25,197 bases of DNA from an uncultured Candidatus Saccharibacteria bacterium (GTDB taxonomy: Bacteria; Patescibacteriota; WWE3; UBA101185; UBA10185), in contig CAZTXE010000001.1 of assembly GCA_964617305.1 (NCBI GenBank), positions 1 to 25,197 of the forward strand, given 5' to 3'. Made by a program: the position numbers and the translations under genes. How positions within the stretch are numbered: position 1 is the stretch's first letter; every line of letters begins with the position of its first letter. The notes beneath the pieces were generated by a model. The model searched no databases, was not told the origin of the DNA, and was given only the letters and a program-made list of their open reading frames with translations. Shown here piece by piece: positions 1 through 25,197 of the stretch.

Positions 1-3000
1 TAGGAGTTTCATTTGCAGTGGTTGTTAGTGATTCTAATTTCATAACAGGACTCGTCGTCCCGATGCCGACGTTGCCGTCCCCATCAACAAACACATAATC
101 TTCCCCAGCTGAACCCTCCAAGTGAAACATATCCTCTGAAGCAGATTGCGTTATCTGTAGTAATGAGTCAGGTGTTGTTTCATTGATGCCGACGTTGCCG
201 TTTGTTGATTCAACCCTCATTCTTTCAGTCCAAGTCCTAGCACTTCCAATTGTTGTCGCTGGAGAAGTTTCTACAATAAATCCTGCTGCTCCAAATTTTT
301 GTTTTACAGCGGCATAATTACCGAAGGAATTATTGCTACTATCAGTATGACTGACAAGATATGGTCCTATGGTCGTGTTTCCTCCAAATGCCAATGATTG
401 GTCAGAGGCAAATTGGTTCGTAATCATTGAGTTTGTATTATTAAATACTGTCAATTTTTCAGCTGGCTCCGTCGTCCCGATGCCGACGTTTCCTGTGTCT
501 CTTTCTACCGTCAACCTAGTGTTAATTGTTGCTCCATTTCCAGATTTTAAATAAAAATTATTATCTCCTCCGTCAAGCATCATTCTAAAACCTCCAGAAT
601 TAGCATCACCAAAAGCTCCATTCGCCTCTGAGTTTGCTTCTGTTAAATCAAATATGGCATCATTTCCACTTAGTGTGTGTATCAATAAATTTGAATCTGC
701 CGCATTAGGACTATAAATATTTAACTTACTTAACGGACTCGTCGTCCCGATGCCGACGTTGCCCTGAATATACATTGGGCCTGCTGTTCCAGTATAATCA
801 TCAAGAAAATTATATCCTCTTGATTGAAATTCTAATGGTTGAGTATTGTAGGAGGTCATTGTTGTTTTTCCTCCAGCAGAAATACTCATATCAAAATTGT
901 TTGAATATGCATCAAGGAAATTACCTGACCCAGTTGTATAAAATTTATTTGCTTTTATACTGCCATCCACTTCTAACTTTTCCCCAGGACTCGTCGTCCC
1001 GATACCGACGTTGCCTCCTTCTAAAAGAGTTATACCTATGGCATTCCCTGCAATAAGCTGAAGTGCAGAACTTCCATATTTGCCTCCAATCACCATATCA
1101 AGATTTGAAGAACCAGTTACTAAACTATCTGTTGCTCTGGCTACTCCTATAAGACCCATTTCAGTGCTATCAGTATCTGAAAAAGAAATTGCACCTTCAA
1201 CACTTGCTTGTTCTTTTAATTCCAACATTCTGCTCGGACTCGTCGTCCCGATGCCGACGTTGCCGGCTGAGGTATCAACGTAGAGCTGATTCGTATTCAC
1301 TGCGAAGTCGCCAGTGGTGGAGAGATTTACGTTTACACCTGAGCCAGCGACTGGTTCCAGCGTCAATGCTCCTACCTGGGTCGTGATCTTAGGTGCGGCC
1401 GATGCATTTGCTCCAAAGGTCAGGGTAGGCACTGTTGCAGTGTCATCTGTGTCTATTTCAAAGGTATTGTTAGAGGTGCCGCTTGTAACGCTAGGTCCGA
1501 TTAAGCTATCAGCTGTCAATGAGCCAGCTACGGTGACATTGCCGGATTTATCCATGGTAAACTGAGAAGTTCCGTCGCCATCCTGGACAAGAAAGAGATT
1601 TAAATCCTTATACGCGGTCGCCCCTGCTGCGCCAGCAGTATGATTTGAATCCAGAGTCAAGCTAGTGGCAGAGCCGATCGCAGAGACTGTAAAAACCTCG
1701 CTTCCTATCTTTATGGCATCCCCTACTGCAAGCTCTGTGTCAAATGCAGTGGTTGCGCCTGTCACTGCAGCTTCATTGATGGTGACTGTGACTGTGCCTG
1801 TGAGGGCAGTAGTAAGGTTACCTTTTATGTGGACATTGGCTGCAGGGGCAGTGGTACCGATACCGACTCTACCAGTTCCCTGCATAATCCTCATTGCCTC
1901 AGAATTTCCTGGACTAAAGGCTATGTGTTCATTGCCTCCGTCGGACTTTATTTCATGATAAAGATGTCCGGCCTTATAAGGGACAATCTTAATAGCGCCT
2001 GCGCCAACACCTGAACTTACACGCAAACCATCACTTCCCACTATATCTAAATCTGTTGCAGGTGTGGTCGTGCCGATGCCGACGTTGCCATTCCCTTGAA
2101 TAGTCATTTTAACATTATCATCATCCACATCAACTTTTGTTGCAAAGTGAATATCTCCTGCGTCGTTATTATATCTATTTCCAATAAATACCTCTCCTGT
2201 TCCTGGATTTTCCCAAAGTGCCAATCCCTGCAAACCTGCATTTGCACCAACCCTCAAATAATCAGTTTCTCCATTTAACCAATTATACCTAATATCACTT
2301 ATTACATCTAACTTCGCCGCTGGACTAGTCGTCCCGATGCCGACTCGCGTGTTCTGCACCCCTCCCGTCCCATCGGCTTCTCCGTAGATCTTCATCACAG
2401 GAGTCGAGTCGAGTGAGAAGCTGTAGCTTTCCTCGGTCCCCGCTGCGGGTACGGAGGACACAGGCATGTTAATCATTGTCACCGCACCACTGTCCTCTGT
2501 CAATCCGATGGTCCCGATGTTCAGCGCGCCTCCAACTTCGATTTCGTTGTTGGTGTTTACTTTAAACATATTCACGACTCCCGTTCCCGCCGAGTCCACT
2601 CCAGCGAACCACGCATCGTTTGGTATTTGAATGTAGTCAGTGGTGTCTTCCACTAGTCGCATCATTTCTACCCCTCCCGAGATGAGGGAAAGCTGGTCAG
2701 TACCCGACGAGCCCATTCCAGTGTCATAGTCAGATAACACAGCAAAACCAGGATTTGTTGCAGTTGCGTATTCATCCAATATAACATTTCCACCAGTTCC
2801 TGATTCCACACGACCCGCTAAAATGTTAAATGTATTTGTGCCAGCTATTCCAAAACTTAAAACATCATCTGATGATTCGTATAAACCTGTATCTCCATCT
2901 CCGAAAGCTAACGATGGTGTCGCAACAGCTCCAATAACTCCCGCAGGACCAATAATTACTTGATCGGTTGTGGCGGTTCCTGTTTCCACGAGTCGAAGCA

Positions 3001-6000
3001 TTTCTTTCGCTCCGGCGATAAGGGAAAGCTGGTCGCCAGAGTTGGTCCCCATTCCTGTATCAGAGTCTGAACTATTTGGAACGACGCTCGGCGTGGTTGC
3101 TGATGGGGTAGACCGAATAAGTTTCGAACCAGTAACCGTTCCTATTCCGGTAGATGTTATGGTGAGGACATCCGTACCGGCTGCTGAAAAGTGAAGATTA
3201 TTATCGACACTTTCCCAAAATCCCGTATTACCATCTCCAAACGCTAAATTGGGTGCGGCAGCGGTTCCAGTGAGATCCGCTTGTGGATTAATGATGAATT
3301 GCTCGGTCGTTGCTTCAGAAGCTCGAGCGATTTCTTTCGCTCCGGCGATAATAGAAACTTGATCGGCGGCGTTTGCTCCGATTCCGGTATCTATATCATT
3401 ATTAGAAGGCATAAAGACAGGATTTGTTGCCGTTGGGTCTTCGTTTCTAATGACGGCTCTACCAGCTGAACCGGCTTCAAAGGAAGTTGATGTAAACAAG
3501 AACGGAGCCGTACCCGCAACTGCAATATTGAGTTGATCATCACTCGCTTCATAAAACCCGGTATCTCCATCTCCAAAAGCTAAAGTAGGAGCAGCAGAAT
3601 GGTCTCCAGGAGTTTCATTTAAACTTAACAAACCGAGTGGACTCGTCGTCCCGATTCCGACGTTTCCAGAACTGTCGATTCTCAATCTTTCGGTACCGTT
3701 TGTATAGAGAGCTGTTATTCCGTGTGTCCAGTTCGTATCATTCTTACTTGTTTGACCAATTTTGAAGAGTCCCGCAGCGGCTCCAGTTGTTCCTGGTGTA
3801 TAGCTCATATGAATAGCATTGTCGTGGGAGTAGTTTTTCGACAAAATCCATTGTTGTGTAGCGGCACCATCTCCATAAAGCCAGAGGGCATTATTGATAG
3901 CTTTTATTGTGTAGGGGTCTGTCGCGGCGGTACTTGCCAATTGGATGTCTCCGCCATCAACGTGCAATTTCGTTGCCGGACTCGACGTCCCGATCCCGAC
4001 GTTACCTGCAAAATAATTCGTGCCAGCCACAGAATAAATACCATAATTTGTAGTTCCTCCTGTTGCTGAGAAATAACCTGCTGTAACTGTATTATTTGTC
4101 TCACCTACCGCTACGTTATGTGATGCATAAACATTTCCGCCTGTTTGAGTTCCACCTGATGAATCTGCTCTTGCTTTTACTCCTATTAGTGTTCCATTAA
4201 AATCAGTAACAGCAGCACTCAGTTCTGCAAGAAAATAACCTGCGTTTTCTTCATTACCGCCATTACCACCTAATATAGATGATATTTTAGTATACCCAAA
4301 GACTCCTATATTTAATCTTCCTCCTGTGTTTACTCCTGATGCTCCAACTACTCCTATAGAACCATAAGGACTCAAAGAAGGAATTGCTATAGAAGATCCT
4401 TTTGCTATTCCAATAATTCCTGGAGGTGAATTTACTGTTGTAAAGAAATTATTACTTTTTGCAACTCCATTAACTGTAAAAGCCCCACCCTCTGAACCTA
4501 ATATTGTTCCTTTTGTATGTAGTTTTTGAGCAGGACTCGCCGTCCCTATTCCCACATTCCCCGTACTATCCTCCACAAATATCCCTGCTCCGCCGTCTTC
4601 ATACAGCTTCAACCCGTCGGCTCCTGTAGCCGTCACTTGCTTGGTGGTGATGTTGTCGGCGGCAATTTCGATGTTTCCGAGATTTGAAGTTCCGCTTACA
4701 GTTAGATCACCCGCAATAGTTGTGTTCCCTGAATTATCAATCACAAATTGATTGGTTCCATCTCCATCCTCTACAGCCAGTAAGTTAGGGTCAGTGTAAG
4801 CAGTGGCTCCAGTTGCTCCTGCTGAGTGAGCTGAATCAAGTGTTAAGCTCGTAGCACTTGCAATGGCTGAGATAGTGAATATTTCACTTCCTATTTTAAT
4901 TGAATCACCTACGGCTAGTTCTGTGTCAAATGCTGTAGTAGTTCCTGTTACGGTTGTAGATGCTGCTGTAACATCTACTGTACCTGTTAATGCTGTGGTT
5001 AAACTACCTTTTAGATGTAATTGTGCTGTTGGGGAGGTGGTGCCGATGCCGACGTTGCCACTTGTTGAAGCAAGTATTACATTCCCAACAGTTGTTTCTA
5101 TTGATCTGAAATCAGCAGCAGAAGTAAGGGTCGGATTAATATAAAGCCCCCTAGTGATTCCATTTGCTCCACCAGTCTGATTAACGGTTCCAGTATATGT
5201 ATAACCATTAAATACTCCAGTTCCTGAACTTGGTTGGAAATTTCTAGTATTTGTAAAAACATTCAATGTTCCACTGGTGAGTATCCCAGTTCCTGTAGCA
5301 CTAAAAGTAGAATTCGATGATACTACTGAAAAACTATTCGCAGCTGTAGCAGTTCCACCACTACTAACTTTAAAATAACTACTACCATTTAATTGCAAGT
5401 CCATCATATTCCCGCCAAATCCACTTGGAGCATTAACACCTAATCCTGTTCCAGCAGTAGACCAACCAGTAGAAGTTGCCCCAGATGGCTCAATAAGTAA
5501 ATATGGTTTGGTTGTTGTAGCATCTCCACCTGTTCTTATCCAAGTACCATCACCCTTTATCCCTGGTTGTGATAATGCTCCATTTATAGCCACATGTAAT
5601 CCTGCCACCGGACTCGTCGTCCCCACCCCGACATTCCCTTCAACTAACAAACCATTCGTAGGGGCTGTATTTGTTCCAGAGTAAGTGGCACCGATTACCG
5701 CACCCCCTTCAACATCGAGAGTGTTCGTCGGACTCACCGTCCCAATCCCCACATTCCCACTCTTATCAACAATAAACTTTCCAACAGAGTCTCCGTTATC
5801 AAGTTCAAATAAGTTAGGGTCAGTGTAAGCAGTGGCTCCAGTTGCTCCTGCTGAGTGAGCTGAATCAAGTGTTAAGCTCGTAGCACTTGCAATGGCTGAG
5901 ATAGTGAATATTTCACTTCCTATTTTAATTGAATCACCTACTGCTAGTTCTGTGTCAAATGCTGTAGTAGTTCCTGTTACTGTAGTAGATGCTGCTGTGA

Positions 6001-9000
6001 CAGCTACTGTTCCAGTGAGAGCCGTGGTTAAACCACCTTTTGTGTGGAGTTGTGCTGTTGGGGAGGTGGTGTTGATGCCGACGTTGCCAGAACCTTGAAT
6101 AGTTAATCTTGTATTTGTTGATTTTGTTCTAAAATAAATATCAGCATTATCATCAGAAGCCGTATTATCTATATATAAATCACTATTAGGATTATATTGT
6201 ATAATTCCACGTCCCCCAGAATAACCTCCTATTACAATAGAACCTGCAACCGCGTGTGCTCCATAACTTGGAGCATAGCCACTAAATGTAGCTTGATTTA
6301 CACTTGAACTATAAACATGTAATGGACTCCCTGGTCCCGTCGTCCCGATGCCGACGTTGCCAGTATTTACGATTAAATCTCCATCACTCTGTAATTCTAA
6401 AACCTGAGCATTAGATGAATCTATTATACTAATATAATCACTTGTTTGAGAAGCAATTCCTTTAATCTTTAAACCATCACGACTAGTAGAACCAATAATT
6501 GCCCCAATTTGCCCTGCTCCTAAATTACCTCCTGCCCTTAAAACATCATCAACAATTAAATAACTTGATACGTGAGCTGTGCCTGTAACATCTAATTTAT
6601 AACTCGGACTCGTCGTCCCGATGCCTACGTTGCCATCAGGAAAAGTATAAGCTCCTGAACCTAATCCAAATACTGCATTCGTCACATCATGAGTTATACT
6701 TACCCATTCATCATTTGCTGTATCTGGTGCCGTTGCAGATTGTATATAGAGGGTTGGATTTGTTTGTGCTGTATGGTCATAATCTTGATTATTTGTATTT
6801 CCAAATACTATTTGATTACCAAGTTGCGTGGAGTTATTTATTAAAAACTGCTGATATAAATGGTCTGCTATAAATTGCATTCTACTACTACCCCCTTCTA
6901 CAAAATTTATTTTTGCTGTTTGTTGCGTATCAGTCGCTCCACCCACCTCCATTCCAGCATCAAAATCAGCCCGACTATCAAATTGAGCTATTCCTGTTGC
7001 CCTAAAAGTTCCACTTACATCTAGCTTCGCCCCTGGACTCGTCGTCCCGATTCCGACGTTTCCATCTGTTGTTACAGCTATTCCAGAATGAGAACCATAT
7101 AATCCAGCTACTTGAGCATAAGTAGCTCCAGCTTGTCCAAACACCCATTTACCTGCATTTCCTTCAAATTGAGCAAAAGCAGAATTAGCGTTCACATACG
7201 TATGTAAAATTGCCCCTGGACTCGTCGTTCCTATTCCGACGTTGCCACCATCTTTTAAGAAAAATCTATTATCAGAAACTCCATCTTCAGTAAATCTTAA
7301 CCCCCCAGAAGCATATTGAACATGCCAATCGTCAGTAGCTCCATCTCCACTTGTCCAATACATCGCACCCTCATATATTGATGACCCCGCAACATGTAAT
7401 TTCCCACCAGGACTCGTCGTCCCGATTCCGACATTCCCAGTTATAGATACATTTGTAAATCCTCCACTGTTAACAGTTAGCAATGTCCCCGCTCCATCTG
7501 CCGAAGTCAAAACTGCGGTTCCTCCTATCCTGTAATCTCCCACATTTGAAGCTGTTTGTGAATTAATAGTGCCATTTACTTCTAGCTTCGCCCCCGGACT
7601 CGTCGTCCCGATACCGACGTTGCCTGAACTTCCTTCAACAAATAATCCAGTTCCTGATGCCCACTCTATTTTTGTATCTACATCAAATTGATTTTCATTT
7701 AAAACAATACCATAACCTGAACCTGTATTTATTTCAATATTTCTATCAGCAGTTAATTGTAATTTGTTATCTGAATCAATTGAAAAATCCCCTACTGAAT
7801 TTATAGATATTTGAGTTGGACTACCTCCGTCATAACCTACTATTAATTGAGGAGAAGCTGTGCTATTTATCTCTAATTTAGCTCCAGGACTCCCCGTCCC
7901 AATCCCCACACGCCCTCGTTTATCCATGACCATCTTACTCACCGCATCTCCATTATCGATGGCAAAGAGATTGCTGTCTTTGTACGCCGTCACCCCAGCC
8001 GCTCCCGCGACATGGTTAGAATCAATCGTAAGAGCGAGATCATTTGGAGCCGTTGCCACAGTGAAGACCTCACTTCCAATCTTAATTGCGTCCCCAATCG
8101 CAAGCTCTGTAGTAAACGCCGTTCCCACTCCTGTAACACTCGCTTCCCCTGCTGTTACCGATACGGTTCCTGTAAGCGCTGTTGTCAGTCCTCCTTTTGT
8201 GTGGAGTTGTGCGGTGGGGGAAGAAATGCCGATACCGACGTTTCCACCACTCTTTATTATCATCTTCACATCAGAGTAAGAAGCATCTGATGAGTCAACA
8301 GTGTTATTATTGGCAAAATATAAATCCCCAACAGCAGATGCCCCTGTTTCTTTCCATGCTATCAAACCTTTTGAAGTAACAGAACCAGACGCAGAAGAGA
8401 AGAGTACTCCTGCTTCATCTCCTGTATTACTTCTCGTATCGTGAACTTTTAAATAAGTATTACCTGATGAACCTTGAACGTGTAATTTCTTTTCTGGCGT
8501 TGCCGTCCCAATCCCCACCTTATCCGCACTCACATCAACAAACAATTTATCAGTATTCACCGTCAAATCACTCGCCACTGTTAAATCGTCAGCCAAGGTG
8601 AGTCCACCCGTTGCCGTGAAGTCTGTTCCCGCATTTCCAATATTAGTAATGATATTGGCATTCATATCCCAGTTTCCGTCATAGGATGTATCTCCACTCA
8701 CCGCCAAGTCCCCCTGCACAGTCAGATTATCTGACACCGCATCTCCGAGCCAGACACTGCCGTCCACTTCCAAGTTTCCTTTGATGTAAACATCATCAAC
8801 AGTTGTGGCATTCGCGTTCCCCGTGTCATCTCCCACCGTCAGTCCAGCTGTCGGAGACGTGTCTCCGATACCGACTTTCCCAGCACTATCAATAAAGAGC
8901 CTGTCACCCGCATTAACTCTCAATGCAAGACTGTCATTTGCATGTGAGTAAGTTATAGATCCAGCATTGCTATCACTCGCATCTGCAAATTCAATTGTAC

Positions 9001-12000
9001 TATTTGCAGACGCTCCCCCCAATATGGTTATCAATGCGTTTGTAGTGGTATTATTATTTGCCTGAAAGACGGCAACTGTATTATTCAAATAGGATGGTTC
9101 ACTTCCTGCACCATCGACTACATGCAATTTTTTACTCGGACTCGCCGTCCCAATCCCCAAGTTTCCACCACTGTTTATATAGGAATCTCCCGAACCAATA
9201 AGTTGTATTACCTGTGCGTTTACATTCGCTCCATCATTATAAATTCTAAATATTCCATTTCCATTACTATCGCTCCCCAACATTCCAGAGAATTTATTAT
9301 CAGCCTGTCTTAAATAAACATCCGCACTGTCTCCAACAACATCTAATTTTGCCGTTGGACTCGCTGTCCCAACCCCTGTATATCCTTTTTTGTCTACCAC
9401 TACCTTGCTCACTCCGTCTCCATTGTCCACCGCGAAGAGGTTTGGATCTTTGTACGCTGTTGCTCCCGCCGCCCCCGCCGTGTGCGTGCTGTCGAGGGTA
9501 AGGAGAAGATCATTTGGTGCCGTTGCCACCGTGAACACTTCACTTCCAATCTTAATCGCATCCCCAATCGCAAGCTCTGTGGTAAAGAGTGTTCCCACCC
9601 CCTCTACCGAGTTTGAACTCGCACTCACGGTTACGGTTCCCGTGAGGGCGGTGGAGAGGTTTCCTTTTGTGTGAAGACCTGCAGTAGGAGCTATTGTGTT
9701 AATACCAATACCACTTGTTTCAATGTTCAATCTATCTATAGCTCCCGTTTGAATTCTCATATAATTCGTATTTCCAATGATTCTGGTCCCCGTAGTTCCC
9801 CATTTGAGAGAGGAATTTTCTGCCAACCTAATCTCTCCCGCTACTTCTAACTTCGCCCCTGGACTCGTCGTCCCGATACCGACGTTGCCAGAGGAATCAA
9901 TCCGCATTCTCTCTGCTTGACCTGCCCAAAGAACCATATCATCTGTCTCCGCACCCAAAAGAACTTCAGTAGTCCCAGCAGTATTAGAATCCTTAAAAGC
10001 CAAATAAGCATTTGCATCTCCACTTTCGATAAGCCCCAAGGTATTAGTTGTTGCATGGTATACATGCAAAGGATTTGAAGGACTCGTCGTCCCGATACCA
10101 ACGTTTCCAGTAGGAAAATATGCTTTAGAGTTTACGCTATCCAATCTTAACCACTCAGTTCCTCCTACAATTAAAGAAAGTAAATCTGAACCCGCACGAC
10201 CAATACCAGTATCTCCATCACTCTGGAATGTAAAGGCGGGTGCTGTTGCACCTGGTGCTGTTGATACTATTCTTCCACCAGTTGAAACACTCGCCCCCAT
10301 AGCACCTGAAAATATTTTAAATTGCTCAACTCCTGCAATATCAATTCTTATATCATCATCTAAACCCTCGTAAATTCCCGTATCCCCATCTCCAAAACTT
10401 AAACCTCCCGCCAGAGAACCAATAGTTCCATTCATATTCAAAATAGATTGAGGAGTTGTCGTTCCGATACCGATGTTCCCACCAGAAGTAATCACCATTT
10501 TCTGTGTAGCAGCTTCTGAAGCTCCTGTTTTAAATATCAATTCCGTCGCATTGCTACTCGCAGAGAACGTTCCTTCGGCCACCGCTTCAATGGCGGCTCC
10601 TACTAAGATCGCATCCGTGCCATCAGATTCCAATGGTGCATCAAATTCAATCTTTCCCAAGACATCACCATCCACAACCGTGAGTTCTTCCGTCGAGAGA
10701 TCAACTGCTCCCGGAGCTCCCGGAGGACCTGAGACATTCAGAAGTGCAGTAGGACTCGTCGTTCCTATTCCGACGTTTCCTGAGGAATCAATTCTCATCA
10801 TCTCAGAAAAATTCCCAGAGTAGAAAGATAAATGAGCACCATCGTTCGCAGTCCCAACTATCATTTCGTCACTATTATGATTCCATCTCAATGTTGCACC
10901 AACACTATCAGAGGGACTTCCAAATTGAATTCCAGATGTACTTGCATCAGGAGAAAGGATACTAAGTCCAGCATTCCCACTATTTTCAACAATTAAATCA
11001 TCACCATCTGCATGTGCAGTGATAGTTCCCGCCGTTGCCGTGTGAGCATGGAGTGTGCCATCAGGACTCGTTGTCCCGATTCCGACGTTACCGGTTGTGT
11101 GTGCGATTACCAAACGGGTAGTATCGCCAGAGGTGCCTTCTCGAATTCCAAAAAATGAATTGGGGACATAGTTTGTTCCATCCCCAACTCCTGCCATCCA
11201 AGAAAAAGATCCTGCACGATTGTAGGTAATCATAGGAATAGCACTTTTTACTTCCAAAGTAGAATTTGGCGTGGCCGTCCCAATACCCACCTTCCCCGCA
11301 CTCACATCCACAAACAGATCTGTAGAATCCACCGCTAAATCATCCGCGAGAGTGAGCCCTCCGGTCGCTGAGAAATCCGTCCCAGCGGCCCCAATGTTTA
11401 TAATTTTACTATTCGCCATATCAAGATCCCCAGAGGTAAATTCCATTGCCCCTTGTACATCCAGTGTTCCTGTAACCGTTACATTGTCGAGCACCATGTC
11501 GTCTCCCAAGAGCACATCGCCATCGACTTCCAAGTTTCCCGCGACATATAAATCACCGTCACCGGTTGCAAGCGTCGAAGTTCCGGTTCCAATATTTACC
11601 AATCCGTCCACAGTAACCTTCTTACTCGAGAGCCCTCCTGAACCATCCGCCAGTCCTATGATTTTTAGGATTGGATTACTGTCGATTGAGATCGCTGTGC
11701 TGTGCTCCGTCCCTGCTGTCGATGATGCTGAAACGGGTTGATTGTAGAGCGTCGTCTGCCCCGCATCTTCTTTTGCCACGAGTGTTGAAATCTCGATGTC
11801 TGGATGATACCCCGCCCAGAGGTCTTGGATTTCATTTACAGAAAGAATCCGATTGTAAACGCGGAGGTCTGAAATGGAACCGTCGAAAGAAAGCGCTCCC
11901 GTACTATCATTTCCAATGATAACATTCGTTGTTCCTGTCGCTGGAGTTCCTGAAGCTTGATCAGCAGAACCATTGAGAGTTGGGGCGGTGTCGGTATCTC

Positions 12001-14818
12001 CAATATAGAAATTCACCGCTCCATCAGGAGCTCTTGTTGCTGACACAAACTGCCACGTATTCAAAGAGATGGAATTGTTTGCAGATGCTACCAACGTAGA
12101 ACCGTCAGATCTAACAACCAATCTTTCATCAAATTCTCTTACCGAAAACCAAAATTTTCCATTGCCAACTATTCTACTTGTATCTGCAACAGGACCTTCT
12201 CCCCATCCACTTGGGTTAATCCATCCCGCTATTGTCACCGCTCCTGTTCCGATCATGTCGCCTCCCGTATCAATCCGTGTATCCGCTCCGTCGAATACCA
12301 TCGCTTGTCCTGAGTCGTATTCTCGGACAGAAACATTATCAATCGTTCCCACGAAGTCAGCGCTTGCCACAACTCCACCGCTCGTTTGCGTAGCAGTGAT
12401 AATCTCTGTGTAGGTTCCGGCCGTTGTCTGCGCTACCGTTCCATCGATCGCGGTGATGCTTCCCGCTGTTACACTATCAATCGTAAAAGTAACGGCATAT
12501 TTTTGCCCACTGGTAATCGTGGTCGCTTCGACGAGATTTGAAACAGCGGTTTGTGTTCCATCACTGATTGCCGTTTCTGATGAGATGCTCCACCCATCTC
12601 CACATGTCCAGTTGACGGCACAGGCTGTGAAAAATATTTCATCTGTGATGACCTGTGTATCAAGTCCTTTGTTTCCATAGTCCGCTGTGAAGACGGCACT
12701 TCCCGTCAATGTTCCGTGGTTTGCATTTCCAGTTCGGTCCGCAATCGCACCGCTCGTTGTTTGAGAATCTTCACTGAGTTTCCAGTGAGAAATCAATCCT
12801 TTGTTGTTGTCAGTTTGCAATCCAGATCCGAGTGCCACCATATCATCTCGACTTCCTCTGAACACATTTTTTGTTCGACTCCCCGAAGAGTTCACCGATT
12901 TAATCCATGTGTTTAGTGGTAATTGAACATATCCCGTTGTTCCTTTCACCATCCGGAGAATCTCCGATCCTCCTGCAATGAGGGAGAGTTGGTCAGCGAC
13001 GTTCCATCCAAGACCTGTATCCGTGTCGCTCTTTGTTGGGAGTATATTTGGATTCGTTGCGGATGGGTCTTCTGCAATGAATGCTGACCGAGAAGAACTC
13101 AGTCCTCCAAAAGTCGTTCCATCCATTACCCAGTTTGAAACCCCTGCAATTGAAATCTTTATTTCATCATCCGAACTTTCATAGAACCCCGTATCTCCAT
13201 CTCCAAATGACAATGTCGGTGTTGCCGCATCATTTTCCAGTGGAAGGTGGAGTTTACTGGTTGGTGTTCCCACTCCGATTCCGATGTTCCCCGCTGCGCC
13301 CACTGTCATCCGTTCCACACCCGTTGTGAAGAAACGCAGTTGATCGTTGTCGGCTCCGGCAGAATCTTCTGCACTCACGTAAGTGTCTCTGTCAACATCA
13401 ATAAGTCCTCCCAATGCCCCCCAAGTACTCACGCTGTATCCTTCAAATTGTGCAATTGTGGAATTGTATCGCATAGTCCCTGTCGTTGGCGTTCCTGGTC
13501 TCTGAGCCGTAGTACCTATCGGAACTGTTATACCATCCGTCGCACTGATGTGGAACGTTGTCGATGGACTTGTTGTTCCGATTCCCACATTTCCATTTCC
13601 TGAAATTCTCATTCGTTCGGCCACTGCCGCTCCGCCAGTCATCGTCTTGAACGTAATCGCTCCCGCTTCTGCAGTATCGGTGACATCAGTTACAATTCCT
13701 TCAATCACTCCCACCACTTCGTTGTTTCCGTCCGCTGTTTCTACTTCGAAATCAATCCCCGTTCCGAGTCCCGCCACTGGTGTACTCGTTGAAGTCCGAG
13801 TCAATCTGAGACCTGACACGGCAGAGGAGGTAAGCGCTCCTGTTTCTTCTGCGTGGAGAAAACGATCGGGAGCCGTTGTCCCAATTCCCACATATCCGGT
13901 ACTCATAATTCGCATCGCTTCGGTCGCTCCCGCGGTGTGGAACCGCATGGATGAATTAATGTGGTCATACCGAATCCGTCCTCGGTTGTCATCCTCTGGA
14001 TCACCGAAGGCAATCTGTCCGTACTTCGTATTTGGTGTGAGAAGAGTGATTCCCGCATTGTCGCTGTTTTCGAGAATCAGTTCATCTGCATTTCCGTCTG
14101 ACAACGTTACGCCAGAACTCGCTGAGTAGATGTGTGTTTTTCCTACAGGAGAAGCGGTTCCAATTCCCACAAGTCCTGTGTCTTTTAGGTACAACGTATT
14201 CACTGGAGTTCCATTTTGAACCACTACAACGTTGTCCCCTCCAAATTGGAGCGCGTCATTGATCACATAATCGTCATTATTGTTCACCCCTGTCGTCCAC
14301 CCCTGAGCATCATTTGTAAATTCATAACCAGCATAAGTATCAGTCCCCGTAGACTGAAGTCGCACATAGTTATTGGCATCATCATAGATATGCAAATTAC
14401 GTGATGGTGTCGTTGTCCCAATACCAACGTCCCCATCTTTCGCGACAAATCCCCTCCAACATTCTCCATTTTCAACATTTGTATCACTGTCGTAATCCAC
14501 AAATTTATACCCCGTCGGACACACGCCTACCGAAGGGTCTGTGGTTTCTCCTACATCCAGAAGTGCCTGCGGGGTTGCTATTCCAACCCCAACTTTGTCG
14601 TCGGTGAGGTCTCCCGTGGTGCCGTTATCATCACGAAAAATATTCCGAAGCATATCGGCAATATCATTGAATTCTGAATATAAAAATCGGTCCCCAGCTG
14701 CTTTTACAGGGACCCCACTGATGTCGTTAATCGTTGCAAACCCTGTCGAGACGTACAGCAACCCCATCCCAAGGATGAGTCCTTTTATAGTTAAAACAAA
14801 GGGGTTTTTGTAGGTCAT
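1..14818 (-). CDS. Giant secreted repetitive fibre/adhesin-like protein (at least 4939 aa, 3' end beyond the left edge), with ~40 GNVGIGTTSP-joined modules, a LamG domain and phage tail-fibre-like motifs
   Basis: ATG at 14818 (plus-strand cat 14816-14818) reads MTYKNPFVLTIKGLILGMGLLYVSTGFATINDISG, a signal-peptide-like N-terminus. I hand-translated several kb without finding a stop. The junction motifs I indexed from 48 to 14571 all start at positions divisible by 3, so they share one frame. The track lists no minus-strand ORF in this frame, as expected if no stop occurs before the edge. Confidence 0.93.
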   Translation of the reverse strand, partial: MTYKNPFVLTIKGLILGMGLLYVSTGFATINDISGVPVKAAGDRFLYSEFNDIADMLRNIFRDDNGTTGDLTDDKVGVGIATPQALLDVGETTDPSVGVCPTGYKFVDYDSDTNVENGECWRGFVAKDGDVGIGTTTPSRNLHIYDDANNYVRLQSTGTDTYAGYEFTNDAQGWTTGVNNNDDYVINDALQFGGDNVVVVQNGTPVNTLYLKDTGLVGIGTASPVGKTHIYSASSGVTLSDGNADELILENSDNAGITLLTPNTKYGQIAFGDPEDDNRGRIRYDHINSSMRFHTAGATEAMRIMSTGYVGIGTTAPDRFLHAEETGALTSSAVSGLRLTRTSTSTPVAGLGTGIDFEVETADGNNEVVGVIEGIVTDVTDTAEAGAITFKTMTGGAAVAERMRISGNGNVGIGTTSPSTTFHISATDGITVPIGTTAQRPGTPTTGTMRYNSTIAQFEGYSVSTWGALGGLIDVDRDTYVSAEDSAGADNDQLRFFTTGVERMTVGAAGNIGIGVGTPTSKLHLPLENDAATPTLSFGDGDTGFYESSDDEIKISIAGVSNWVMDGTTFGGLSSSRSAFIAEDPSATNPNILPTKSDTDTGLGWNVADQLSLIAGGSEILRMVKGTTGYVQLPLNTWIKSVNSSGSRTKNVFRGSRDDMVALGSGLQTDNNKGLISHWKLSEDSQTTSGAIADRTGNANHGTLTGSAVFTADYGNKGLDTQVITDEIFFTACAVNWTCGDGWSISSETAISDGTQTAVSNLVEATTITSGQKYAVTFTIDSVTAGSITAIDGTVAQTTAGTYTEIITATQTSGGVVASADFVGTIDNVSVREYDSGQAMVFDGADTRIDTGGDMIGTGAVTIAGWINPSGWGEGPVADTSRIVGNGKFWFSVREFDERLVVRSDGSTLVASANNSISLNTWQFVSATRAPDGAVNFYIGDTDTAPTLNGSADQASGTPATGTTNVIIGNDSTGALSFDGSISDLRVYNRILSVNEIQDLWAGYHPDIEISTLVAKEDAGQTTLYNQPVSASSTAGTEHSTAISIDSNPILKIIGLADGSGGLSSKKVTVDGLVNIGTGTSTLATGDGDLYVAGNLEVDGDVLLGDDMVLDNVTVTGTLDVQGAMEFTSGDLDMANSKIINIGAAGTDFSATGGLTLADDLAVDSTDLFVDVSAGKVGIGTATPNSTLEVKSAIPMITYNRAGSFSWMAGVGDGTNYVPNSFFGIREGTSGDTTRLVIAHTTGNVGIGTTSPDGTLHAHTATAGTITAHADGDDLIVENSGNAGLSILSPDASTSGIQFGSPSDSVGATLRWNHNSDEMIVGTANDGAHLSFYSGNFSEMMRIDSSGNVGIGTTSPTALLNVSGPPGAPGAVDLSTEELTVVDGDVLGKIEFDAPLESDGTDAILVGAAIEAVAEGTFSASSNATELIFKTGASEAATQKMVITSGGNIGIGTTTPQSILNMNGTIGSLAGGLSFGDGDTGIYEGLDDDIRIDIAGVEQFKIFSGAMGASVSTGGRIVSTAPGATAPAFTFQSDGDTGIGRAGSDLLSLIVGGTEWLRLDSVNSKAYFPTGNVGIGTTSPSNPLHVYHATTNTLGLIESGDANAYLAFKDSNTAGTTEVLLGAETDDMVLWAGQAERMRIDSSGNVGIGTTSPGAKLEVAGEIRLAENSSLKWGTTGTRIIGNTNYMRIQTGAIDRLNIETSGIGINTIAPTAGLHTKGNLSTALTGTVTVSASSNSVEGVGTLFTTELAIGDAIKIGSEVFTVATAPNDLLLTLDSTHTAGAAGATAYKDPNLFAVDNGDGVSKVVVDKKGYTGVGTASPTAKLDVVGDSADVYLRQADNKFSGMLGSDSNGNGIFRIYNDGANVNAQVIQLIGSGDSYINSGGNLGIGTASPSKKLHVVDGAGSEPSYLNNTVAVFQANNNTTTNALITILGGASANSTIEFADASDSNAGSITYSHANDSLALRVNAGDRLFIDSAGKVGIGDTSPTAGLTVGDDTGNANATTVDDVYIKGNLEVDGSVWLGDAVSDNLTVQGDLAVSGDTSYDGNWDMNANIITNIGNAGTDFTATGGLTLADDLTVASDLTVNTDKLFVDVSADKVGIGTATPEKKLHVQGSSGNTYLKVHDTRSNTGDEAGVLFSSASGSVTSKGLIAWKETGASAVGDLYFANNNTVDSSDASYSDVKMIIKSGGNVGIGISSPTAQLHTKGGLTTALTGTVSVTAGEASVTGVGTAFTTELAIGDAIKIGSEVFTVATAPNDLALTIDSNHVAGAAGVTAYKDSNLFAIDNGDAVSKMVMDKRGRVGIGTGSPGAKLEINSTASPQLIVGYDGGSPTQISINSVGDFSIDSDNKLQLTADRNIEINTGSGYGIVLNENQFDVDTKIEWASGTGLFVEGSSGNVGIGTTSPGAKLEVNGTINSQTASNVGDYRIGGTAVLTSADGAGTLLTVNSGGFTNVSITGNVGIGTTSPGGKLHVAGSSIYEGAMYWTSGDGATDDWHVQYASGGLRFTEDGVSDNRFFLKDGGNVGIGTTSPGAILHTYVNANSAFAQFEGNAGKWVFGQAGATYAQVAGLYGSHSGIAVTTDGNVGIGTTSPGAKLDVSGTFRATGIAQFDSRADFDAGMEVGGATDTQQTAKINFVEGGSSRMQFIADHLYQQFLINNSTQLGNQIVFGNTNNQDYDHTAQTNPTLYIQSATAPDTANDEWVSITHDVTNAVFGLGSGAYTFPDGNVGIGTTSPSYKLDVTGTAHVSSYLIVDDVLRAGGNLGAGQIGAIIGSTSRDGLKIKGIASQTSDYISIIDSSNAQVLELQSDGDLIVNTGNVGIGTTGPGSPLHVYSSSVNQATFSGYAPSYGAHAVAGSIVIGGYSGGRGIIQYNPNSDLYIDNTASDDNADIYFRTKSTNTRLTIQGSGNVGINTTSPTAQLHTKGGLTTALTGTVAVTAASTTVTGTTTAFDTELAVGDSIKIGSEIFTISAIASATSLTLDSAHSAGATGATAYTDPNLFELDNGDSVGKFIVDKSGNVGIGTVSPTNTLDVEGGAVIGATYSGTNTAPTNGLLVEGNVGVGTTSPVAGLHVAINGALSQPGIKGDGTWIRTGGDATTTKPYLLIEPSGATSTGWSTAGTGLGVNAPSGFGGNMMDLQLNGSSYFKVSSGGTATAANSFSVVSSNSTFSATGTGILTSGTLNVFTNTRNFQPSSGTGVFNGYTYTGTVNQTGGANGITRGLYINPTLTSAADFRSIETTVGNVILASTSGNVGIGTTSPTAQLHLKGSLTTALTGTVDVTAASTTVTGTTTAFDTELAVGDSIKIGSEIFTISAIASATSLTLDSAHSAGATGATAYTDPNLLAVEDGDGTNQFVIDNSGNTTIAGDLTVSGTSNLGNIEIAADNITTKQVTATGADGLKLYEDGGAGIFVEDSTGNVGIGTASPAQKLHTKGTILGSEGGAFTVNGVAKSNNFFTTVNSPPGIIGIAKGSSIAIPSLSPYGSIGVVGASGVNTGGRLNIGVFGYTKISSILGGNGGNEENAGYFLAELSAAVTDFNGTLIGVKARADSSGGTQTGGNVYASHNVAVGETNNTVTAGYFSATGGTTNYGIYSVAGTNYFAGNVGIGTSSPATKLHVDGGDIQLASTAATDPYTIKAINNALWLYGDGAATQQWILSKNYSHDNAIHMSYTPGTTGAAAGLFKIGQTSKNDTNWTHGITALYTNGTERLRIDSSGNVGIGTTSPLGLLSLNETPGDHSAAPTLAFGDGDTGFYEASDDQLNIAVAGTAPFLFTSTSFEAGSAGRAVIRNEDPTATNPVFMPSNNDIDTGIGANAADQVSIIAGAKEIARASEATTEQFIINPQADLTGTAAAPNLAFGDGNTGFWESVDNNLHFSAAGTDVLTITSTGIGTVTGSKLIRSTPSATTPSVVPNSSDSDTGMGTNSGDQLSLIAGAKEMLRLVETGTATTDQVIIGPAGVIGAVATPSLAFGDGDTGLYESSDDVLSFGIAGTNTFNILAGRVESGTGGNVILDEYATATNPGFAVLSDYDTGMGSSGTDQLSLISGGVEMMRLVEDTTDYIQIPNDAWFAGVDSAGTGVVNMFKVNTNNEIEVGGALNIGTIGLTEDSGAVTMINMPVSSVPAAGTEESYSFSLDSTPVMKIYGEADGTGGVQNTRVGIGTTSPAAKLDVISDIRYNWLNGETDYLRVGANAGLQGLALWENPGTGEVFIGNRYNNDAGDIHFATKVDVDDDNVKMTIQGNGNVGIGTTTPATDLDIVGSDGLRVSSGVGAGAIKIVPYKAGHLYHEIKSDGGNEHIAFSPGNSEAMRIMQGTGRVGIGTTAPAANVHIKGNLTTALTGTVTVTINEAAVTGATTAFDTELAVGDAIKIGSEVFTVSAIGSATSLTLDSNHTAGAAGATAYKDLNLFLVQDGDGTSQFTMDKSGNVTVAGSLTADSLIGPSVTSGTSNNTFEIDTDDTATVPTLTFGANASAAPKITTQVGALTLEPVAGSGVNVNLSTTGDFAVNTNQLYVDTSAGNVGIGTTSPSRMLELKEQASVEGAISFSDTDSTEMGLIGVARATDSLVTGSSNLDMVIGGKYGSSALQLIAGNAIGITLLEGGNVGIGTTSPGEKLEVDGSIKANKFYTTGSGNFLDAYSNNFDMSISAGGKTTMTSYNTQPLEFQSRGYNFLDDYTGTAGPMYIQGNVGIGTTSPLSKLNIYSPNAADSNLLIHTLSGNDAIFDLTEANSEANGAFGDANSGGFRMMLDGGDNNFYLKSGNGATINTRLTVERDTGNVGIGTTEPAEKLTVFNNTNSMITNQFASDQSLAFGGNTTIGPYLVSHTDSSNNSFGNYAAVKQKFGAAGFIVETSPATTIGSARTWTERMRVESTNGNVGINETTPDSLLQITQSASEDMFHLEGSAGEDYVFVDGDGNVGIGTTSPVMKLESLTTTANETP
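1570..1875 (-). repeat. Copy E of the ~95-aa TALTGTV..TELAVGDxIKIGSE..LTLDS.H.AGA.GATAY module (boundaries approximate)
   Basis: Translates as KGNLTTALTGTVTVTINEAAVTGATTAFDTELAVGDAIKIGSEVFTVSAIGSATSLTLDSNHTAGAAGATAYKDLNLF. Confidence 0.85.
4781..5059 (-). repeat. Copy D of the ~95-aa module; DNA duplicate of 5810-6088
   Basis: 4781-4912 is identical to 5810-5941 (132 bp, offset 1029); the remainder differs mainly at third codon positions. Confidence 0.92.
5810..6088 (-). repeat. Copy C of the ~95-aa module; DNA duplicate of 4781-5059
   Basis: 132-bp identity with copy D. It also shares the 20-mer ccttttgtgtggagttgtgc (6036-6055) with copy B (8193-8212). Confidence 0.92.
7915..8245 (-). repeat. 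Copy B of the ~95-aa module (boundaries approximate)
   Basis: Translates as KGGLTTALTGTVSVTAGEASVTGVGTAFTTELAIGDAIKIGSEVFTVATAPNDLALTIDSNHVAGAAGVTAYKDSNLF; DNA closest to copy A (offset 1470). Confidence 0.85.
9380..9700 (-). repeat. Copy A of the ~95-aa module (boundaries approximate)
   Basis: Translates as KGNLSTALTGTVTVSASSNSVEGVGTLFTTELAIGDAIKIGSEVFTVATAPNDLLLTLDSTHTAGAAGATAYKDPNLF. Confidence 0.85.
11811..12799 (-). other. LamG/concanavalin A-like domain within the giant protein, interrupted by a ~115-aa carbohydrate-binding-module-like insert (~12311-12660)
   Basis: N-part GLISHWKLSEDSQTTSGAIADRTGNANHGTLTG; C-part AMVFDGADTRID...VTIAGWINP...NTWQFVSAT...FDGSISDLRVYNRILSVNEIQDLW, the Laminin_G_3 pattern. 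The insert reads ...NWTCGDGWSIS...SGQKYAVTFTIDSVTAGSI...FVGTIDNVSVREY. Confidence 0.85.
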
Positions 14819-14945
14819 ACGGGTACGAATTTGGGGTTCCTTACTAATGCGAATTTTGCCTGAAAAAGCGGATATCTCCAAAGAAAAGACCCTAAAAGTA
14901 TGGATTTTACGTTGCAAAAAAATACATTTGTTTTGAAACACCATT

Positions 14946-14972
14946 CAACCCGGGTTCTAAGAACCCGGGTTG
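14946..14972. repeat. 27-bp REP-like double palindrome directly after the stop of the VIT-vWA-SLH gene
   Basis: caacccgggttc-taa-gaacccgggttg forms a perfect 12-bp stem, and each arm contains the self-palindrome aacccgggtt. No U-tract follows on the minus strand. Confidence 0.8.
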
Positions 14973-17432
14973 TTATTTTTTCATCATTTCAAATATTAAT
15001 TTCAACGCCTCAGCTCGTGTTAATTTTCCGTGCGGTCGAAATGTTCCATCTCCGTACCCGCGCACCATTCCACGATTTACAGCCTCGGAGACCCACGGCT
15101 TTTCCCATCCGATGACATCGGCGAAGATTGATTTCGAGTTCGAACTCTTAGAGTTCGAACTCGAAAAACCAGAAACCGACAACAGAATTTTCACTCCTTC
15201 CGCCCGCGTCAAACTCTGCAATGGTCGGAACGTTCCATCGGGATATCCCTTCACCACACCCGCTTTTGCTAATATTTGCACCGCATCGAAATACTCCGGA
15301 TCGTGCACATCTGTGAAGTTTGGATTCTGAGTTCGAACTCTTAGAGTTCGAACTCCTTCAAATGCCTTCACCACCATCTGTGCAAACTCCGCTCGATCAA
15401 TCGCACGATTCGGATGCAATTTCCCATTAATCTCCGGCTCTAATAATCCTTCTTCCACCGCTCTGACGATATATCCATGCGCCCAATGATTTGCATCATA
15501 ATCTTTAAAGAACGCTCTATCCGATGATTTCACTTCCTCCCGTTCGCCCTCCAAGACGGAGAGACACCGAAACTCTGTGCAGAAATTCACCTCCTCTGCC
15601 ATTCCAAATCCTTCCGCCACAAACTCGGGGAATTTCACAAAGAGTTCTTTTTGCGCTTCTGAAAACGGAGCGATTTTGATATGCGTTTCCGCTCTCACAA
15701 GTTCTGGAAAATTAAACTGTTGCCACACTCCTGTCATTCCGACCAACGCGGAGGAATCCCTTTTTTCAATTTCATACAAAGGCACTCCATTTAAAAATCT
15801 CATTTCTCCTTCAAGCGCATTCGAATCTAGTTTTAAAATTTCCCGAAGTAATTCGATTCGAGAAACGGAATTCAAATTGTCTTTCAATTCGACTCGCGTC
15901 GTTTCATTGTTAAAAAAACTCGTTGCAATTCCAAATGTACGACCGATTGCCAGCAGTGCATCCAAGTCTGAAGTTTGGCGCTCTTCTTTTTTTAAAATTT
16001 CCGCAATTTTTAGCCCCCCCCACCTCCGAGGTACGAAATGCCCCCCTGAGACGTTTTTGATTTCAGACGATCCAACTGTTCGCCCTACAAAGAAAAATGA
16101 ATCTGAGAGCATTTGTGAAAGAAAAAATTTCGGCACCACTTCTTTCATTTCCCATTTCTCGCTATGAACAAACATGTCCTCGACTCCGATCGAGGATCCA
16201 CTCAAGGAGTTTAGTTTTTTCAGAAATTCTTCTTTTTCTACTAAATTTGGACTCGATCGAAAAAGTTTCAACGGAAATCCTCCCGAAATTTTTGAAAAGA
16301 AGGCAAGATCGTTTTCCAAATCCTCTACAAATTGAAGAACCACATAACTTTCAGTAATTTCATTTTCTAGAAACACCGATGGATTCTCTCCCAAGGTTGT
16401 TTCATCAGTGATAAGAAATACCGCTCTGTATTGGGGATCGACCGTCCAACCATGCCCAACGCCCATGAGGGCTTTTGTAATATCAGTCTTCCCTACCGGC
16501 GCTACTCCCGATAAGAACCCAAAAAAGTCCTTTTTGAAATCAAATGTATTGCGTTGAAATTCTTCATCGTGCCAATTAATTCCGTCCGAGAAAAACCCAA
16601 TCCGGATTCGAACCTCCTCAGAAAAATTTTCGAGTAAAAACTCTGTCCAGTCCTTGGCTCTCTTCCAAGGCAATCCCCCAAGCGATCCTGATCTATCTAC
16701 GAGAATAGAAACTTCTTGGATATCTTTCTTTGGTGGTTTTACAAATTGCGCTCGGTATTCCATTCCTAAATACGGCACTCCTATTTCCGCATCGGGGAGA
16801 TTTGACCAAAGGAATTCTATTTGCGATTGAGGCATTCCGTTCCACAAAAAAGTCACCCCATCTGACGTATCAGTGAGTCCGTTTTTTCCAAGGGAATGAT
16901 AAAAATGCTCCACAGATTCCCCAAGCGAGAATGCAATCTCTGTATTTTCAAATGACGCACTGTCACTGAGAAAAACAGGAAGAATCGAAAAATCATCTTG
17001 ATGAGAAATTGGAACATTGAACACTTTTTTTGTTCTAACTTTCTGTCGCCCTCCTACGGCTATGTTTTCTGATCGAAAGAGCCTTGGGAACTGGCTCGTT
17101 CCCCACCCCAGCAGTGAGGCATCTTTGCGCTCCTGCGCTTGTGTAAAAAGATATACCAGTCGTTCTATTCCTTCCAAAGAAGAATACGCTCGTCCCTCCA
17201 TCCCTACGAAGAAATCCGAAATTTCCACCCCCTGCTCAAGGGGTTCTAATTCCTGAAAAACAATTTCTTTTTCTGAAGGATTGTAGAGCTCTGTAACGAT
17301 TTCTATACGAGCATTGTCCCCCTCTACATTAATGTGAACCTGTTTCTGGGTGACTTCAAGAATGCTCTCCGAAAAAAACGCAGACGTGCTGTTTGTTAAA
17401 AAAATCAAAAGGATCAGTTTCCACAGTTTCAT
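14973..17432 (-). CDS. Secreted VIT + von Willebrand factor A domain protein with three C-terminal S-layer homology (SLH) domains, 819 aa
   Basis: Signal peptide MKLWKLILLIFLTNSTSA; VIT-like VHINVEGDNARIEIVTELYNP; vWA ILVDRSGSL (DxSxS). SLH repeats are FKDYDANHWAHGYI..HPNRAIDRAEFAQM, FTDV..GVVKGYPDGTFRPLQSLTRAEG and FADV..GMVRGYGDGTFRPHGKLTRAEA. Confidence 0.9.
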   Translation of the reverse strand: MKLWKLILLIFLTNSTSAFFSESILEVTQKQVHINVEGDNARIEIVTELYNPSEKEIVFQELEPLEQGVEISDFFVGMEGRAYSSLEGIERLVYLFTQAQERKDASLLGWGTSQFPRLFRSENIAVGGRQKVRTKKVFNVPISHQDDFSILPVFLSDSASFENTEIAFSLGESVEHFYHSLGKNGLTDTSDGVTFLWNGMPQSQIEFLWSNLPDAEIGVPYLGMEYRAQFVKPPKKDIQEVSILVDRSGSLGGLPWKRAKDWTEFLLENFSEEVRIRIGFFSDGINWHDEEFQRNTFDFKKDFFGFLSGVAPVGKTDITKALMGVGHGWTVDPQYRAVFLITDETTLGENPSVFLENEITESYVVLQFVEDLENDLAFFSKISGGFPLKLFRSSPNLVEKEEFLKKLNSLSGSSIGVEDMFVHSEKWEMKEVVPKFFLSQMLSDSFFFVGRTVGSSEIKNVSGGHFVPRRWGGLKIAEILKKEERQTSDLDALLAIGRTFGIATSFFNNETTRVELKDNLNSVSRIELLREILKLDSNALEGEMRFLNGVPLYEIEKRDSSALVGMTGVWQQFNFPELVRAETHIKIAPFSEAQKELFVKFPEFVAEGFGMAEEVNFCTEFRCLSVLEGEREEVKSSDRAFFKDYDANHWAHGYIVRAVEEGLLEPEINGKLHPNRAIDRAEFAQMVVKAFEGVRTLRVRTQNPNFTDVHDPEYFDAVQILAKAGVVKGYPDGTFRPLQSLTRAEGVKILLSVSGFSSSNSKSSNSKSIFADVIGWEKPWVSEAVNRGMVRGYGDGTFRPHGKLTRAEALKLIFEMMKK
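15132..15166. repeat. In-frame palindromic element inside the CDS (27-bp core, 16-bp stem)
   Basis: tttc-gagttcgaactc-tta-gagttcgaactc-gaaa; encodes FSSSNSKSSNSK in the linker between SLH2 and SLH3. Confidence 0.85.
15329..15355. repeat. Second copy of the 27-bp coding palindromic element, read in a different frame
   Basis: gagttcgaactc-tta-gagttcgaactc is identical to 15136-15162 but encodes GVRTLRVRTQ in the linker between SLH1 and SLH2. Confidence 0.85.
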
Positions 17433-17441
17433 ACGAGAGTA

Positions 17442-17470
17442 ATTGTAAGGAGAAATCTAATTTCAAACAA
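17442..17470 (-). promoter_or_regulatory. Putative sigma70 promoter for the VIT-vWA-SLH gene (near-leaderless transcript)
   Basis: Minus strand TTGTTT-17 nt-TACAAT, followed by only 9 nt before the ATG at 17432. Confidence 0.4.
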
Positions 17471-17474
17471 CCCA

Positions 17475-17500
17475 TAGGCGCGGTCACGTGACCGCGCCTA
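17475..17500. repeat. Perfect 26-bp palindrome resembling a GTAG-family REP
   Basis: taggcgcggtcacgtgaccgcgccta is its own reverse complement. The minus strand reads GTAG-GCGCGGTCACGTGACCGCGC-CTAT. It lies 16 bp past the stop of the PKD gene. Confidence 0.75.
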
Positions 17501-17516
17501 CGAAAAGTTTTAATTG

Positions 17517-19859
17517 TTATTCTGATTCCCCTTCTACCGTAATCCGATCTTTAAATGATGCGACAACACCCTTGGCATCGGTAATCTTGAGAGAAACATC
17601 GAAGTCTCCTGCAAACTCATAGATATGTGTTGGCATGAAATCACGAGATACGTTTCCATCTCCAAAGGTCCAAAGATAGTTTGCAATAGACCCTGTTGAT
17701 TGCGTTGGATCGAATTGCACTTCGAGTCCGTTATCAACATTCGCAATCGCTTCAAAGCTCGCACTCAATGGAAGTGATCGAACGGAGATCAGTGTTTCTG
17801 TTTCCGCAATTTCCTGTTCTGATGTGAGCACCTTGAGTGTCACCGGAAATGATCCCGCACTATTGAATTCATACGAAAGCTTTGCGCCTGCTTGAATCGG
17901 TTCTTTCCCCGGAAAGGTCCATGTGTAGAGTACTATTTCTCCTTTGTCTGTTGTAGAACCAGAACCGTCAAACTCTACTGTCAGTGGAACCGTTCCAAAC
18001 CCAGGATCAGCATTGATACGAGCCTGAACTCCCGTCCGATCAACAATAACTCTCTTTATAGAGGTGAACTCATTTTCATAGGAATCAACAACCGTAAGTG
18101 CTAAATCATATTCTCCTGATTCTTTGTAAACATACGTTGTCTTTTCTTTGAAATCATCATACACACCGTCGTTCTCGAAATCCCATTTCCATTCAACTGG
18201 ATTATGAAGCGCTGATACATCCGCACGAAGCTCTACCTCAAGTGGAGAATTCCCTCTTAATATATCCTCTGTAGAAGCGGGATTGGTAATAATTATTGGT
18301 TTCGCTCCTTCCAATTGTGGCGTCACCGTAATTATCTGTTCTACTTTATCACGCTCTCCGACATCATTTTCGATGATGAGTGTCACCATATATTCTCCTG
18401 GTGCTCTGAACGTTCTTTCTAGTTTTCGTCCCACAACAATTTCTGTTTCTCCTTCAACTTGCCACTGATAGGAACTAATCGTTCCAAATCGTGTGTACGA
18501 TTGCTCTCCAGAAAGTTTCACCGAAAATGGAGGCACGCCCACAAAGCCTTTGTCAGAAACAATTTTTCCTTGAATATTTTCTGCTGATTCCTCAACAATA
18601 ATCAATTTTTTGAGAACCGCTGTATCATGATTTGTTCCTGTCACCCGAAGTGAGACTTCCACCTGTCCAACTTTTGAAAAGGTATGTTCAAAAGATGTTT
18701 TCTCATTCTCAATTATTTCAAATGAACCATCTCCATCCATGTCCCACTCATAAAGTATAATTTCACCATCTGGATCGTTTGATGCTCTTGCATTAAATTG
18801 CACCGTAAGGGGAACAGGGCCTTGTTCTTTGTCGACTGAGTACAGTGCTTGTACGGCTTCGTTCACAATAATAACTTGTTTTTCTGATGTATACGTCTTC
18901 TCCATTTGTGCGGAAGGAGAGTAATAATCGACCGAAACAAGCACCATGTATTTTCCGTTATTGTTTCCTTTTTTGAGGAACCGGTGTGCAACTTTTGGTC
19001 CTGTTGCATCAAATCTTCCATCGCTTTCAAAATCCCAATTAATTTGTCGTACGAGGTCTTCATCGATTTGTTTGAACAGTTCCGTCCCGACATCGAACTC
19101 CACCATCACTGGCGCATGAAGCCCAATAACTTTCTCTGGAACCGTTGCTATAATTGAGTTATTGATCTGTCGGTGCTCTGCATTGGCATTTGTAATAATC
19201 CAAAAGATTCCAACCCAAAGGACACAAACGACAACAAATATTCCGAAGAAGAATGCCGATTTTTTTCCATATTCTCCACGATTCACGGCTTCCTTTCCGA
19301 GCATTAACCATTGGAAAAATTTAATAAGAGTTCCAATCAGAAAAAAGATTGCTAAAAATCCAAAGATGTAATTCGTCAGATTTAACAATGTCGATTGGAG
19401 ATCTGTTTCTTGAATATTAAGCGCTTCGAATAAAGGATTTGAAACATCTCCTCCTAAAAGTCCCCACAAAAGGAGAACGTAAAAGATGGCGAGTAATATT
19501 CCTCCGAACGTTATGAACCATCGGAACAATGCCCATGCTCCCATTTTTCTTCCAGAAGCCATCTCTTCAATATCTTCCTTTTTTTCTGCTGGGGCAGCCT
19601 CTTCTGGTAATTCTTCTTCGTGAATACTTTCCTCCGCTGTAGGAGCCTCTGTCACTGGTGCAGCCTCCACAGGTGCTGGAGCTTCTGTTTGTTCAACAGG
19701 TGCTTCTGCAATTGGTACTTCCGCCACAGGAACTGCTGGAATAACCGGAGCCTCTTCTGTAGGCGCGGTTGATTCAATCTCTGGAAGAGAAGTATTTGGT
19801 GCCGGAGTTCCCTCTGTATCTAAAGAAGGATCTGTATTTGGGTTTGTGTTTTCGTCCAT
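17517..19859 (-). CDS. Membrane protein with an acidic Pro/Ala/Glu-rich N-tail, three transmembrane helices and ~5 extracellular PKD domains, 780 aa
   Basis: ORF track. Three hydrophobic segments lie around aa 108-222. PKD motifs include PLTVQFNARASNDPDGEIILYEWDMDGDG, PLTVEFDGSGSTTDKGEIVLYTWTF and VQFDPTQSTGSIANYLWTFGDG. Confidence 0.88.
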   Translation of the reverse strand: MDENTNPNTDPSLDTEGTPAPNTSLPEIESTAPTEEAPVIPAVPVAEVPIAEAPVEQTEAPAPVEAAPVTEAPTAEESIHEEELPEEAAPAEKKEDIEEMASGRKMGAWALFRWFITFGGILLAIFYVLLLWGLLGGDVSNPLFEALNIQETDLQSTLLNLTNYIFGFLAIFFLIGTLIKFFQWLMLGKEAVNRGEYGKKSAFFFGIFVVVCVLWVGIFWIITNANAEHRQINNSIIATVPEKVIGLHAPVMVEFDVGTELFKQIDEDLVRQINWDFESDGRFDATGPKVAHRFLKKGNNNGKYMVLVSVDYYSPSAQMEKTYTSEKQVIIVNEAVQALYSVDKEQGPVPLTVQFNARASNDPDGEIILYEWDMDGDGSFEIIENEKTSFEHTFSKVGQVEVSLRVTGTNHDTAVLKKLIIVEESAENIQGKIVSDKGFVGVPPFSVKLSGEQSYTRFGTISSYQWQVEGETEIVVGRKLERTFRAPGEYMVTLIIENDVGERDKVEQIITVTPQLEGAKPIIITNPASTEDILRGNSPLEVELRADVSALHNPVEWKWDFENDGVYDDFKEKTTYVYKESGEYDLALTVVDSYENEFTSIKRVIVDRTGVQARINADPGFGTVPLTVEFDGSGSTTDKGEIVLYTWTFPGKEPIQAGAKLSYEFNSAGSFPVTLKVLTSEQEIAETETLISVRSLPLSASFEAIANVDNGLEVQFDPTQSTGSIANYLWTFGDGNVSRDFMPTHIYEFAGDFDVSLKITDAKGVVASFKDRITVEGESE

Positions 19860-19889
19860 ATTTTTAAAAAAACGGATTTTCTACCTCTA

Positions 19890-19919
19890 ATAATGACGGA
19901 AGAAGGCACTCCTTGTCAA
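19890..19919 (-). promoter_or_regulatory. Putative sigma70 promoter for the 780-aa PKD gene
   Basis: Minus strand TTGACA (perfect -35)-18 nt-CATTAT, about 30 nt upstream of the ATG at 19859. Confidence 0.5.
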
Positions 19920-19937
19920 AGTTTTCATAAACGAATT

Positions 19938-22337
19938 CTATCGAACAGAAATCATTCGCTGACTCTCCGAAGAAACAATATGGAGCCCATCAGAAACTTT
20001 TACTCCCACTGCGTACGTTCCCACTTCTTCAAATGGATAAAGAAGAAATGACTCTGCTACCTCTCTCGAAAATAAAACGATTCCCCCTTGAGAAACGATC
20101 CATTTATACGTGAGGATATCGTTCTCTGTATCTTGTGCGATAACATCAAAACGAACCAATTCCCCTTTCATCACCCCTGTTTCGCTCACGGTGAAGTCTG
20201 CAATCACAGGCGGTTCATTCCTGCTCTGATTATTATTTTCAAATACAAAGGCTTCCGTTCCTTGTGAAATCGTCCTTCCTCCATCACTATCAGTAGCGGT
20301 CACTCGAAAGGAAATCTCACGAACTCCGTTCCGGTATTGTGAAAAATCAAAATAGGCTTGTCCCATATCGAGTAATTGCGTATCGGGAAGGACTTCTCCG
20401 TTTTCTATTGGTTCGAAAAAATACTGGCTAATCGGCGTATCTGTATCGGTATCTTCCGCATATGCCGTAACCAAGAAATCCACAGGACCTGTTGGAAGTA
20501 TCATATCTCCCTGATTTATTTTGTAGGAAATTGGTTCCTTAAATTCGGGATTTTTATTTTCCACCTCTATTAAAAGAGATGTCTGATCACTTTGATTTTG
20601 ATCCCCTGGTGTATAGACCGTCAATTGAACGGGATATATTTCCGCATTACTGAAGTGTTTATTCAAAAGAAGTCCCACATCACATTCTGTAGAAACCGGA
20701 ACTCCTCTCACTGACCAACTATAATTAAGATTCGCGTTCTCACATCCAATAGCTCCCATTCCATCAACTGCTGAAGCTCTGATAAGAACATTCGTATTCC
20801 CTCTTTCATTTCTTGCAATAGAAACCATTGCAGATGCATTTTCCCACGAGTCCCCTTTGTCTATTGAGTATTGAAGCAATGCCATGGGCATATCTTTCGA
20901 ACGAACAGCAACTGATTTTGTTATTGAGGTAGTCTCTTCATTGAGTGTCCCCGTCAATGTGACTGAATGAATCCCCGTGCTGTGAAAAGAAATATTCTTA
21001 TCAGAGGTATCTTCCACATCCCCTATTAAACTCTCTTCCTTGTCGGCCTCCCACACATATTCCACTCCTTCCTGACTTTGTGCATGAAATAAAAATGATT
21101 CATCTTCAACCAGTACGTAGGGCACTTCAAAGTCGACCCAAAGCGTGCTGACATCAGAAATGCTCTCGGTAACAATCTCAGAAACATATTCTTGTTTCCC
21201 CTCTTTGTATTCCACACGGAGGCGTACTGTTTTTTCTCCTGATTGGGTGTATTCGTATTGAACAATGGGGTCAGTCGTTTTTTCATCCCACTCCCCATCT
21301 CCATCAAAATCCCATTCATAGGAAATGCCTTTTGTCTCTCCTAAAACATTCACACTCCCGCTCGCATCAAATTCATATTCAGCTGGATGATGAAGTTTTT
21401 CCGTTGATTGTATCGAGACAATTTTAGCGATAGGTTTCTCTCCCGAGACGGAGAATATTCTTTTTTCTGTTTCACTTATTCCAATATTATTCGTTGTTGT
21501 TAGAGCAACTTCATAGATCCCTGGCTCTGTAAACTGCAACGCTCCTTGTTGCCCCATTTGATTGCTAAAGACGCACTGTGAAGCCTGTGTCTCCGCACAA
21601 GACCATTTGTAGTTTGTGATCGATCCAACAACGCTCATCGAGTCACTTCCATCAAGCGTTACCAATTCGTTCACACGAGGAGTGAAGTCTTCAACAACAA
21701 ACATTGGGATAACACCCCCAACAATAATTTTGGTTTTCGTTATATATATCGTTCCATTTGCTTCTGCTAAGAAGATTACATTGTAACTTCCCTTTTCTCC
21801 ATAGGCATGTTTCACTTGTTTCCCTGTCGCTGTTGTTCCATCTCCAAAACGCCAATCTCCCATTTTTCCATCACTACTAAAGGTGACTCCATTCATTGCA
21901 CGAACAGAATTCACCATAATTCCGTCCGAGAAGGATGCTCCTCCCTCAACACTAATAGGCGCCTTATTTAAGACCACCTGCTTCTTTGGTTGCCGTCTTT
22001 TATCGGGCACATAATCTTGCACGTTATCAACCGCAGAATCCCCAACTCCAACAGAAGGGTATCGCGTAACATGTACAGGATCTGGTTGCGTTGGTATTGA
22101 TCCTGCGTCTTCCGCTTGCTGCAATATTTCTTTTAATTCGTCATCAAGAATAACGTTCTCTTCTGGCGTTGTTACTGATGAAACGGCTTCTTTATCATAC
22201 TGTTCTGTCACTGTTGTTGGATTCTTTTTCACATTCTGAACAAGTTGAGGAAATTTCTTTACCACAAAAACACCTCCCAGCGTTACAACAACTCCAAGGG
22301 TGACTGACACCAAAAGAAGAATAGTATTTTTTTTCAT
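19938..22337 (-). CDS. N-terminally anchored PKD/Ig-like repeat surface protein, 799 aa
   Basis: ORF track. One N-terminal hydrophobic helix (ILLLVSVTLGVVVTLGGVFVV). PKD motifs include WRFGDGTTATGKQVKHAYGEKGSYNV, VTLDGSDS..ITNYKWS and YEWDFDGDGEWD..VQYEYTQSGEKTVRLRV. Confidence 0.88.
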   Translation of the reverse strand: MKKNTILLLVSVTLGVVVTLGGVFVVKKFPQLVQNVKKNPTTVTEQYDKEAVSSVTTPEENVILDDELKEILQQAEDAGSIPTQPDPVHVTRYPSVGVGDSAVDNVQDYVPDKRRQPKKQVVLNKAPISVEGGASFSDGIMVNSVRAMNGVTFSSDGKMGDWRFGDGTTATGKQVKHAYGEKGSYNVIFLAEANGTIYITKTKIIVGGVIPMFVVEDFTPRVNELVTLDGSDSMSVVGSITNYKWSCAETQASQCVFSNQMGQQGALQFTEPGIYEVALTTTNNIGISETEKRIFSVSGEKPIAKIVSIQSTEKLHHPAEYEFDASGSVNVLGETKGISYEWDFDGDGEWDEKTTDPIVQYEYTQSGEKTVRLRVEYKEGKQEYVSEIVTESISDVSTLWVDFEVPYVLVEDESFLFHAQSQEGVEYVWEADKEESLIGDVEDTSDKNISFHSTGIHSVTLTGTLNEETTSITKSVAVRSKDMPMALLQYSIDKGDSWENASAMVSIARNERGNTNVLIRASAVDGMGAIGCENANLNYSWSVRGVPVSTECDVGLLLNKHFSNAEIYPVQLTVYTPGDQNQSDQTSLLIEVENKNPEFKEPISYKINQGDMILPTGPVDFLVTAYAEDTDTDTPISQYFFEPIENGEVLPDTQLLDMGQAYFDFSQYRNGVREISFRVTATDSDGGRTISQGTEAFVFENNNQSRNEPPVIADFTVSETGVMKGELVRFDVIAQDTENDILTYKWIVSQGGIVLFSREVAESFLLYPFEEVGTYAVGVKVSDGLHIVSSESQRMISVR

Positions 22338-22351
22338 TGAATGAATGTATT

Positions 22352-22882
22352 TTAAAACCCTCCGCCTCCATTGAGACCTGATCGTTCTCTATGGATCTGG
22401 TCAAGTTCTCCTGGCAGTGCTCTGTTTCCCGCAGGGGCTTCTGTTTGCTGATTTCCATCTCGATCATCGGTTCCCGCAGGGGCATGCACAATAAGTGTAT
22501 TTACCAGTGCGTACGACACCAATACAACCAATATTCCTATCGCGGCAAAGATCACTATCTTTTTCGCTTTTTCGTGCTGACCATCGTCTCCTCCAGCCGT
22601 AACATAAAGAAATCCTGCATAAATCAGAAATGCCACTGCAAGAAGTCCGAGGAAAGAAAGTGCAAAATTAAGCACTCCCACTAAATATACACGTGCTGAT
22701 GTATTGGCTCCAATTCCATCTATTCCAAAATCTGCTGCATCGGGTAATTCAAATTCTCCACTTGGAACTGCTCCTCCAAAATTAAAAATGTCATTGATTT
22801 CGTCCCCTATCCCTCCATACGCCTCTGGGACTAAGAGAGTAAGTGCAAAGAATGCCATGAAAACGAGAAGTATTTTTTTCAT
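22352..22882 (-). CDS. VirB2/TrbC-like (T4SS_pilin-type) pilin, 176 aa
   Basis: Core VLNFALSFLGLLAVAFLIYAGFLYVTAGGDDGQHEKAKKIVIFAAIGILVVLVSYALVN is the two-helix pilin pattern; signal-like N-terminus; ATGA overlap with the upstream pilin. Confidence 0.85.
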   Translation of the reverse strand: MKKILLVFMAFFALTLLVPEAYGGIGDEINDIFNFGGAVPSGEFELPDAADFGIDGIGANTSARVYLVGVLNFALSFLGLLAVAFLIYAGFLYVTAGGDDGQHEKAKKIVIFAAIGILVVLVSYALVNTLIVHAPAGTDDRDGNQQTEAPAGNRALPGELDQIHRERSGLNGGGGF

Positions 22883-23406
22883 AAGAAAGAATGTAAAGAT
22901 GAGATAAGAATAGCCTGTTCAGGACCAAATCGAGCCTGCATGATTGTGTTTACAATGGCATAGGAACCAAAGATAAGAAGAATTCCTATGGCCACCCACA
23001 TAACCACTTTTTTTGCTTTTTCGGTTTGCCCATCATCTCCACCAGCCGTGACATATAAGAATCCTGCAAACACAATCGCTAAGACCGCAATGACAGCGGT
23101 AACCGAAAGGAAAAACTTCATCCATCCGACAAGCAGTCGGTTCATATTTTTTACTTTTGAAACGCCATTATCGAGCCGGCATTTCGCAAGTTTTGCTCCT
23201 TTTTTTATTCCTGGTCCATCAAAAATTGGTTTTTCTTGATCTCCAAAACTTATATCAATATCGATAACATCCCCCAAAAGACATTCTGCATCATCTAATA
23301 CGTCTTCTACATTATCTACGAAACTCGCAAATACCCCTTGAGAATGATAAGAAACACCTCCCCAAAACAGAAGTGCAACGAGAAAGGCAAAACATATTTT
23401 TTTCAT
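22879..23406 (-). CDS. VirB2/TrbC-like (T4SS_pilin-type) pilin, 175 aa (start moved from 23496 to MKKICFAFL at 23406)
   Basis: Core FFLSVTAVIAVLAIVFAGFLYVTAGGDDGQTEKAKKVVMWVAIGILLIFGSYAIVN. The internal Met gives a signal peptide matching its paralogue (MKKI..) and removes the overlap with purL. Confidence 0.85.
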   Translation of the reverse strand: MKKICFAFLVALLFWGGVSYHSQGVFASFVDNVEDVLDDAECLLGDVIDIDISFGDQEKPIFDGPGIKKGAKLAKCRLDNGVSKVKNMNRLLVGWMKFFLSVTAVIAVLAIVFAGFLYVTAGGDDGQTEKAKKVVMWVAIGILLIFGSYAIVNTIMQARFGPEQAILISSLHSFL

Positions 23407-23482
23407 AGTATTTGTGTTTTTCTTATTACAGCACAAAGACCGACCGTTTTCAAACGTTCTTCTTTTTTTGTGTGAAGATTTT

Positions 23483-24538
23483 TTAAAATATTTCACGAAG
23501 TTTATTTTCCCACGTTTCTTTCCAAGAAATCAAGCTTTCTTCTTCGAGCAGTTCTCCCTTCACAGAAAGTTTGAGAACAAAATCGTCTGTTGTTGTTCCT
23601 ACCTCCATCGCTTCATCGCCAAAAATCTCTTGAATCTTCTCCGGATACATTGTGGAGATAATGGCACCAACGCTCTCCGAGAAGAGAATTTGAGGAAGTT
23701 GTTCCAATTGTAAATCGGCAATCGGCAATCGAAAATCTAGAGTCGCTCCTTTTCCACTTGCGAGACAAGCCTCTGCAACAGCGGTAATCATTCCTCCTTG
23801 CACAATTGGTCGCGCACAAGAAAGAAGTCCTTTTTCTGATACATTACGGAGTTTTTCCGTCCATTGTTTTACATCGCTGAAATCAATTTTTTCAACCCGA
23901 GAATCTTCTTTTTCACACGTTGATAAAAAGACTGATCCTCCTAACTTATCCGAACGTGCCCCGATTACAAAAATGGTTTCTCCTCCTTTTTGAAAGTTTT
24001 GCGAAGGAACTGTCGCTGGATCATCGACTCGTGCAAAGACTGAAACTAGAGCGCTCGGTGGAATAGATTTCCCTCCTGATTCATTATAAAACGAGACATT
24101 TCCAGATACAATCGGCACATCAAGAGCACTGCAGACTTCTTTAAGTCCTTCGACTCCGTCGACAAATTCTCCCATCTGATCTGCTTTTTCTGGGTTTCCA
24201 AAGTTGAGACAATCGGTTACTGCCAAAGGCGTTCCCCCAACACAAGAAACTTTTATCACTGCTTCTGCTACCGCATACTCTGAAGCAATACGGGCAGAAA
24301 TTTTGGCCAAATTAGGATTTCCTCCCGTCGCAATAGCCACACCCGTTCGCGATCCTTTTTCTGATAACTCCGGAAAATCTCGAAAAGGGGTAAGTACTGA
24401 AGCTGCTACCATACCTCTCTCGCACGCGGTATTCCCCTGCACATTTTTATCGTACTTTTCATACACCGGCATACGCGAAGATCCGTTTACCGATTCCAAT
24501 ATTTTTTCGAGAACTTCAAAATTTTTCATCGGCGTCAT
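23483..24538 (-). CDS. purL: C-terminal half of phosphoribosylformylglycinamidine synthase PurL (351 aa); the N-terminal half is not adjacent
   Basis: Motifs VYEKYDKNVQGNT, AVTDCLNFGNPE, PIVSGNVSFYNE and LFSES match the second half of PurL. An in-frame TGA lies at 24569-24571 and a TAA at 24626-24628 upstream. Confidence 0.8.
   Translation of the reverse strand: MTPMKNFEVLEKILESVNGSSRMPVYEKYDKNVQGNTACERGMVAASVLTPFRDFPELSEKGSRTGVAIATGGNPNLAKISARIASEYAVAEAVIKVSCVGGTPLAVTDCLNFGNPEKADQMGEFVDGVEGLKEVCSALDVPIVSGNVSFYNESGGKSIPPSALVSVFARVDDPATVPSQNFQKGGETIFVIGARSDKLGGSVFLSTCEKEDSRVEKIDFSDVKQWTEKLRNVSEKGLLSCARPIVQGGMITAVAEACLASGKGATLDFRLPIADLQLEQLPQILFSESVGAIISTMYPEKIQEIFGDEAMEVGTTTDDFVLKLSVKGELLEEESLISWKETWENKLREIF
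23703..23737 (-). repeat. Five degenerate tandem heptamers inside purL
   Basis: Minus strand GATTTTC GATTGCC GATTGCC GATTTAC AATTGGA, encoding DFRLPIADLQLE. Confidence 0.6.
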
Positions 24539-24615
24539 TGTACTGAAAAATCTCGGTGCTTCAATATTTCATTTTTTTAAGACAAAAAAGCGAATTGAAT
24601 CTTTGTTTTTAGAGT

Positions 24616-24717
24616 TCAGTACCGTTTAGGACTTCTACTTTTTTCCATCTCTATACGTGCACAAAGAAGAGACAAAAAGAGCAAAAGCCCGAAAAAAAGC
24701 GTAAGTAAAGCTTTCAT
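24616..24717 (-). CDS. Possible 33-aa single-helix membrane peptide
   Basis: Hand translation gives MKALLTLFFGLLLFLSLLCARIEMEKSRSPKRY*. It has a hydrophobic N-half and fills the tuf-purL gap; no other support. Confidence 0.3.
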   Translation of the reverse strand: MKALLTLFFGLLLFLSLLCARIEMEKSRSPKRY

Positions 24718-24833
24718 GGGAATTTTGGTGGGGAAGAAAAAGAAAGGGGGCACGCACAGGGCACATCTCCTTTCCGCTTACTATAACGAACGGAGTCCAC
24801 TTTTGTTACGAGCGCAAACTTTTCTCTTCTTTT

Positions 24834-24966
24834 GTCATCCCGGAATTCCAGAGGAATGTCCGGGATCTAGCCATGAGTTATTATCTTTTACCAAAAAACC
24901 CCTCGCAATGCGGGGGGTTTTTATCATTTCTGAGGTTATGAGATCCCGAAACAAGTTCGGGATAAC
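24834..24966. repeat. Inverted pair of REP-like hairpins (GTCATCCCG..CGGGATCT / AGATCCCG..CGGGATAAC) flanking the tuf terminator
   Basis: Left unit gtcatcccggaattccagaggaatgtccgggatct (24834-24868); right unit gagatcccgaaacaagttcgggataac (24940-24966). Each forms a hairpin, and the two are inverted relative to each other. Confidence 0.7.
24893..24922 (-). terminator. Rho-independent terminator of tuf (potentially bidirectional)
   Basis: Minus strand AAAAA-CCCCCCGC-ATT-GCGAGGGG-TTTTTT, about 80 bp after the tuf stop. Confidence 0.8.
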
Positions 24967-25003
24967 TTCCACCAACGACTCACTATCGTTCGTCGGGTGT
25001 CAG

Positions 25004-25197
25004 TTACTTCAAAATCTTTGTTACCACTCCAGCACCAACAGTTCGTCCTCCTTCTCGGATCGCAAACCGTGTACCGTCGTTAAGCGCGATAGCCGCTCCA
25101 AGAACAACTTTGAATTTAGCGTTGTCCCCAGGCATAACCATCTCAACTCCGTCTGGAAGAATAACTTCTCCTGTAACGTCTGTTGTTCGGATGAAGA
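25004..25197 (-). CDS. tuf: Elongation factor Tu, C-terminal fragment (5' part beyond the right edge)
   Basis: Hand translation gives [63 protein letters not shown]; TAA at 25004-25006. Confidence 0.97.

What the first reader, a model, noticed from the sequence alone, without database searches (positions are those of the whole stretch)
48..11092. A 29-bp GC-rich junction conserved as DNA: a candidate cassette-shuffling system building a modular fibre gene
Seen in sequence: ten copies of GGCAACGTCGGCATCGGGACGACGAGTCC are within two mismatches (three exact), including synonymous positions that are G/C. The repeat is 20/29 GC, while neighbouring cassettes are 13/60 (6121-6180), 19/60 (661-720) and 18/60 (781-840) GC by hand count. 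The intervening modules, mostly about 120-700 bp, are largely unrelated to each other. In the N-terminal part (11268-14599) the same peptide is encoded with drifted third positions (e.g. 13566 has seven mismatches, all at third positions). The repeat contains a CGTCG/CGACG inverted pair around a 9-nt spacer. Inference: protein-level selection alone does not explain this, so the junction may be a recombination crossover site, homologous or site-specific. Adhesin or receptor-binding modules would then be inserted, deleted and swapped in frame, making a coding analogue of an integron or CRISPR-like array.
Basis: partly seen in the sequence, partly recalled or inferred. Interest (0 to 1): 0.88.

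Follow-up and report, generated by a model that had tools for sequence, protein, structure and literature searches.

The report
DNA-conserved in-frame junction in fibre genes
A giant cell-surface fibre gene is built from dozens of modules, each starting with the same 29-base DNA string, and that string, kept letter-for-letter in many unrelated microbes and viruses, marks where related genes have swapped modules, so it looks like a built-in in-frame recombination handle.

Summary
One minus-strand ORF (14944..2, at least 4981 aa, C-terminus off the window) carries 37 copies of the peptide motif GNVGIGTTSP. Fifteen lie within 3 mismatches of GGCAACGTCGGCATCGGGACGACGAGTCC, written in codons that are rare in the rest of the gene (z = 9.9).

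The protein is a tail-fibre-like trimeric fibre of the MAT/S74 kind, and the motif is its known "capping loop".

The exact DNA string is not local. It occurs in at least 120 IMG/VR contigs and at least 119 species genomes (CPR bacteria, DPANN archaea, others), with locus GC of 29-60% where measured. It is always in frame and always in direct orientation. Its edges are sharp: linked third positions inside it are fixed, neighbouring ones are free.

In related loci, recent homology blocks (at least 90% identity) start and end exactly at the 29-mer. They do so more often at DNA-exact copies than at drifted ones (p = 0.004). In the window, module GC3 ranges from 0.07 to 0.47.

Best reading: an in-frame anchor of minimal homology length for homologous recombination that shuffles fibre modules. 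No integrase, inverted sites or significant hairpin was found, so the integron/CRISPR analogy is not supported.

A PD-(D/E)XK/zinc-ribbon nuclease gene sits downstream of such fibre genes in many CPR loci. That lead is untested.

The parts
2..14944 (-). Giant fibre ORF. It is open from 14944 to the window edge (4981 codons), so the C-terminus and stop codon lie outside the window. The likely start is ATG 14818 (MTYKNPFVLTIKGLILGMGLLYVSTGFA, a signal- or anchor-like N-terminus).
   Evidence: single open frame. (only Laminin_G_3 and weak Pfam hits). (PDB hits to Bdellovibrio MAT fibre Bd2133/8OND, E = 1.6e-6, and to 8OJN, aligned on the motif). (many homologues carry PF13884 Peptidase_S74).
11825..12292 (-). 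Laminin_G_3 (concanavalin-like lectin) domain, aa 885-1040, in the N-terminal part of the gene where junctions are drifted.
   Evidence: E = 5.3e-14.
48..76 (-). Junction 29-mer, exact canonical copy (GNVGIGTTSP).
465..493 (-). Junction, 4 mismatches (GNVGIGTTEP).
735..763 (-). Junction, exact canonical copy.
987..1015 (-). Junction, 1 mismatch.
1236..1264 (-). Junction, exact canonical copy.
2061..2089 (-). Junction, 4 mismatches (GNVGIGTTTP).
3639..3667 (-). Junction, 2 mismatches.
3978..4006 (-). Junction, 3 mismatches (GNVGIGTSSP).
6333..6361 (-). Junction, 2 mismatches (GNVGIGTTGP).
6606..6634 (-). Junction, 1 mismatch.
7035..7063 (-). Junction, 2 mismatches.
7218..7246 (-). Junction, 3 mismatches.
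7410..7438 (-). Junction, 3 mismatches.
7596..7624 (-). Junction, 1 mismatch.
9861..9889 (-). Junction, 1 mismatch.
10080..10108 (-). Junction, 3 mismatches.
10752..10780 (-). Junction, 4 mismatches (exact peptide).
11064..11092 (-). Junction, 3 mismatches.
11268..14599 (-). N-terminal stretch holding six drifted copies of the same peptide motif: 14571-14599, 14406-14434, 13869-13897, 13566-13594, 13263-13291 and 11268-11296, with 7-13 mismatches.
   Evidence: Across all copies in the gene, synonymous departures from the canonical string go 67:33 to A/T, matching the gene's GC3 of 0.34.
171..10480 (-). Thirteen further drifted junction copies (5-10 mismatches) interspersed with the canonical ones: 10452-10480, 9138-9166, 8853-8881, 8496-8524, 8217-8245, 7887-7915, 6060-6088, 5730-5758, 5610-5638, 5031-5059, 4533-4561, 1845-1873 and 171-199.
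4781..5060 (-). Paralogous module, 93% identical to 5810-6089. It starts 1 nt before its junction. The family carries its own junction variant (...ATC GGC ACC ACC TCC).
   Evidence: (family D2).
5810..6089 (-). Paralogous module, partner of 4781-5060. Further family members at 7887-8246, 1539-1886 and 9342-9676 are 65-70% identical. They start at a junction and, where another junction follows, end at it.

Best explanation
The window holds most of a giant, secreted or anchored, tail-fibre-like trimeric fibre gene of the MAT/S74 kind, in a CPR-like cellular context. Each beta-helix module begins with the 'capping-loop' peptide GNVGIGTTSP.

In this gene, and in a large set of fibre genes in CPR bacteria, DPANN archaea and some viruses, that peptide is written in one canonical 29-nt DNA string, GGC AAC GTC GGC ATC GGG ACG ACG AGT CC. 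The string is always in the same codon phase and always in direct orientation.

The string works as a short identical anchor for homologous recombination. This could be RecA- or annealase-dependent crossover, or template switching between direct repeats. At 29 nt it is about the minimal efficient length for such recombination. Modules can therefore be replaced, duplicated, deleted or imported without breaking the frame or the fold.

Modules that move carry canonical anchors with them, so recently moved modules have exact anchors. Anchors that stop recombining decay at synonymous sites toward the genome's A/T-rich codon usage.

Shown here:
- DNA-level conservation beyond codon usage.
- Sharp 29-nt edges.
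- Wide distribution.
- Breakpoints at the anchor in related loci, and their dependence on DNA exactness.
- Compositional mosaicism of this gene.

Inferred:
- That recombination is what keeps the string identical.
- Which recombination pathway acts.
- That this particular gene is still exchanging modules.
For: Within the window:
- Codon identity among copies has z = 9.9, and the consensus has probability 7.5e-8 under the gene's codon usage.
- Module GC3 ranges from 0.07 to 0.47 (chi2 = 307, df 37, p about 1e-44), while three neighbouring genes are homogeneous.
- Canonical junctions precede the most A/T-rich modules (Spearman 0.46, p = 0.004).
- Paralogous modules run from junction to junction.
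- Drifted copies depart 67:33 toward A/T.

Beyond the window:
All 143 copies with enough flank are in open frame.
- It is in at least 119 species genomes, mostly CPR and DPANN MAGs, including complete or long-read assemblies with 3-13 near-exact copies each.
- A control string predicted to be 19 times more likely from site frequencies has only 41 copies in the whole collection.
- Third positions not used in the search are linked to the string: the preceding GGC carries 1.35-1.47 bits and the internal GGC 1.2-1.4 bits. The Pro third position and the third positions of the conserved downstream K/L/V carry 0.1-0.3 bits.
- In a sample chosen through a neighbouring gene rather than through the string, 32/48 GNVGIGTTSP copies are exact 29-mers. 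In an unbiased viral sample only 1/150 is.

Recombination:
- Of 479 unique internal ends of blocks of at least 150 nt and at least 90% identity, 51/238 5' ends fall at -5..+4 of the string. Of the 3' ends, 80/241 fall at +15..+34. No 5' end, and only a handful of 3' ends, fall elsewhere within 60-90 nt.
- In L029, successive junction-to-junction modules each match a different contig from a different metagenome at 95-98%.
- 43/82 near-exact junctions have a block ending at them, against 6/29 drifted junctions (Fisher p = 0.004).

[quoted passage not shown] MAT fibre tips are 'swapped out in evolution' (PMC10769870).
Against: - No near-identical relative of this gene or its modules exists in the databases. 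Exchange is therefore demonstrated only in related loci, mostly one network of viral contigs. The CPR-only sample gave too few informative blocks.
- Breakpoints at module starts would also be favoured by selection for intact domains. The exact-versus-drifted contrast argues against this but rests on about 110 junctions.
- It is unexplained how one string stays identical across bacteria, archaea and viruses that can hardly form a single recombining pool.
- It is also unexplained why Ser stays AGT while the other third positions are G/C.
- Phage-like S74 contigs use other, locus-homogeneous strings, so the canonical one is not required for the fold or for repeats in general.
- Cause and effect are not separated. 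The string might be conserved for another reason and merely be used by recombination.
Confidence: 0.6

Rival explanations
1. Nuclease-assisted, sequence-specific system. A PD-(D/E)XK nuclease with an IS1-type zinc-ribbon DNA-binding domain is encoded with a 23S-rRNA-IVP/Avd-like four-helix-bundle protein just downstream of such fibre genes in CPR. In this reading it recognises or cuts the canonical 29-mer and so triggers in-frame cassette exchange. The string would then be conserved as its recognition site, a coding analogue of a recombination signal sequence.
For: - The nuclease gene lies within 2.5 kb downstream, on the same strand, in 13/49 CPR genome loci where the fibre gene's 3' end is visible.
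- Reciprocal test: loci were retrieved by the nuclease alone. Of the 45 with at least 1.2 kb of upstream sequence, 29 have at least one near-exact 29-mer on the same strand within 4 kb upstream. This holds for 11/13 of those with the full 4 kb, and none has a copy on the other strand.
- The order fibre -> small ORF -> nuclease -> four-helix-bundle gene recurs, and the four-helix-bundle gene is present in 72/80 loci.
- In these loci 67% of GNVGIGTTSP copies are exact 29-mers.
- Pfam assigns PDDEXK_1. NCBIfam gives a below-cutoff match to the IS1/IS1595 zinc-binding domain.
Against: - The nuclease is found in only 1 of 120 viral loci that carry the exact string, so it cannot be the general cause.
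- The same downstream region also holds MazF/PemK-like, NYN and IS200-like genes. That looks like a hotspot for selfish or defence genes, so linkage may be positional.
- Sequence specificity is untested.
- The fibre gene's 3' flank is outside the window, and no nuclease homologue lies inside it.
Confidence: 0.15
2. Concerted evolution only. Gene conversion or unequal crossing-over among the repeats of one gene homogenises the motif DNA, without exchange of modules between genes or genomes. The widespread canonical string would then be ancestral.
For: - Within-locus homogeneity is strong. In loci that hold one exact copy, about 70% of the other copies have 0-2 mismatches.
- Phage-like contigs have their own locus-specific strings.
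- Some window copies share about 50 nt including the following GAKLEV.
Against: - It does not explain identical strings in loci with GC 29-60% from different domains of life whose flanks have diverged beyond alignment.
- It does not explain 95-100% identical modules shared between contigs of different metagenomes in different module orders.
- It does not explain the GC3 mosaic of this gene.
Confidence: 0.1
3. Selection on the mRNA or on translation. A run of rare codons or a small hairpin at each module start slows the ribosome so that the previous module folds. Recombination at the string would be a by-product.
For: - The codons used are rare in this gene.
- The position at every module start fits a pause site.
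- There is a weak Watson-Crick association between the third positions of Val and the first Thr in the unbiased sample.
Against: - The 29-mer and five copies with flanks fold no better than shuffles (z from -1.0 to +0.2).
- There is no Rfam match.
- Most motif copies in nature use other codons.
- Hosts with GC 29-60% and different tRNA pools would not share one optimal string.
- The Pro third position and the downstream conserved residues are free.
Confidence: 0.04
4. Assembly artefact. Metagenome assemblers joined fragments of different genomes at the shared 29-mer, creating a chimeric giant ORF and spurious mosaics.
For: - Breakpoints at a short shared repeat, an intact frame across the joins, and module-to-module GC3 jumps are what chimeric joins at an in-frame repeat would look like.
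- All the data are MAGs or metagenome contigs.
Against: - The longest exact run shared by any two junction regions in the window is 31 nt. From general knowledge, that is below the final k-mer sizes of current assemblers.
- Compositionally deviant modules are also bounded by drifted junctions that share no long exact run. An example is aa 3103-3295 (GC3 0.17), with junctions of 5 and 6 mismatches.
- The same junction-spanning arrangements recur at 98-100% identity in independent metagenomes, for example L032/L070 over 573 nt and L029/L027. There were also 53 read-through cases at near-exact junctions.
- Shared modules are usually 95-98% identical, not 100%.
- Complete-chromosome and long-read assemblies carry several near-exact copies.
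Confidence: 0.04

Closest known systems
MAT (mosaic adhesive trimer) / S74-type tail-fibre-like fibres (Bdellovibrio Bd2133, Bd3182; phage T5 L-shaped fibre; K1F endosialidase). Caulton et al. 2024, PMC10769870.
   Same: - Sequence hits to Bd2133 (8OND) and 8OJN align on the repeated motif.
- The motif matches their 'capping loop' consensus V-G-G/N-pi-x-x-P-x-x-x-L, which sits on the edges of the intertwined trimeric beta-helix.
- Homologues of the window protein end in Peptidase_S74.
- That paper shows at the protein level that tips have been exchanged in evolution.
   Different: - The window protein is much larger (at least 4981 aa, 37 motif copies, against roughly 600-1150 aa).
- It sits in a CPR-like context.
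- That paper treats the motif as protein structure only. I found no mention there of conservation of its DNA or of its role as a crossover point.
- The window protein's C-terminus (S74 domain or other tip) is not in the window.
Recombination between conserved motifs in T-even phage distal tail-fibre and adhesin genes (His boxes in gp37; glycine-rich motifs flanking hypervariable segments in gp38). Tetart et al. 1998; Trojet et al. 2011, PMC3157838.
   Same: - Short conserved motifs flank variable receptor-binding segments.
[quoted passage not shown]
- The outcome is in-frame swapping of specificity modules drawn from a shared pool.
   Different: - There is no sequence relationship.
- Here a single 29-nt string has fixed synonymous sites, recurs up to tens of times per gene, and is shared by cellular genomes of two domains and by viruses.
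- It sits in giant cellular surface proteins rather than in one phage lineage.
Site-specific switching of fibre or pilus tips: Gin/Cin/Min DNA invertases with 26-bp crossover sites inside tail-fibre genes, and the R64 shufflon (Rci, 19-bp repeats). From general knowledge.
   Same: Short DNA sites of conserved sequence lie inside the coding region of a fibre or adhesin gene, at the border between constant and variable parts.
   Different: - Those sites are inverted pairs next to a recombinase gene, and they flip alternative C-termini.
- Here all copies are direct, the gene is one continuous ORF, and no recombinase is adjacent.
Integron cassette arrays (IntI, attI, attC). From general knowledge.
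   Same: An array of unrelated modules is separated by a recurring junction element. Insertion and excision at the junction would preserve function.
   Different: - No integrase is present.
- attC sites are conserved as folded hairpins rather than as sequence. Here the sequence is conserved and the fold is not significant.
- Integron cassettes are separate ORFs. Here modules are in-frame parts of one protein.
Cassette gene-conversion systems for surface variation (Borrelia vlsE/vls with 17-bp direct repeats; Neisseria pilE/pilS). From general knowledge.
   Same: Conserved DNA stretches bracket variable cassettes and serve as homology for conversion.
   Different: - Those systems use silent donor cassettes beside one expression site within one genome.
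- No silent array is seen here.
- The anchor here is shared across very distant genomes.

Membership tests
MAT / S74-type trimeric fibre superfamily (protein) | Repeated capping-loop motif V-G-G/N-pi-x-x-P-x-x-x-L on beta-helix modules | tested here: met
   There are 37 copies of G-N-V-G-I-G-T-T-S-P-x-x-K-L-x-V-like motifs. phmmer hits to Bd2133 (8OND, E = 1.6e-6) and to 8OJN (E = 0.005) align on the motif. The consensus is taken from PMC10769870.
MAT / S74-type trimeric fibre superfamily (protein) | C-terminal S74 intramolecular chaperone/protease domain (S74 subgroup) or an alternative adhesive tip (NS74 subgroup) | not testable with these tools
   The C-terminus lies outside the window. Many homologues carry PF13884.
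MAT / S74-type trimeric fibre superfamily (protein) | Intertwined trimeric beta-helix / beta-prism fold | tested here: inconclusive
   A single-sequence AlphaFold2 model of aa 2430-2790 had pLDDT 35.7. It is beta-rich but unusable, so no fold search was run.
Conserved-motif-mediated homologous shuffling of fibre/adhesin modules (T-even gp37/gp38 type) | Conserved short motifs flank variable segments | tested here: met
Conserved-motif-mediated homologous shuffling of fibre/adhesin modules (T-even gp37/gp38 type) | Recombination breakpoints lie in or at the conserved motifs | tested here: met
   Met in related loci. For the window gene itself the support is indirect only: module paralogues bounded by junctions and the GC3 mosaic.
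Conserved-motif-mediated homologous shuffling of fibre/adhesin modules (T-even gp37/gp38 type) | Homology to gp37/gp38 | tested here: not met
   No Pfam or NCBIfam hit of that kind. The resemblance is in mechanism, not in descent.
Integron | Adjacent tyrosine-recombinase (IntI) gene | tested here: not met
   The six upstream genes are SLH/VWA, PKD x2, T4SS_pilin x2 and AIRS-like. No recombinase is among the recurrent neighbours of about 350 loci. The 3' flank of the gene is not in the window.
Integron | attC-type imperfect hairpin at each cassette border | tested here: not met
   Folding z-scores run from -1.0 to +0.2.
Shufflon / DNA-invertase switch | Crossover sites in inverted orientation bracketing invertible segments | tested here: not met
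   All 15 window copies are on one strand. None of 119 genome loci has copies on both strands.
CRISPR array | Non-coding repeat-spacer array with short spacers and cas genes | tested here: not met
   The repeats are in-frame codons of one ORF, with spacing of 120-2500 nt. The annotated neighbouring genes include no cas genes.
Diversity-generating retroelement | Reverse transcriptase with a template/variable repeat pair | tested here: not met
   No reverse transcriptase is in the window. No long repeat pair with A-specific differences was seen. Only an Avd-like four-helix-bundle gene is found in related CPR loci.

The most novel reading that the evidence does not exclude
The canonical 29-mer is a coding recombination signal. 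In CPR bacteria a dedicated gene pair sits downstream of the fibre gene: a PD-(D/E)XK nuclease with a transposase-type zinc ribbon, and an Avd/IVP-like four-helix-bundle protein. In this reading the pair recognises the string and starts breaks there. The cell, or the population, would then actively reshuffle in-frame adhesin modules of its giant host-contact fibres. That would be a programmed protein-diversification system distinct from DGRs, invertases, integrons and cassette conversion.
Probability: 0.15. Interest if true: 0.95.

Novelty: new variant of a known kind. Interest (0 to 1): 0.78.

Why it matters
CPR bacteria and DPANN archaea live attached to other cells, and giant surface fibres are prime candidates for host recognition.

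If fibre modules are exchanged at a fixed in-frame DNA handle shared with viruses, host range in these lineages could evolve by drawing on a common library of binding modules rather than by point mutation. The same would apply to their phages and to the NCLDV-like viruses that carry the same string.

The 29-mer is also a practical tool:
- It is a sequence tag for finding and delimiting such modules in metagenomes.
- It is a natural splice point for engineering chimeric fibres.

It also gives a clean natural case for asking whether recombination itself can hold synonymous sites fixed across domains of life. The linked nuclease gene pair gives a concrete, testable candidate for an active mechanism.

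Tried and rejected
- **Codon bias or a GC-rich donor as the cause.** Rejected. The codons are rare in the gene. The string occurs in loci of 29-60% GC. AGT is not a GC-rich choice. A string predicted to be more probable is far rarer.
- **Tandem duplication of whole modules.** Rejected for most copies, because the flanks are unalignable. It applies to one 93% pair and a few older families.
- **Hairpin or cruciform from CGTCG/CGACG.** No excess stability. Third-position covariation is weak and no stronger than the associations seen between non-pairing site pairs.
- **Known RNA families and tRNAs.** None found.
- **Strain-level comparison of this gene.** The upstream SLH protein is not on record. 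The best homologue of the N-terminal third is 44% identical. The best homologues of the canonical-junction modules are at most 50% identical. Module gain or loss in this gene could therefore not be tested.
- **Structure prediction** of three to four modules without an alignment. Unusable (pLDDT 36). No fold search was run.
- **Universal neighbouring recombinase.** None. The commonest neighbours differ by group: NCLDV-type capsid, primase, NUDIX and tail-fibre chaperone genes in viral loci, and the nuclease with the four-helix-bundle gene in CPR loci.
- **Replication of the breakpoint analysis** in the CPR metagenome sample. Too few informative blocks.
- **Literature search** for the peptide string and for DNA-level conservation of fibre junctions. 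Nothing was found beyond the protein-level motif and the T-even precedent. The library searched is incomplete.

Full report
**Observation.**
The 29-mer GGCAACGTCGGCATCGGGACGACGAGTCC has 15 matches within 3 mismatches, all on the minus strand (3 exact, 4 with one mismatch, 3 with two, 5 with three). None is expected from shuffles. The GC counts of the repeat and of the three 60-nt windows are correct, as are the seven third-position mismatches at 13566-13594.

All copies lie in one frame of a single open reading frame from 14944 to the window edge (4981 codons, stop not reached). They encode GNVGIGTTSP. The gene has 16 exact copies of that peptide and 37 loose ones.

**What the gene is.**
The upstream genes on the same strand are an SLH/VWA protein, two PKD-repeat proteins, two T4SS-pilin-like small proteins and an AIR-synthase-related protein. 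This is a cellular, CPR-like surface-gene neighbourhood; the taxon itself was not tested.

The giant protein has a hydrophobic N-terminus after ATG 14818 and a Laminin_G_3 domain. Otherwise it has no significant Pfam or NCBIfam coverage.

A 500-aa stretch of modules hits the crystal structures of Bdellovibrio Bd2133 (8OND, E = 1.6e-6) and 8OJN. Both alignments sit on the repeated motif. Those proteins are the "mosaic adhesive trimer" (MAT) fibres of Caulton et al. 2024. That paper describes the consensus V-G-G/N-pi-x-x-P-x-x-x-L as the capping loop on the edges of an intertwined trimeric beta-helix. The loop is shared with S74-type phage fibres (PMC10769870). Many homologues of the window protein end in Peptidase_S74.

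So the peptide motif is a known structural element that opens each beta-helix module. That explains the peptide but not its DNA.

**DNA-level conservation in the window.**
In the 16 exact-peptide copies, seven codons are nearly fixed in forms that are rare in the rest of the gene:

| Codon | Use in the 16 copies | Share in rest of gene |
|---|---|---|
| AAC | 14/16 | 27% |
| GTC | 13/16 | 12% |
| ATC | 14/16 | 20% |
| GGG | 12/16 | 17% |
| ACG (first Thr) | 13/16 | 20% |
| ACG (second Thr) | 14/16 | 20% |
| AGT | 15/16 | 29% |

Mean pairwise codon identity is 0.604, against 0.350 +/- 0.026 for codons drawn from the gene's own usage (z = 9.9). The consensus has probability 7.5e-8 under that usage. 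Flanks of the copies are unrelated except for a few module families. Across all copies, synonymous departures from the canonical string go 67:33 to A/T, matching the gene's GC3 of 0.34.

**The string is not local.**
The exact core AACGTCGGNATCGGGACGACGAGTCC occurs in at least 120 IMG/VR contigs. These contigs have GC of 29-60% and unrelated flanking peptides. Every copy with enough flank is in an open frame.

It also occurs in at least 119 species-representative genomes:
- Mostly CPR lineages: Saccharibacteria, Paceibacterota, Doudna-, Peri-, Morani-, Lipton- and Kaiserbacteria, WWE3.
- DPANN archaea: Woese- and Pacearchaeota.
- Scattered others.

These include a complete Paceibacterota chromosome, a Nanopore MAG and an archaeal 148-kb contig, with 3, 4 and 13 near-exact copies in their fetched 8-kb stretches.

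A peptide-level degenerate scan gives an unbiased viral sample. In it the motif is usually written in other, A/T-rich codons. Copies at 0-1 mismatches form a small separate mode: 7 observed against 0.08 expected from independent sites.

A control string predicted from site frequencies to be 19 times more likely has only 41 copies in the entire collection.

The edges are sharp. With one copy taken per locus, third positions that were not part of the search pattern are linked to the string. The preceding Gly is GGC (1.35-1.47 bits) and the internal Gly is GGC (1.2-1.4 bits). The Pro third position and the third positions of the conserved downstream Lys, Leu and Val carry 0.1-0.3 bits, and the flanks carry about zero.

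Loci chosen through a neighbouring gene, with no reference to the string, show the same pattern. There, 32 of 48 GNVGIGTTSP copies are exact 29-mers and 43 are within 3 mismatches, at locus GC of 31-58%.

Loci chosen by protein similarity form a gradient:
- The closest homologue (44% identity) mixes canonical and drifted copies, like the window.
- Odinarchaeia and Liptonbacteria contigs are near-canonical.
- Phage-like S74 contigs use another string that is homogeneous within each locus.

**Recombination at the junction.**
Among the fetched loci, a network of viral contigs from different metagenomes shares patches of 85-100% identity. I took the 479 unique internal ends of blocks of at least 150 nt and at least 90% identity:
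- 5' ends pile up at -5..+4 of the first base of the 29-mer (51 of 238).
- 3' ends pile up at +15..+34 (80 of 241).
- No 5' end, and only a handful of 3' ends, fall elsewhere within 60-90 nt.

In L029, five successive junction-to-junction modules each have their best match (95-98%) in a different contig. The block edges fall on the 29-mers. The shared modules stand in a different order in L071.

The effect depends on DNA, not only on the peptide. In the loci retrieved by the exact string, 43 of 82 junctions with at most 2 mismatches have a block ending at them. Only 6 of 29 junctions with at least 5 mismatches do (Fisher p = 0.004).

**Evidence from the window gene itself.**
No near-identical relative exists, so the evidence here is indirect:
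- Paralogous modules begin at a junction and end at the next one.
- Module GC3 ranges from 0.07 to 0.47 (chi2 = 307, df 37), while the neighbouring genes are homogeneous.
- Canonical junctions precede the most A/T-rich modules (Spearman 0.46, p = 0.004). This fits recently imported modules carrying fresh anchors.

**Alternatives tested.**
- Hairpin or RNA element: no excess folding, no Rfam family, only weak covariation.
- Site-specific inversion: excluded by orientation. All copies are direct in the window and in all 119 genome loci.
- Integron-like system: no integrase in the window or among recurrent neighbours.
- Assembly chimeras are unlikely, for five reasons:
  - The longest exact run shared by junction regions is 31 nt.
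  - Deviant modules are also bounded by drifted junctions.
  - Junction-spanning arrangements recur in independent metagenomes.
  - Shared modules are mostly 95-98% identical rather than 100%.
  - Long-read and complete assemblies carry multiple copies.

  Reads were not available, so this remains a stated caveat.

**A candidate machine.**
In CPR loci the fibre gene is often followed, on the same strand, by a 370-500-aa protein. It has an IS1-type zinc ribbon (a below-cutoff NCBIfam match) and a RecB/Cas4-like PD-(D/E)XK domain. A 23S-rRNA-IVP/Avd-like four-helix-bundle protein comes next.

The arrangement is seen in 13 of 49 loci where the fibre gene's 3' end is visible.

In the reciprocal test, 80 metagenome loci were retrieved with the nuclease alone, and 45 of them have at least 1.2 kb of upstream sequence. 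Of those 45, 29 hold at least one near-exact 29-mer on the same strand within 4 kb upstream. That is true of 11 of the 13 loci with the full 4 kb. None has a copy on the other strand.

Two points argue against a causal role. The gene is found in only 1 of 120 viral loci that share the string. Its surroundings also hold MazF-like, NYN and IS200-like genes, so a hotspot of selfish genes is an equally simple reading. The window ends before the place where such genes would lie.

**Mechanism.**
I commit to the following, at 0.6 confidence. The 29-mer is an in-frame homology anchor at each module start of a MAT/S74-type fibre gene. From general knowledge of RecA- and annealase-dependent exchange, 29 nt is about the minimal efficient length for homologous recombination.

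Recombination between anchors, within a gene, between genes, or with incoming DNA, replaces, duplicates or deletes modules without breaking the frame or the fold. Moved modules carry canonical anchors. Idle anchors decay toward local codon usage.

Shown: the conservation, its edges, its distribution, and the breakpoints with their dependence on exactness in related loci. Inferred: that recombination, rather than another constraint, maintains the string; which pathway acts; and that this gene is still active in exchange.

Two things remain unexplained. One is how a single string stays fixed across bacteria, archaea and viruses. The other is why Ser remains AGT.

**Comparison and novelty.**
The protein belongs with the MAT/S74 fibres: the motif criterion is met, while the tip and fold criteria could not be tested. 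[quoted passage not shown] It resembles invertase, shufflon, integron and vls systems only in having a recurring DNA site at cassette borders. Their defining features were tested here and not met.

What appears to be new is one specific 29-nt coding string with frozen synonymous sites, repeated up to tens of times per gene, shared across domains of life and viruses, and demonstrably coincident with recent exchange points. The nuclease linkage in CPR also appears to be new. I found no description of either in the searchable literature, which is incomplete.

Verdict: a new variant of a known kind. Interest 0.78.

Noticed in passing
L396-L475 (for example L402 9962-11758, L438 9761-11699, L453 9938-11746); also L255, L273, L287, L297, L303, L308, L322, L323, L331: A conserved gene pair sits directly downstream of giant fibre genes in CPR contigs, on the same strand. 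The first gene is a 370-500-aa protein with an IS1-type zinc ribbon and a RecB/Cas4-like PD-(D/E)XK domain. The second is a 23S-rRNA-IVP/Avd-like four-helix-bundle protein. At least 553 relatives of the nuclease exist in the metagenome collection.
   Followed up: partly
L396-L475, between and after the fibre and nuclease genes (for example L460 8813-9202, L413 2332-2838, L438 3352-4041): PemK/MazF-like toxin (18 loci), NYN-domain (19 loci) and IS200-like Y1 transposase (11 loci) genes recur in the same neighbourhood. The region beside the fibre genes looks like a hotspot for selfish or defence genes.
   Followed up: no
Viral loci with the exact string, for example L062, L070, L077, L037, L029, L055: Contigs of 5-370 kb combine an NCLDV-type double-jelly-roll major capsid gene (18 loci), a C962R-like AEP primase and a NUDIX gene. 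In several, a phage tail-fibre assembly-chaperone domain gene lies next to the fibre gene. This is an odd mix of giant-virus and phage features.
   Followed up: no
L477, L478, L479, L484 (phage-like contigs with Peptidase_S74 genes): The same peptide motif is written in a different string, roughly GG[CT] AAC GTA GGT ATT GG[TA] ACT ACT AGT CCT. It is homogeneous within each locus. Within-gene homogenisation of the junction may therefore be general, with the canonical GC-rich string being only one widespread version.
   Followed up: no
window 4781-5060, 5810-6089, 7887-8246, 1539-1886, 9342-9676: A five-member family of modules of about 110 aa (TAQLHTKGGLTTALTGTV...IKIGSE.FTV) carries its own junction variant (ATC GGC ACC ACC TCC instead of ATC GGG ACG ACG AGT). 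The 3' half of the junction seems to travel with the downstream module.
   Followed up: partly
window 2657-3600, with relatives at 10332-10419 and 12953-13230: Three consecutive units of about 336 nt encode '...AFGDGDTGFYESSDD...LSLIAGG.E..R' modules that lack the capping-loop motif. They form a second repeat family inside the gene.
   Followed up: no
window 22352-23496: Two adjacent small genes with T4SS_pilin/TrbC-like domains lie upstream of the PKD, SLH and fibre genes. This suggests a surface-appendage gene cluster typical of CPR genomes.
   Followed up: no
Unbiased viral sample, L121-L237: AGT is the Ser codon in 61% of motif copies whatever the locus composition. The third positions of Val and the first Thr show a mild excess of Watson-Crick-complementary combinations (65 observed against about 45 expected).
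   Followed up: partly

What the first reader, a model, noticed from the sequence alone, without database searches (positions are those of the whole stretch)
1..14818. Hidden giant ORF of at least 4939 aa that the ORF track misses
One reading frame is open from 14818 to the window edge. The plus-strand track ORFs carrying VVP(M/I)PTFP-type motifs are its antisense shadows. The product is Gly/Thr/Ser/Asn-rich, has a signal peptide, and is built from GNVGIGTT-linked modules. This architecture is known from very large CPR proteins and phage fibres, which often end in a Peptidase_S74 intramolecular chaperone domain. A trimeric beta-fibre a few hundred nm long is inferred.
Basis: partly seen in the sequence, partly recalled or inferred. 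Interest (0 to 1): 0.75.

Follow-up and report, generated by a model that had tools for sequence, protein, structure and literature searches.

The report
Giant phage-fibre-like surface protein, Peribacteria
The window really does hide an unfinished gene for a protein of at least 4,939 amino acids, which is most likely a very long, phage-tail-fibre-like surface fibre that a tiny marine Peribacteria (CPR) bacterium uses to reach and stick to other cells; it is real and well built, but one of many such unannotated giants.

Summary
The minus-strand frame is open for 4,981 codons (14944 to base 2) with no stops, against 144-391 stops in each of the other five frames. The start is ATG 14818, supported by orthologue N-termini and followed by a Sec-type signal peptide. 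No stop comes before the window edge.

The product is a mosaic joined by 36 strict (about 41 loose) G-N-V-G-I-G-T-T-S-P-x-x-K-L-x-V linkers:
- Type A modules (~100 aa). A profile of them hits the crystallised trimeric Bdellovibrio MAT fibres at E 2e-19 to 3e-7.
- Module B, five copies of a small beta-barrel that matches phage tail-fibre models.
- Module C, five FGDGDTGFYE units, also found in phage structural gene clusters.
- Module D, four copies.
- One inserted LamG domain.

The host is a cellular marine Ca. Peribacteria genome (tuf, half-size purL, pilin-like, PKD and SLH neighbours; syntenic MAG contig). It is not a phage.

The closest relative shares the N-terminal domain, is complete at 4,580 aa, and ends in a Cys-containing domain that is not S74. 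About a fifth of relatives carry Peptidase_S74. This gene's end lies beyond the window, so that test stays open.

The trimeric state and the ~190-300 nm length are inferred by homology. Such giants are common in metagenomes. The linker DNA is unusually uniform at synonymous sites.

The parts
2..14818 (-). Giant ORF, 4,939 codons from ATG 14818 to the window edge, with no stop (C-terminus missing)
   Evidence: 0 stops against 144-391 in the other frames. Homologues found.
14735..14818 (-). Signal peptide, aa 1-28 (MTYKNPFVLTIKGLILGMGLLYVSTGFA)
   Evidence: Sequence features. Conserved in P0123 and P0151.
14435..14734 (-). Lineage-specific N-terminal domain, aa 29-128, with the conserved Cys100/Cys120 pair; proposed cell-proximal anchor
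   Evidence: 63% identical to P0123 and P0151, 37% to a Gracilibacteria protein. 89% identical to L002. Absent from viral contigs. No hit in the word-index search.
47..14434 (-). 36 linkers G-N-V-G-I-G-T-T-S-P(-x-x-K-L-x-V). The first 10 codons of each lie at 14405, 14147, 13868, 13565, 13262, 11267, 11063, 10751, 10451, 10079, 9860, 9137, 8852, 8216, 7886, 7595, 7409, 7217, 7034, 6605, 6332, 6059, 5729, 5609, 5030, 4532, 3977, 3638, 2060, 1844, 1235, 986, 734, 464, 170 and 47 (low coordinate, 30 nt each)
   Evidence: They match the capping loop of the MAT beta-helix domains (PMC10769870). Their synonymous sites are homogenised.
10433..11098 (-). Two typical type A modules (aa 1241-1462), the stretch that aligns over its whole length with Bd3182 632-782
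11825..12292 (-). Laminin_G_3 / ConA-like lectin-glucanase domain (aa 843-998), inserted between a C-module tail and module E
   Evidence: Pfam E 5e-14. Duplication map.
9329..9721 (-). Module B copy 1 (aa 1700-1830), small beta-barrel
7859..8251 (-). Module B copy 2 (aa 2190-2320)
5702..6094 (-). Module B copy 3 (aa 2909-3039); holds one arm of the 132-nt exact repeat
4673..5065 (-). Module B copy 4 (aa 3252-3382); holds the other arm of the 132-nt exact repeat
1487..1879 (-). Module B copy 5 (aa 4314-4444), the copy that was modelled
   Evidence: AF2 pLDDT 71-91 in most of the core, residues 24-99. 16 BFVD matches at E<=1e-3 to phage fibre and tail proteins.
12899..13276 (-). Module C copy 1 (aa 515-640), FGDGDTGFYE unit
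10103..10465 (-). Module C copy 2 (aa 1452-1572)
2594..3622 (-). Module C copies 3-5 in tandem (aa 3733-4075)
   Evidence: 127 relatives on IMG/VR contigs, lying in phage structural gene clusters.
11243..11581 (-). Module D copy 1 (aa 1080-1192), NLEVDG...TDFSATGGLTLADDL
8471..8821 (-). Module D copy 2 (aa 2000-2116)
4508..4765 (-). Module D copy 3, partial (aa 3352-3437)
1211..1465 (-). Module D copy 4, partial (aa 4452-4536)
14946..14972 (-). Perfect 12-bp-stem hairpin directly after the stop of the SLH gene, 128 nt upstream of the giant ORF's start
14973..17432 (-). Upstream neighbour: 819-aa protein with three C-terminal SLH domains (weak VWA hit). The pairing with the giant gene is conserved in L002.
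17517..22337 (-). Two PKD-repeat surface proteins (780 and 799 aa)
   Evidence: Synteny in relatives.
22352..23496 (-). Two T4SS-pilin/TrbC-like small proteins
23483..24538 (-). Half-size PurL (AIRS + AIRS_C), a housekeeping marker of the Gracilibacteria/Peregrinibacteria group
25006..25197 (-). C-terminal 63 codons of EF-Tu (tuf), cut by the right edge of the window
   Evidence: Translation. tuf precedes the purL-half gene in relatives.

Best explanation
The gene encodes a giant, Sec-exported cell-surface fibre or adhesin of a marine Candidatus Peribacteria (Peregrinibacteria, CPR) bacterium, assembled from phage-tail-fibre-type building blocks.

Shown:
- A continuous reading frame of at least 4,939 codons with a conserved start and a signal-peptide-like N-terminus.
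- A lineage-specific N-terminal domain (aa 29-128). It is the only part collinear with the paralogue/orthologue P0123.
- About 40 capping-loop linkers delimiting modules. The commonest module type is homologous over its full length to the beta-helix units of the crystallised trimeric Bdellovibrio MAT fibres.
- Interspersed small beta-barrels (B), FGDGDTGFYE units (C) and D units that also occur in phage tail and structural proteins, plus one LamG lectin-like domain.

Inferred:
- After export, three chains intertwine into a thin flexible fibre. Its visible part would measure roughly 190-300 nm, about the diameter of the cell or more.
- The conserved N-terminal domain holds it at the cell envelope.
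- The shaft carries sugar-binding or adhesive inserts (LamG, B, C), and a still unseen C-terminal tip contacts a host cell or particle, as MAT fibres and phage fibres do.
- The C-terminal end (S74 chaperone, lectin-like tip or other) lies beyond the window.
For: - The open frame is far beyond chance.
- Start and signal peptide are conserved in P0123, P0151 and L002.
- PHROG tail-fibre families hit at 4e-87 and 3e-79.
- PDB hits come only to MAT fibres. They are weak with the single sequence and strong with a profile of 14 internal modules: 8OND 2e-19, 8OJN 1.3e-16, 8OML 4e-9, 8OL4 3e-7, each spanning the module from capping loop to capping loop. PMC10769870 describes these as trimeric surface fibres with a V-G-(G/N)-x-x-x-P-x-x-x-L capping loop.
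- Module B model: most of the core has pLDDT 71-91. It matches 16 BFVD phage fibre, tail or baseplate models at E<=1e-3, best 1.5e-6, and the N-terminus of an F2-pyocin side fibre by sequence profile at E 0.0014.
- Module C has 127 relatives on IMG/VR contigs. They sit next to tail protein genes (L003) or between major head and minor tail/tape-measure genes (L010).
- LamG is found by Pfam at 5e-14.
- Cellular context: tuf, half-size purL, pilin-like, PKD and SLH genes on the same strand; uniform composition; no in-frame TGA, so the standard code applies.
- L002, from a Ca. Peribacteria MAG, is collinear with window 17427-14544 at 78% nt identity.
- P0123, complete at 4,580 aa with the same N-terminus, sits on a 484-kb contig among PBP, transketolase and RelA genes.
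- The family is large and includes many giants: 27,345 representatives, and 21 of the best 150 exceed 3,000 aa.
- Peregrinibacteria are reported as enriched in proteins over 5,000 aa (PMC11573180). Peribacteria encode large, strain-variable extracellular proteins (PMC4736985).
Against: - No direct test of oligomeric state, export or surface display was possible.
- No RNA run holds the gene, so expression is unshown.
- The C-terminus, and with it the tip and the true length, is missing.
- The N-terminal domain could not be compared with the MAT N-terminal domain.
- Monomer AF2 models are only moderate (pLDDT about 68). Foldseek against the PDB gave nothing significant for B or C.
- Module order rests on a short-read assembly, and an in-frame misjoin at a linker would not break the frame.
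Confidence: 0.68

Rival explanations
1. Assembly artefact. The window strings together segments of two or more paralogous fibre genes, or has the wrong copy number, because the repeated linkers let a short-read assembler join segments in frame. The true gene would then be shorter or differently ordered.
For: - Logan unitigs of four runs break at every linker.
- The window's left end lies in a linker, and a 288-nt unitig at 2-3x depth runs on beyond it.
- Further unitigs of 1.2-4.6 kb at the same depth carry the same linker but lie outside the window.
- Related assemblies also break near or in this gene.
- Any linker-to-linker join keeps the frame, so openness alone does not prove the order.
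Against: - Exact identity between linkers is only 26-31 nt, well below read length. The single long exact repeat is 132 nt, and its two direct copies allow only a copy-number error of one 1,029-nt in-frame unit.
- The long unique segments recur with 0 differences and even depth in four independent runs.
- aa 1-570 are collinear with P0123.
- Complete genes of this kind and size exist (P0123, 4,580 aa on a 484-kb contig), as do many representatives of 3,000-7,453 aa.
Confidence: 0.12
2. It is a surface protein but not an extended trimeric fibre. It would be a monomeric beta-rich chain forming a coat, matrix or S-layer-associated sheath.
For: - Oligomeric state was not tested.
- Module B folds as an independent barrel in a monomer model.
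- An SLH-domain protein is the conserved upstream neighbour.
- The C-module model is an elongated beta structure without significant PDB match.
Against: - The commonest module is homologous over its full length to domains that are trimeric in four crystal structures (PMC10769870).
- PHROG tail-fibre hits are strong.
- About a fifth of relatives end in the S74 trimerisation chaperone.
Confidence: 0.1
3. It is a delivery filament for a C-terminal effector (CdiA, filamentous-haemagglutinin or Rhs logic), with the unseen C-terminus carrying a toxin rather than an adhesive tip.
For: - The C-terminus is unknown.
- The protein is giant, filamentous and secreted.
- Peribacteria are thought to depend on other cells (PMC4736985).
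Against: - No haemagglutinin, TPS, Rhs or toxin family was hit in 4,939 aa.
- The closest full-length relative ends in a small Cys-containing domain with no Pfam or PDB match.
- Other relatives end in S74 or in lectin-like tips.
Confidence: 0.05
4. It is a phage or prophage tail fibre gene.
For: - PHROG tail-fibre hits.
- Modules A, B and C all have relatives in phage proteins.
Against: - The N-terminus looks like a Sec signal peptide.
- The N-terminal domain is absent from 2.9 million viral contigs. The last 400 aa are absent too.
- The neighbours are tuf, purL-half, pilin-like, PKD and SLH genes, with synteny conserved in related cellular contigs.
- Composition is uniform.
- Its homologue P0123 lies among housekeeping genes.
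Confidence: 0.04

Closest known systems
Bdellovibrio bacteriovorus MAT (mosaic adhesive trimer) fibres: Bd2133, Bd3182, Bd1334, Bd2439 (PDB 8OND, 8OJN/8ONB/8ONC, 8OML, 8OL4; PMC10769870)
   Same: - Signal peptide followed by a conserved N-terminal domain, with the variable part distal.
- Shaft built from ~100-aa beta-helix units bounded by the G-x-V-G-I-G-T-x-x-P-x-x-x-L capping loop (profile E 2e-19 to 3e-7).
- A cell-encoded relative of phage fibres that is displayed on a bacterium which attacks or attaches to other bacteria.
- The family splits into members that end in S74 and members that do not.
   Different: - Five or more times longer (at least 4,939 aa against about 630-1,150 aa).
- The host is a CPR bacterium, a group taken to have no outer membrane (general knowledge, not tested here).
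- Different N-terminal domain, as far as can be told: no PDB or word-index match, and relatives only in Peribacteria and Gracilibacteria.
- Extra internal module kinds (B, C, D, LamG) are repeated along the shaft.
- The tip is unknown.
Phage tail fibres and tailspikes with a C-terminal Peptidase_S74 intramolecular chaperone (K1F endosialidase, T5 L-shaped fibre; PF13884)
   Same: - Same module vocabulary (PHROG 9942 and 18345).
- Weak tblastn hits to marine Synechococcus, Pelagibacter and Roseobacter phage fibre genes.
- Many relatives end in S74.
   Different: - Carries a signal peptide and is encoded in a cellular genome.
- No S74 in the visible 4,939 aa.
P0123 (4,580 aa, Ca. Peribacteria MAG, locus L001) and P0151
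   Same: - Same signal peptide and N-terminal domain (63% identity over aa 1-128), collinear to about aa 570.
- Same module kinds at 45-78% identity.
   Different: - Module order is shuffled after about aa 570.
- Different genomic neighbours (VirD4-like gene and a phosphoribosyltransferase).
- Its linkers are not homogenised at the DNA level.
- It ends in a Cys-containing non-S74 domain.
Large extracellular proteins of Ca. Peribacter riflensis (PMC4736985) and 'huge proteins' of Peregrinibacteria (PMC11573180)
   Same: Same lineage. Large, exported, strain-variable proteins with a presumed role in attachment.
   Different: The proteins highlighted there are Cys-rich (about 7% Cys) and 1,219-3,861 aa long. 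This one has 4 Cys in 4,939 aa and a phage-fibre architecture that those papers do not describe.
Giant Omnitrophota proteins (bioRxiv 10.1101/2023.11.21.568195) and trimeric autotransporter adhesins
   Same: Very long surface filaments of small or host-dependent bacteria. One relative is even labelled 'trimeric autotransporter adhesin' by its source.
   Different: - No C39, S8 or SecA-helicase domains and no antiparallel beta-helix as in the Omnitrophota giants.
- No YadA head, stalk or anchor domains were hit.

Membership tests
MAT (mosaic adhesive trimer) fibre superfamily | Shaft of beta-helix units bounded by the V-G-(G/N)-x-x-x-P-x-x-x-L capping loop | tested here: met
   A profile of 14 internal modules hits 8OND at 2e-19, 8OJN at 1.3e-16, 8OML at 4e-9 and 8OL4 at 3e-7, aligned from loop to loop. 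The protein has 36 strict linkers.
MAT (mosaic adhesive trimer) fibre superfamily | N-terminal signal peptide | tested here: met
   Basic n-region, 15-residue hydrophobic core and a GFA|T site, conserved in orthologues. Judged by sequence inspection only; no predictor was run.
MAT (mosaic adhesive trimer) fibre superfamily | The conserved ~130-aa beta-rich N-terminal domain shared by all 21 Bdellovibrio MATs | not testable with these tools
   No MAT N-terminal sequence or structure was at hand, because the PDB entries cover only the tips. Our aa 29-128 has no PDB match and relatives only in Peribacteria and Gracilibacteria.
MAT (mosaic adhesive trimer) fibre superfamily | Trimerisation along the whole fibre | not testable with these tools
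   Only monomer prediction was available. Trimerisation is inferred from homology to crystal trimers.
MAT (mosaic adhesive trimer) fibre superfamily | Variable adhesive C-terminal tip (S74 or another domain) | not testable with these tools
   The C-terminus lies beyond base 1. The source contig is not in the searchable collections.
Peptidase_S74-terminated phage fibre or tailspike (PF13884) | S74 intramolecular chaperone/protease domain | tested here: inconclusive
   Absent from the visible 4,939 aa (Pfam; ad hoc S74 HMM best E 0.11), but the end of the protein is unseen. Present in 29 of 150 relatives, absent from the closest one, P0123.
Peptidase_S74-terminated phage fibre or tailspike (PF13884) | Encoded in a phage or prophage structural module | tested here: not met
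   Neighbours are tuf, purL-half, pilin-like, PKD and SLH genes. Synteny is conserved in cellular contigs. The N-terminal domain and the last 400 aa are absent from IMG/VR.
Trimeric autotransporter adhesins (YadA type) | YadA head/stalk repeats and a C-terminal membrane anchor | tested here: not met
   No such Pfam or NCBIfam hit in 4,939 aa. The C-terminal anchor could not be seen.
Filamentous haemagglutinin / CdiA type two-partner-secretion filaments | TPS domain and haemagglutinin repeats | tested here: not met
   No hit.

The most novel reading that the evidence does not exclude
The ~30-nt DNA that encodes each linker may be kept uniform on purpose. In this gene the synonymous sites of the 36 linkers are homogenised to AAC GTC GGN ATC GGG ACG ACG AGT. 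These codons are rare in the rest of the same gene. The paralogous gene in L001 shows no such uniformity.

The stretches of exact identity between linkers are 26-31 nt, about the minimal length known to support homologous recombination (established knowledge from E. coli, not tested here).

The linkers could therefore act as in-frame recombination joints. They would let the lineage shuffle, duplicate or swap fibre cassettes within and between fibre genes. That would explain the shuffled module order relative to P0123 and the further linker-bearing unitigs at the same depth. Alternatively, they could be rare-codon pause sites that keep three nascent chains in register at module borders.
Probability: 0.2. 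Interest if true: 0.7.

Novelty: new variant of a known kind. Interest (0 to 1): 0.5.

Why it matters
CPR bacteria such as Peribacteria are tiny and uncultured, and they are thought to live attached to other cells. How they find and hold a host is largely unknown. The 'huge proteins' in which this lineage is enriched have had no functional assignment (PMC11573180).

This analysis ties one such giant, by sequence-profile homology, to solved trimeric fibres of a bacterial predator and to phage receptor-binding fibres. That yields a concrete, testable model: a cell-length adhesive fibre with a conserved anchor, a cassette-built shaft and an exchangeable tip.

It also shows that the same phage-derived module set is reused in many giant proteins: 21 of the best 150 relatives exceed 3,000 aa, out of 27,345 related representatives. 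And it flags nucleotide-level homogenisation of the linkers as a possible mechanism of cassette exchange.

Tried and rejected
- Searching the whole 4,939-aa protein in the word-indexed protein database timed out.
- Searching the last 600 aa there returned only proteins of 1,042 aa or less and no self hit. That index therefore seems blind to giants. The exhaustive representatives search was needed.
- Extending the contig leftwards failed. The last 400 aa are absent from genome contigs, metagenome contigs and viral contigs. The SLH neighbour is not on record. Contigs of related species break before or just inside the gene.
- Logan unitigs show only that at least 233 nt more exist beyond base 1, at 2-3x depth.
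- No RNA run holds the gene.
- The 'joints' reported when contigs were laid on the window have short sides of 20-36 nt that are just the linker. I do not read them as structural variants.
- Weak Pfam hits are spurious or are the B barrel scoring weakly: PTSIIA_gutA, CPxCG_zf, tail_join_FII and DUF6406.
- Profiles of module C found no solved relative.
- Foldseek against the PDB gave nothing significant for the B or C models.
- The C-terminal domain of P0123 has no PDB or Pfam match.
- Genetic code 25 (Gracilibacteria/Absconditabacteria) was considered and rejected: there is no in-frame TGA in 4,981 codons or in any of the six neighbouring genes.
- No tRNA and no Rfam family is present in the window.
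Full report
OBSERVATION

The minus strand of the window carries one frame that is open from 14944 to base 2. That is 4,981 codons without a stop, while the other five frames of the same stretch contain 144-391 stops. With a stop frequency of 0.064 per codon, the chance of such a run is about 1e-142.

The ORF list does not show it because it leaves out ORFs that run off an end of the source.

The product then begins MTYKNPFVLTIKGLILGMGLLYVSTGFA|TIND, and this aligns residue for residue with the N-termini of three independent relatives:
- P0123 and P0151, 63% identity over aa 1-128;
- L002, 89% identity over aa 1-91.

The segment has a basic n-region, a 15-residue hydrophobic core and a small-x-small site. 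It therefore reads as a Sec signal peptide, by inspection only.

The plus-strand ORFs are antisense shadows. All 22 VVP(M/I/T)PT(F/L/S)P motifs sit in one plus frame at a constant 22-nt offset from a GNVGIG site.

Composition is G 13.6, T 12.2, A 9.5, S 9.2, N 6.5 %, with only 4 Cys.

IS THE ASSEMBLY SOUND?

At least five marine or seawater metagenome runs from several studies hold 97-99% of the sampled words of bases 1-6000.

Logan unitigs of four runs reproduce the long unique segments with 0 differences and even depth (a few short alternative contigs near repeats differ by single letters). The segments are 48-762, 1238-3667, 3639-4810, 4922-5839, 5951-6631, 7035-7578, 7599-9886 and 9861-15200. 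The unitigs break at the repeated linkers, as a 31-mer graph must.

Exact identity between linkers is only 26-31 nt. The single long exact repeat is 132 nt (4781 and 5810). Because its two copies are direct, it can only cause a copy-number error of one in-frame 1,029-nt unit.

The left edge of the window lies in a linker. A 288-nt unitig at 2-3x depth continues at least 233 nt beyond base 1. Several further unitigs of 1.2-4.6 kb at single-copy depth carry the same linker but lie outside the window. So the gene, or paralogues in the same genome, goes on.

I could not recover the end:
- the last 400 aa are absent from the genome, metagenome and viral contig collections;
- contigs of related species break before or just inside the gene.

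No RNA run holds the sequence.

ANATOMY

The protein has 36 strict (about 41 loose) linkers of the form G-N-V-G-I-G-T-T-S-P-x-x-K-L-x-V, mostly 60-115 aa apart. Self-comparison resolves the following module kinds:
- Type A: generic units of 85-113 aa, often ending in (E)RMRI-x-S-x-GNVGIGT.
- Type B: about 115 aa, five copies, 56-80% identical to each other.
- Type C: about 112 aa with the motif FGDGDTGFYE, five copies, three of them in tandem at aa 3733-4075.
- Type D: four copies.
- A pair of E segments.

Pfam recognises only a Laminin_G_3 (ConA-like lectin/glucanase) domain at aa 843-998 (E 5e-14). It is inserted between a C-module tail and an E segment; the second copy of that arrangement lacks the insert.

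No Peptidase_S74 is present in the visible part (ad hoc HMM).

WHAT THE MODULES ARE

PHROGs gives tail-fibre families at E 4e-87 and 3e-79, with 9-11 matched stretches.

The only solved relatives by sequence are the Bdellovibrio bacteriovorus MAT fibres. A profile of 14 of the protein's own type A modules raises this to:
- Bd2133 (8OND) 2e-19;
- Bd3182 (8OJN) 1.3e-16;
- Bd1334 (8OML) 4e-9;
- Bd2439 (8OL4) 3e-7.

Each alignment runs from one capping loop to the next. The paper on these proteins (PMC10769870) describes trimeric surface fibres with a signal peptide, a conserved N-terminal domain, beta-helix units closed by a V-G-(G/N)-x-x-x-P-x-x-x-L loop, and exchangeable tips that may or may not be S74. 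The GNVGIGTT linker of this protein is that capping loop.

Module B:
- It is 62-69% identical to a domain in proteins labelled Patescibacteria, Gracilibacteria and Chloroflexota.
- Its AF2 model has a small beta-barrel core (residues 24-99), mostly at pLDDT 71-91.
- It has no significant PDB match.
- It has 16 BFVD matches at E<=1e-3 to phage tail-fibre, baseplate and virion proteins, best 1.5e-6 with 44% identity.
- Its sequence profile touches the N-terminus of an F2-pyocin side fibre at E 0.0014.

Module C:
- It has no Pfam, PDB or isolated-phage match.
- It has 127 confirmed relatives on IMG/VR contigs.
- In L003 the ORF that carries it follows tail protein genes. In L010 it lies between the major head gene and the minor tail and tape-measure genes.
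- The monomer model of three C units is an extended beta structure (pLDDT 68.5) with no significant PDB match.

Type A stretches also give weak tblastn hits to fibre or S74 genes of marine Synechococcus, Pelagibacter and Roseobacter phages.

WHOSE GENE IS IT?

It is a cell's gene, not a phage's. On the same strand upstream lie:
- an SLH-domain protein;
- two PKD-repeat proteins;
- two T4SS-pilin/TrbC-like proteins;
- a half-size PurL;
- the end of tuf.

Composition is uniform across the window. There is no in-frame TGA, so the standard genetic code applies.

The half-size PurL is a conserved family. Its named members are Gracilibacteria and Peregrinibacteria. The order tuf, purL-half, pilin, PKD recurs in relatives that are 80% identical.

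Searching genomes with the N-terminal domain found two loci, both in Ca. Peribacteria MAGs:
- L002 is collinear over its whole 2,977 nt with window 17427-14544 at 78% nt identity. It covers the SLH gene plus the start of the giant gene, and the contig then breaks.
- L001 is the locus of P0123.

P0123 is a complete gene of 4,580 aa on a 484-kb contig, among PBP, transketolase, RelA and VirD4-like genes. It shares the signal peptide and N-terminal domain and is collinear to about aa 570. After that the same module kinds appear in a different order, at 45-78% identity. It ends in a Cys-containing domain with no Pfam or PDB match, not in S74.

The N-terminal domain is absent from 2.9 million viral contigs.

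HOW COMMON?

The exhaustive search with the last 1,200 aa found 27,345 representative proteins at E<=1e-3 and 597 at E<=1e-30. Of the best 150, 21 exceed 3,000 aa, the largest being 7,453 aa.

An S74 HMM was built from Pfam-verified seeds. It finds the domain in 29 of the 150, including 8 of the 21 giants. There it usually lies 100-600 aa before the end.

The literature agrees. Peregrinibacteria are listed among the bacterial phyla enriched in proteins over 5,000 aa, with no functional assignment (PMC11573180). Ca. Peribacter genomes encode large, strain-variable extracellular proteins, S-layer proteins and a sortase (PMC4736985).

MECHANISM

Shown:
- a continuous frame;
- a conserved start and an export-type signal;
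- a lineage-specific N-terminal domain;
- capping-loop modules homologous to trimeric fibre units;
- phage-type B and C modules;
- a LamG insert;
- a cellular Peribacteria context.

Inferred:
- The chain is exported by Sec and three chains intertwine into a fibre.
- The conserved N-terminal domain holds the fibre at the envelope, by analogy with MAT. The partner is unknown; the SLH neighbour is conserved in L002 but not at the P0123 locus.
- The shaft carries potentially sugar-binding inserts, and an unseen tip binds a target cell.

Length can be scaled from the MAT proteins. Bd3182 has 922 aa for about 550 A, and the Bd2133 tip has 370 aa for 142-150 A (PMC10769870). Applied to the visible 4,911 mature residues, this gives roughly 190-300 nm.

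A hairpin with a perfect 12-bp stem directly follows the SLH gene, 128 nt upstream of the start. The giant gene may therefore have its own promoter. None matched the sigma-70 consensus scan.

AN UNEXPECTED DETAIL

The DNA of the linkers is more uniform than the protein requires:

| Residue | Codon | In linkers | Elsewhere in the gene |
|---|---|---|---|
| Asn | AAC | 24/29 | 27% |
| Val | GTC | 23/33 | 12% |
| Ile | ATC | 25/35 | 20% |
| third Gly | GGG | 23/34 | 17% |
| first Thr | ACG | 24/32 | 20% |
| second Thr | ACG | 20/27 | 20% |
| Ser | AGT | 21/26 | 30% |

The 11 linkers of the P0123 gene in L001 show no such uniformity. This points to intragenic gene conversion, or to selection on the nucleotide sequence. 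The linkers could be recombination joints for in-frame cassette shuffling, or rare-codon pause sites. I could not test either idea.

VERDICT

The protein works like a MAT or phage fibre. I do not file it as a MAT member because the defining N-terminal domain, the trimeric state and the tip could not be tested.

It is a new variant of a known kind: much longer, in a CPR host, with its own anchor domain and extra shaft modules. It is one of many similar unannotated giants.

Noticed in passing
36 linker sites between window 47 and 14434 (minus strand): The synonymous sites of the linkers are homogenised to AAC GTC GGN ATC GGG ACG ACG AGT. These codons are rare in the rest of the same gene. The homologous gene in L001 lacks this uniformity. 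Exact identity between linkers is 26-31 nt.
   Followed up: partly
window 1-76 and beyond the left edge: The window ends inside a linker. A 288-nt unitig at 2-3x depth runs at least 233 nt further. Unitigs of 1.2-4.6 kb at single-copy depth carry the same linker but lie outside the window. These are either the continuation of the gene or paralogues.
   Followed up: partly
window 23483-24538 (minus strand): A half-size PurL (AIRS + AIRS_C, 351 aa, matching PurL residues ~389-722) follows tuf directly. It is not a truncation: about 345-aa versions are conserved in Gracilibacteria and Peregrinibacteria and sit in the same place. Where the N-terminal half of PurL is encoded, if anywhere, is unknown.
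   Followed up: partly
window 19938-22882 (minus strand): A T4SS-pilin-like ORF (176 aa) and a PKD-repeat ORF (799 aa) are separate here, 14 nt apart and in different frames. In relatives, one gene of 1,014-1,125 aa carries the pilin domain fused to the PKD repeats. This could be a real split, a frameshift or an assembly error.
   Followed up: no
window 22879-23496 and 22352-22882 (minus strand): Two tandem TrbC/VirB2-like 'T4SS pilin' genes overlap by ATGA, with no other type IV secretion gene in the window. The P0123 locus has a VirD4-like coupling protein just upstream of its giant gene.
   Followed up: no
window 14946-14972: A perfect 12-bp-stem, GC-rich hairpin lies immediately after the stop of the SLH gene. 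It reads as terminator-like on both strands.
   Followed up: no
window 24539-25005: About 470 nt between tuf and the purL-half gene hold no ORF, tRNA or Rfam match. The same gap, 340-540 nt, is seen in relatives.
   Followed up: no
P0133, P0163, P0174, P0130, P0196 (relatives, not in the window): In giant relatives the S74-like domain is not terminal. Another 100-600 aa follow it, including DUF5011/Ig-like and acidic or Thr/Pro-rich tails. These would be released if S74 cleaves itself.
   Followed up: no
P0121 (best-scoring relative, 1,481 aa): It carries an Mtd_N (major tropism determinant) domain at its N-terminus. P0194 ends in ...GFRCAK, which from memory resembles the end of C-type-lectin/FGE-type domains that diversity-generating retroelements target. 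No reverse transcriptase gene is present in the window.
   Followed up: no

What the first reader, a model, noticed from the sequence alone, without database searches (positions are those of the whole stretch)
1..23406. Candidate host-attachment apparatus: VirB2-like pilins, two PKD membrane proteins, VIT-vWA-SLH and a giant variable fibre
Six consecutive co-oriented genes all encode surface proteins. The two pilins overlap by ATGA, and the second pilin is 14 bp from the first PKD gene, suggesting an operon. No VirB4, VirB11 or relaxase gene is in the window, so this is not a canonical conjugation locus. CPR bacteria are episymbionts and are known to carry many VirB2-like pilins. Inference: a pilin/PKD membrane platform and a wall anchor display a recombinationally diversified fibre that sets host range.
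Basis: inference. Interest (0 to 1): 0.68.

Follow-up and report, generated by a model that had tools for sequence, protein, structure and literature searches.

The report
Pilin-PKD surface module beside giant fibre
A marine Peribacteria (CPR) genome carries a conserved gene block for a membrane-anchored, Ig-domain-rich surface structure with a wall-bound integrin-like adhesin. Beside it lies a giant, phage-tail-fibre-like protein that is not a fixed part of the block.

Summary
Six co-oriented minus-strand genes encode two T4SS_pilin/VirB2-like hairpin proteins, two PKD membrane proteins, a VIT-vWA(MIDAS)-3xSLH wall protein and a tail-fibre-like ORF of at least 4,939 aa. The ATGA overlap and the 14-nt gap are real. 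No T4SS gene lies in the window or in the 9 kb of upstream flank recovered.

A block of purL-half, pilin1, pilin2, PKD1, PKD2 and VIT-vWA-SLH keeps its order in six Peribacteria/Gracilibacteria lineages, down to about 40% identity. In three of them pilin2 and PKD1 are one protein. Among the 150 best relatives of pilin2 in 1.8 billion protein clusters, 51 are N-terminal pilin hairpin plus PKD array fusions. So pilin2 and PKD1 here are the split form of a common, apparently undescribed architecture.

The giant fibre resembles Bdellovibrio MAT fibres and phage tail fibres. It is not a conserved partner. Sister lineages carry unrelated LamG giants on the opposite strand, toxin-antitoxin pairs or a DGR cassette in that slot. 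A hairpin and a 154-nt gap precede it. It was identical across four metagenomes.

A role in host attachment is plausible but inferred. I rate it a new variant of a known kind, with moderate interest.

The parts
23483..24538 (-). Stand-alone C-terminal half of PurL (AIRS + AIRS_C, 351 aa). It is the conserved first gene of the block.
   Evidence: NCBIfam PurL 1e-70, aligned to model positions 389-722 of 723. PDB 3viu 4e-54. It lies directly upstream of pilin1 in the window, L006, L026, L016, L019 and P0005's contig, although the genes further upstream differ.
22879..23406 (-). Pilin1: signal peptide, about 65-aa extension with two conserved Cys, then a VirB2-like two-helix hairpin (175 aa).
   Evidence: PF18895 2e-8 and PF04956 4e-8, both above cutoff. 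TM segments at 99-117 and 134-152. Orthologues are 49-70% identical.
22352..22882 (-). Pilin2: signal peptide, hairpin (helices 63-95 and 100-133) and a Gly/Pro-rich tail. It overlaps pilin1 by ATGA.
   Evidence: PF18895 2e-7. The AF2 model shows the hairpin at pLDDT about 83. It is 52% identical to pilin1 over the 77-aa hairpin only. It is fused to PKD1 in L016, L019 and L026.
19938..22337 (-). PKD1: N-terminal TM anchor, linker and a PKD/Ig-like array (799 aa). It starts 14 nt after pilin2 and is the fastest-evolving member.
   Evidence: PKD_4 1e-32 and PKD 4e-26. TM at 8-26. Identity to orthologues is 54, 45, 34 and 32%. It is collinear with residues 232-871 of the L016 fusion.
19890..19919 (-). 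Promoter-like site (TTGACA-18-CATTAT) in the 78-nt gap between PKD1 and PKD2.
   Evidence: Matches 10 of 12 consensus positions, the best in the region. This is a consensus match only.
17517..19859 (-). PKD2: about 100-aa acidic Pro/Ala/Glu-rich N-terminus, three TM helices and five or more PKD domains (780 aa).
   Evidence: PKD_4 8e-59. TM at 116-134, 164-182 and 204-222. The membrane domain has 76% mean column identity across four lineages. TM2-loop-TM3 aligns in register with the pilin hairpin, hhalign probability 35%.
17471..17504 (-). 15-bp GC-rich hairpin between PKD2 and the SLH-protein gene.
   Evidence: The T-tract is weak (TTGTTTG).
14973..17432 (-). VIT-vWA(MIDAS)-middle domain-3xSLH wall protein (819 aa). 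VIT is about 16743-17357, vWA about 16203-16715, MIDAS DRSGS at 16683-16697 and SLH about 14976-15500.
   Evidence: SLH 2e-30. The family profile hits ITIH4 at 3e-11, ITIH1 at 1e-7 and Sap SLH at 3e-17. The AF2 model matches ITIH1 6fpy by Foldseek at 3e-23. D246, S248, S250 and the TRAE motif are invariant.
14946..14972 (.). Perfect 12-bp palindromic hairpin immediately after the SLH-gene stop. The T-run is good on the plus strand and weak on the minus strand.
   Evidence: L011 has a different hairpin plus a T-tract at the same place.
2..14818 (-). Giant mosaic tail-fibre/MAT-like protein, at least 4,939 aa in the window and at least 5,832 aa in another assembly. It has a signal peptide (MTYKNPFVLTIKGLILGMGLLYVSTGFA) and is truncated at the contig end.
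   Evidence: phrog_9942 1e-86 and phrog_18345 4e-79. PDB Bd2133 8ond 1.5e-7 and 8ojn 1.4e-4. The start is inferred from the in-frame stop in L011.
47..14434 (-). At least 32 copies of the junction motif G-N-V-G-I-G-T-T-S-P, irregularly spaced (40-665 aa apart) and conserved as DNA (AAC GTC GGN ATC GGG ACG ACG AGT CC).
   Evidence: Rare codons are fixed in 17-22 of 25 strict copies, binomial P 2e-7 to 5e-13 per position.
11825..12292 (-). Laminin_G_3 (ConA-like lectin) domain inserted in the fibre.
   Evidence: PF13385 5e-14, ORF residues 885-1040.
4761..6089 (-). Internal duplication: 300-nt copies at 4761-5060 and 5790-6089, 91% identical. They belong to a module of about 110 aa that recurs five times.
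   Evidence: family D2. (58-85% aa identity among five copies).

Best explanation
The locus holds two separable things.

**1. A conserved, chromosomal six-gene block specific to Peribacteria.** The order is purL-half, pilin1, pilin2, PKD1, PKD2, VIT-vWA-SLH.

I propose that it builds an envelope-spanning surface structure:
- VirB2-type helical hairpins (pilin1, pilin2 and perhaps TM2-TM3 of PKD2) sit in the cytoplasmic membrane, with both ends outside.
- These hairpins form the base.
- Long PKD/Ig-like arrays, attached to the base covalently (the fused form) or by adjacency (the split form here), form stalks through the wall zone.
- An ITIH/integrin-like VIT-vWA head with an intact MIDAS site is tethered to the wall polymer by three SLH repeats.

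The fast-evolving parts are the PKD1 ectodomain and the VIT-vWA head. They are the likely contact surfaces. The slow parts are the hairpin cores, PKD2 and the SLH repeats. They are the likely scaffold.

**2. A variable slot downstream of the block.** In this lineage it holds a giant, mosaic, Sec-exported adhesin related to phage tail fibres and Bdellovibrio MAT fibres. It probably has its own transcript.

**What is shown:** domain identities, membrane topology by hydrophobicity, conserved synteny, the gene fusions, the commonness of the fusion architecture, and the non-conservation of the fibre.

**What is inferred:** physical assembly of the parts, independence from a VirB4 machine, and a role in adhesion to a host cell.
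For: - Domain calls.
- Synteny: the full block is present in the window, in L006/L007/L012 (SLH protein about 59-64% identical), in L026 (57-64%), in P0005's contig (53%), and in L016 and L019 (39-41%).
- Fusions: one ORF carries T4SS_pilin plus PKD in L016 (889 aa), L019 (1,228 aa) and L026 (836 aa). The L016 fusion is collinear with pilin2 (65% identity) and PKD1 (31% over 677 aa).
- Breadth of the family: the pilin2-family profile has 51,980 hits. Of the best 150, 51 are N-terminal hairpin plus PKD fusions. All 9 sampled were confirmed by Pfam.
- Independent pilin/PKD gene rows occur in other Patescibacteria, L021 and L027.
- A T4SS_pilin gene sits next to the vWA-SLH gene even where the PKD genes are absent (L009/L014 and L018).
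- Evolutionary rates differ among the members.
- No T4SS gene lies within the flanks of any locus examined.
- Precedents for such parts acting in bacterium-bacterium contact: MAT fibres (PMC10769870) and the MIDAS adhesin Bd0875 (PMC11003981) in Bdellovibrio, and essential pilins in Southlakia (PMC10633639).
Against: - No expression, localisation or interaction data exist. No RNA run holds the locus.
- The rest of the genome is unseen, so a VirB4 system that uses these pilins cannot be excluded.
- In three lineages (L013, L015, L008/L017) the vWA-SLH gene has no pilin gene within the flanks.
- Fold search of the pilin model is uninformative. The T-pilus structure 8exh ranks only 44th, at E 8.7.
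- The block sits near housekeeping genes and was invariant across four metagenomes. That fits a constitutive envelope scaffold as well as it fits a host-specific adhesin.
- The likeness of the PKD2 hairpin to pilins is weak: hhalign probability 35%, and it is not found by Pfam or by my own HMM.
Confidence: 0.5

Rival explanations
1. The two pilins are ordinary subunits of a T4SS pilus assembled by a VirB4-type machine encoded elsewhere in the genome. The PKD and vWA proteins are accessory adhesins of that pilus or mating channel.
For: - The Pfam T4SS_pilin and TrbC matches are above cutoff.
- Most Patescibacteria carry a T4SS. In Gracilibacteria its components are scattered rather than clustered (PMC12102498).
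- In Southlakia the pilins inside the T4SS cluster are essential (PMC10633639).
Against: - No T4SS gene lies in the window, in the 9 kb upstream, or within 10 kb in the related loci.
- The closest relatives are mostly fused to 500-2,300-aa PKD arrays, or are polyproteins of up to 8 tandem hairpins. Both are hard to fit into a thin VirB2 helical filament.
Confidence: 0.25
2. The block is a constitutive cell-envelope scaffold, for example S-layer or wall organisation of an ultrasmall monoderm. It has no specific role in host recognition, and the fibre alone is the host adhesin.
For: - It sits in a housekeeping neighbourhood: tuf, ahpC, trxB.
- PKD2, the hairpins and the SLH part are strongly conserved.
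- SLH repeats are classic wall anchors.
- No sequence variation was seen across four metagenomes.
Against: - The PKD1 ectodomain and the VIT-vWA head diverge much faster than the anchors.
- An intact MIDAS site points to ligand binding.
- vWA/MIDAS proteins recur as adhesins (PMC11003981).
Confidence: 0.15
3. All six genes form one operon-encoded machine in which the pilin/PKD platform and the SLH protein hold and display the giant fibre.
For: - All six genes are co-oriented here and in the 78% relative L011.
- A large LamG-bearing surface protein lies next to the block in six lineages.
- The fibre has a cleavable signal peptide and no anchor of its own, so it needs a docking partner.
- MAT fibres are thought to dock by their N-terminal domain on an unknown surface element (PMC10769870).
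Against: - The neighbouring giants are not homologous to this fibre, and they lie on the opposite strand in L006, L007, L012 and L026; L019 carries a smaller Laminin_G_3 protein there.
- The slot also holds toxin-antitoxin pairs and a DGR cassette.
- A hairpin and a gap of about 154 nt precede the fibre gene.
Confidence: 0.1
4. The fibre gene, or the whole region, is a prophage or phage-derived remnant.
For: - Strong hits to PHROG tail-fibre families.
- Fibre modules are shared with viral contigs L024 and L025.
Against: - There are no capsid, terminase, portal, integrase or tRNA genes.
- The flanks are chromosomal housekeeping genes.
- At 4,939 aa or more, the ORF is far beyond the roughly 1,000-aa length of the solved MAT fibre proteins it matches.
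Confidence: 0.03

Closest known systems
VirB2-like (T4SS_pilin, PF18895) pilin arrays of Patescibacteria (Microb Genom 2025, PMC12102498; essential pilins of Southlakia, PMC10633639)
   Same: - Tandem, divergent pilin paralogues: 52% identity in the hairpin and none outside it.
- Signal peptide plus a two-helix hairpin.
- CPR host genome, with no relaxase.
   Different: - Not next to virB4.
- The array is embedded in a fixed block with PKD membrane proteins and a VIT-vWA-SLH protein.
- The second pilin is the split form of a pilin::PKD fusion. That architecture is not mentioned in the paper; 'PKD' occurs 0 times in it.
Bdellovibrio MAT (mosaic adhesive trimer) fibres and phage tail fibres (Nat Microbiol 2024, PMC10769870; PDB 8ond, 8ojn, 8oml)
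   Same: - Sequence similarity in the repeated fibre segments carrying the GNVGIGT-type motif.
- Mosaic module structure.
- Secreted surface fibre in a bacterium that lives on other bacteria.
- Lectin-type domain insertions.
   Different: - Five or more times longer: at least 4,939-5,832 aa against about 1,000.
- The C-terminal tip, and so the S74 versus non-S74 class, is unknown.
- The host is a monoderm-like CPR bacterium.
- Trimerisation is untested.
Inter-alpha-trypsin-inhibitor heavy chains and other VIT-vWA proteins (PDB 6fpy, 9c4f); MIDAS adhesins such as Bd0875 (PMC11003981)
   Same: - VIT followed by vWA with an intact DxSxS MIDAS motif.
- Integrin-like fold match over 441 columns.
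   Different: - Anchored to the wall by three SLH repeats.
- An extra domain of about 230 aa with conserved Cys.
- Sequence identity is only about 12%.
Pam pili of CPR bacteria (bioRxiv 2026, 10.64898/2026.03.03.709456)
   Same: - CPR-specific surface appendage built from Ig-like domains, with membrane-anchored components.
- No trans-envelope motor.
- A tail-fibre-like gene is consistently nearby.
   Different: - Pam pilins polymerise by donor-strand exchange with PapD-like chaperones, and none is found here.
- The only hit is PamR at 19 bits against a cutoff of 300.
- Pam is found in Saccharimonadia and Microgenomatia, not Peribacteria.

Membership tests
T4SS pilin (VirB2/TrbC; Pfam PF18895, PF04956) | Profile match above the curated cutoff | tested here: met
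   Pilin1 scores 34.5 bits (cutoff 26.6) and 33.8 bits (cutoff 27.9). Pilin2 scores 31.3 bits (cutoff 26.6).
T4SS pilin (VirB2/TrbC; Pfam PF18895, PF04956) | Signal peptide, then two hydrophobic helices joined by a short charged loop | tested here: met
   Sequences, hydropathy and the AF2 hairpin at 63-95 and 100-133.
T4SS pilin (VirB2/TrbC; Pfam PF18895, PF04956) | Encoded with, or dependent on, VirB4/VirB6-type assembly genes | tested here: not met
   None in the window, in the 9 kb upstream (L001), or in the flanks of about 12 related loci. The rest of the genome is unseen.
T4SS pilin (VirB2/TrbC; Pfam PF18895, PF04956) | Fold match to a solved conjugative pilin | tested here: inconclusive
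   Foldseek places 8exh (T-pilus) at rank 44, E 8.7. The profile search against PDB gave only spurious hits.
T4SS pilin (VirB2/TrbC; Pfam PF18895, PF04956) | Polymerises into an extracellular filament | not testable with these tools
   This needs microscopy or biochemistry. The fusions and polyproteins among relatives argue against a canonical filament.
Patescibacterial VirB2-like pilin array | Two or more adjacent, divergent pilin genes in a CPR genome | tested here: met
   Two genes overlap by ATGA and are 52% identical over 77 aa. The taxon is established.
MAT / phage tail-fibre family | Sequence homology to fibre shaft repeats | tested here: met
   PDB 8ond 1.5e-7 and 8ojn 1.4e-4. phrog_9942 1e-86 and phrog_18345 4e-79.
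MAT / phage tail-fibre family | C-terminal adhesive tip, with or without an S74 chaperone | not testable with these tools
   The C-terminus lies beyond the contig end. The attempt to extend it found only a paralogous gene.
MAT / phage tail-fibre family | Homotrimeric fibre | not tested
   No multimer prediction was available.
VIT-vWA (ITIH-like) MIDAS proteins | VIT domain followed by a vWA fold | tested here: met
   Profile hits to ITIH1 and ITIH4. Foldseek matches 6fpy at E 3e-23. Pfam VIT and VWA are present on homologues P0003, P0004 and P0008.
VIT-vWA (ITIH-like) MIDAS proteins | Intact DxSxS metal-ion site | tested here: met
   D246, S248 and S250 are invariant in 12 sequences.
SLH-anchored wall proteins | Three SLH repeats with a TRAE-type motif | tested here: met
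   PF00395 has 3 stretches at 2e-30. T742, R743, A744 and E745 are invariant. Sap SLH matches at 3e-17.
Pam pilus system (CPR) | PamA/B-type Ig pilins, PapD-like chaperones PamC/D, and PamR | tested here: not met
   The only NCBIfam hit is PamR at 19.3 bits against a cutoff of 300.
DGR-diversified adhesin | Reverse transcriptase, Avd and a TR/VR pair nearby | tested here: not met
   None in the window. RT plus bAvd are present only in the relative L016.

The most novel reading that the evidence does not exclude
In CPR bacteria the 'T4SS_pilin' hairpin may not be primarily a conjugative-pilus subunit. It may instead be a modular membrane base, possibly self-assembling, for a previously unrecognised surface organelle.
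- Hairpin-anchored PKD stalks occur fused, split or as poly-hairpin proteins.
- In Peribacteria they pair with a wall-bound integrin-like MIDAS head.
- The structure would be built without any VirB4 machine.

A second unexcluded element concerns the fibre. Its 26-nt junction motif, fixed at the DNA level, could be an in-frame recombination site that lets fibre genes swap modules.
Probability: 0.25. Interest if true: 0.8.

Novelty: new variant of a known kind. Interest (0 to 1): 0.55.

Why it matters
How ultrasmall CPR episymbionts hold on to their hosts is largely unknown outside Saccharibacteria. No Peribacteria has been cultured.

- **A testable unit.** This locus gives a concrete, conserved set of genes to test: pilin hairpins, PKD stalks and an SLH-tethered MIDAS head.
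- **A reinterpretation of a large family.** A family counted so far as 'VirB2-like pilins' has about 52,000 representative clusters matching the profile. It includes many pilin::PKD fusions and poly-hairpin proteins. This cautions against reading every such gene as a T4SS pilus subunit.
- **A wider reach for one adhesin design.** The neighbouring fibre extends the Bdellovibrio MAT and phage tail-fibre design to CPR bacteria, at a size above 5,000 aa.
- **A distinction for comparative genomics.** The analysis separates a conserved core from a variable adhesin slot, which is useful for comparing host range across genomes.

Tried and rejected
- **Alternative genetic code (25 or 4).** Not needed. 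Code 11 gives clean long ORFs.
- **Tandem repeats.** Tandem Repeats Finder found none.
- **Non-coding RNAs.** No Rfam family and no tRNA.
- **Expression.** RNA-seq runs hold 0% of the locus words, so co-transcription could not be tested.
- **Extending the fibre past the contig end by an exact-match scan.** This returned L023, a different fibre locus that shares only 78 nt (97%) with the window. The fibre C-terminus was therefore not recovered.
- **'Joints' between motif copies in Logan contigs.** I rejected these as evidence of recombination. They are short k-mer graph links at the repeated motif.
- **PKD2 membrane domain as a pilin.** Not found by Pfam or by my own HMM. hhalign gives only 35% probability. 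I keep it as an idea, not a result.
- **Fold and profile searches of the pilin against PDB.** Uninformative or spurious; the hits were designed 'Pizza' proteins.
- **Pam pilus membership.** Rejected.
- **Prophage reading.** Rejected because there are no phage core genes.
- **Exact look-up of the window's SLH protein.** It found no record.
- **Pilin relatives in viral contigs.** None found.


Full report
**1. What is in the window**

The window is a complete 25,197-bp metagenomic contig (ENA ERZ23491197, scaffold_2071), shown as its reverse complement. The same locus occurs in at least ten assemblies of marine metagenomes. Standard code 11 gives clean long ORFs, all on the minus strand.

In transcription order the features are:
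- the 3' end of tuf (25004-25197);
- a bidirectional terminator-like hairpin (24894-24922);
- a stand-alone C-terminal half of PurL (23483-24538);
- pilin1 (22879-23406);
- pilin2 (22352-22882);
- PKD1 (19938-22337);
- PKD2 (17517-19859);
- a VIT-vWA-SLH protein (14973-17432);
- a giant ORF that runs off the contig (2-14818 or 2-14944).

**2. Checking the domain calls**

*Pilins.*
- Both pilins pass the Pfam T4SS_pilin cutoff, and pilin1 also passes TrbC/VirB2.
- Each has a signal peptide and two hydrophobic helices joined by the loop GGDDGQxEKAKK.
- The AF2 model of pilin2 is a helical hairpin.
- Fold and profile searches against PDB gave nothing useful for so small a fold.

*PKD proteins.*
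- PKD1 has one N-terminal TM helix. PKD2 has an acidic, proline-rich N-terminus and three TM helices.
- Both carry PKD arrays.

*Wall protein.*
- The window protein alone shows only SLH strongly.
- Its 12-member family has an invariant DxSxS MIDAS motif and TRAE motifs.
- The family profile hits ITIH4, ITIH1 and Sap SLH.
- The AF2 model (pLDDT 80-90 in VIT and vWA) matches ITIH1 at E 3e-23 over 441 columns.
- VIT-vWA-SLH is therefore correct.

*Giant ORF.*
- It matches tail-fibre PHROGs (1e-86 and 4e-79) and three solved Bdellovibrio MAT fibre fragments.
- It carries one Laminin_G_3 domain.

**3. Taxon and wider context**

All genomic relatives of the SLH protein are Candidatus Peribacteria, Gracilibacteria or Altimarinota MAGs. 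The CPR assignment is therefore right. The 9 kb upstream is housekeeping: tuf, ahpC, mscS, trxB, a racemase and comM. No T4SS, phage or integrase gene is present anywhere in the window.

**4. Synteny: a conserved six-gene block**

The N-terminal 640 aa of the SLH protein have only 13 homologues in 5.8 billion sequences. Their contexts are as follows.

| Lineage | SLH protein identity | Arrangement |
|---|---|---|
| L006, L007, L012 | about 59-64% | same order, purL-half to SLH |
| L026 | 57-64% | same order |
| P0005's contig | 53% | same order |
| L016, L019 | 39-41% | same order |
| L009/L014, L018 | more distant | a T4SS_pilin gene divergently adjacent to the vWA-SLH gene; no PKD genes |
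| L013, L015, L008/L017 | more distant | no pilin gene within the flanks |

The genes upstream of the purL-half differ between lineages: tuf, CitMHS and others. The block is therefore the conserved unit, not the wider neighbourhood.

**5. The key new result: pilin2 and PKD1 are halves of one common protein**

- In L016 (889 aa), L019 (1,228 aa) and L026 (836 aa) a single ORF carries T4SS_pilin followed by PKD domains.
- The L016 protein is collinear with pilin2 (65% identity) and PKD1 (31% over 677 aa). It lacks only PKD1's own TM helix and linker.
- A profile of the pilin2 family against 1.84 billion representative proteins finds 51,980 hits at E<=1e-3.
- The best 150 break down as: 51 N-terminal hairpin plus PKD fusions of 500-2,333 aa, 59 polyproteins with 2-8 tandem hairpins, 29 stand-alone proteins of 300 aa or fewer, and 11 others.
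- Nine of nine long hits tested were PF18895 plus PKD by Pfam.
- Rows of pilin, pilin::PKD and PKD-protein genes also occur in other Patescibacteria, L021 and L027.
- The VirB2 topology puts both termini outside the membrane, so the fused PKD arrays are extracellular. This is consistent with PKD1's N-in/C-out anchor in the split form.

I found no paper that links T4SS_pilin with PKD. The survey of VirB2-like arrays in Patescibacteria does not mention PKD.

**6. PKD2**

Its membrane domain is the best-conserved part of the protein across lineages. TM2, the basic loop and TM3 have the same topology as a pilin hairpin and align with it in register. The support is only hhalign probability 35%, and Pfam and my own HMM miss it. 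This remains an idea only.

**7. Which parts evolve fast**

Against L006, L026, L016 and L019:
- PKD1 falls to 54, 45, 34 and 32% identity.
- PKD2 stays at 69, 75, 50 and 51%.
- Within the SLH protein, compared with L016, VIT is 30% and vWA 34% identical, while the middle domain is 48% and the SLH repeats 57%.

This pattern fits a conserved base and anchor with variable distal heads.

**8. The fibre is a separate, lineage-specific neighbour**

Only the 78% relative L011 has an orthologous, co-oriented fibre. Elsewhere the slot holds:
- in L006, L007 and L012, a giant on the opposite strand with no GNVGIGT motif and no phmmer similarity (Laminin_G_3 plus Gly_rich_2);
- in L026, an opposite-strand LamG protein;
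- in P0005's contig, a ParE/PhD pair and several smaller LamG proteins;
- in L019, AbiEi/AbiEii inserted inside the block and an opposite-strand 4x Laminin_G_3 protein;
- in L016, a reverse transcriptase plus bAvd (a DGR cassette), GIY-YIG ORFs and REP-like repeats.

In the window a perfect 12-bp hairpin follows the SLH stop. Its good T-run is on the opposite strand, as expected for a relic of a convergent arrangement.

The real fibre start is most likely the ATG at 14818 (MTYKNPFVL..., a signal peptide). The L011 orthologue has an in-frame stop upstream and its own hairpin plus T-tract. Co-transcription therefore cannot be assumed.

A large lectin-bearing surface protein next to the block recurs, but it is not the same protein each time.

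**9. Is the fibre 'variable' and 'recombinationally diversified'?**

In favour:
- It is mosaic. A module of about 110 aa recurs five times at 58-85% identity in different contexts, and one 300-nt stretch is duplicated at 91%.
- At least 32 copies of the junction motif GNVGIGTTSP occur at irregular spacing.
- The motif is conserved as DNA. AAC, GTC, ATC, GGG, ACG, ACG and AGT are each used in 17-22 of 25 copies, although their gene-wide synonymous share is only 0.14-0.29. The per-position P values are 2e-7 to 5e-13. The two flanking glycine codons and the proline codon vary freely.
- The paralogous fibre genes of L023 use the same DNA version of the motif.
- This gives about 26 nt of in-frame identity at many sites, a plausible substrate for module exchange.

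Against:
- No exchange was observed. The long contig pieces from four metagenomes of different studies match the window with 0-1 differences.
- The 'joints' between motif copies are k-mer graph artefacts.
- The contig ends of nearly all assemblies fall in such a repeat.

**10. Mechanism proposed**

Shown:
- the parts and their topology;
- their conserved linkage;
- the fusion of pilin2 with PKD1;
- the separateness of the fibre.

Inferred:
- The hairpins form a membrane base.
- PKD arrays form stalks reaching through the wall zone.
- The SLH-tethered VIT-vWA head binds a ligand through its MIDAS site.
- The structure acts in contact with another cell.
- The giant fibre is an independently exported long-range adhesin, which may or may not dock on the module.

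Precedents for each part acting in bacterium-bacterium contact are:
- MAT fibres and the MIDAS adhesin Bd0875 in Bdellovibrio;
- essential T4SS-cluster pilins in Southlakia;
- Ig-domain Pam pili with a neighbouring tail-fibre-like gene in other CPR bacteria.

The locus is not a Pam system.

**11. Verdict**

The pilin, PKD and VIT-vWA-SLH genes form a real conserved module, but the fibre is a variable neighbour and not a fixed component.
- No function has been demonstrated.
- Novelty: a new variant of a known kind (CPR VirB2-like pilin arrays), with an apparently undescribed pilin::PKD architecture.
- Interest is moderate (0.55).

Noticed in passing
window 23483-24538 (-): A stand-alone gene encodes only the C-terminal half of PurL (model positions 389-722 of 723). 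It is conserved at 58-83% identity directly upstream of pilin1 in every lineage with the full block, in organisms expected to lack purine synthesis. Its role is unknown.
   Followed up: partly
window 47-14434 (-), at least 32 sites; also L023: The fibre junction motif is fixed at the DNA level (AAC GTC GGN ATC GGG ACG ACG AGT CC) using codons that are rare elsewhere in the gene. The neighbouring Gly and Pro codons vary freely. Paralogous fibre genes in L023 share the same DNA version.
   Followed up: partly
P0046 and 58 others among the top 150 hits: There are polyproteins made of 2-8 tandem T4SS_pilin hairpins with short linkers. P0046, for example, has six hairpins in 552 aa. This implies 12-16-TM membrane proteins built from 'pilin' units.
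   Followed up: partly
L016 12600-17175: Downstream of the block in a Gracilibacteria MAG lie a reverse transcriptase with bAvd (a DGR cassette), two GIY-YIG-like ORFs, many REP-like palindromic repeats, and a 115-aa ORF with a GNVGIGT motif and a Cys-rich tail. No TR/VR pair was identified.
   Followed up: partly
L019 8350-9638; P0005's contig: Toxin-antitoxin pairs sit in or beside the block. AbiEi/AbiEii lie between PKD2 and the SLH gene in L019. ParE/PhD lie just downstream of the block in P0005's contig.
   Followed up: no
L023 1-13309: This separate contig carries three tandem large genes. The first is a fibre of 948+ aa with a Cys-rich tip. The second is a 2,380-aa fibre ending in a coiled coil. 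The third is a LamG protein of 1,064+ aa. The contig shares only 78 nt (97%) with window 1-78, which explains why assemblies break there.
   Followed up: partly
window 14946-14972: The perfect palindrome after the SLH stop has its strong T-run on the plus strand, where no gene ends. It looks like a relic of the convergent gene arrangement seen in sister lineages.
   Followed up: partly
L022 8363-15758: An array of five T4SS_pilin genes is followed by an M48 (HtpX-like) peptidase, an aldolase and a Big_1/invasin-like Ig protein. No VirB4 lies within 10 kb.
   Followed up: no
L021 1-2895; L018 8904-9926 (-): Two proteins carry the T4SS_pilin hairpin at the C-terminus, behind large N-terminal regions of at least 870 aa and about 260 aa. 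This is the mirror image of the pilin::PKD fusions.
   Followed up: partly
window 15130-15162 and 15323-15355: A 33-nt direct repeat (94% identical) lies within the SLH region of the wall-protein gene; its coding content was not examined.
   Followed up: no
window 17517-19859 (-), residues 1-100: PKD2 starts with about 100 aa of acidic Pro/Ala/Glu/Val-rich low-complexity sequence. By the positive-inside rule it is predicted to be cytoplasmic. It is present but poorly conserved in all orthologues.
   Followed up: no

Follow-up and report, generated by a model that had tools for sequence, protein, structure and literature searches.

Short double palindromes in and beside an SLH-domain gene are probably REP-like hairpin repeats linked to a RAYT-type transposase of marine CPR bacteria

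An SLH-domain gene in the window, a 25,197-nucleotide stretch of DNA assigned to an uncultured Candidatus Saccharibacteria bacterium (bin G000), contains the same palindrome twice in different reading frames, and a third palindrome of the same design borders the gene. This raises the question of what kind of element these sequences represent and what could have spread them. The features concerned are the following.

14973..17432, minus strand: host gene, encoding a VIT/vWA protein of 819 amino acids with three C-terminal SLH domains (Pfam)
14946..14972, minus strand: element 1, CCCGGG-type, 27 nt, CAACCCGGGTTCTAAGAACCCGGGTTG; minus-strand reading C-AACCCGGGTT-CTTAG-AACCCGGGTT-G
15136..15162, minus strand: element 2, TTCGAA-type, 27 nt, in the linker between SLH 2 and SLH 3; conceptual translation SSNSKSSNS
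15329..15355, minus strand: element 3, TTCGAA-type, 27 nt, in the linker between SLH 1 and SLH 2; conceptual translation VRTLRVRT

The host protein matched the Pfam SLH family with 2.4e-30, and its vWA match was weak. On the plus strand, GAGTTCGAACTCTTAGAGTTCGAACTC is found at 15136-15162 and again, 193 bp apart, at 15329-15355, while shuffled sequences gave a chance expectation of 0 matches. The copy at 15329 is the DNA of the copy at 15136 with the reading frame shifted by one, and SSNSKSSNS and VRTLRVRT directly precede FADV and FTDV in the two inter-SLH linkers. All three elements are odd palindromes of 27 nt with the common design N-P10-CTWAG-P10-N', and the two arm types of the window differ by compensating transitions only, with the central CG being kept. 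Three 27-bp double palindromes of one design, two of them identical and read in different frames within linkers, were what the original prediction had described, and coordinates, sequences and shuffles all bear this out. In the case of the 15136 copy, the palindrome in fact comprises 35 nt (15132-15166), and as read from the sequence its frame is free of stop codons only with the TAA-centre orientation. The 14946-14972 element follows the stop codon of this gene with no base in between, and the likely start of a giant fibre gene is some 150 nt further downstream.

Searches for further copies within bin G000 were negative. The only double palindromes of any P-loop-P form in this bin were the three of the window and an unrelated tandem repeat in contig C2, and palindromes of the type A...CG...T showed no excess beyond the 410-bp stretch that holds the three elements (23 observed versus about 21 expected). 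Neither the exact nor the degenerate 25-27-nt pattern occurred in 60 relatives of G000 or in any of the 134 genomes of its class, and a profile search of G000 gave no Y1_Tnp match. The contig carrying the window was found to be a compositional and phylogenetic outlier within the bin and is probably mis-binned. As the contig does not fit the bin, the genomes of the G000 class are the wrong relatives for comparison, and mis-binning best explains why G000 contains no other copies.

A large family of such elements was present in related marine CPR genomes labelled "Peribacteria". Its module is a self-palindrome of 10-12 nt with the consensus A-R-N-Y-C-G-R-N-Y-T, found mostly in pairs. The predominant doublet has an invariant CTWAG in the middle and a start-to-start distance of 15 nt between its units, forming a near-perfect odd palindrome of 25-27 nt; wider doublets reach up to 43 nt. 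The arms hold classic restriction sites (TTCGAA, CCCGGG, GGATCC, and TACGTA). Counted per genome of about 1 Mb, with control patterns giving 0 to 3 matches, the AACCCGGGTT unit was present in 64 copies in genome G134 (control 0), the AGTTCGAACT unit in 54 copies in G138 and 70 in G162, and the GATACGTATC unit in 54 copies in G137, showing that the arm types are genome-specific. The earlier expectation of further genomic copies thus failed for bin G000, where there are only three, and was borne out in the related genomes with 54 to 70 arm units each. In G134, for which a complete list of positions was obtained, almost all units were paired, with spacings of about 15, 22, and 33; many of these copies are intergenic and located at gene ends with A/T-rich flanks. 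The 25-nt core of the 14946 element occurs twice in G134. A match to the CCCGGG core in a Syntrophomonadaceae locus (L024), which had no matching 25-nt pattern, was treated as chance.

An exact 21-nt core was present in 14 metagenome loci. Elements with this core were found in recF, priA, a femX-like gene, SLH genes, and the RAYT gene described below, as well as between genes. The frames of the core read SSNSKSSN and VRTLRVRT, and the third frame, EFELLEFEL, was seen only in doubtful open frames. An identical 25-mer was located in unrelated genes of several genomes, and 28 of 100 unique doublets were situated deep within open frames with a length of 200 amino acids or more, housekeeping genes included.

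Conservation of the fold was evident from the substitutions. Double changes had occurred in 9 of the 13 hairpin pairs and 96.7% of the cells were paired, a value reached in 0 of 500 shuffles. This covariation of the arms, together with the occurrence of the 25-nt core in unrelated genes and several frames, supports the earlier proposal that a DNA or RNA structure is what propagates. On a single strand, the doublet folds as a hairpin of 12-13 bp with a stability of -12 to -17 kcal/mol; values of -14.6 kcal/mol (z = -5.7) and -17.3 kcal/mol (z = -7.5) were obtained for the 14946 element as single-stranded DNA and for the 15136 element, respectively. One long hairpin and two mini-hairpins fit the covariation equally well. 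The folding energy favours the long hairpin, which is the only one of the two retained in the G162 variant AGTCCGAACT...AGTTCGGACT. The simple hairpin model gives no account of the self-palindromy of the arms. The 14946-14972 copy has a strong stem and is terminator-like on both strands, with a good adjacent T-run on the plus strand (TTATTTTTT) and a poor one on the genes' own minus strand (AATGGTGTTT). By analogy with many REPs, this copy probably acts as a 3' hairpin, either as a terminator or as an mRNA stabiliser.

Candidate enzymes were recognised in the related genomes, among them two tandem open reading frames.

L008:7028-7567: RAYT-like ORF of the G138 type, Pfam Y1_Tnp (PF01797), 39 bits (cut-off 23)
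L008:7688-8233: RAYT-like ORF, Pfam Y1_Tnp (PF01797), 35 bits (cut-off 23)

The best NCBIfam family of these ORFs was REP_Tyr_transpos (E 3e-17), with a score of 62.7 bits that lies under the equivalog cut-off of 80, and the best PDB match was E. coli TnpAREP (4ER8). With HUH and Y-I-x-x-N-P/A-V-K as the motifs defining a RAYT, LPNHFHFLL and YIEWNAVKH aligned to the HUH and Tyr motifs of 4ER8. Doublets bracket the RAYT gene in all eight loci examined (two in L008 and one each in L021, L031/G134, L059, L060, L061, and L062), and most loci contain a further doublet in frame inside the gene, just past the HUH motif. In agreement with this, the aligned RAYT sequences have an insert directly after this motif that is hypervariable and encoded by the element; distant members do not have it. 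RAYT matches numbered one or two per genome, and the order bigSLH-RAYT-recF(-der) was kept in six loci (L008, L021, L059, L060, L061, and G134), which fits a single-copy, vertically inherited gene. In G137, the genome closest to the window contig, no RAYT match was obtained; since the neighbouring recF is missing there too, this absence may be due to an assembly gap. For the exact 25-nt sub-form, the correlation with RAYT was only loose: among 61 genomes around G134, five carried the pattern and 22 a RAYT gene, with four of the five pattern carriers having both. The suggestion of a structure-recognising mobiliser, and of a RAYT/HUH gene flanked by the elements, is therefore supported by the eight bracketed loci of the related genomes, and not by bin G000 itself, which has no RAYT.

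The SLH gene itself proved to be informative with respect to the history of the elements. P10 doublets were present in the SLH linkers of the orthologues L003, L004, L005, G137, and the distant G157, so that the linkers and the 3' end of this gene are a recurrent address for such elements. The L003 orthologue, which is about 83% identical, has the same element as the host gene at the position of the 15329 copy with the centre base flipped. G137 and L003 are near-identical in sequence, yet at linker 1 G137 carries GGATACGTATCC-CAAAA-GGATACGTATCC in place of the L003-type element. In linker 2 of L004, two different self-palindromes are paired. At corresponding sites, orthologues of SLH and recF likewise differ in arm type, and in several cases the type found is the one dominant in that genome. 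As sister genomes hold different arm types at orthologous sites, these sites turn over and are not simply filled or empty.

Queries in which the flanks had been joined revealed no clean empty site in any of the fetched loci and no 27-nt gap except in self matches; the orthologues always had either another element or a partly different loop. Around 32 unique copies with a spacing of 15, no consistent target-site duplication or target motif was found. The flanks showed at most a weak asymmetry: two positions before the core on the 5' side, 11 of 27 copies have C, and the mirror position on the 3' side is mostly A. The 5' C bias was tied to the orientation of the centre base. Because neither a clean empty site nor a target-site duplication was detected, insertion as an event is not demonstrated. 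Of the original view that the elements had been inserted into the protein, their position in linkers holds, but not a clean insertion, as the orthologous linkers are equally long and contain other palindromes of the same family.

We consider it likely that all three elements belong to a family of REP-like hairpin repeats associated with a RAYT-type (TnpA-REP-like, Y1/HUH) transposase of a marine CPR clade labelled "Peribacteria". By analogy with E. coli TnpA-REP and its REPs, a dimeric HUH enzyme might recognise the hairpins and cut or rejoin them on single-stranded DNA. Copies would be seeded, or overwritten at sites already holding a hairpin, and such overwriting would explain the different arm types at the same addresses in sister genomes. 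These addresses would comprise the SLH linkers, the 3' end of the SLH gene, two recF loops, and the post-HUH loop of the RAYT gene. Within genes, copies would survive only if their length keeps the frame, the frame is free of stop codons, and they sit in a loop or linker that tolerates them; they would then be translated as short hydrophilic linker peptides. Going one step further, RAYT could maintain hairpin cassettes at fixed addresses by repeatedly overwriting them with the currently dominant arm type of the genome, an extension that we put forward tentatively and regard as rather unlikely. If true, coding sequence at dozens of sites would evolve in concert with enzyme specificity, and because its arms are palindromes themselves the stem duplex would have a dyad open to symmetrical reading by a dimeric enzyme.

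Alternatively, the window elements might be fossil or passive, once seeded by RAYT, immobile now, and kept as harmless linker codons and a useful 3' hairpin. This would be in line with RAYT being found neither in the bin nor in G137, with just three copies lying within a single stretch of 410 bp, and with the linker-1 element shared with L003, which must predate the split of the two lineages. The copies are nevertheless perfect palindromes that show no decay, and the different linker-1 types of the near-identical G137 and L003 point to recent turnover in this lineage, in which G137 has its 54 GATACGTATC units and may lack RAYT through an assembly gap, as recF is missing there too. Passive remnants are a possibility to be taken seriously, though we doubt that they are the answer.

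The doublets might also be host regulatory sites, that is, tandem operators of a dimeric protein or bidirectional terminators, which recur by selection, with RAYT being incidental. The perfect dyad symmetry of every arm and its invariant central CG would suit a dimeric protein on double-stranded DNA, and both the A/T-flanked intergenic and gene-end copies of G134 and the terminator-like score of the intergenic window copy are compatible with such a role. Terminators or operators make little sense, however, deep inside open frames such as recF, priA, and the femX-like gene, where 28 of the 100 doublets reside, and an identical 25-mer is shared by unrelated genes of several genomes. Genome-specific arm types and tight bracketing of RAYT are instead the signature of REP/RAYT systems, so that we regard a purely regulatory origin as improbable.

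Little more can be said for an independent family of RPE- or MITE-like mini-insertions that spreads by another agent (GIY-YIG, another nuclease, or template switching at palindromes) with no role of RAYT. The in-frame occupancy of ORFs resembles that of Rickettsia RPEs, and the elements have no GT[AG]G foot; against this, they bracket RAYT in all eight loci, no structure of terminal inverted repeats plus target-site duplication was seen, and 27 nt is far under the size of RPEs and MITEs, which leaves this origin with a low probability. An origin of the elements during assembly or sequencing, for instance through palindromic chimeras or contaminating linkers, was rejected despite polylinker-like restriction sites in the arms, because the window stretch is assembled identically in Logan contigs of at least five runs from several studies, the same sequence comes from independent runs, studies, and pipelines (Logan, JGI, ENA, and NCBI MAGs), the frames stay open, and the elements covary. 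The organism of the window is represented in marine samples at 7-18x.

REP-like repeats linked to RAYT, if correctly recognised here, would extend REP/RAYT logic to ultra-small CPR genomes, where one copy in four forms part of a protein-coding sequence. Cell-surface anchors and essential genes for replication and repair are among the genes concerned, as is the transposase gene. A concrete candidate enzyme becomes available for tiny in-frame palindromes across CPR, along with naturally matched variants of hairpin and enzyme that could reveal how a RAYT reads its hairpin. For annotation, the results are a warning that low-complexity linkers such as SSNSKSSNS, DPDPIPDPDP, and NPGS..EPGF can be repeat-derived, and a likely mis-binned contig is flagged.

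Among known systems, MITEs differ from the present elements in that no consistent direct repeat flanks the latter (32 unique copies with a spacing of 15). IS200/IS605 elements (IS608 TnpA) share the Y1/HUH superfamily, single-stranded DNA hairpins as recognition elements, and the lack of target duplication; unlike them, the system described here shows no transposon unit whose left and right ends can be told apart, and in place of a mobile gene in many copies it has a single, syntenic one. RPEs are elements of about 100-150 bp known from Rickettsia, and we know of no transposase for them. They are likewise palindromic, lie in frame within ORFs in more than one reading frame, and are tolerated in loops, but the present elements have only 27 nt (wider doublets up to 43 nt) and are associated with RAYT. 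The parallel to Rickettsia drawn at the outset therefore holds for in-frame palindromes in ORFs, while the closest relatives are REP/RAYT systems, including published in-gene REPs.

REP/REPIN elements with RAYT genes (REPtrons; E. coli YafM/TnpAREP and Pseudomonas REPINs) are said to have been described by Nunvar in 2010, Ton-Hoang in 2012, and Bertels and Rainey in 2011. They are usually described as extragenic and mainly from Proteobacteria, Cyanobacteria, and Bacteroidetes. As in these systems, the repeats are short, form hairpins, occur in dozens of copies, and fall into lineage-specific sequence families; the Y1/HUH gene is inherited vertically as a single copy and has its own repeats on both sides; a position just 3' of an ORF is frequent; and more than one family can be present in the same genome. 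Many dispersed copies were seen in the relatives but not in bin G000. In contrast to classical REPs, which are defined by a GT[AG]G/CGTC foot, the 27-mers have no such foot in or beside them; they are perfect odd palindromes of 25-27 nt with self-palindromic arms, an invariant CTWAG centre, and a central CG. Nor are they strictly extragenic, as about one quarter of all copies and two-thirds of those in the window lie in genes. The hosts are CPR/Patescibacteria, for which we found no description of RAYT or REP in the literature searched (Patescibacteria, Gracilibacteria, or CPR), and their RAYT clade falls under the NCBIfam equivalog cut-off.

REP/RAYT systems (PMC6006769; PMC3733652), REPs inside genes, and REPs inside tnpAREP genes are already known. 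REP classes without GT[AG]G have been reported (PMC6006769), as have REPs in genes, especially in replication and repair genes (Di Nocera et al. 2013, PMC3733652), with cases in Opitutus, Thauera, Xanthomonas recB, and R. conorii RPE-4/6, and REP insertions within tnpAREP genes of subclass 2.4 (Quentin et al. 2018, PMC6006769). The present elements resemble these in their in-frame copies, many of them in genes for replication and repair (here recF and priA), in their copies within the transposase gene, and in that orthologues have different REPs at roughly corresponding positions. They differ in lineage, in REP architecture, and in their fixed addresses across many genomes, surface-protein linkers included, and represent a bacterial repeat of a known kind in an unusual form that resides within genes.

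The window contains three double palindromes, each composed of two self-palindromic 10-nt arms (P10, typed here by their central six bases) around a short centre:

14946-14972, CCCGGG type, plus strand reading CAACCCGGGTTCTAAGAACCCGGGTTG, its first base directly after the stop codon of the SLH-vWA gene
15136-15162, TTCGAA type, plus strand reading GAGTTCGAACTCTTAGAGTTCGAACTC, inside the SLH-vWA gene (14973-17432, minus strand)
15329-15355, TTCGAA type, plus strand again reading GAGTTCGAACTCTTAGAGTTCGAACTC, inside the same gene

Shuffles of the window contained no match to the double palindromes. All three elements have the design N-P10-CTWAG-P10-N' with a central CG in P10, and six compensating transitions are all that separates the arm types AGTTCGAACT and AACCCGGGTT. 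At the 15136 copy, the palindrome in fact extends over 35 nt. The two identical copies are 193 bp apart, a distance not divisible by three, so that their shared sequence is read in two frames, once as SSNSKSSNS and once as VRTLRVRT. The product of the gene is 819 aa long and has three SLH stretches and a weak match to vWA; alignment with 25 orthologues showed that the copies lie in the two inter-SLH linkers (linker 1 between SLH domains 1 and 2, linker 2 between domains 2 and 3). When folded as single-stranded DNA, each element formed one hairpin (-12 to -17 kcal/mol, z of -5 to -7.5), and a lone arm taken singly did not fold. The stretch was assembled identically in Logan contigs from many marine runs of different studies and is therefore no artefact. 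These results confirm the sequences, positions, two reading frames and inter-SLH placement described in the original prediction. Its interpretation that a DNA or RNA structure is what propagates is supported in substance by the related genomes described below.

The elements are dispersed. Other Logan contigs from the same runs carried the same 27-mers with unrelated flanks, and the linker-2 position of a homologous SLH gene was occupied by another double palindrome, GGATCCGGATCC-TATCCC-GGATCCGGATCC. The 21-nt TTCGAA core matched 14 loci in a scan of JGI metagenome contigs, and the CCCGGG core, used against species-representative genomes, led to a MAG labelled "Candidatus Peribacteria" (G134). 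Across these loci the 25-nt core is invariant and the outer base pair varies, being complementary (G-C, C-G or A-T) in 27 of 32 unique copies. In-frame copies are read as SSNSKSSN in recF, priA and a gene for a TnpA-REP-like Y1/HUH transposase (RAYT), and as VRTLRVRT in a femX-like gene and its orthologue, where the element is 100% identical and the flanks are ~70% identical; one SLH gene also has an in-frame copy, and further copies fall between genes. Of the 100 unique doublets gathered across all loci, 28 are located deep within open frames of 200 aa or more. Such in-gene copies are probably translated.

Counts of arm units (genomes of about 1 Mb each)
AACCCGGGTT: G134, 64; control, 0
AGTTCGAACT: G138, 54; G162, 70; G134, 14; G136, 8; G137, 6; controls, 0-3
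GATACGTATC: G137, 54; G134, 25; G136, 22; G138, 10; controls, 0-3

Every counted genome is dominated by an arm type of its own, as is classical for REPs. Nearly all AACCCGGGTT units in G134 are paired, at a spacing of about 15, 22 or 33 nt. The same genome also has arm units in tandem, with four AGTTCGAACT units arrayed head to tail at a 12-nt period (G134:C11:4098-4143).

In the long-hairpin model, 14 distinct 27-mers showed two-sided changes in 9 of 13 pairs, with 96.7% of the cells paired, and none of 500 shuffles reached the observed covariation. A model with two mini-hairpins fitted the covariation equally well; a doubly symmetric constraint is thus evident, under which either fold could be the one that matters, and predicted thermodynamics favours the long hairpin. 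There are also two variant 25-mers: AGTCCGAACT-CTAAG-AGTTCGGACT (L083, G162:C6:26253-26277) keeps the long hairpin with the palindromy of each arm broken, and AACTCGGGTT-CTAAG-AATCCGGGTT (L084, G136:C3:37037-37061) can pair through G-T on just one of its strands, a hint that a single strand is the functional one.

Comparison of orthologous loci revealed turnover at fixed sites. At linker 1, the window and locus L003 carry the TTCGAA type, G137 carries a TACGTA type and L004 has one lone AACCCGGGTT unit; G137 and L003 are almost identical in this stretch apart from this element. At linker 2, the window has the TTCGAA type, L003 and G137 share a TACGTA doublet of 35 nt, L004 combines CCCGGG with TACGTA in a hybrid, and L005 has GGATCC. 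The CCCGGG doublet after the stop codon, which may have a role at this position, corresponds in L004 to a palindrome of 20 bp centred on CCCGGG, and in L003 and G137 to GGGTCCGGACCC. CCCGGG doublets also occupy the linkers of a distant orthologue (G157, 36% identical), and two loops of recF behave in the same way, with different family members at orthologous sites. Linkers lacking these residues, which the original prediction had proposed to look for by aligning the orthologues, did not appear as a clean gap. As linker lengths are alike, the pattern is one of replacement at occupied sites, without a plain filled-versus-empty contrast, and replacement would be the manner of site re-use. Neither a clean empty site nor a target-site duplication was found at the element flanks and orthologous loci. 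In the interval separating the SLH-vWA gene from the PKD gene, the window also has a perfect 26-bp GC-rich palindrome, TAGGCGCGGTCAC|GTGACCGCGCCTA (17475-17500), whose 5' foot on the minus strand reads GTAG. It had no second copy among the sequences compared, and L005 and L064 have a different 28-bp palindrome, GCAGGAGCGACGGC|GCCGTCGCTCCTGC, at the orthologous spot.

A RAYT/HUH gene flanked by the elements, which the original prediction had proposed to look for, was found in related loci (L008, L021, L031 and L059-L062). In L008, the motifs LPNHFHFLL and YIEWNAVKH occur in a tandem pair of ORFs (7028-7567 and 7688-8233). Both passed Pfam Y1_Tnp (39 and 35 bits against a cut-off of 23); their top NCBIfam family was REP-associated tyrosine transposase (E 3e-17, below the equivalog cut-off), and the top solved structure was E. 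coli TnpAREP (4ER8), a weak match with the HUH and Tyr motifs aligned. A TTCGAA doublet immediately precedes the start of the first ORF, and another follows this ORF. P10 doublets likewise bracket RAYT in every further RAYT-clade member fetched (L021, L031 of G134, L059, L060, L061 and L062), with the arm types AGTTCGAACT, AACCCGGGTT, GGATCCGGATCC, AGACCGGTCT and AGTCCGGACT. Most RAYT genes examined also contain a doublet, and in-frame elements just past the HUH motif are located at:

L008:7243-7269
L008:7903-7929
L021:1707-1738
L031:1789-1822
L059:2705-2729

The arm type in this loop varies from gene to gene, the two L008 ORFs having 27-mers of the TTCGAA type and of the form GGATACGTATCC-TAA-GGATACGTATCC. 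An alignment of 39 RAYT-clade members showed a hypervariable, element-encoded insert past the HUH motif (e.g., SSNS..KSSN, NPGS..EPG, DTYPKDTYP and DPDPTPDPDP) that is absent from the distant members. In six loci RAYT lies between the gene of a large SLH protein and recF, and this constant position is that of a domesticated, vertically inherited RAYT, not of an insertion sequence. RAYT may move or overwrite the elements. Besides doublets, a cluster of single AGTTCGAACT units ~25-35 nt apart lies upstream of the first L008 RAYT gene (L008:6829-6960); similar arrays of half-sites have been reported for some REPtrons.

The further genomic copies expected by the original prediction were not evident in the bin of the window (G000), which showed no excess of such palindromes outside the stretch that contains the three elements. 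G000 has no Y1_Tnp gene, and the pattern occurred in 0 of 134 genomes of its class. The window contig C1 differs from its bin in GC content (0.438 versus 0.35-0.39 in other large contigs) and in tetranucleotide distance to the rest (0.035 versus 0.010-0.013 for typical contigs). The non-giant-gene part of the window is at a distance of only 0.013 from G134, and the SLH-vWA protein is 80% and 61% identical to those of G137 and G136, respectively, both relatives of G134. The recF of the bin is only 30% identical to that of G134, G136 and G138. This misfit in composition and protein identity points to mis-binning of C1 as the most likely explanation, with recent transfer less likely. The true host would most likely be a G137-like member of the RAYT-bearing clade. 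G137 itself gave no RAYT match; its RAYT locus may be unassembled, because recF, the fixed neighbour of RAYT, is also missing there. Another contig of the bin contains GATACCATATC in tandem ~2.5 times (C2:18565-18590 and 18781-18808). The two occurrences, spaced 219 bp apart and both read as YHIDTISIP in one frame, fall within a 307-aa ORF that, judging by its composition, may be a phage or plasmid gene; the arrangement is reminiscent of iterons and has no relation to the double palindromes.

We found no description of REP/RAYT in Patescibacteria in the literature searched. Two features that seem odd at first look are already published: REPs have been described within genes, frequently those for replication and repair (PMC3733652), and REP insertions inside tnpAREP genes as well as REP classes without GT[AG]G have been described (PMC6006769). 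The present family has the defining layout of REP/RAYT: its hairpin repeats are dispersed and form lineage-specific families, and its single-copy Y1/HUH gene has the repeats on both sides. It differs in that the elements lack a GT[AG]G or CGTC foot and are perfect odd palindromes in which each arm is itself palindromic and the CTWAG centre is invariant, in its high share of in-frame intragenic copies, and in its hosts, which are CPR bacteria.
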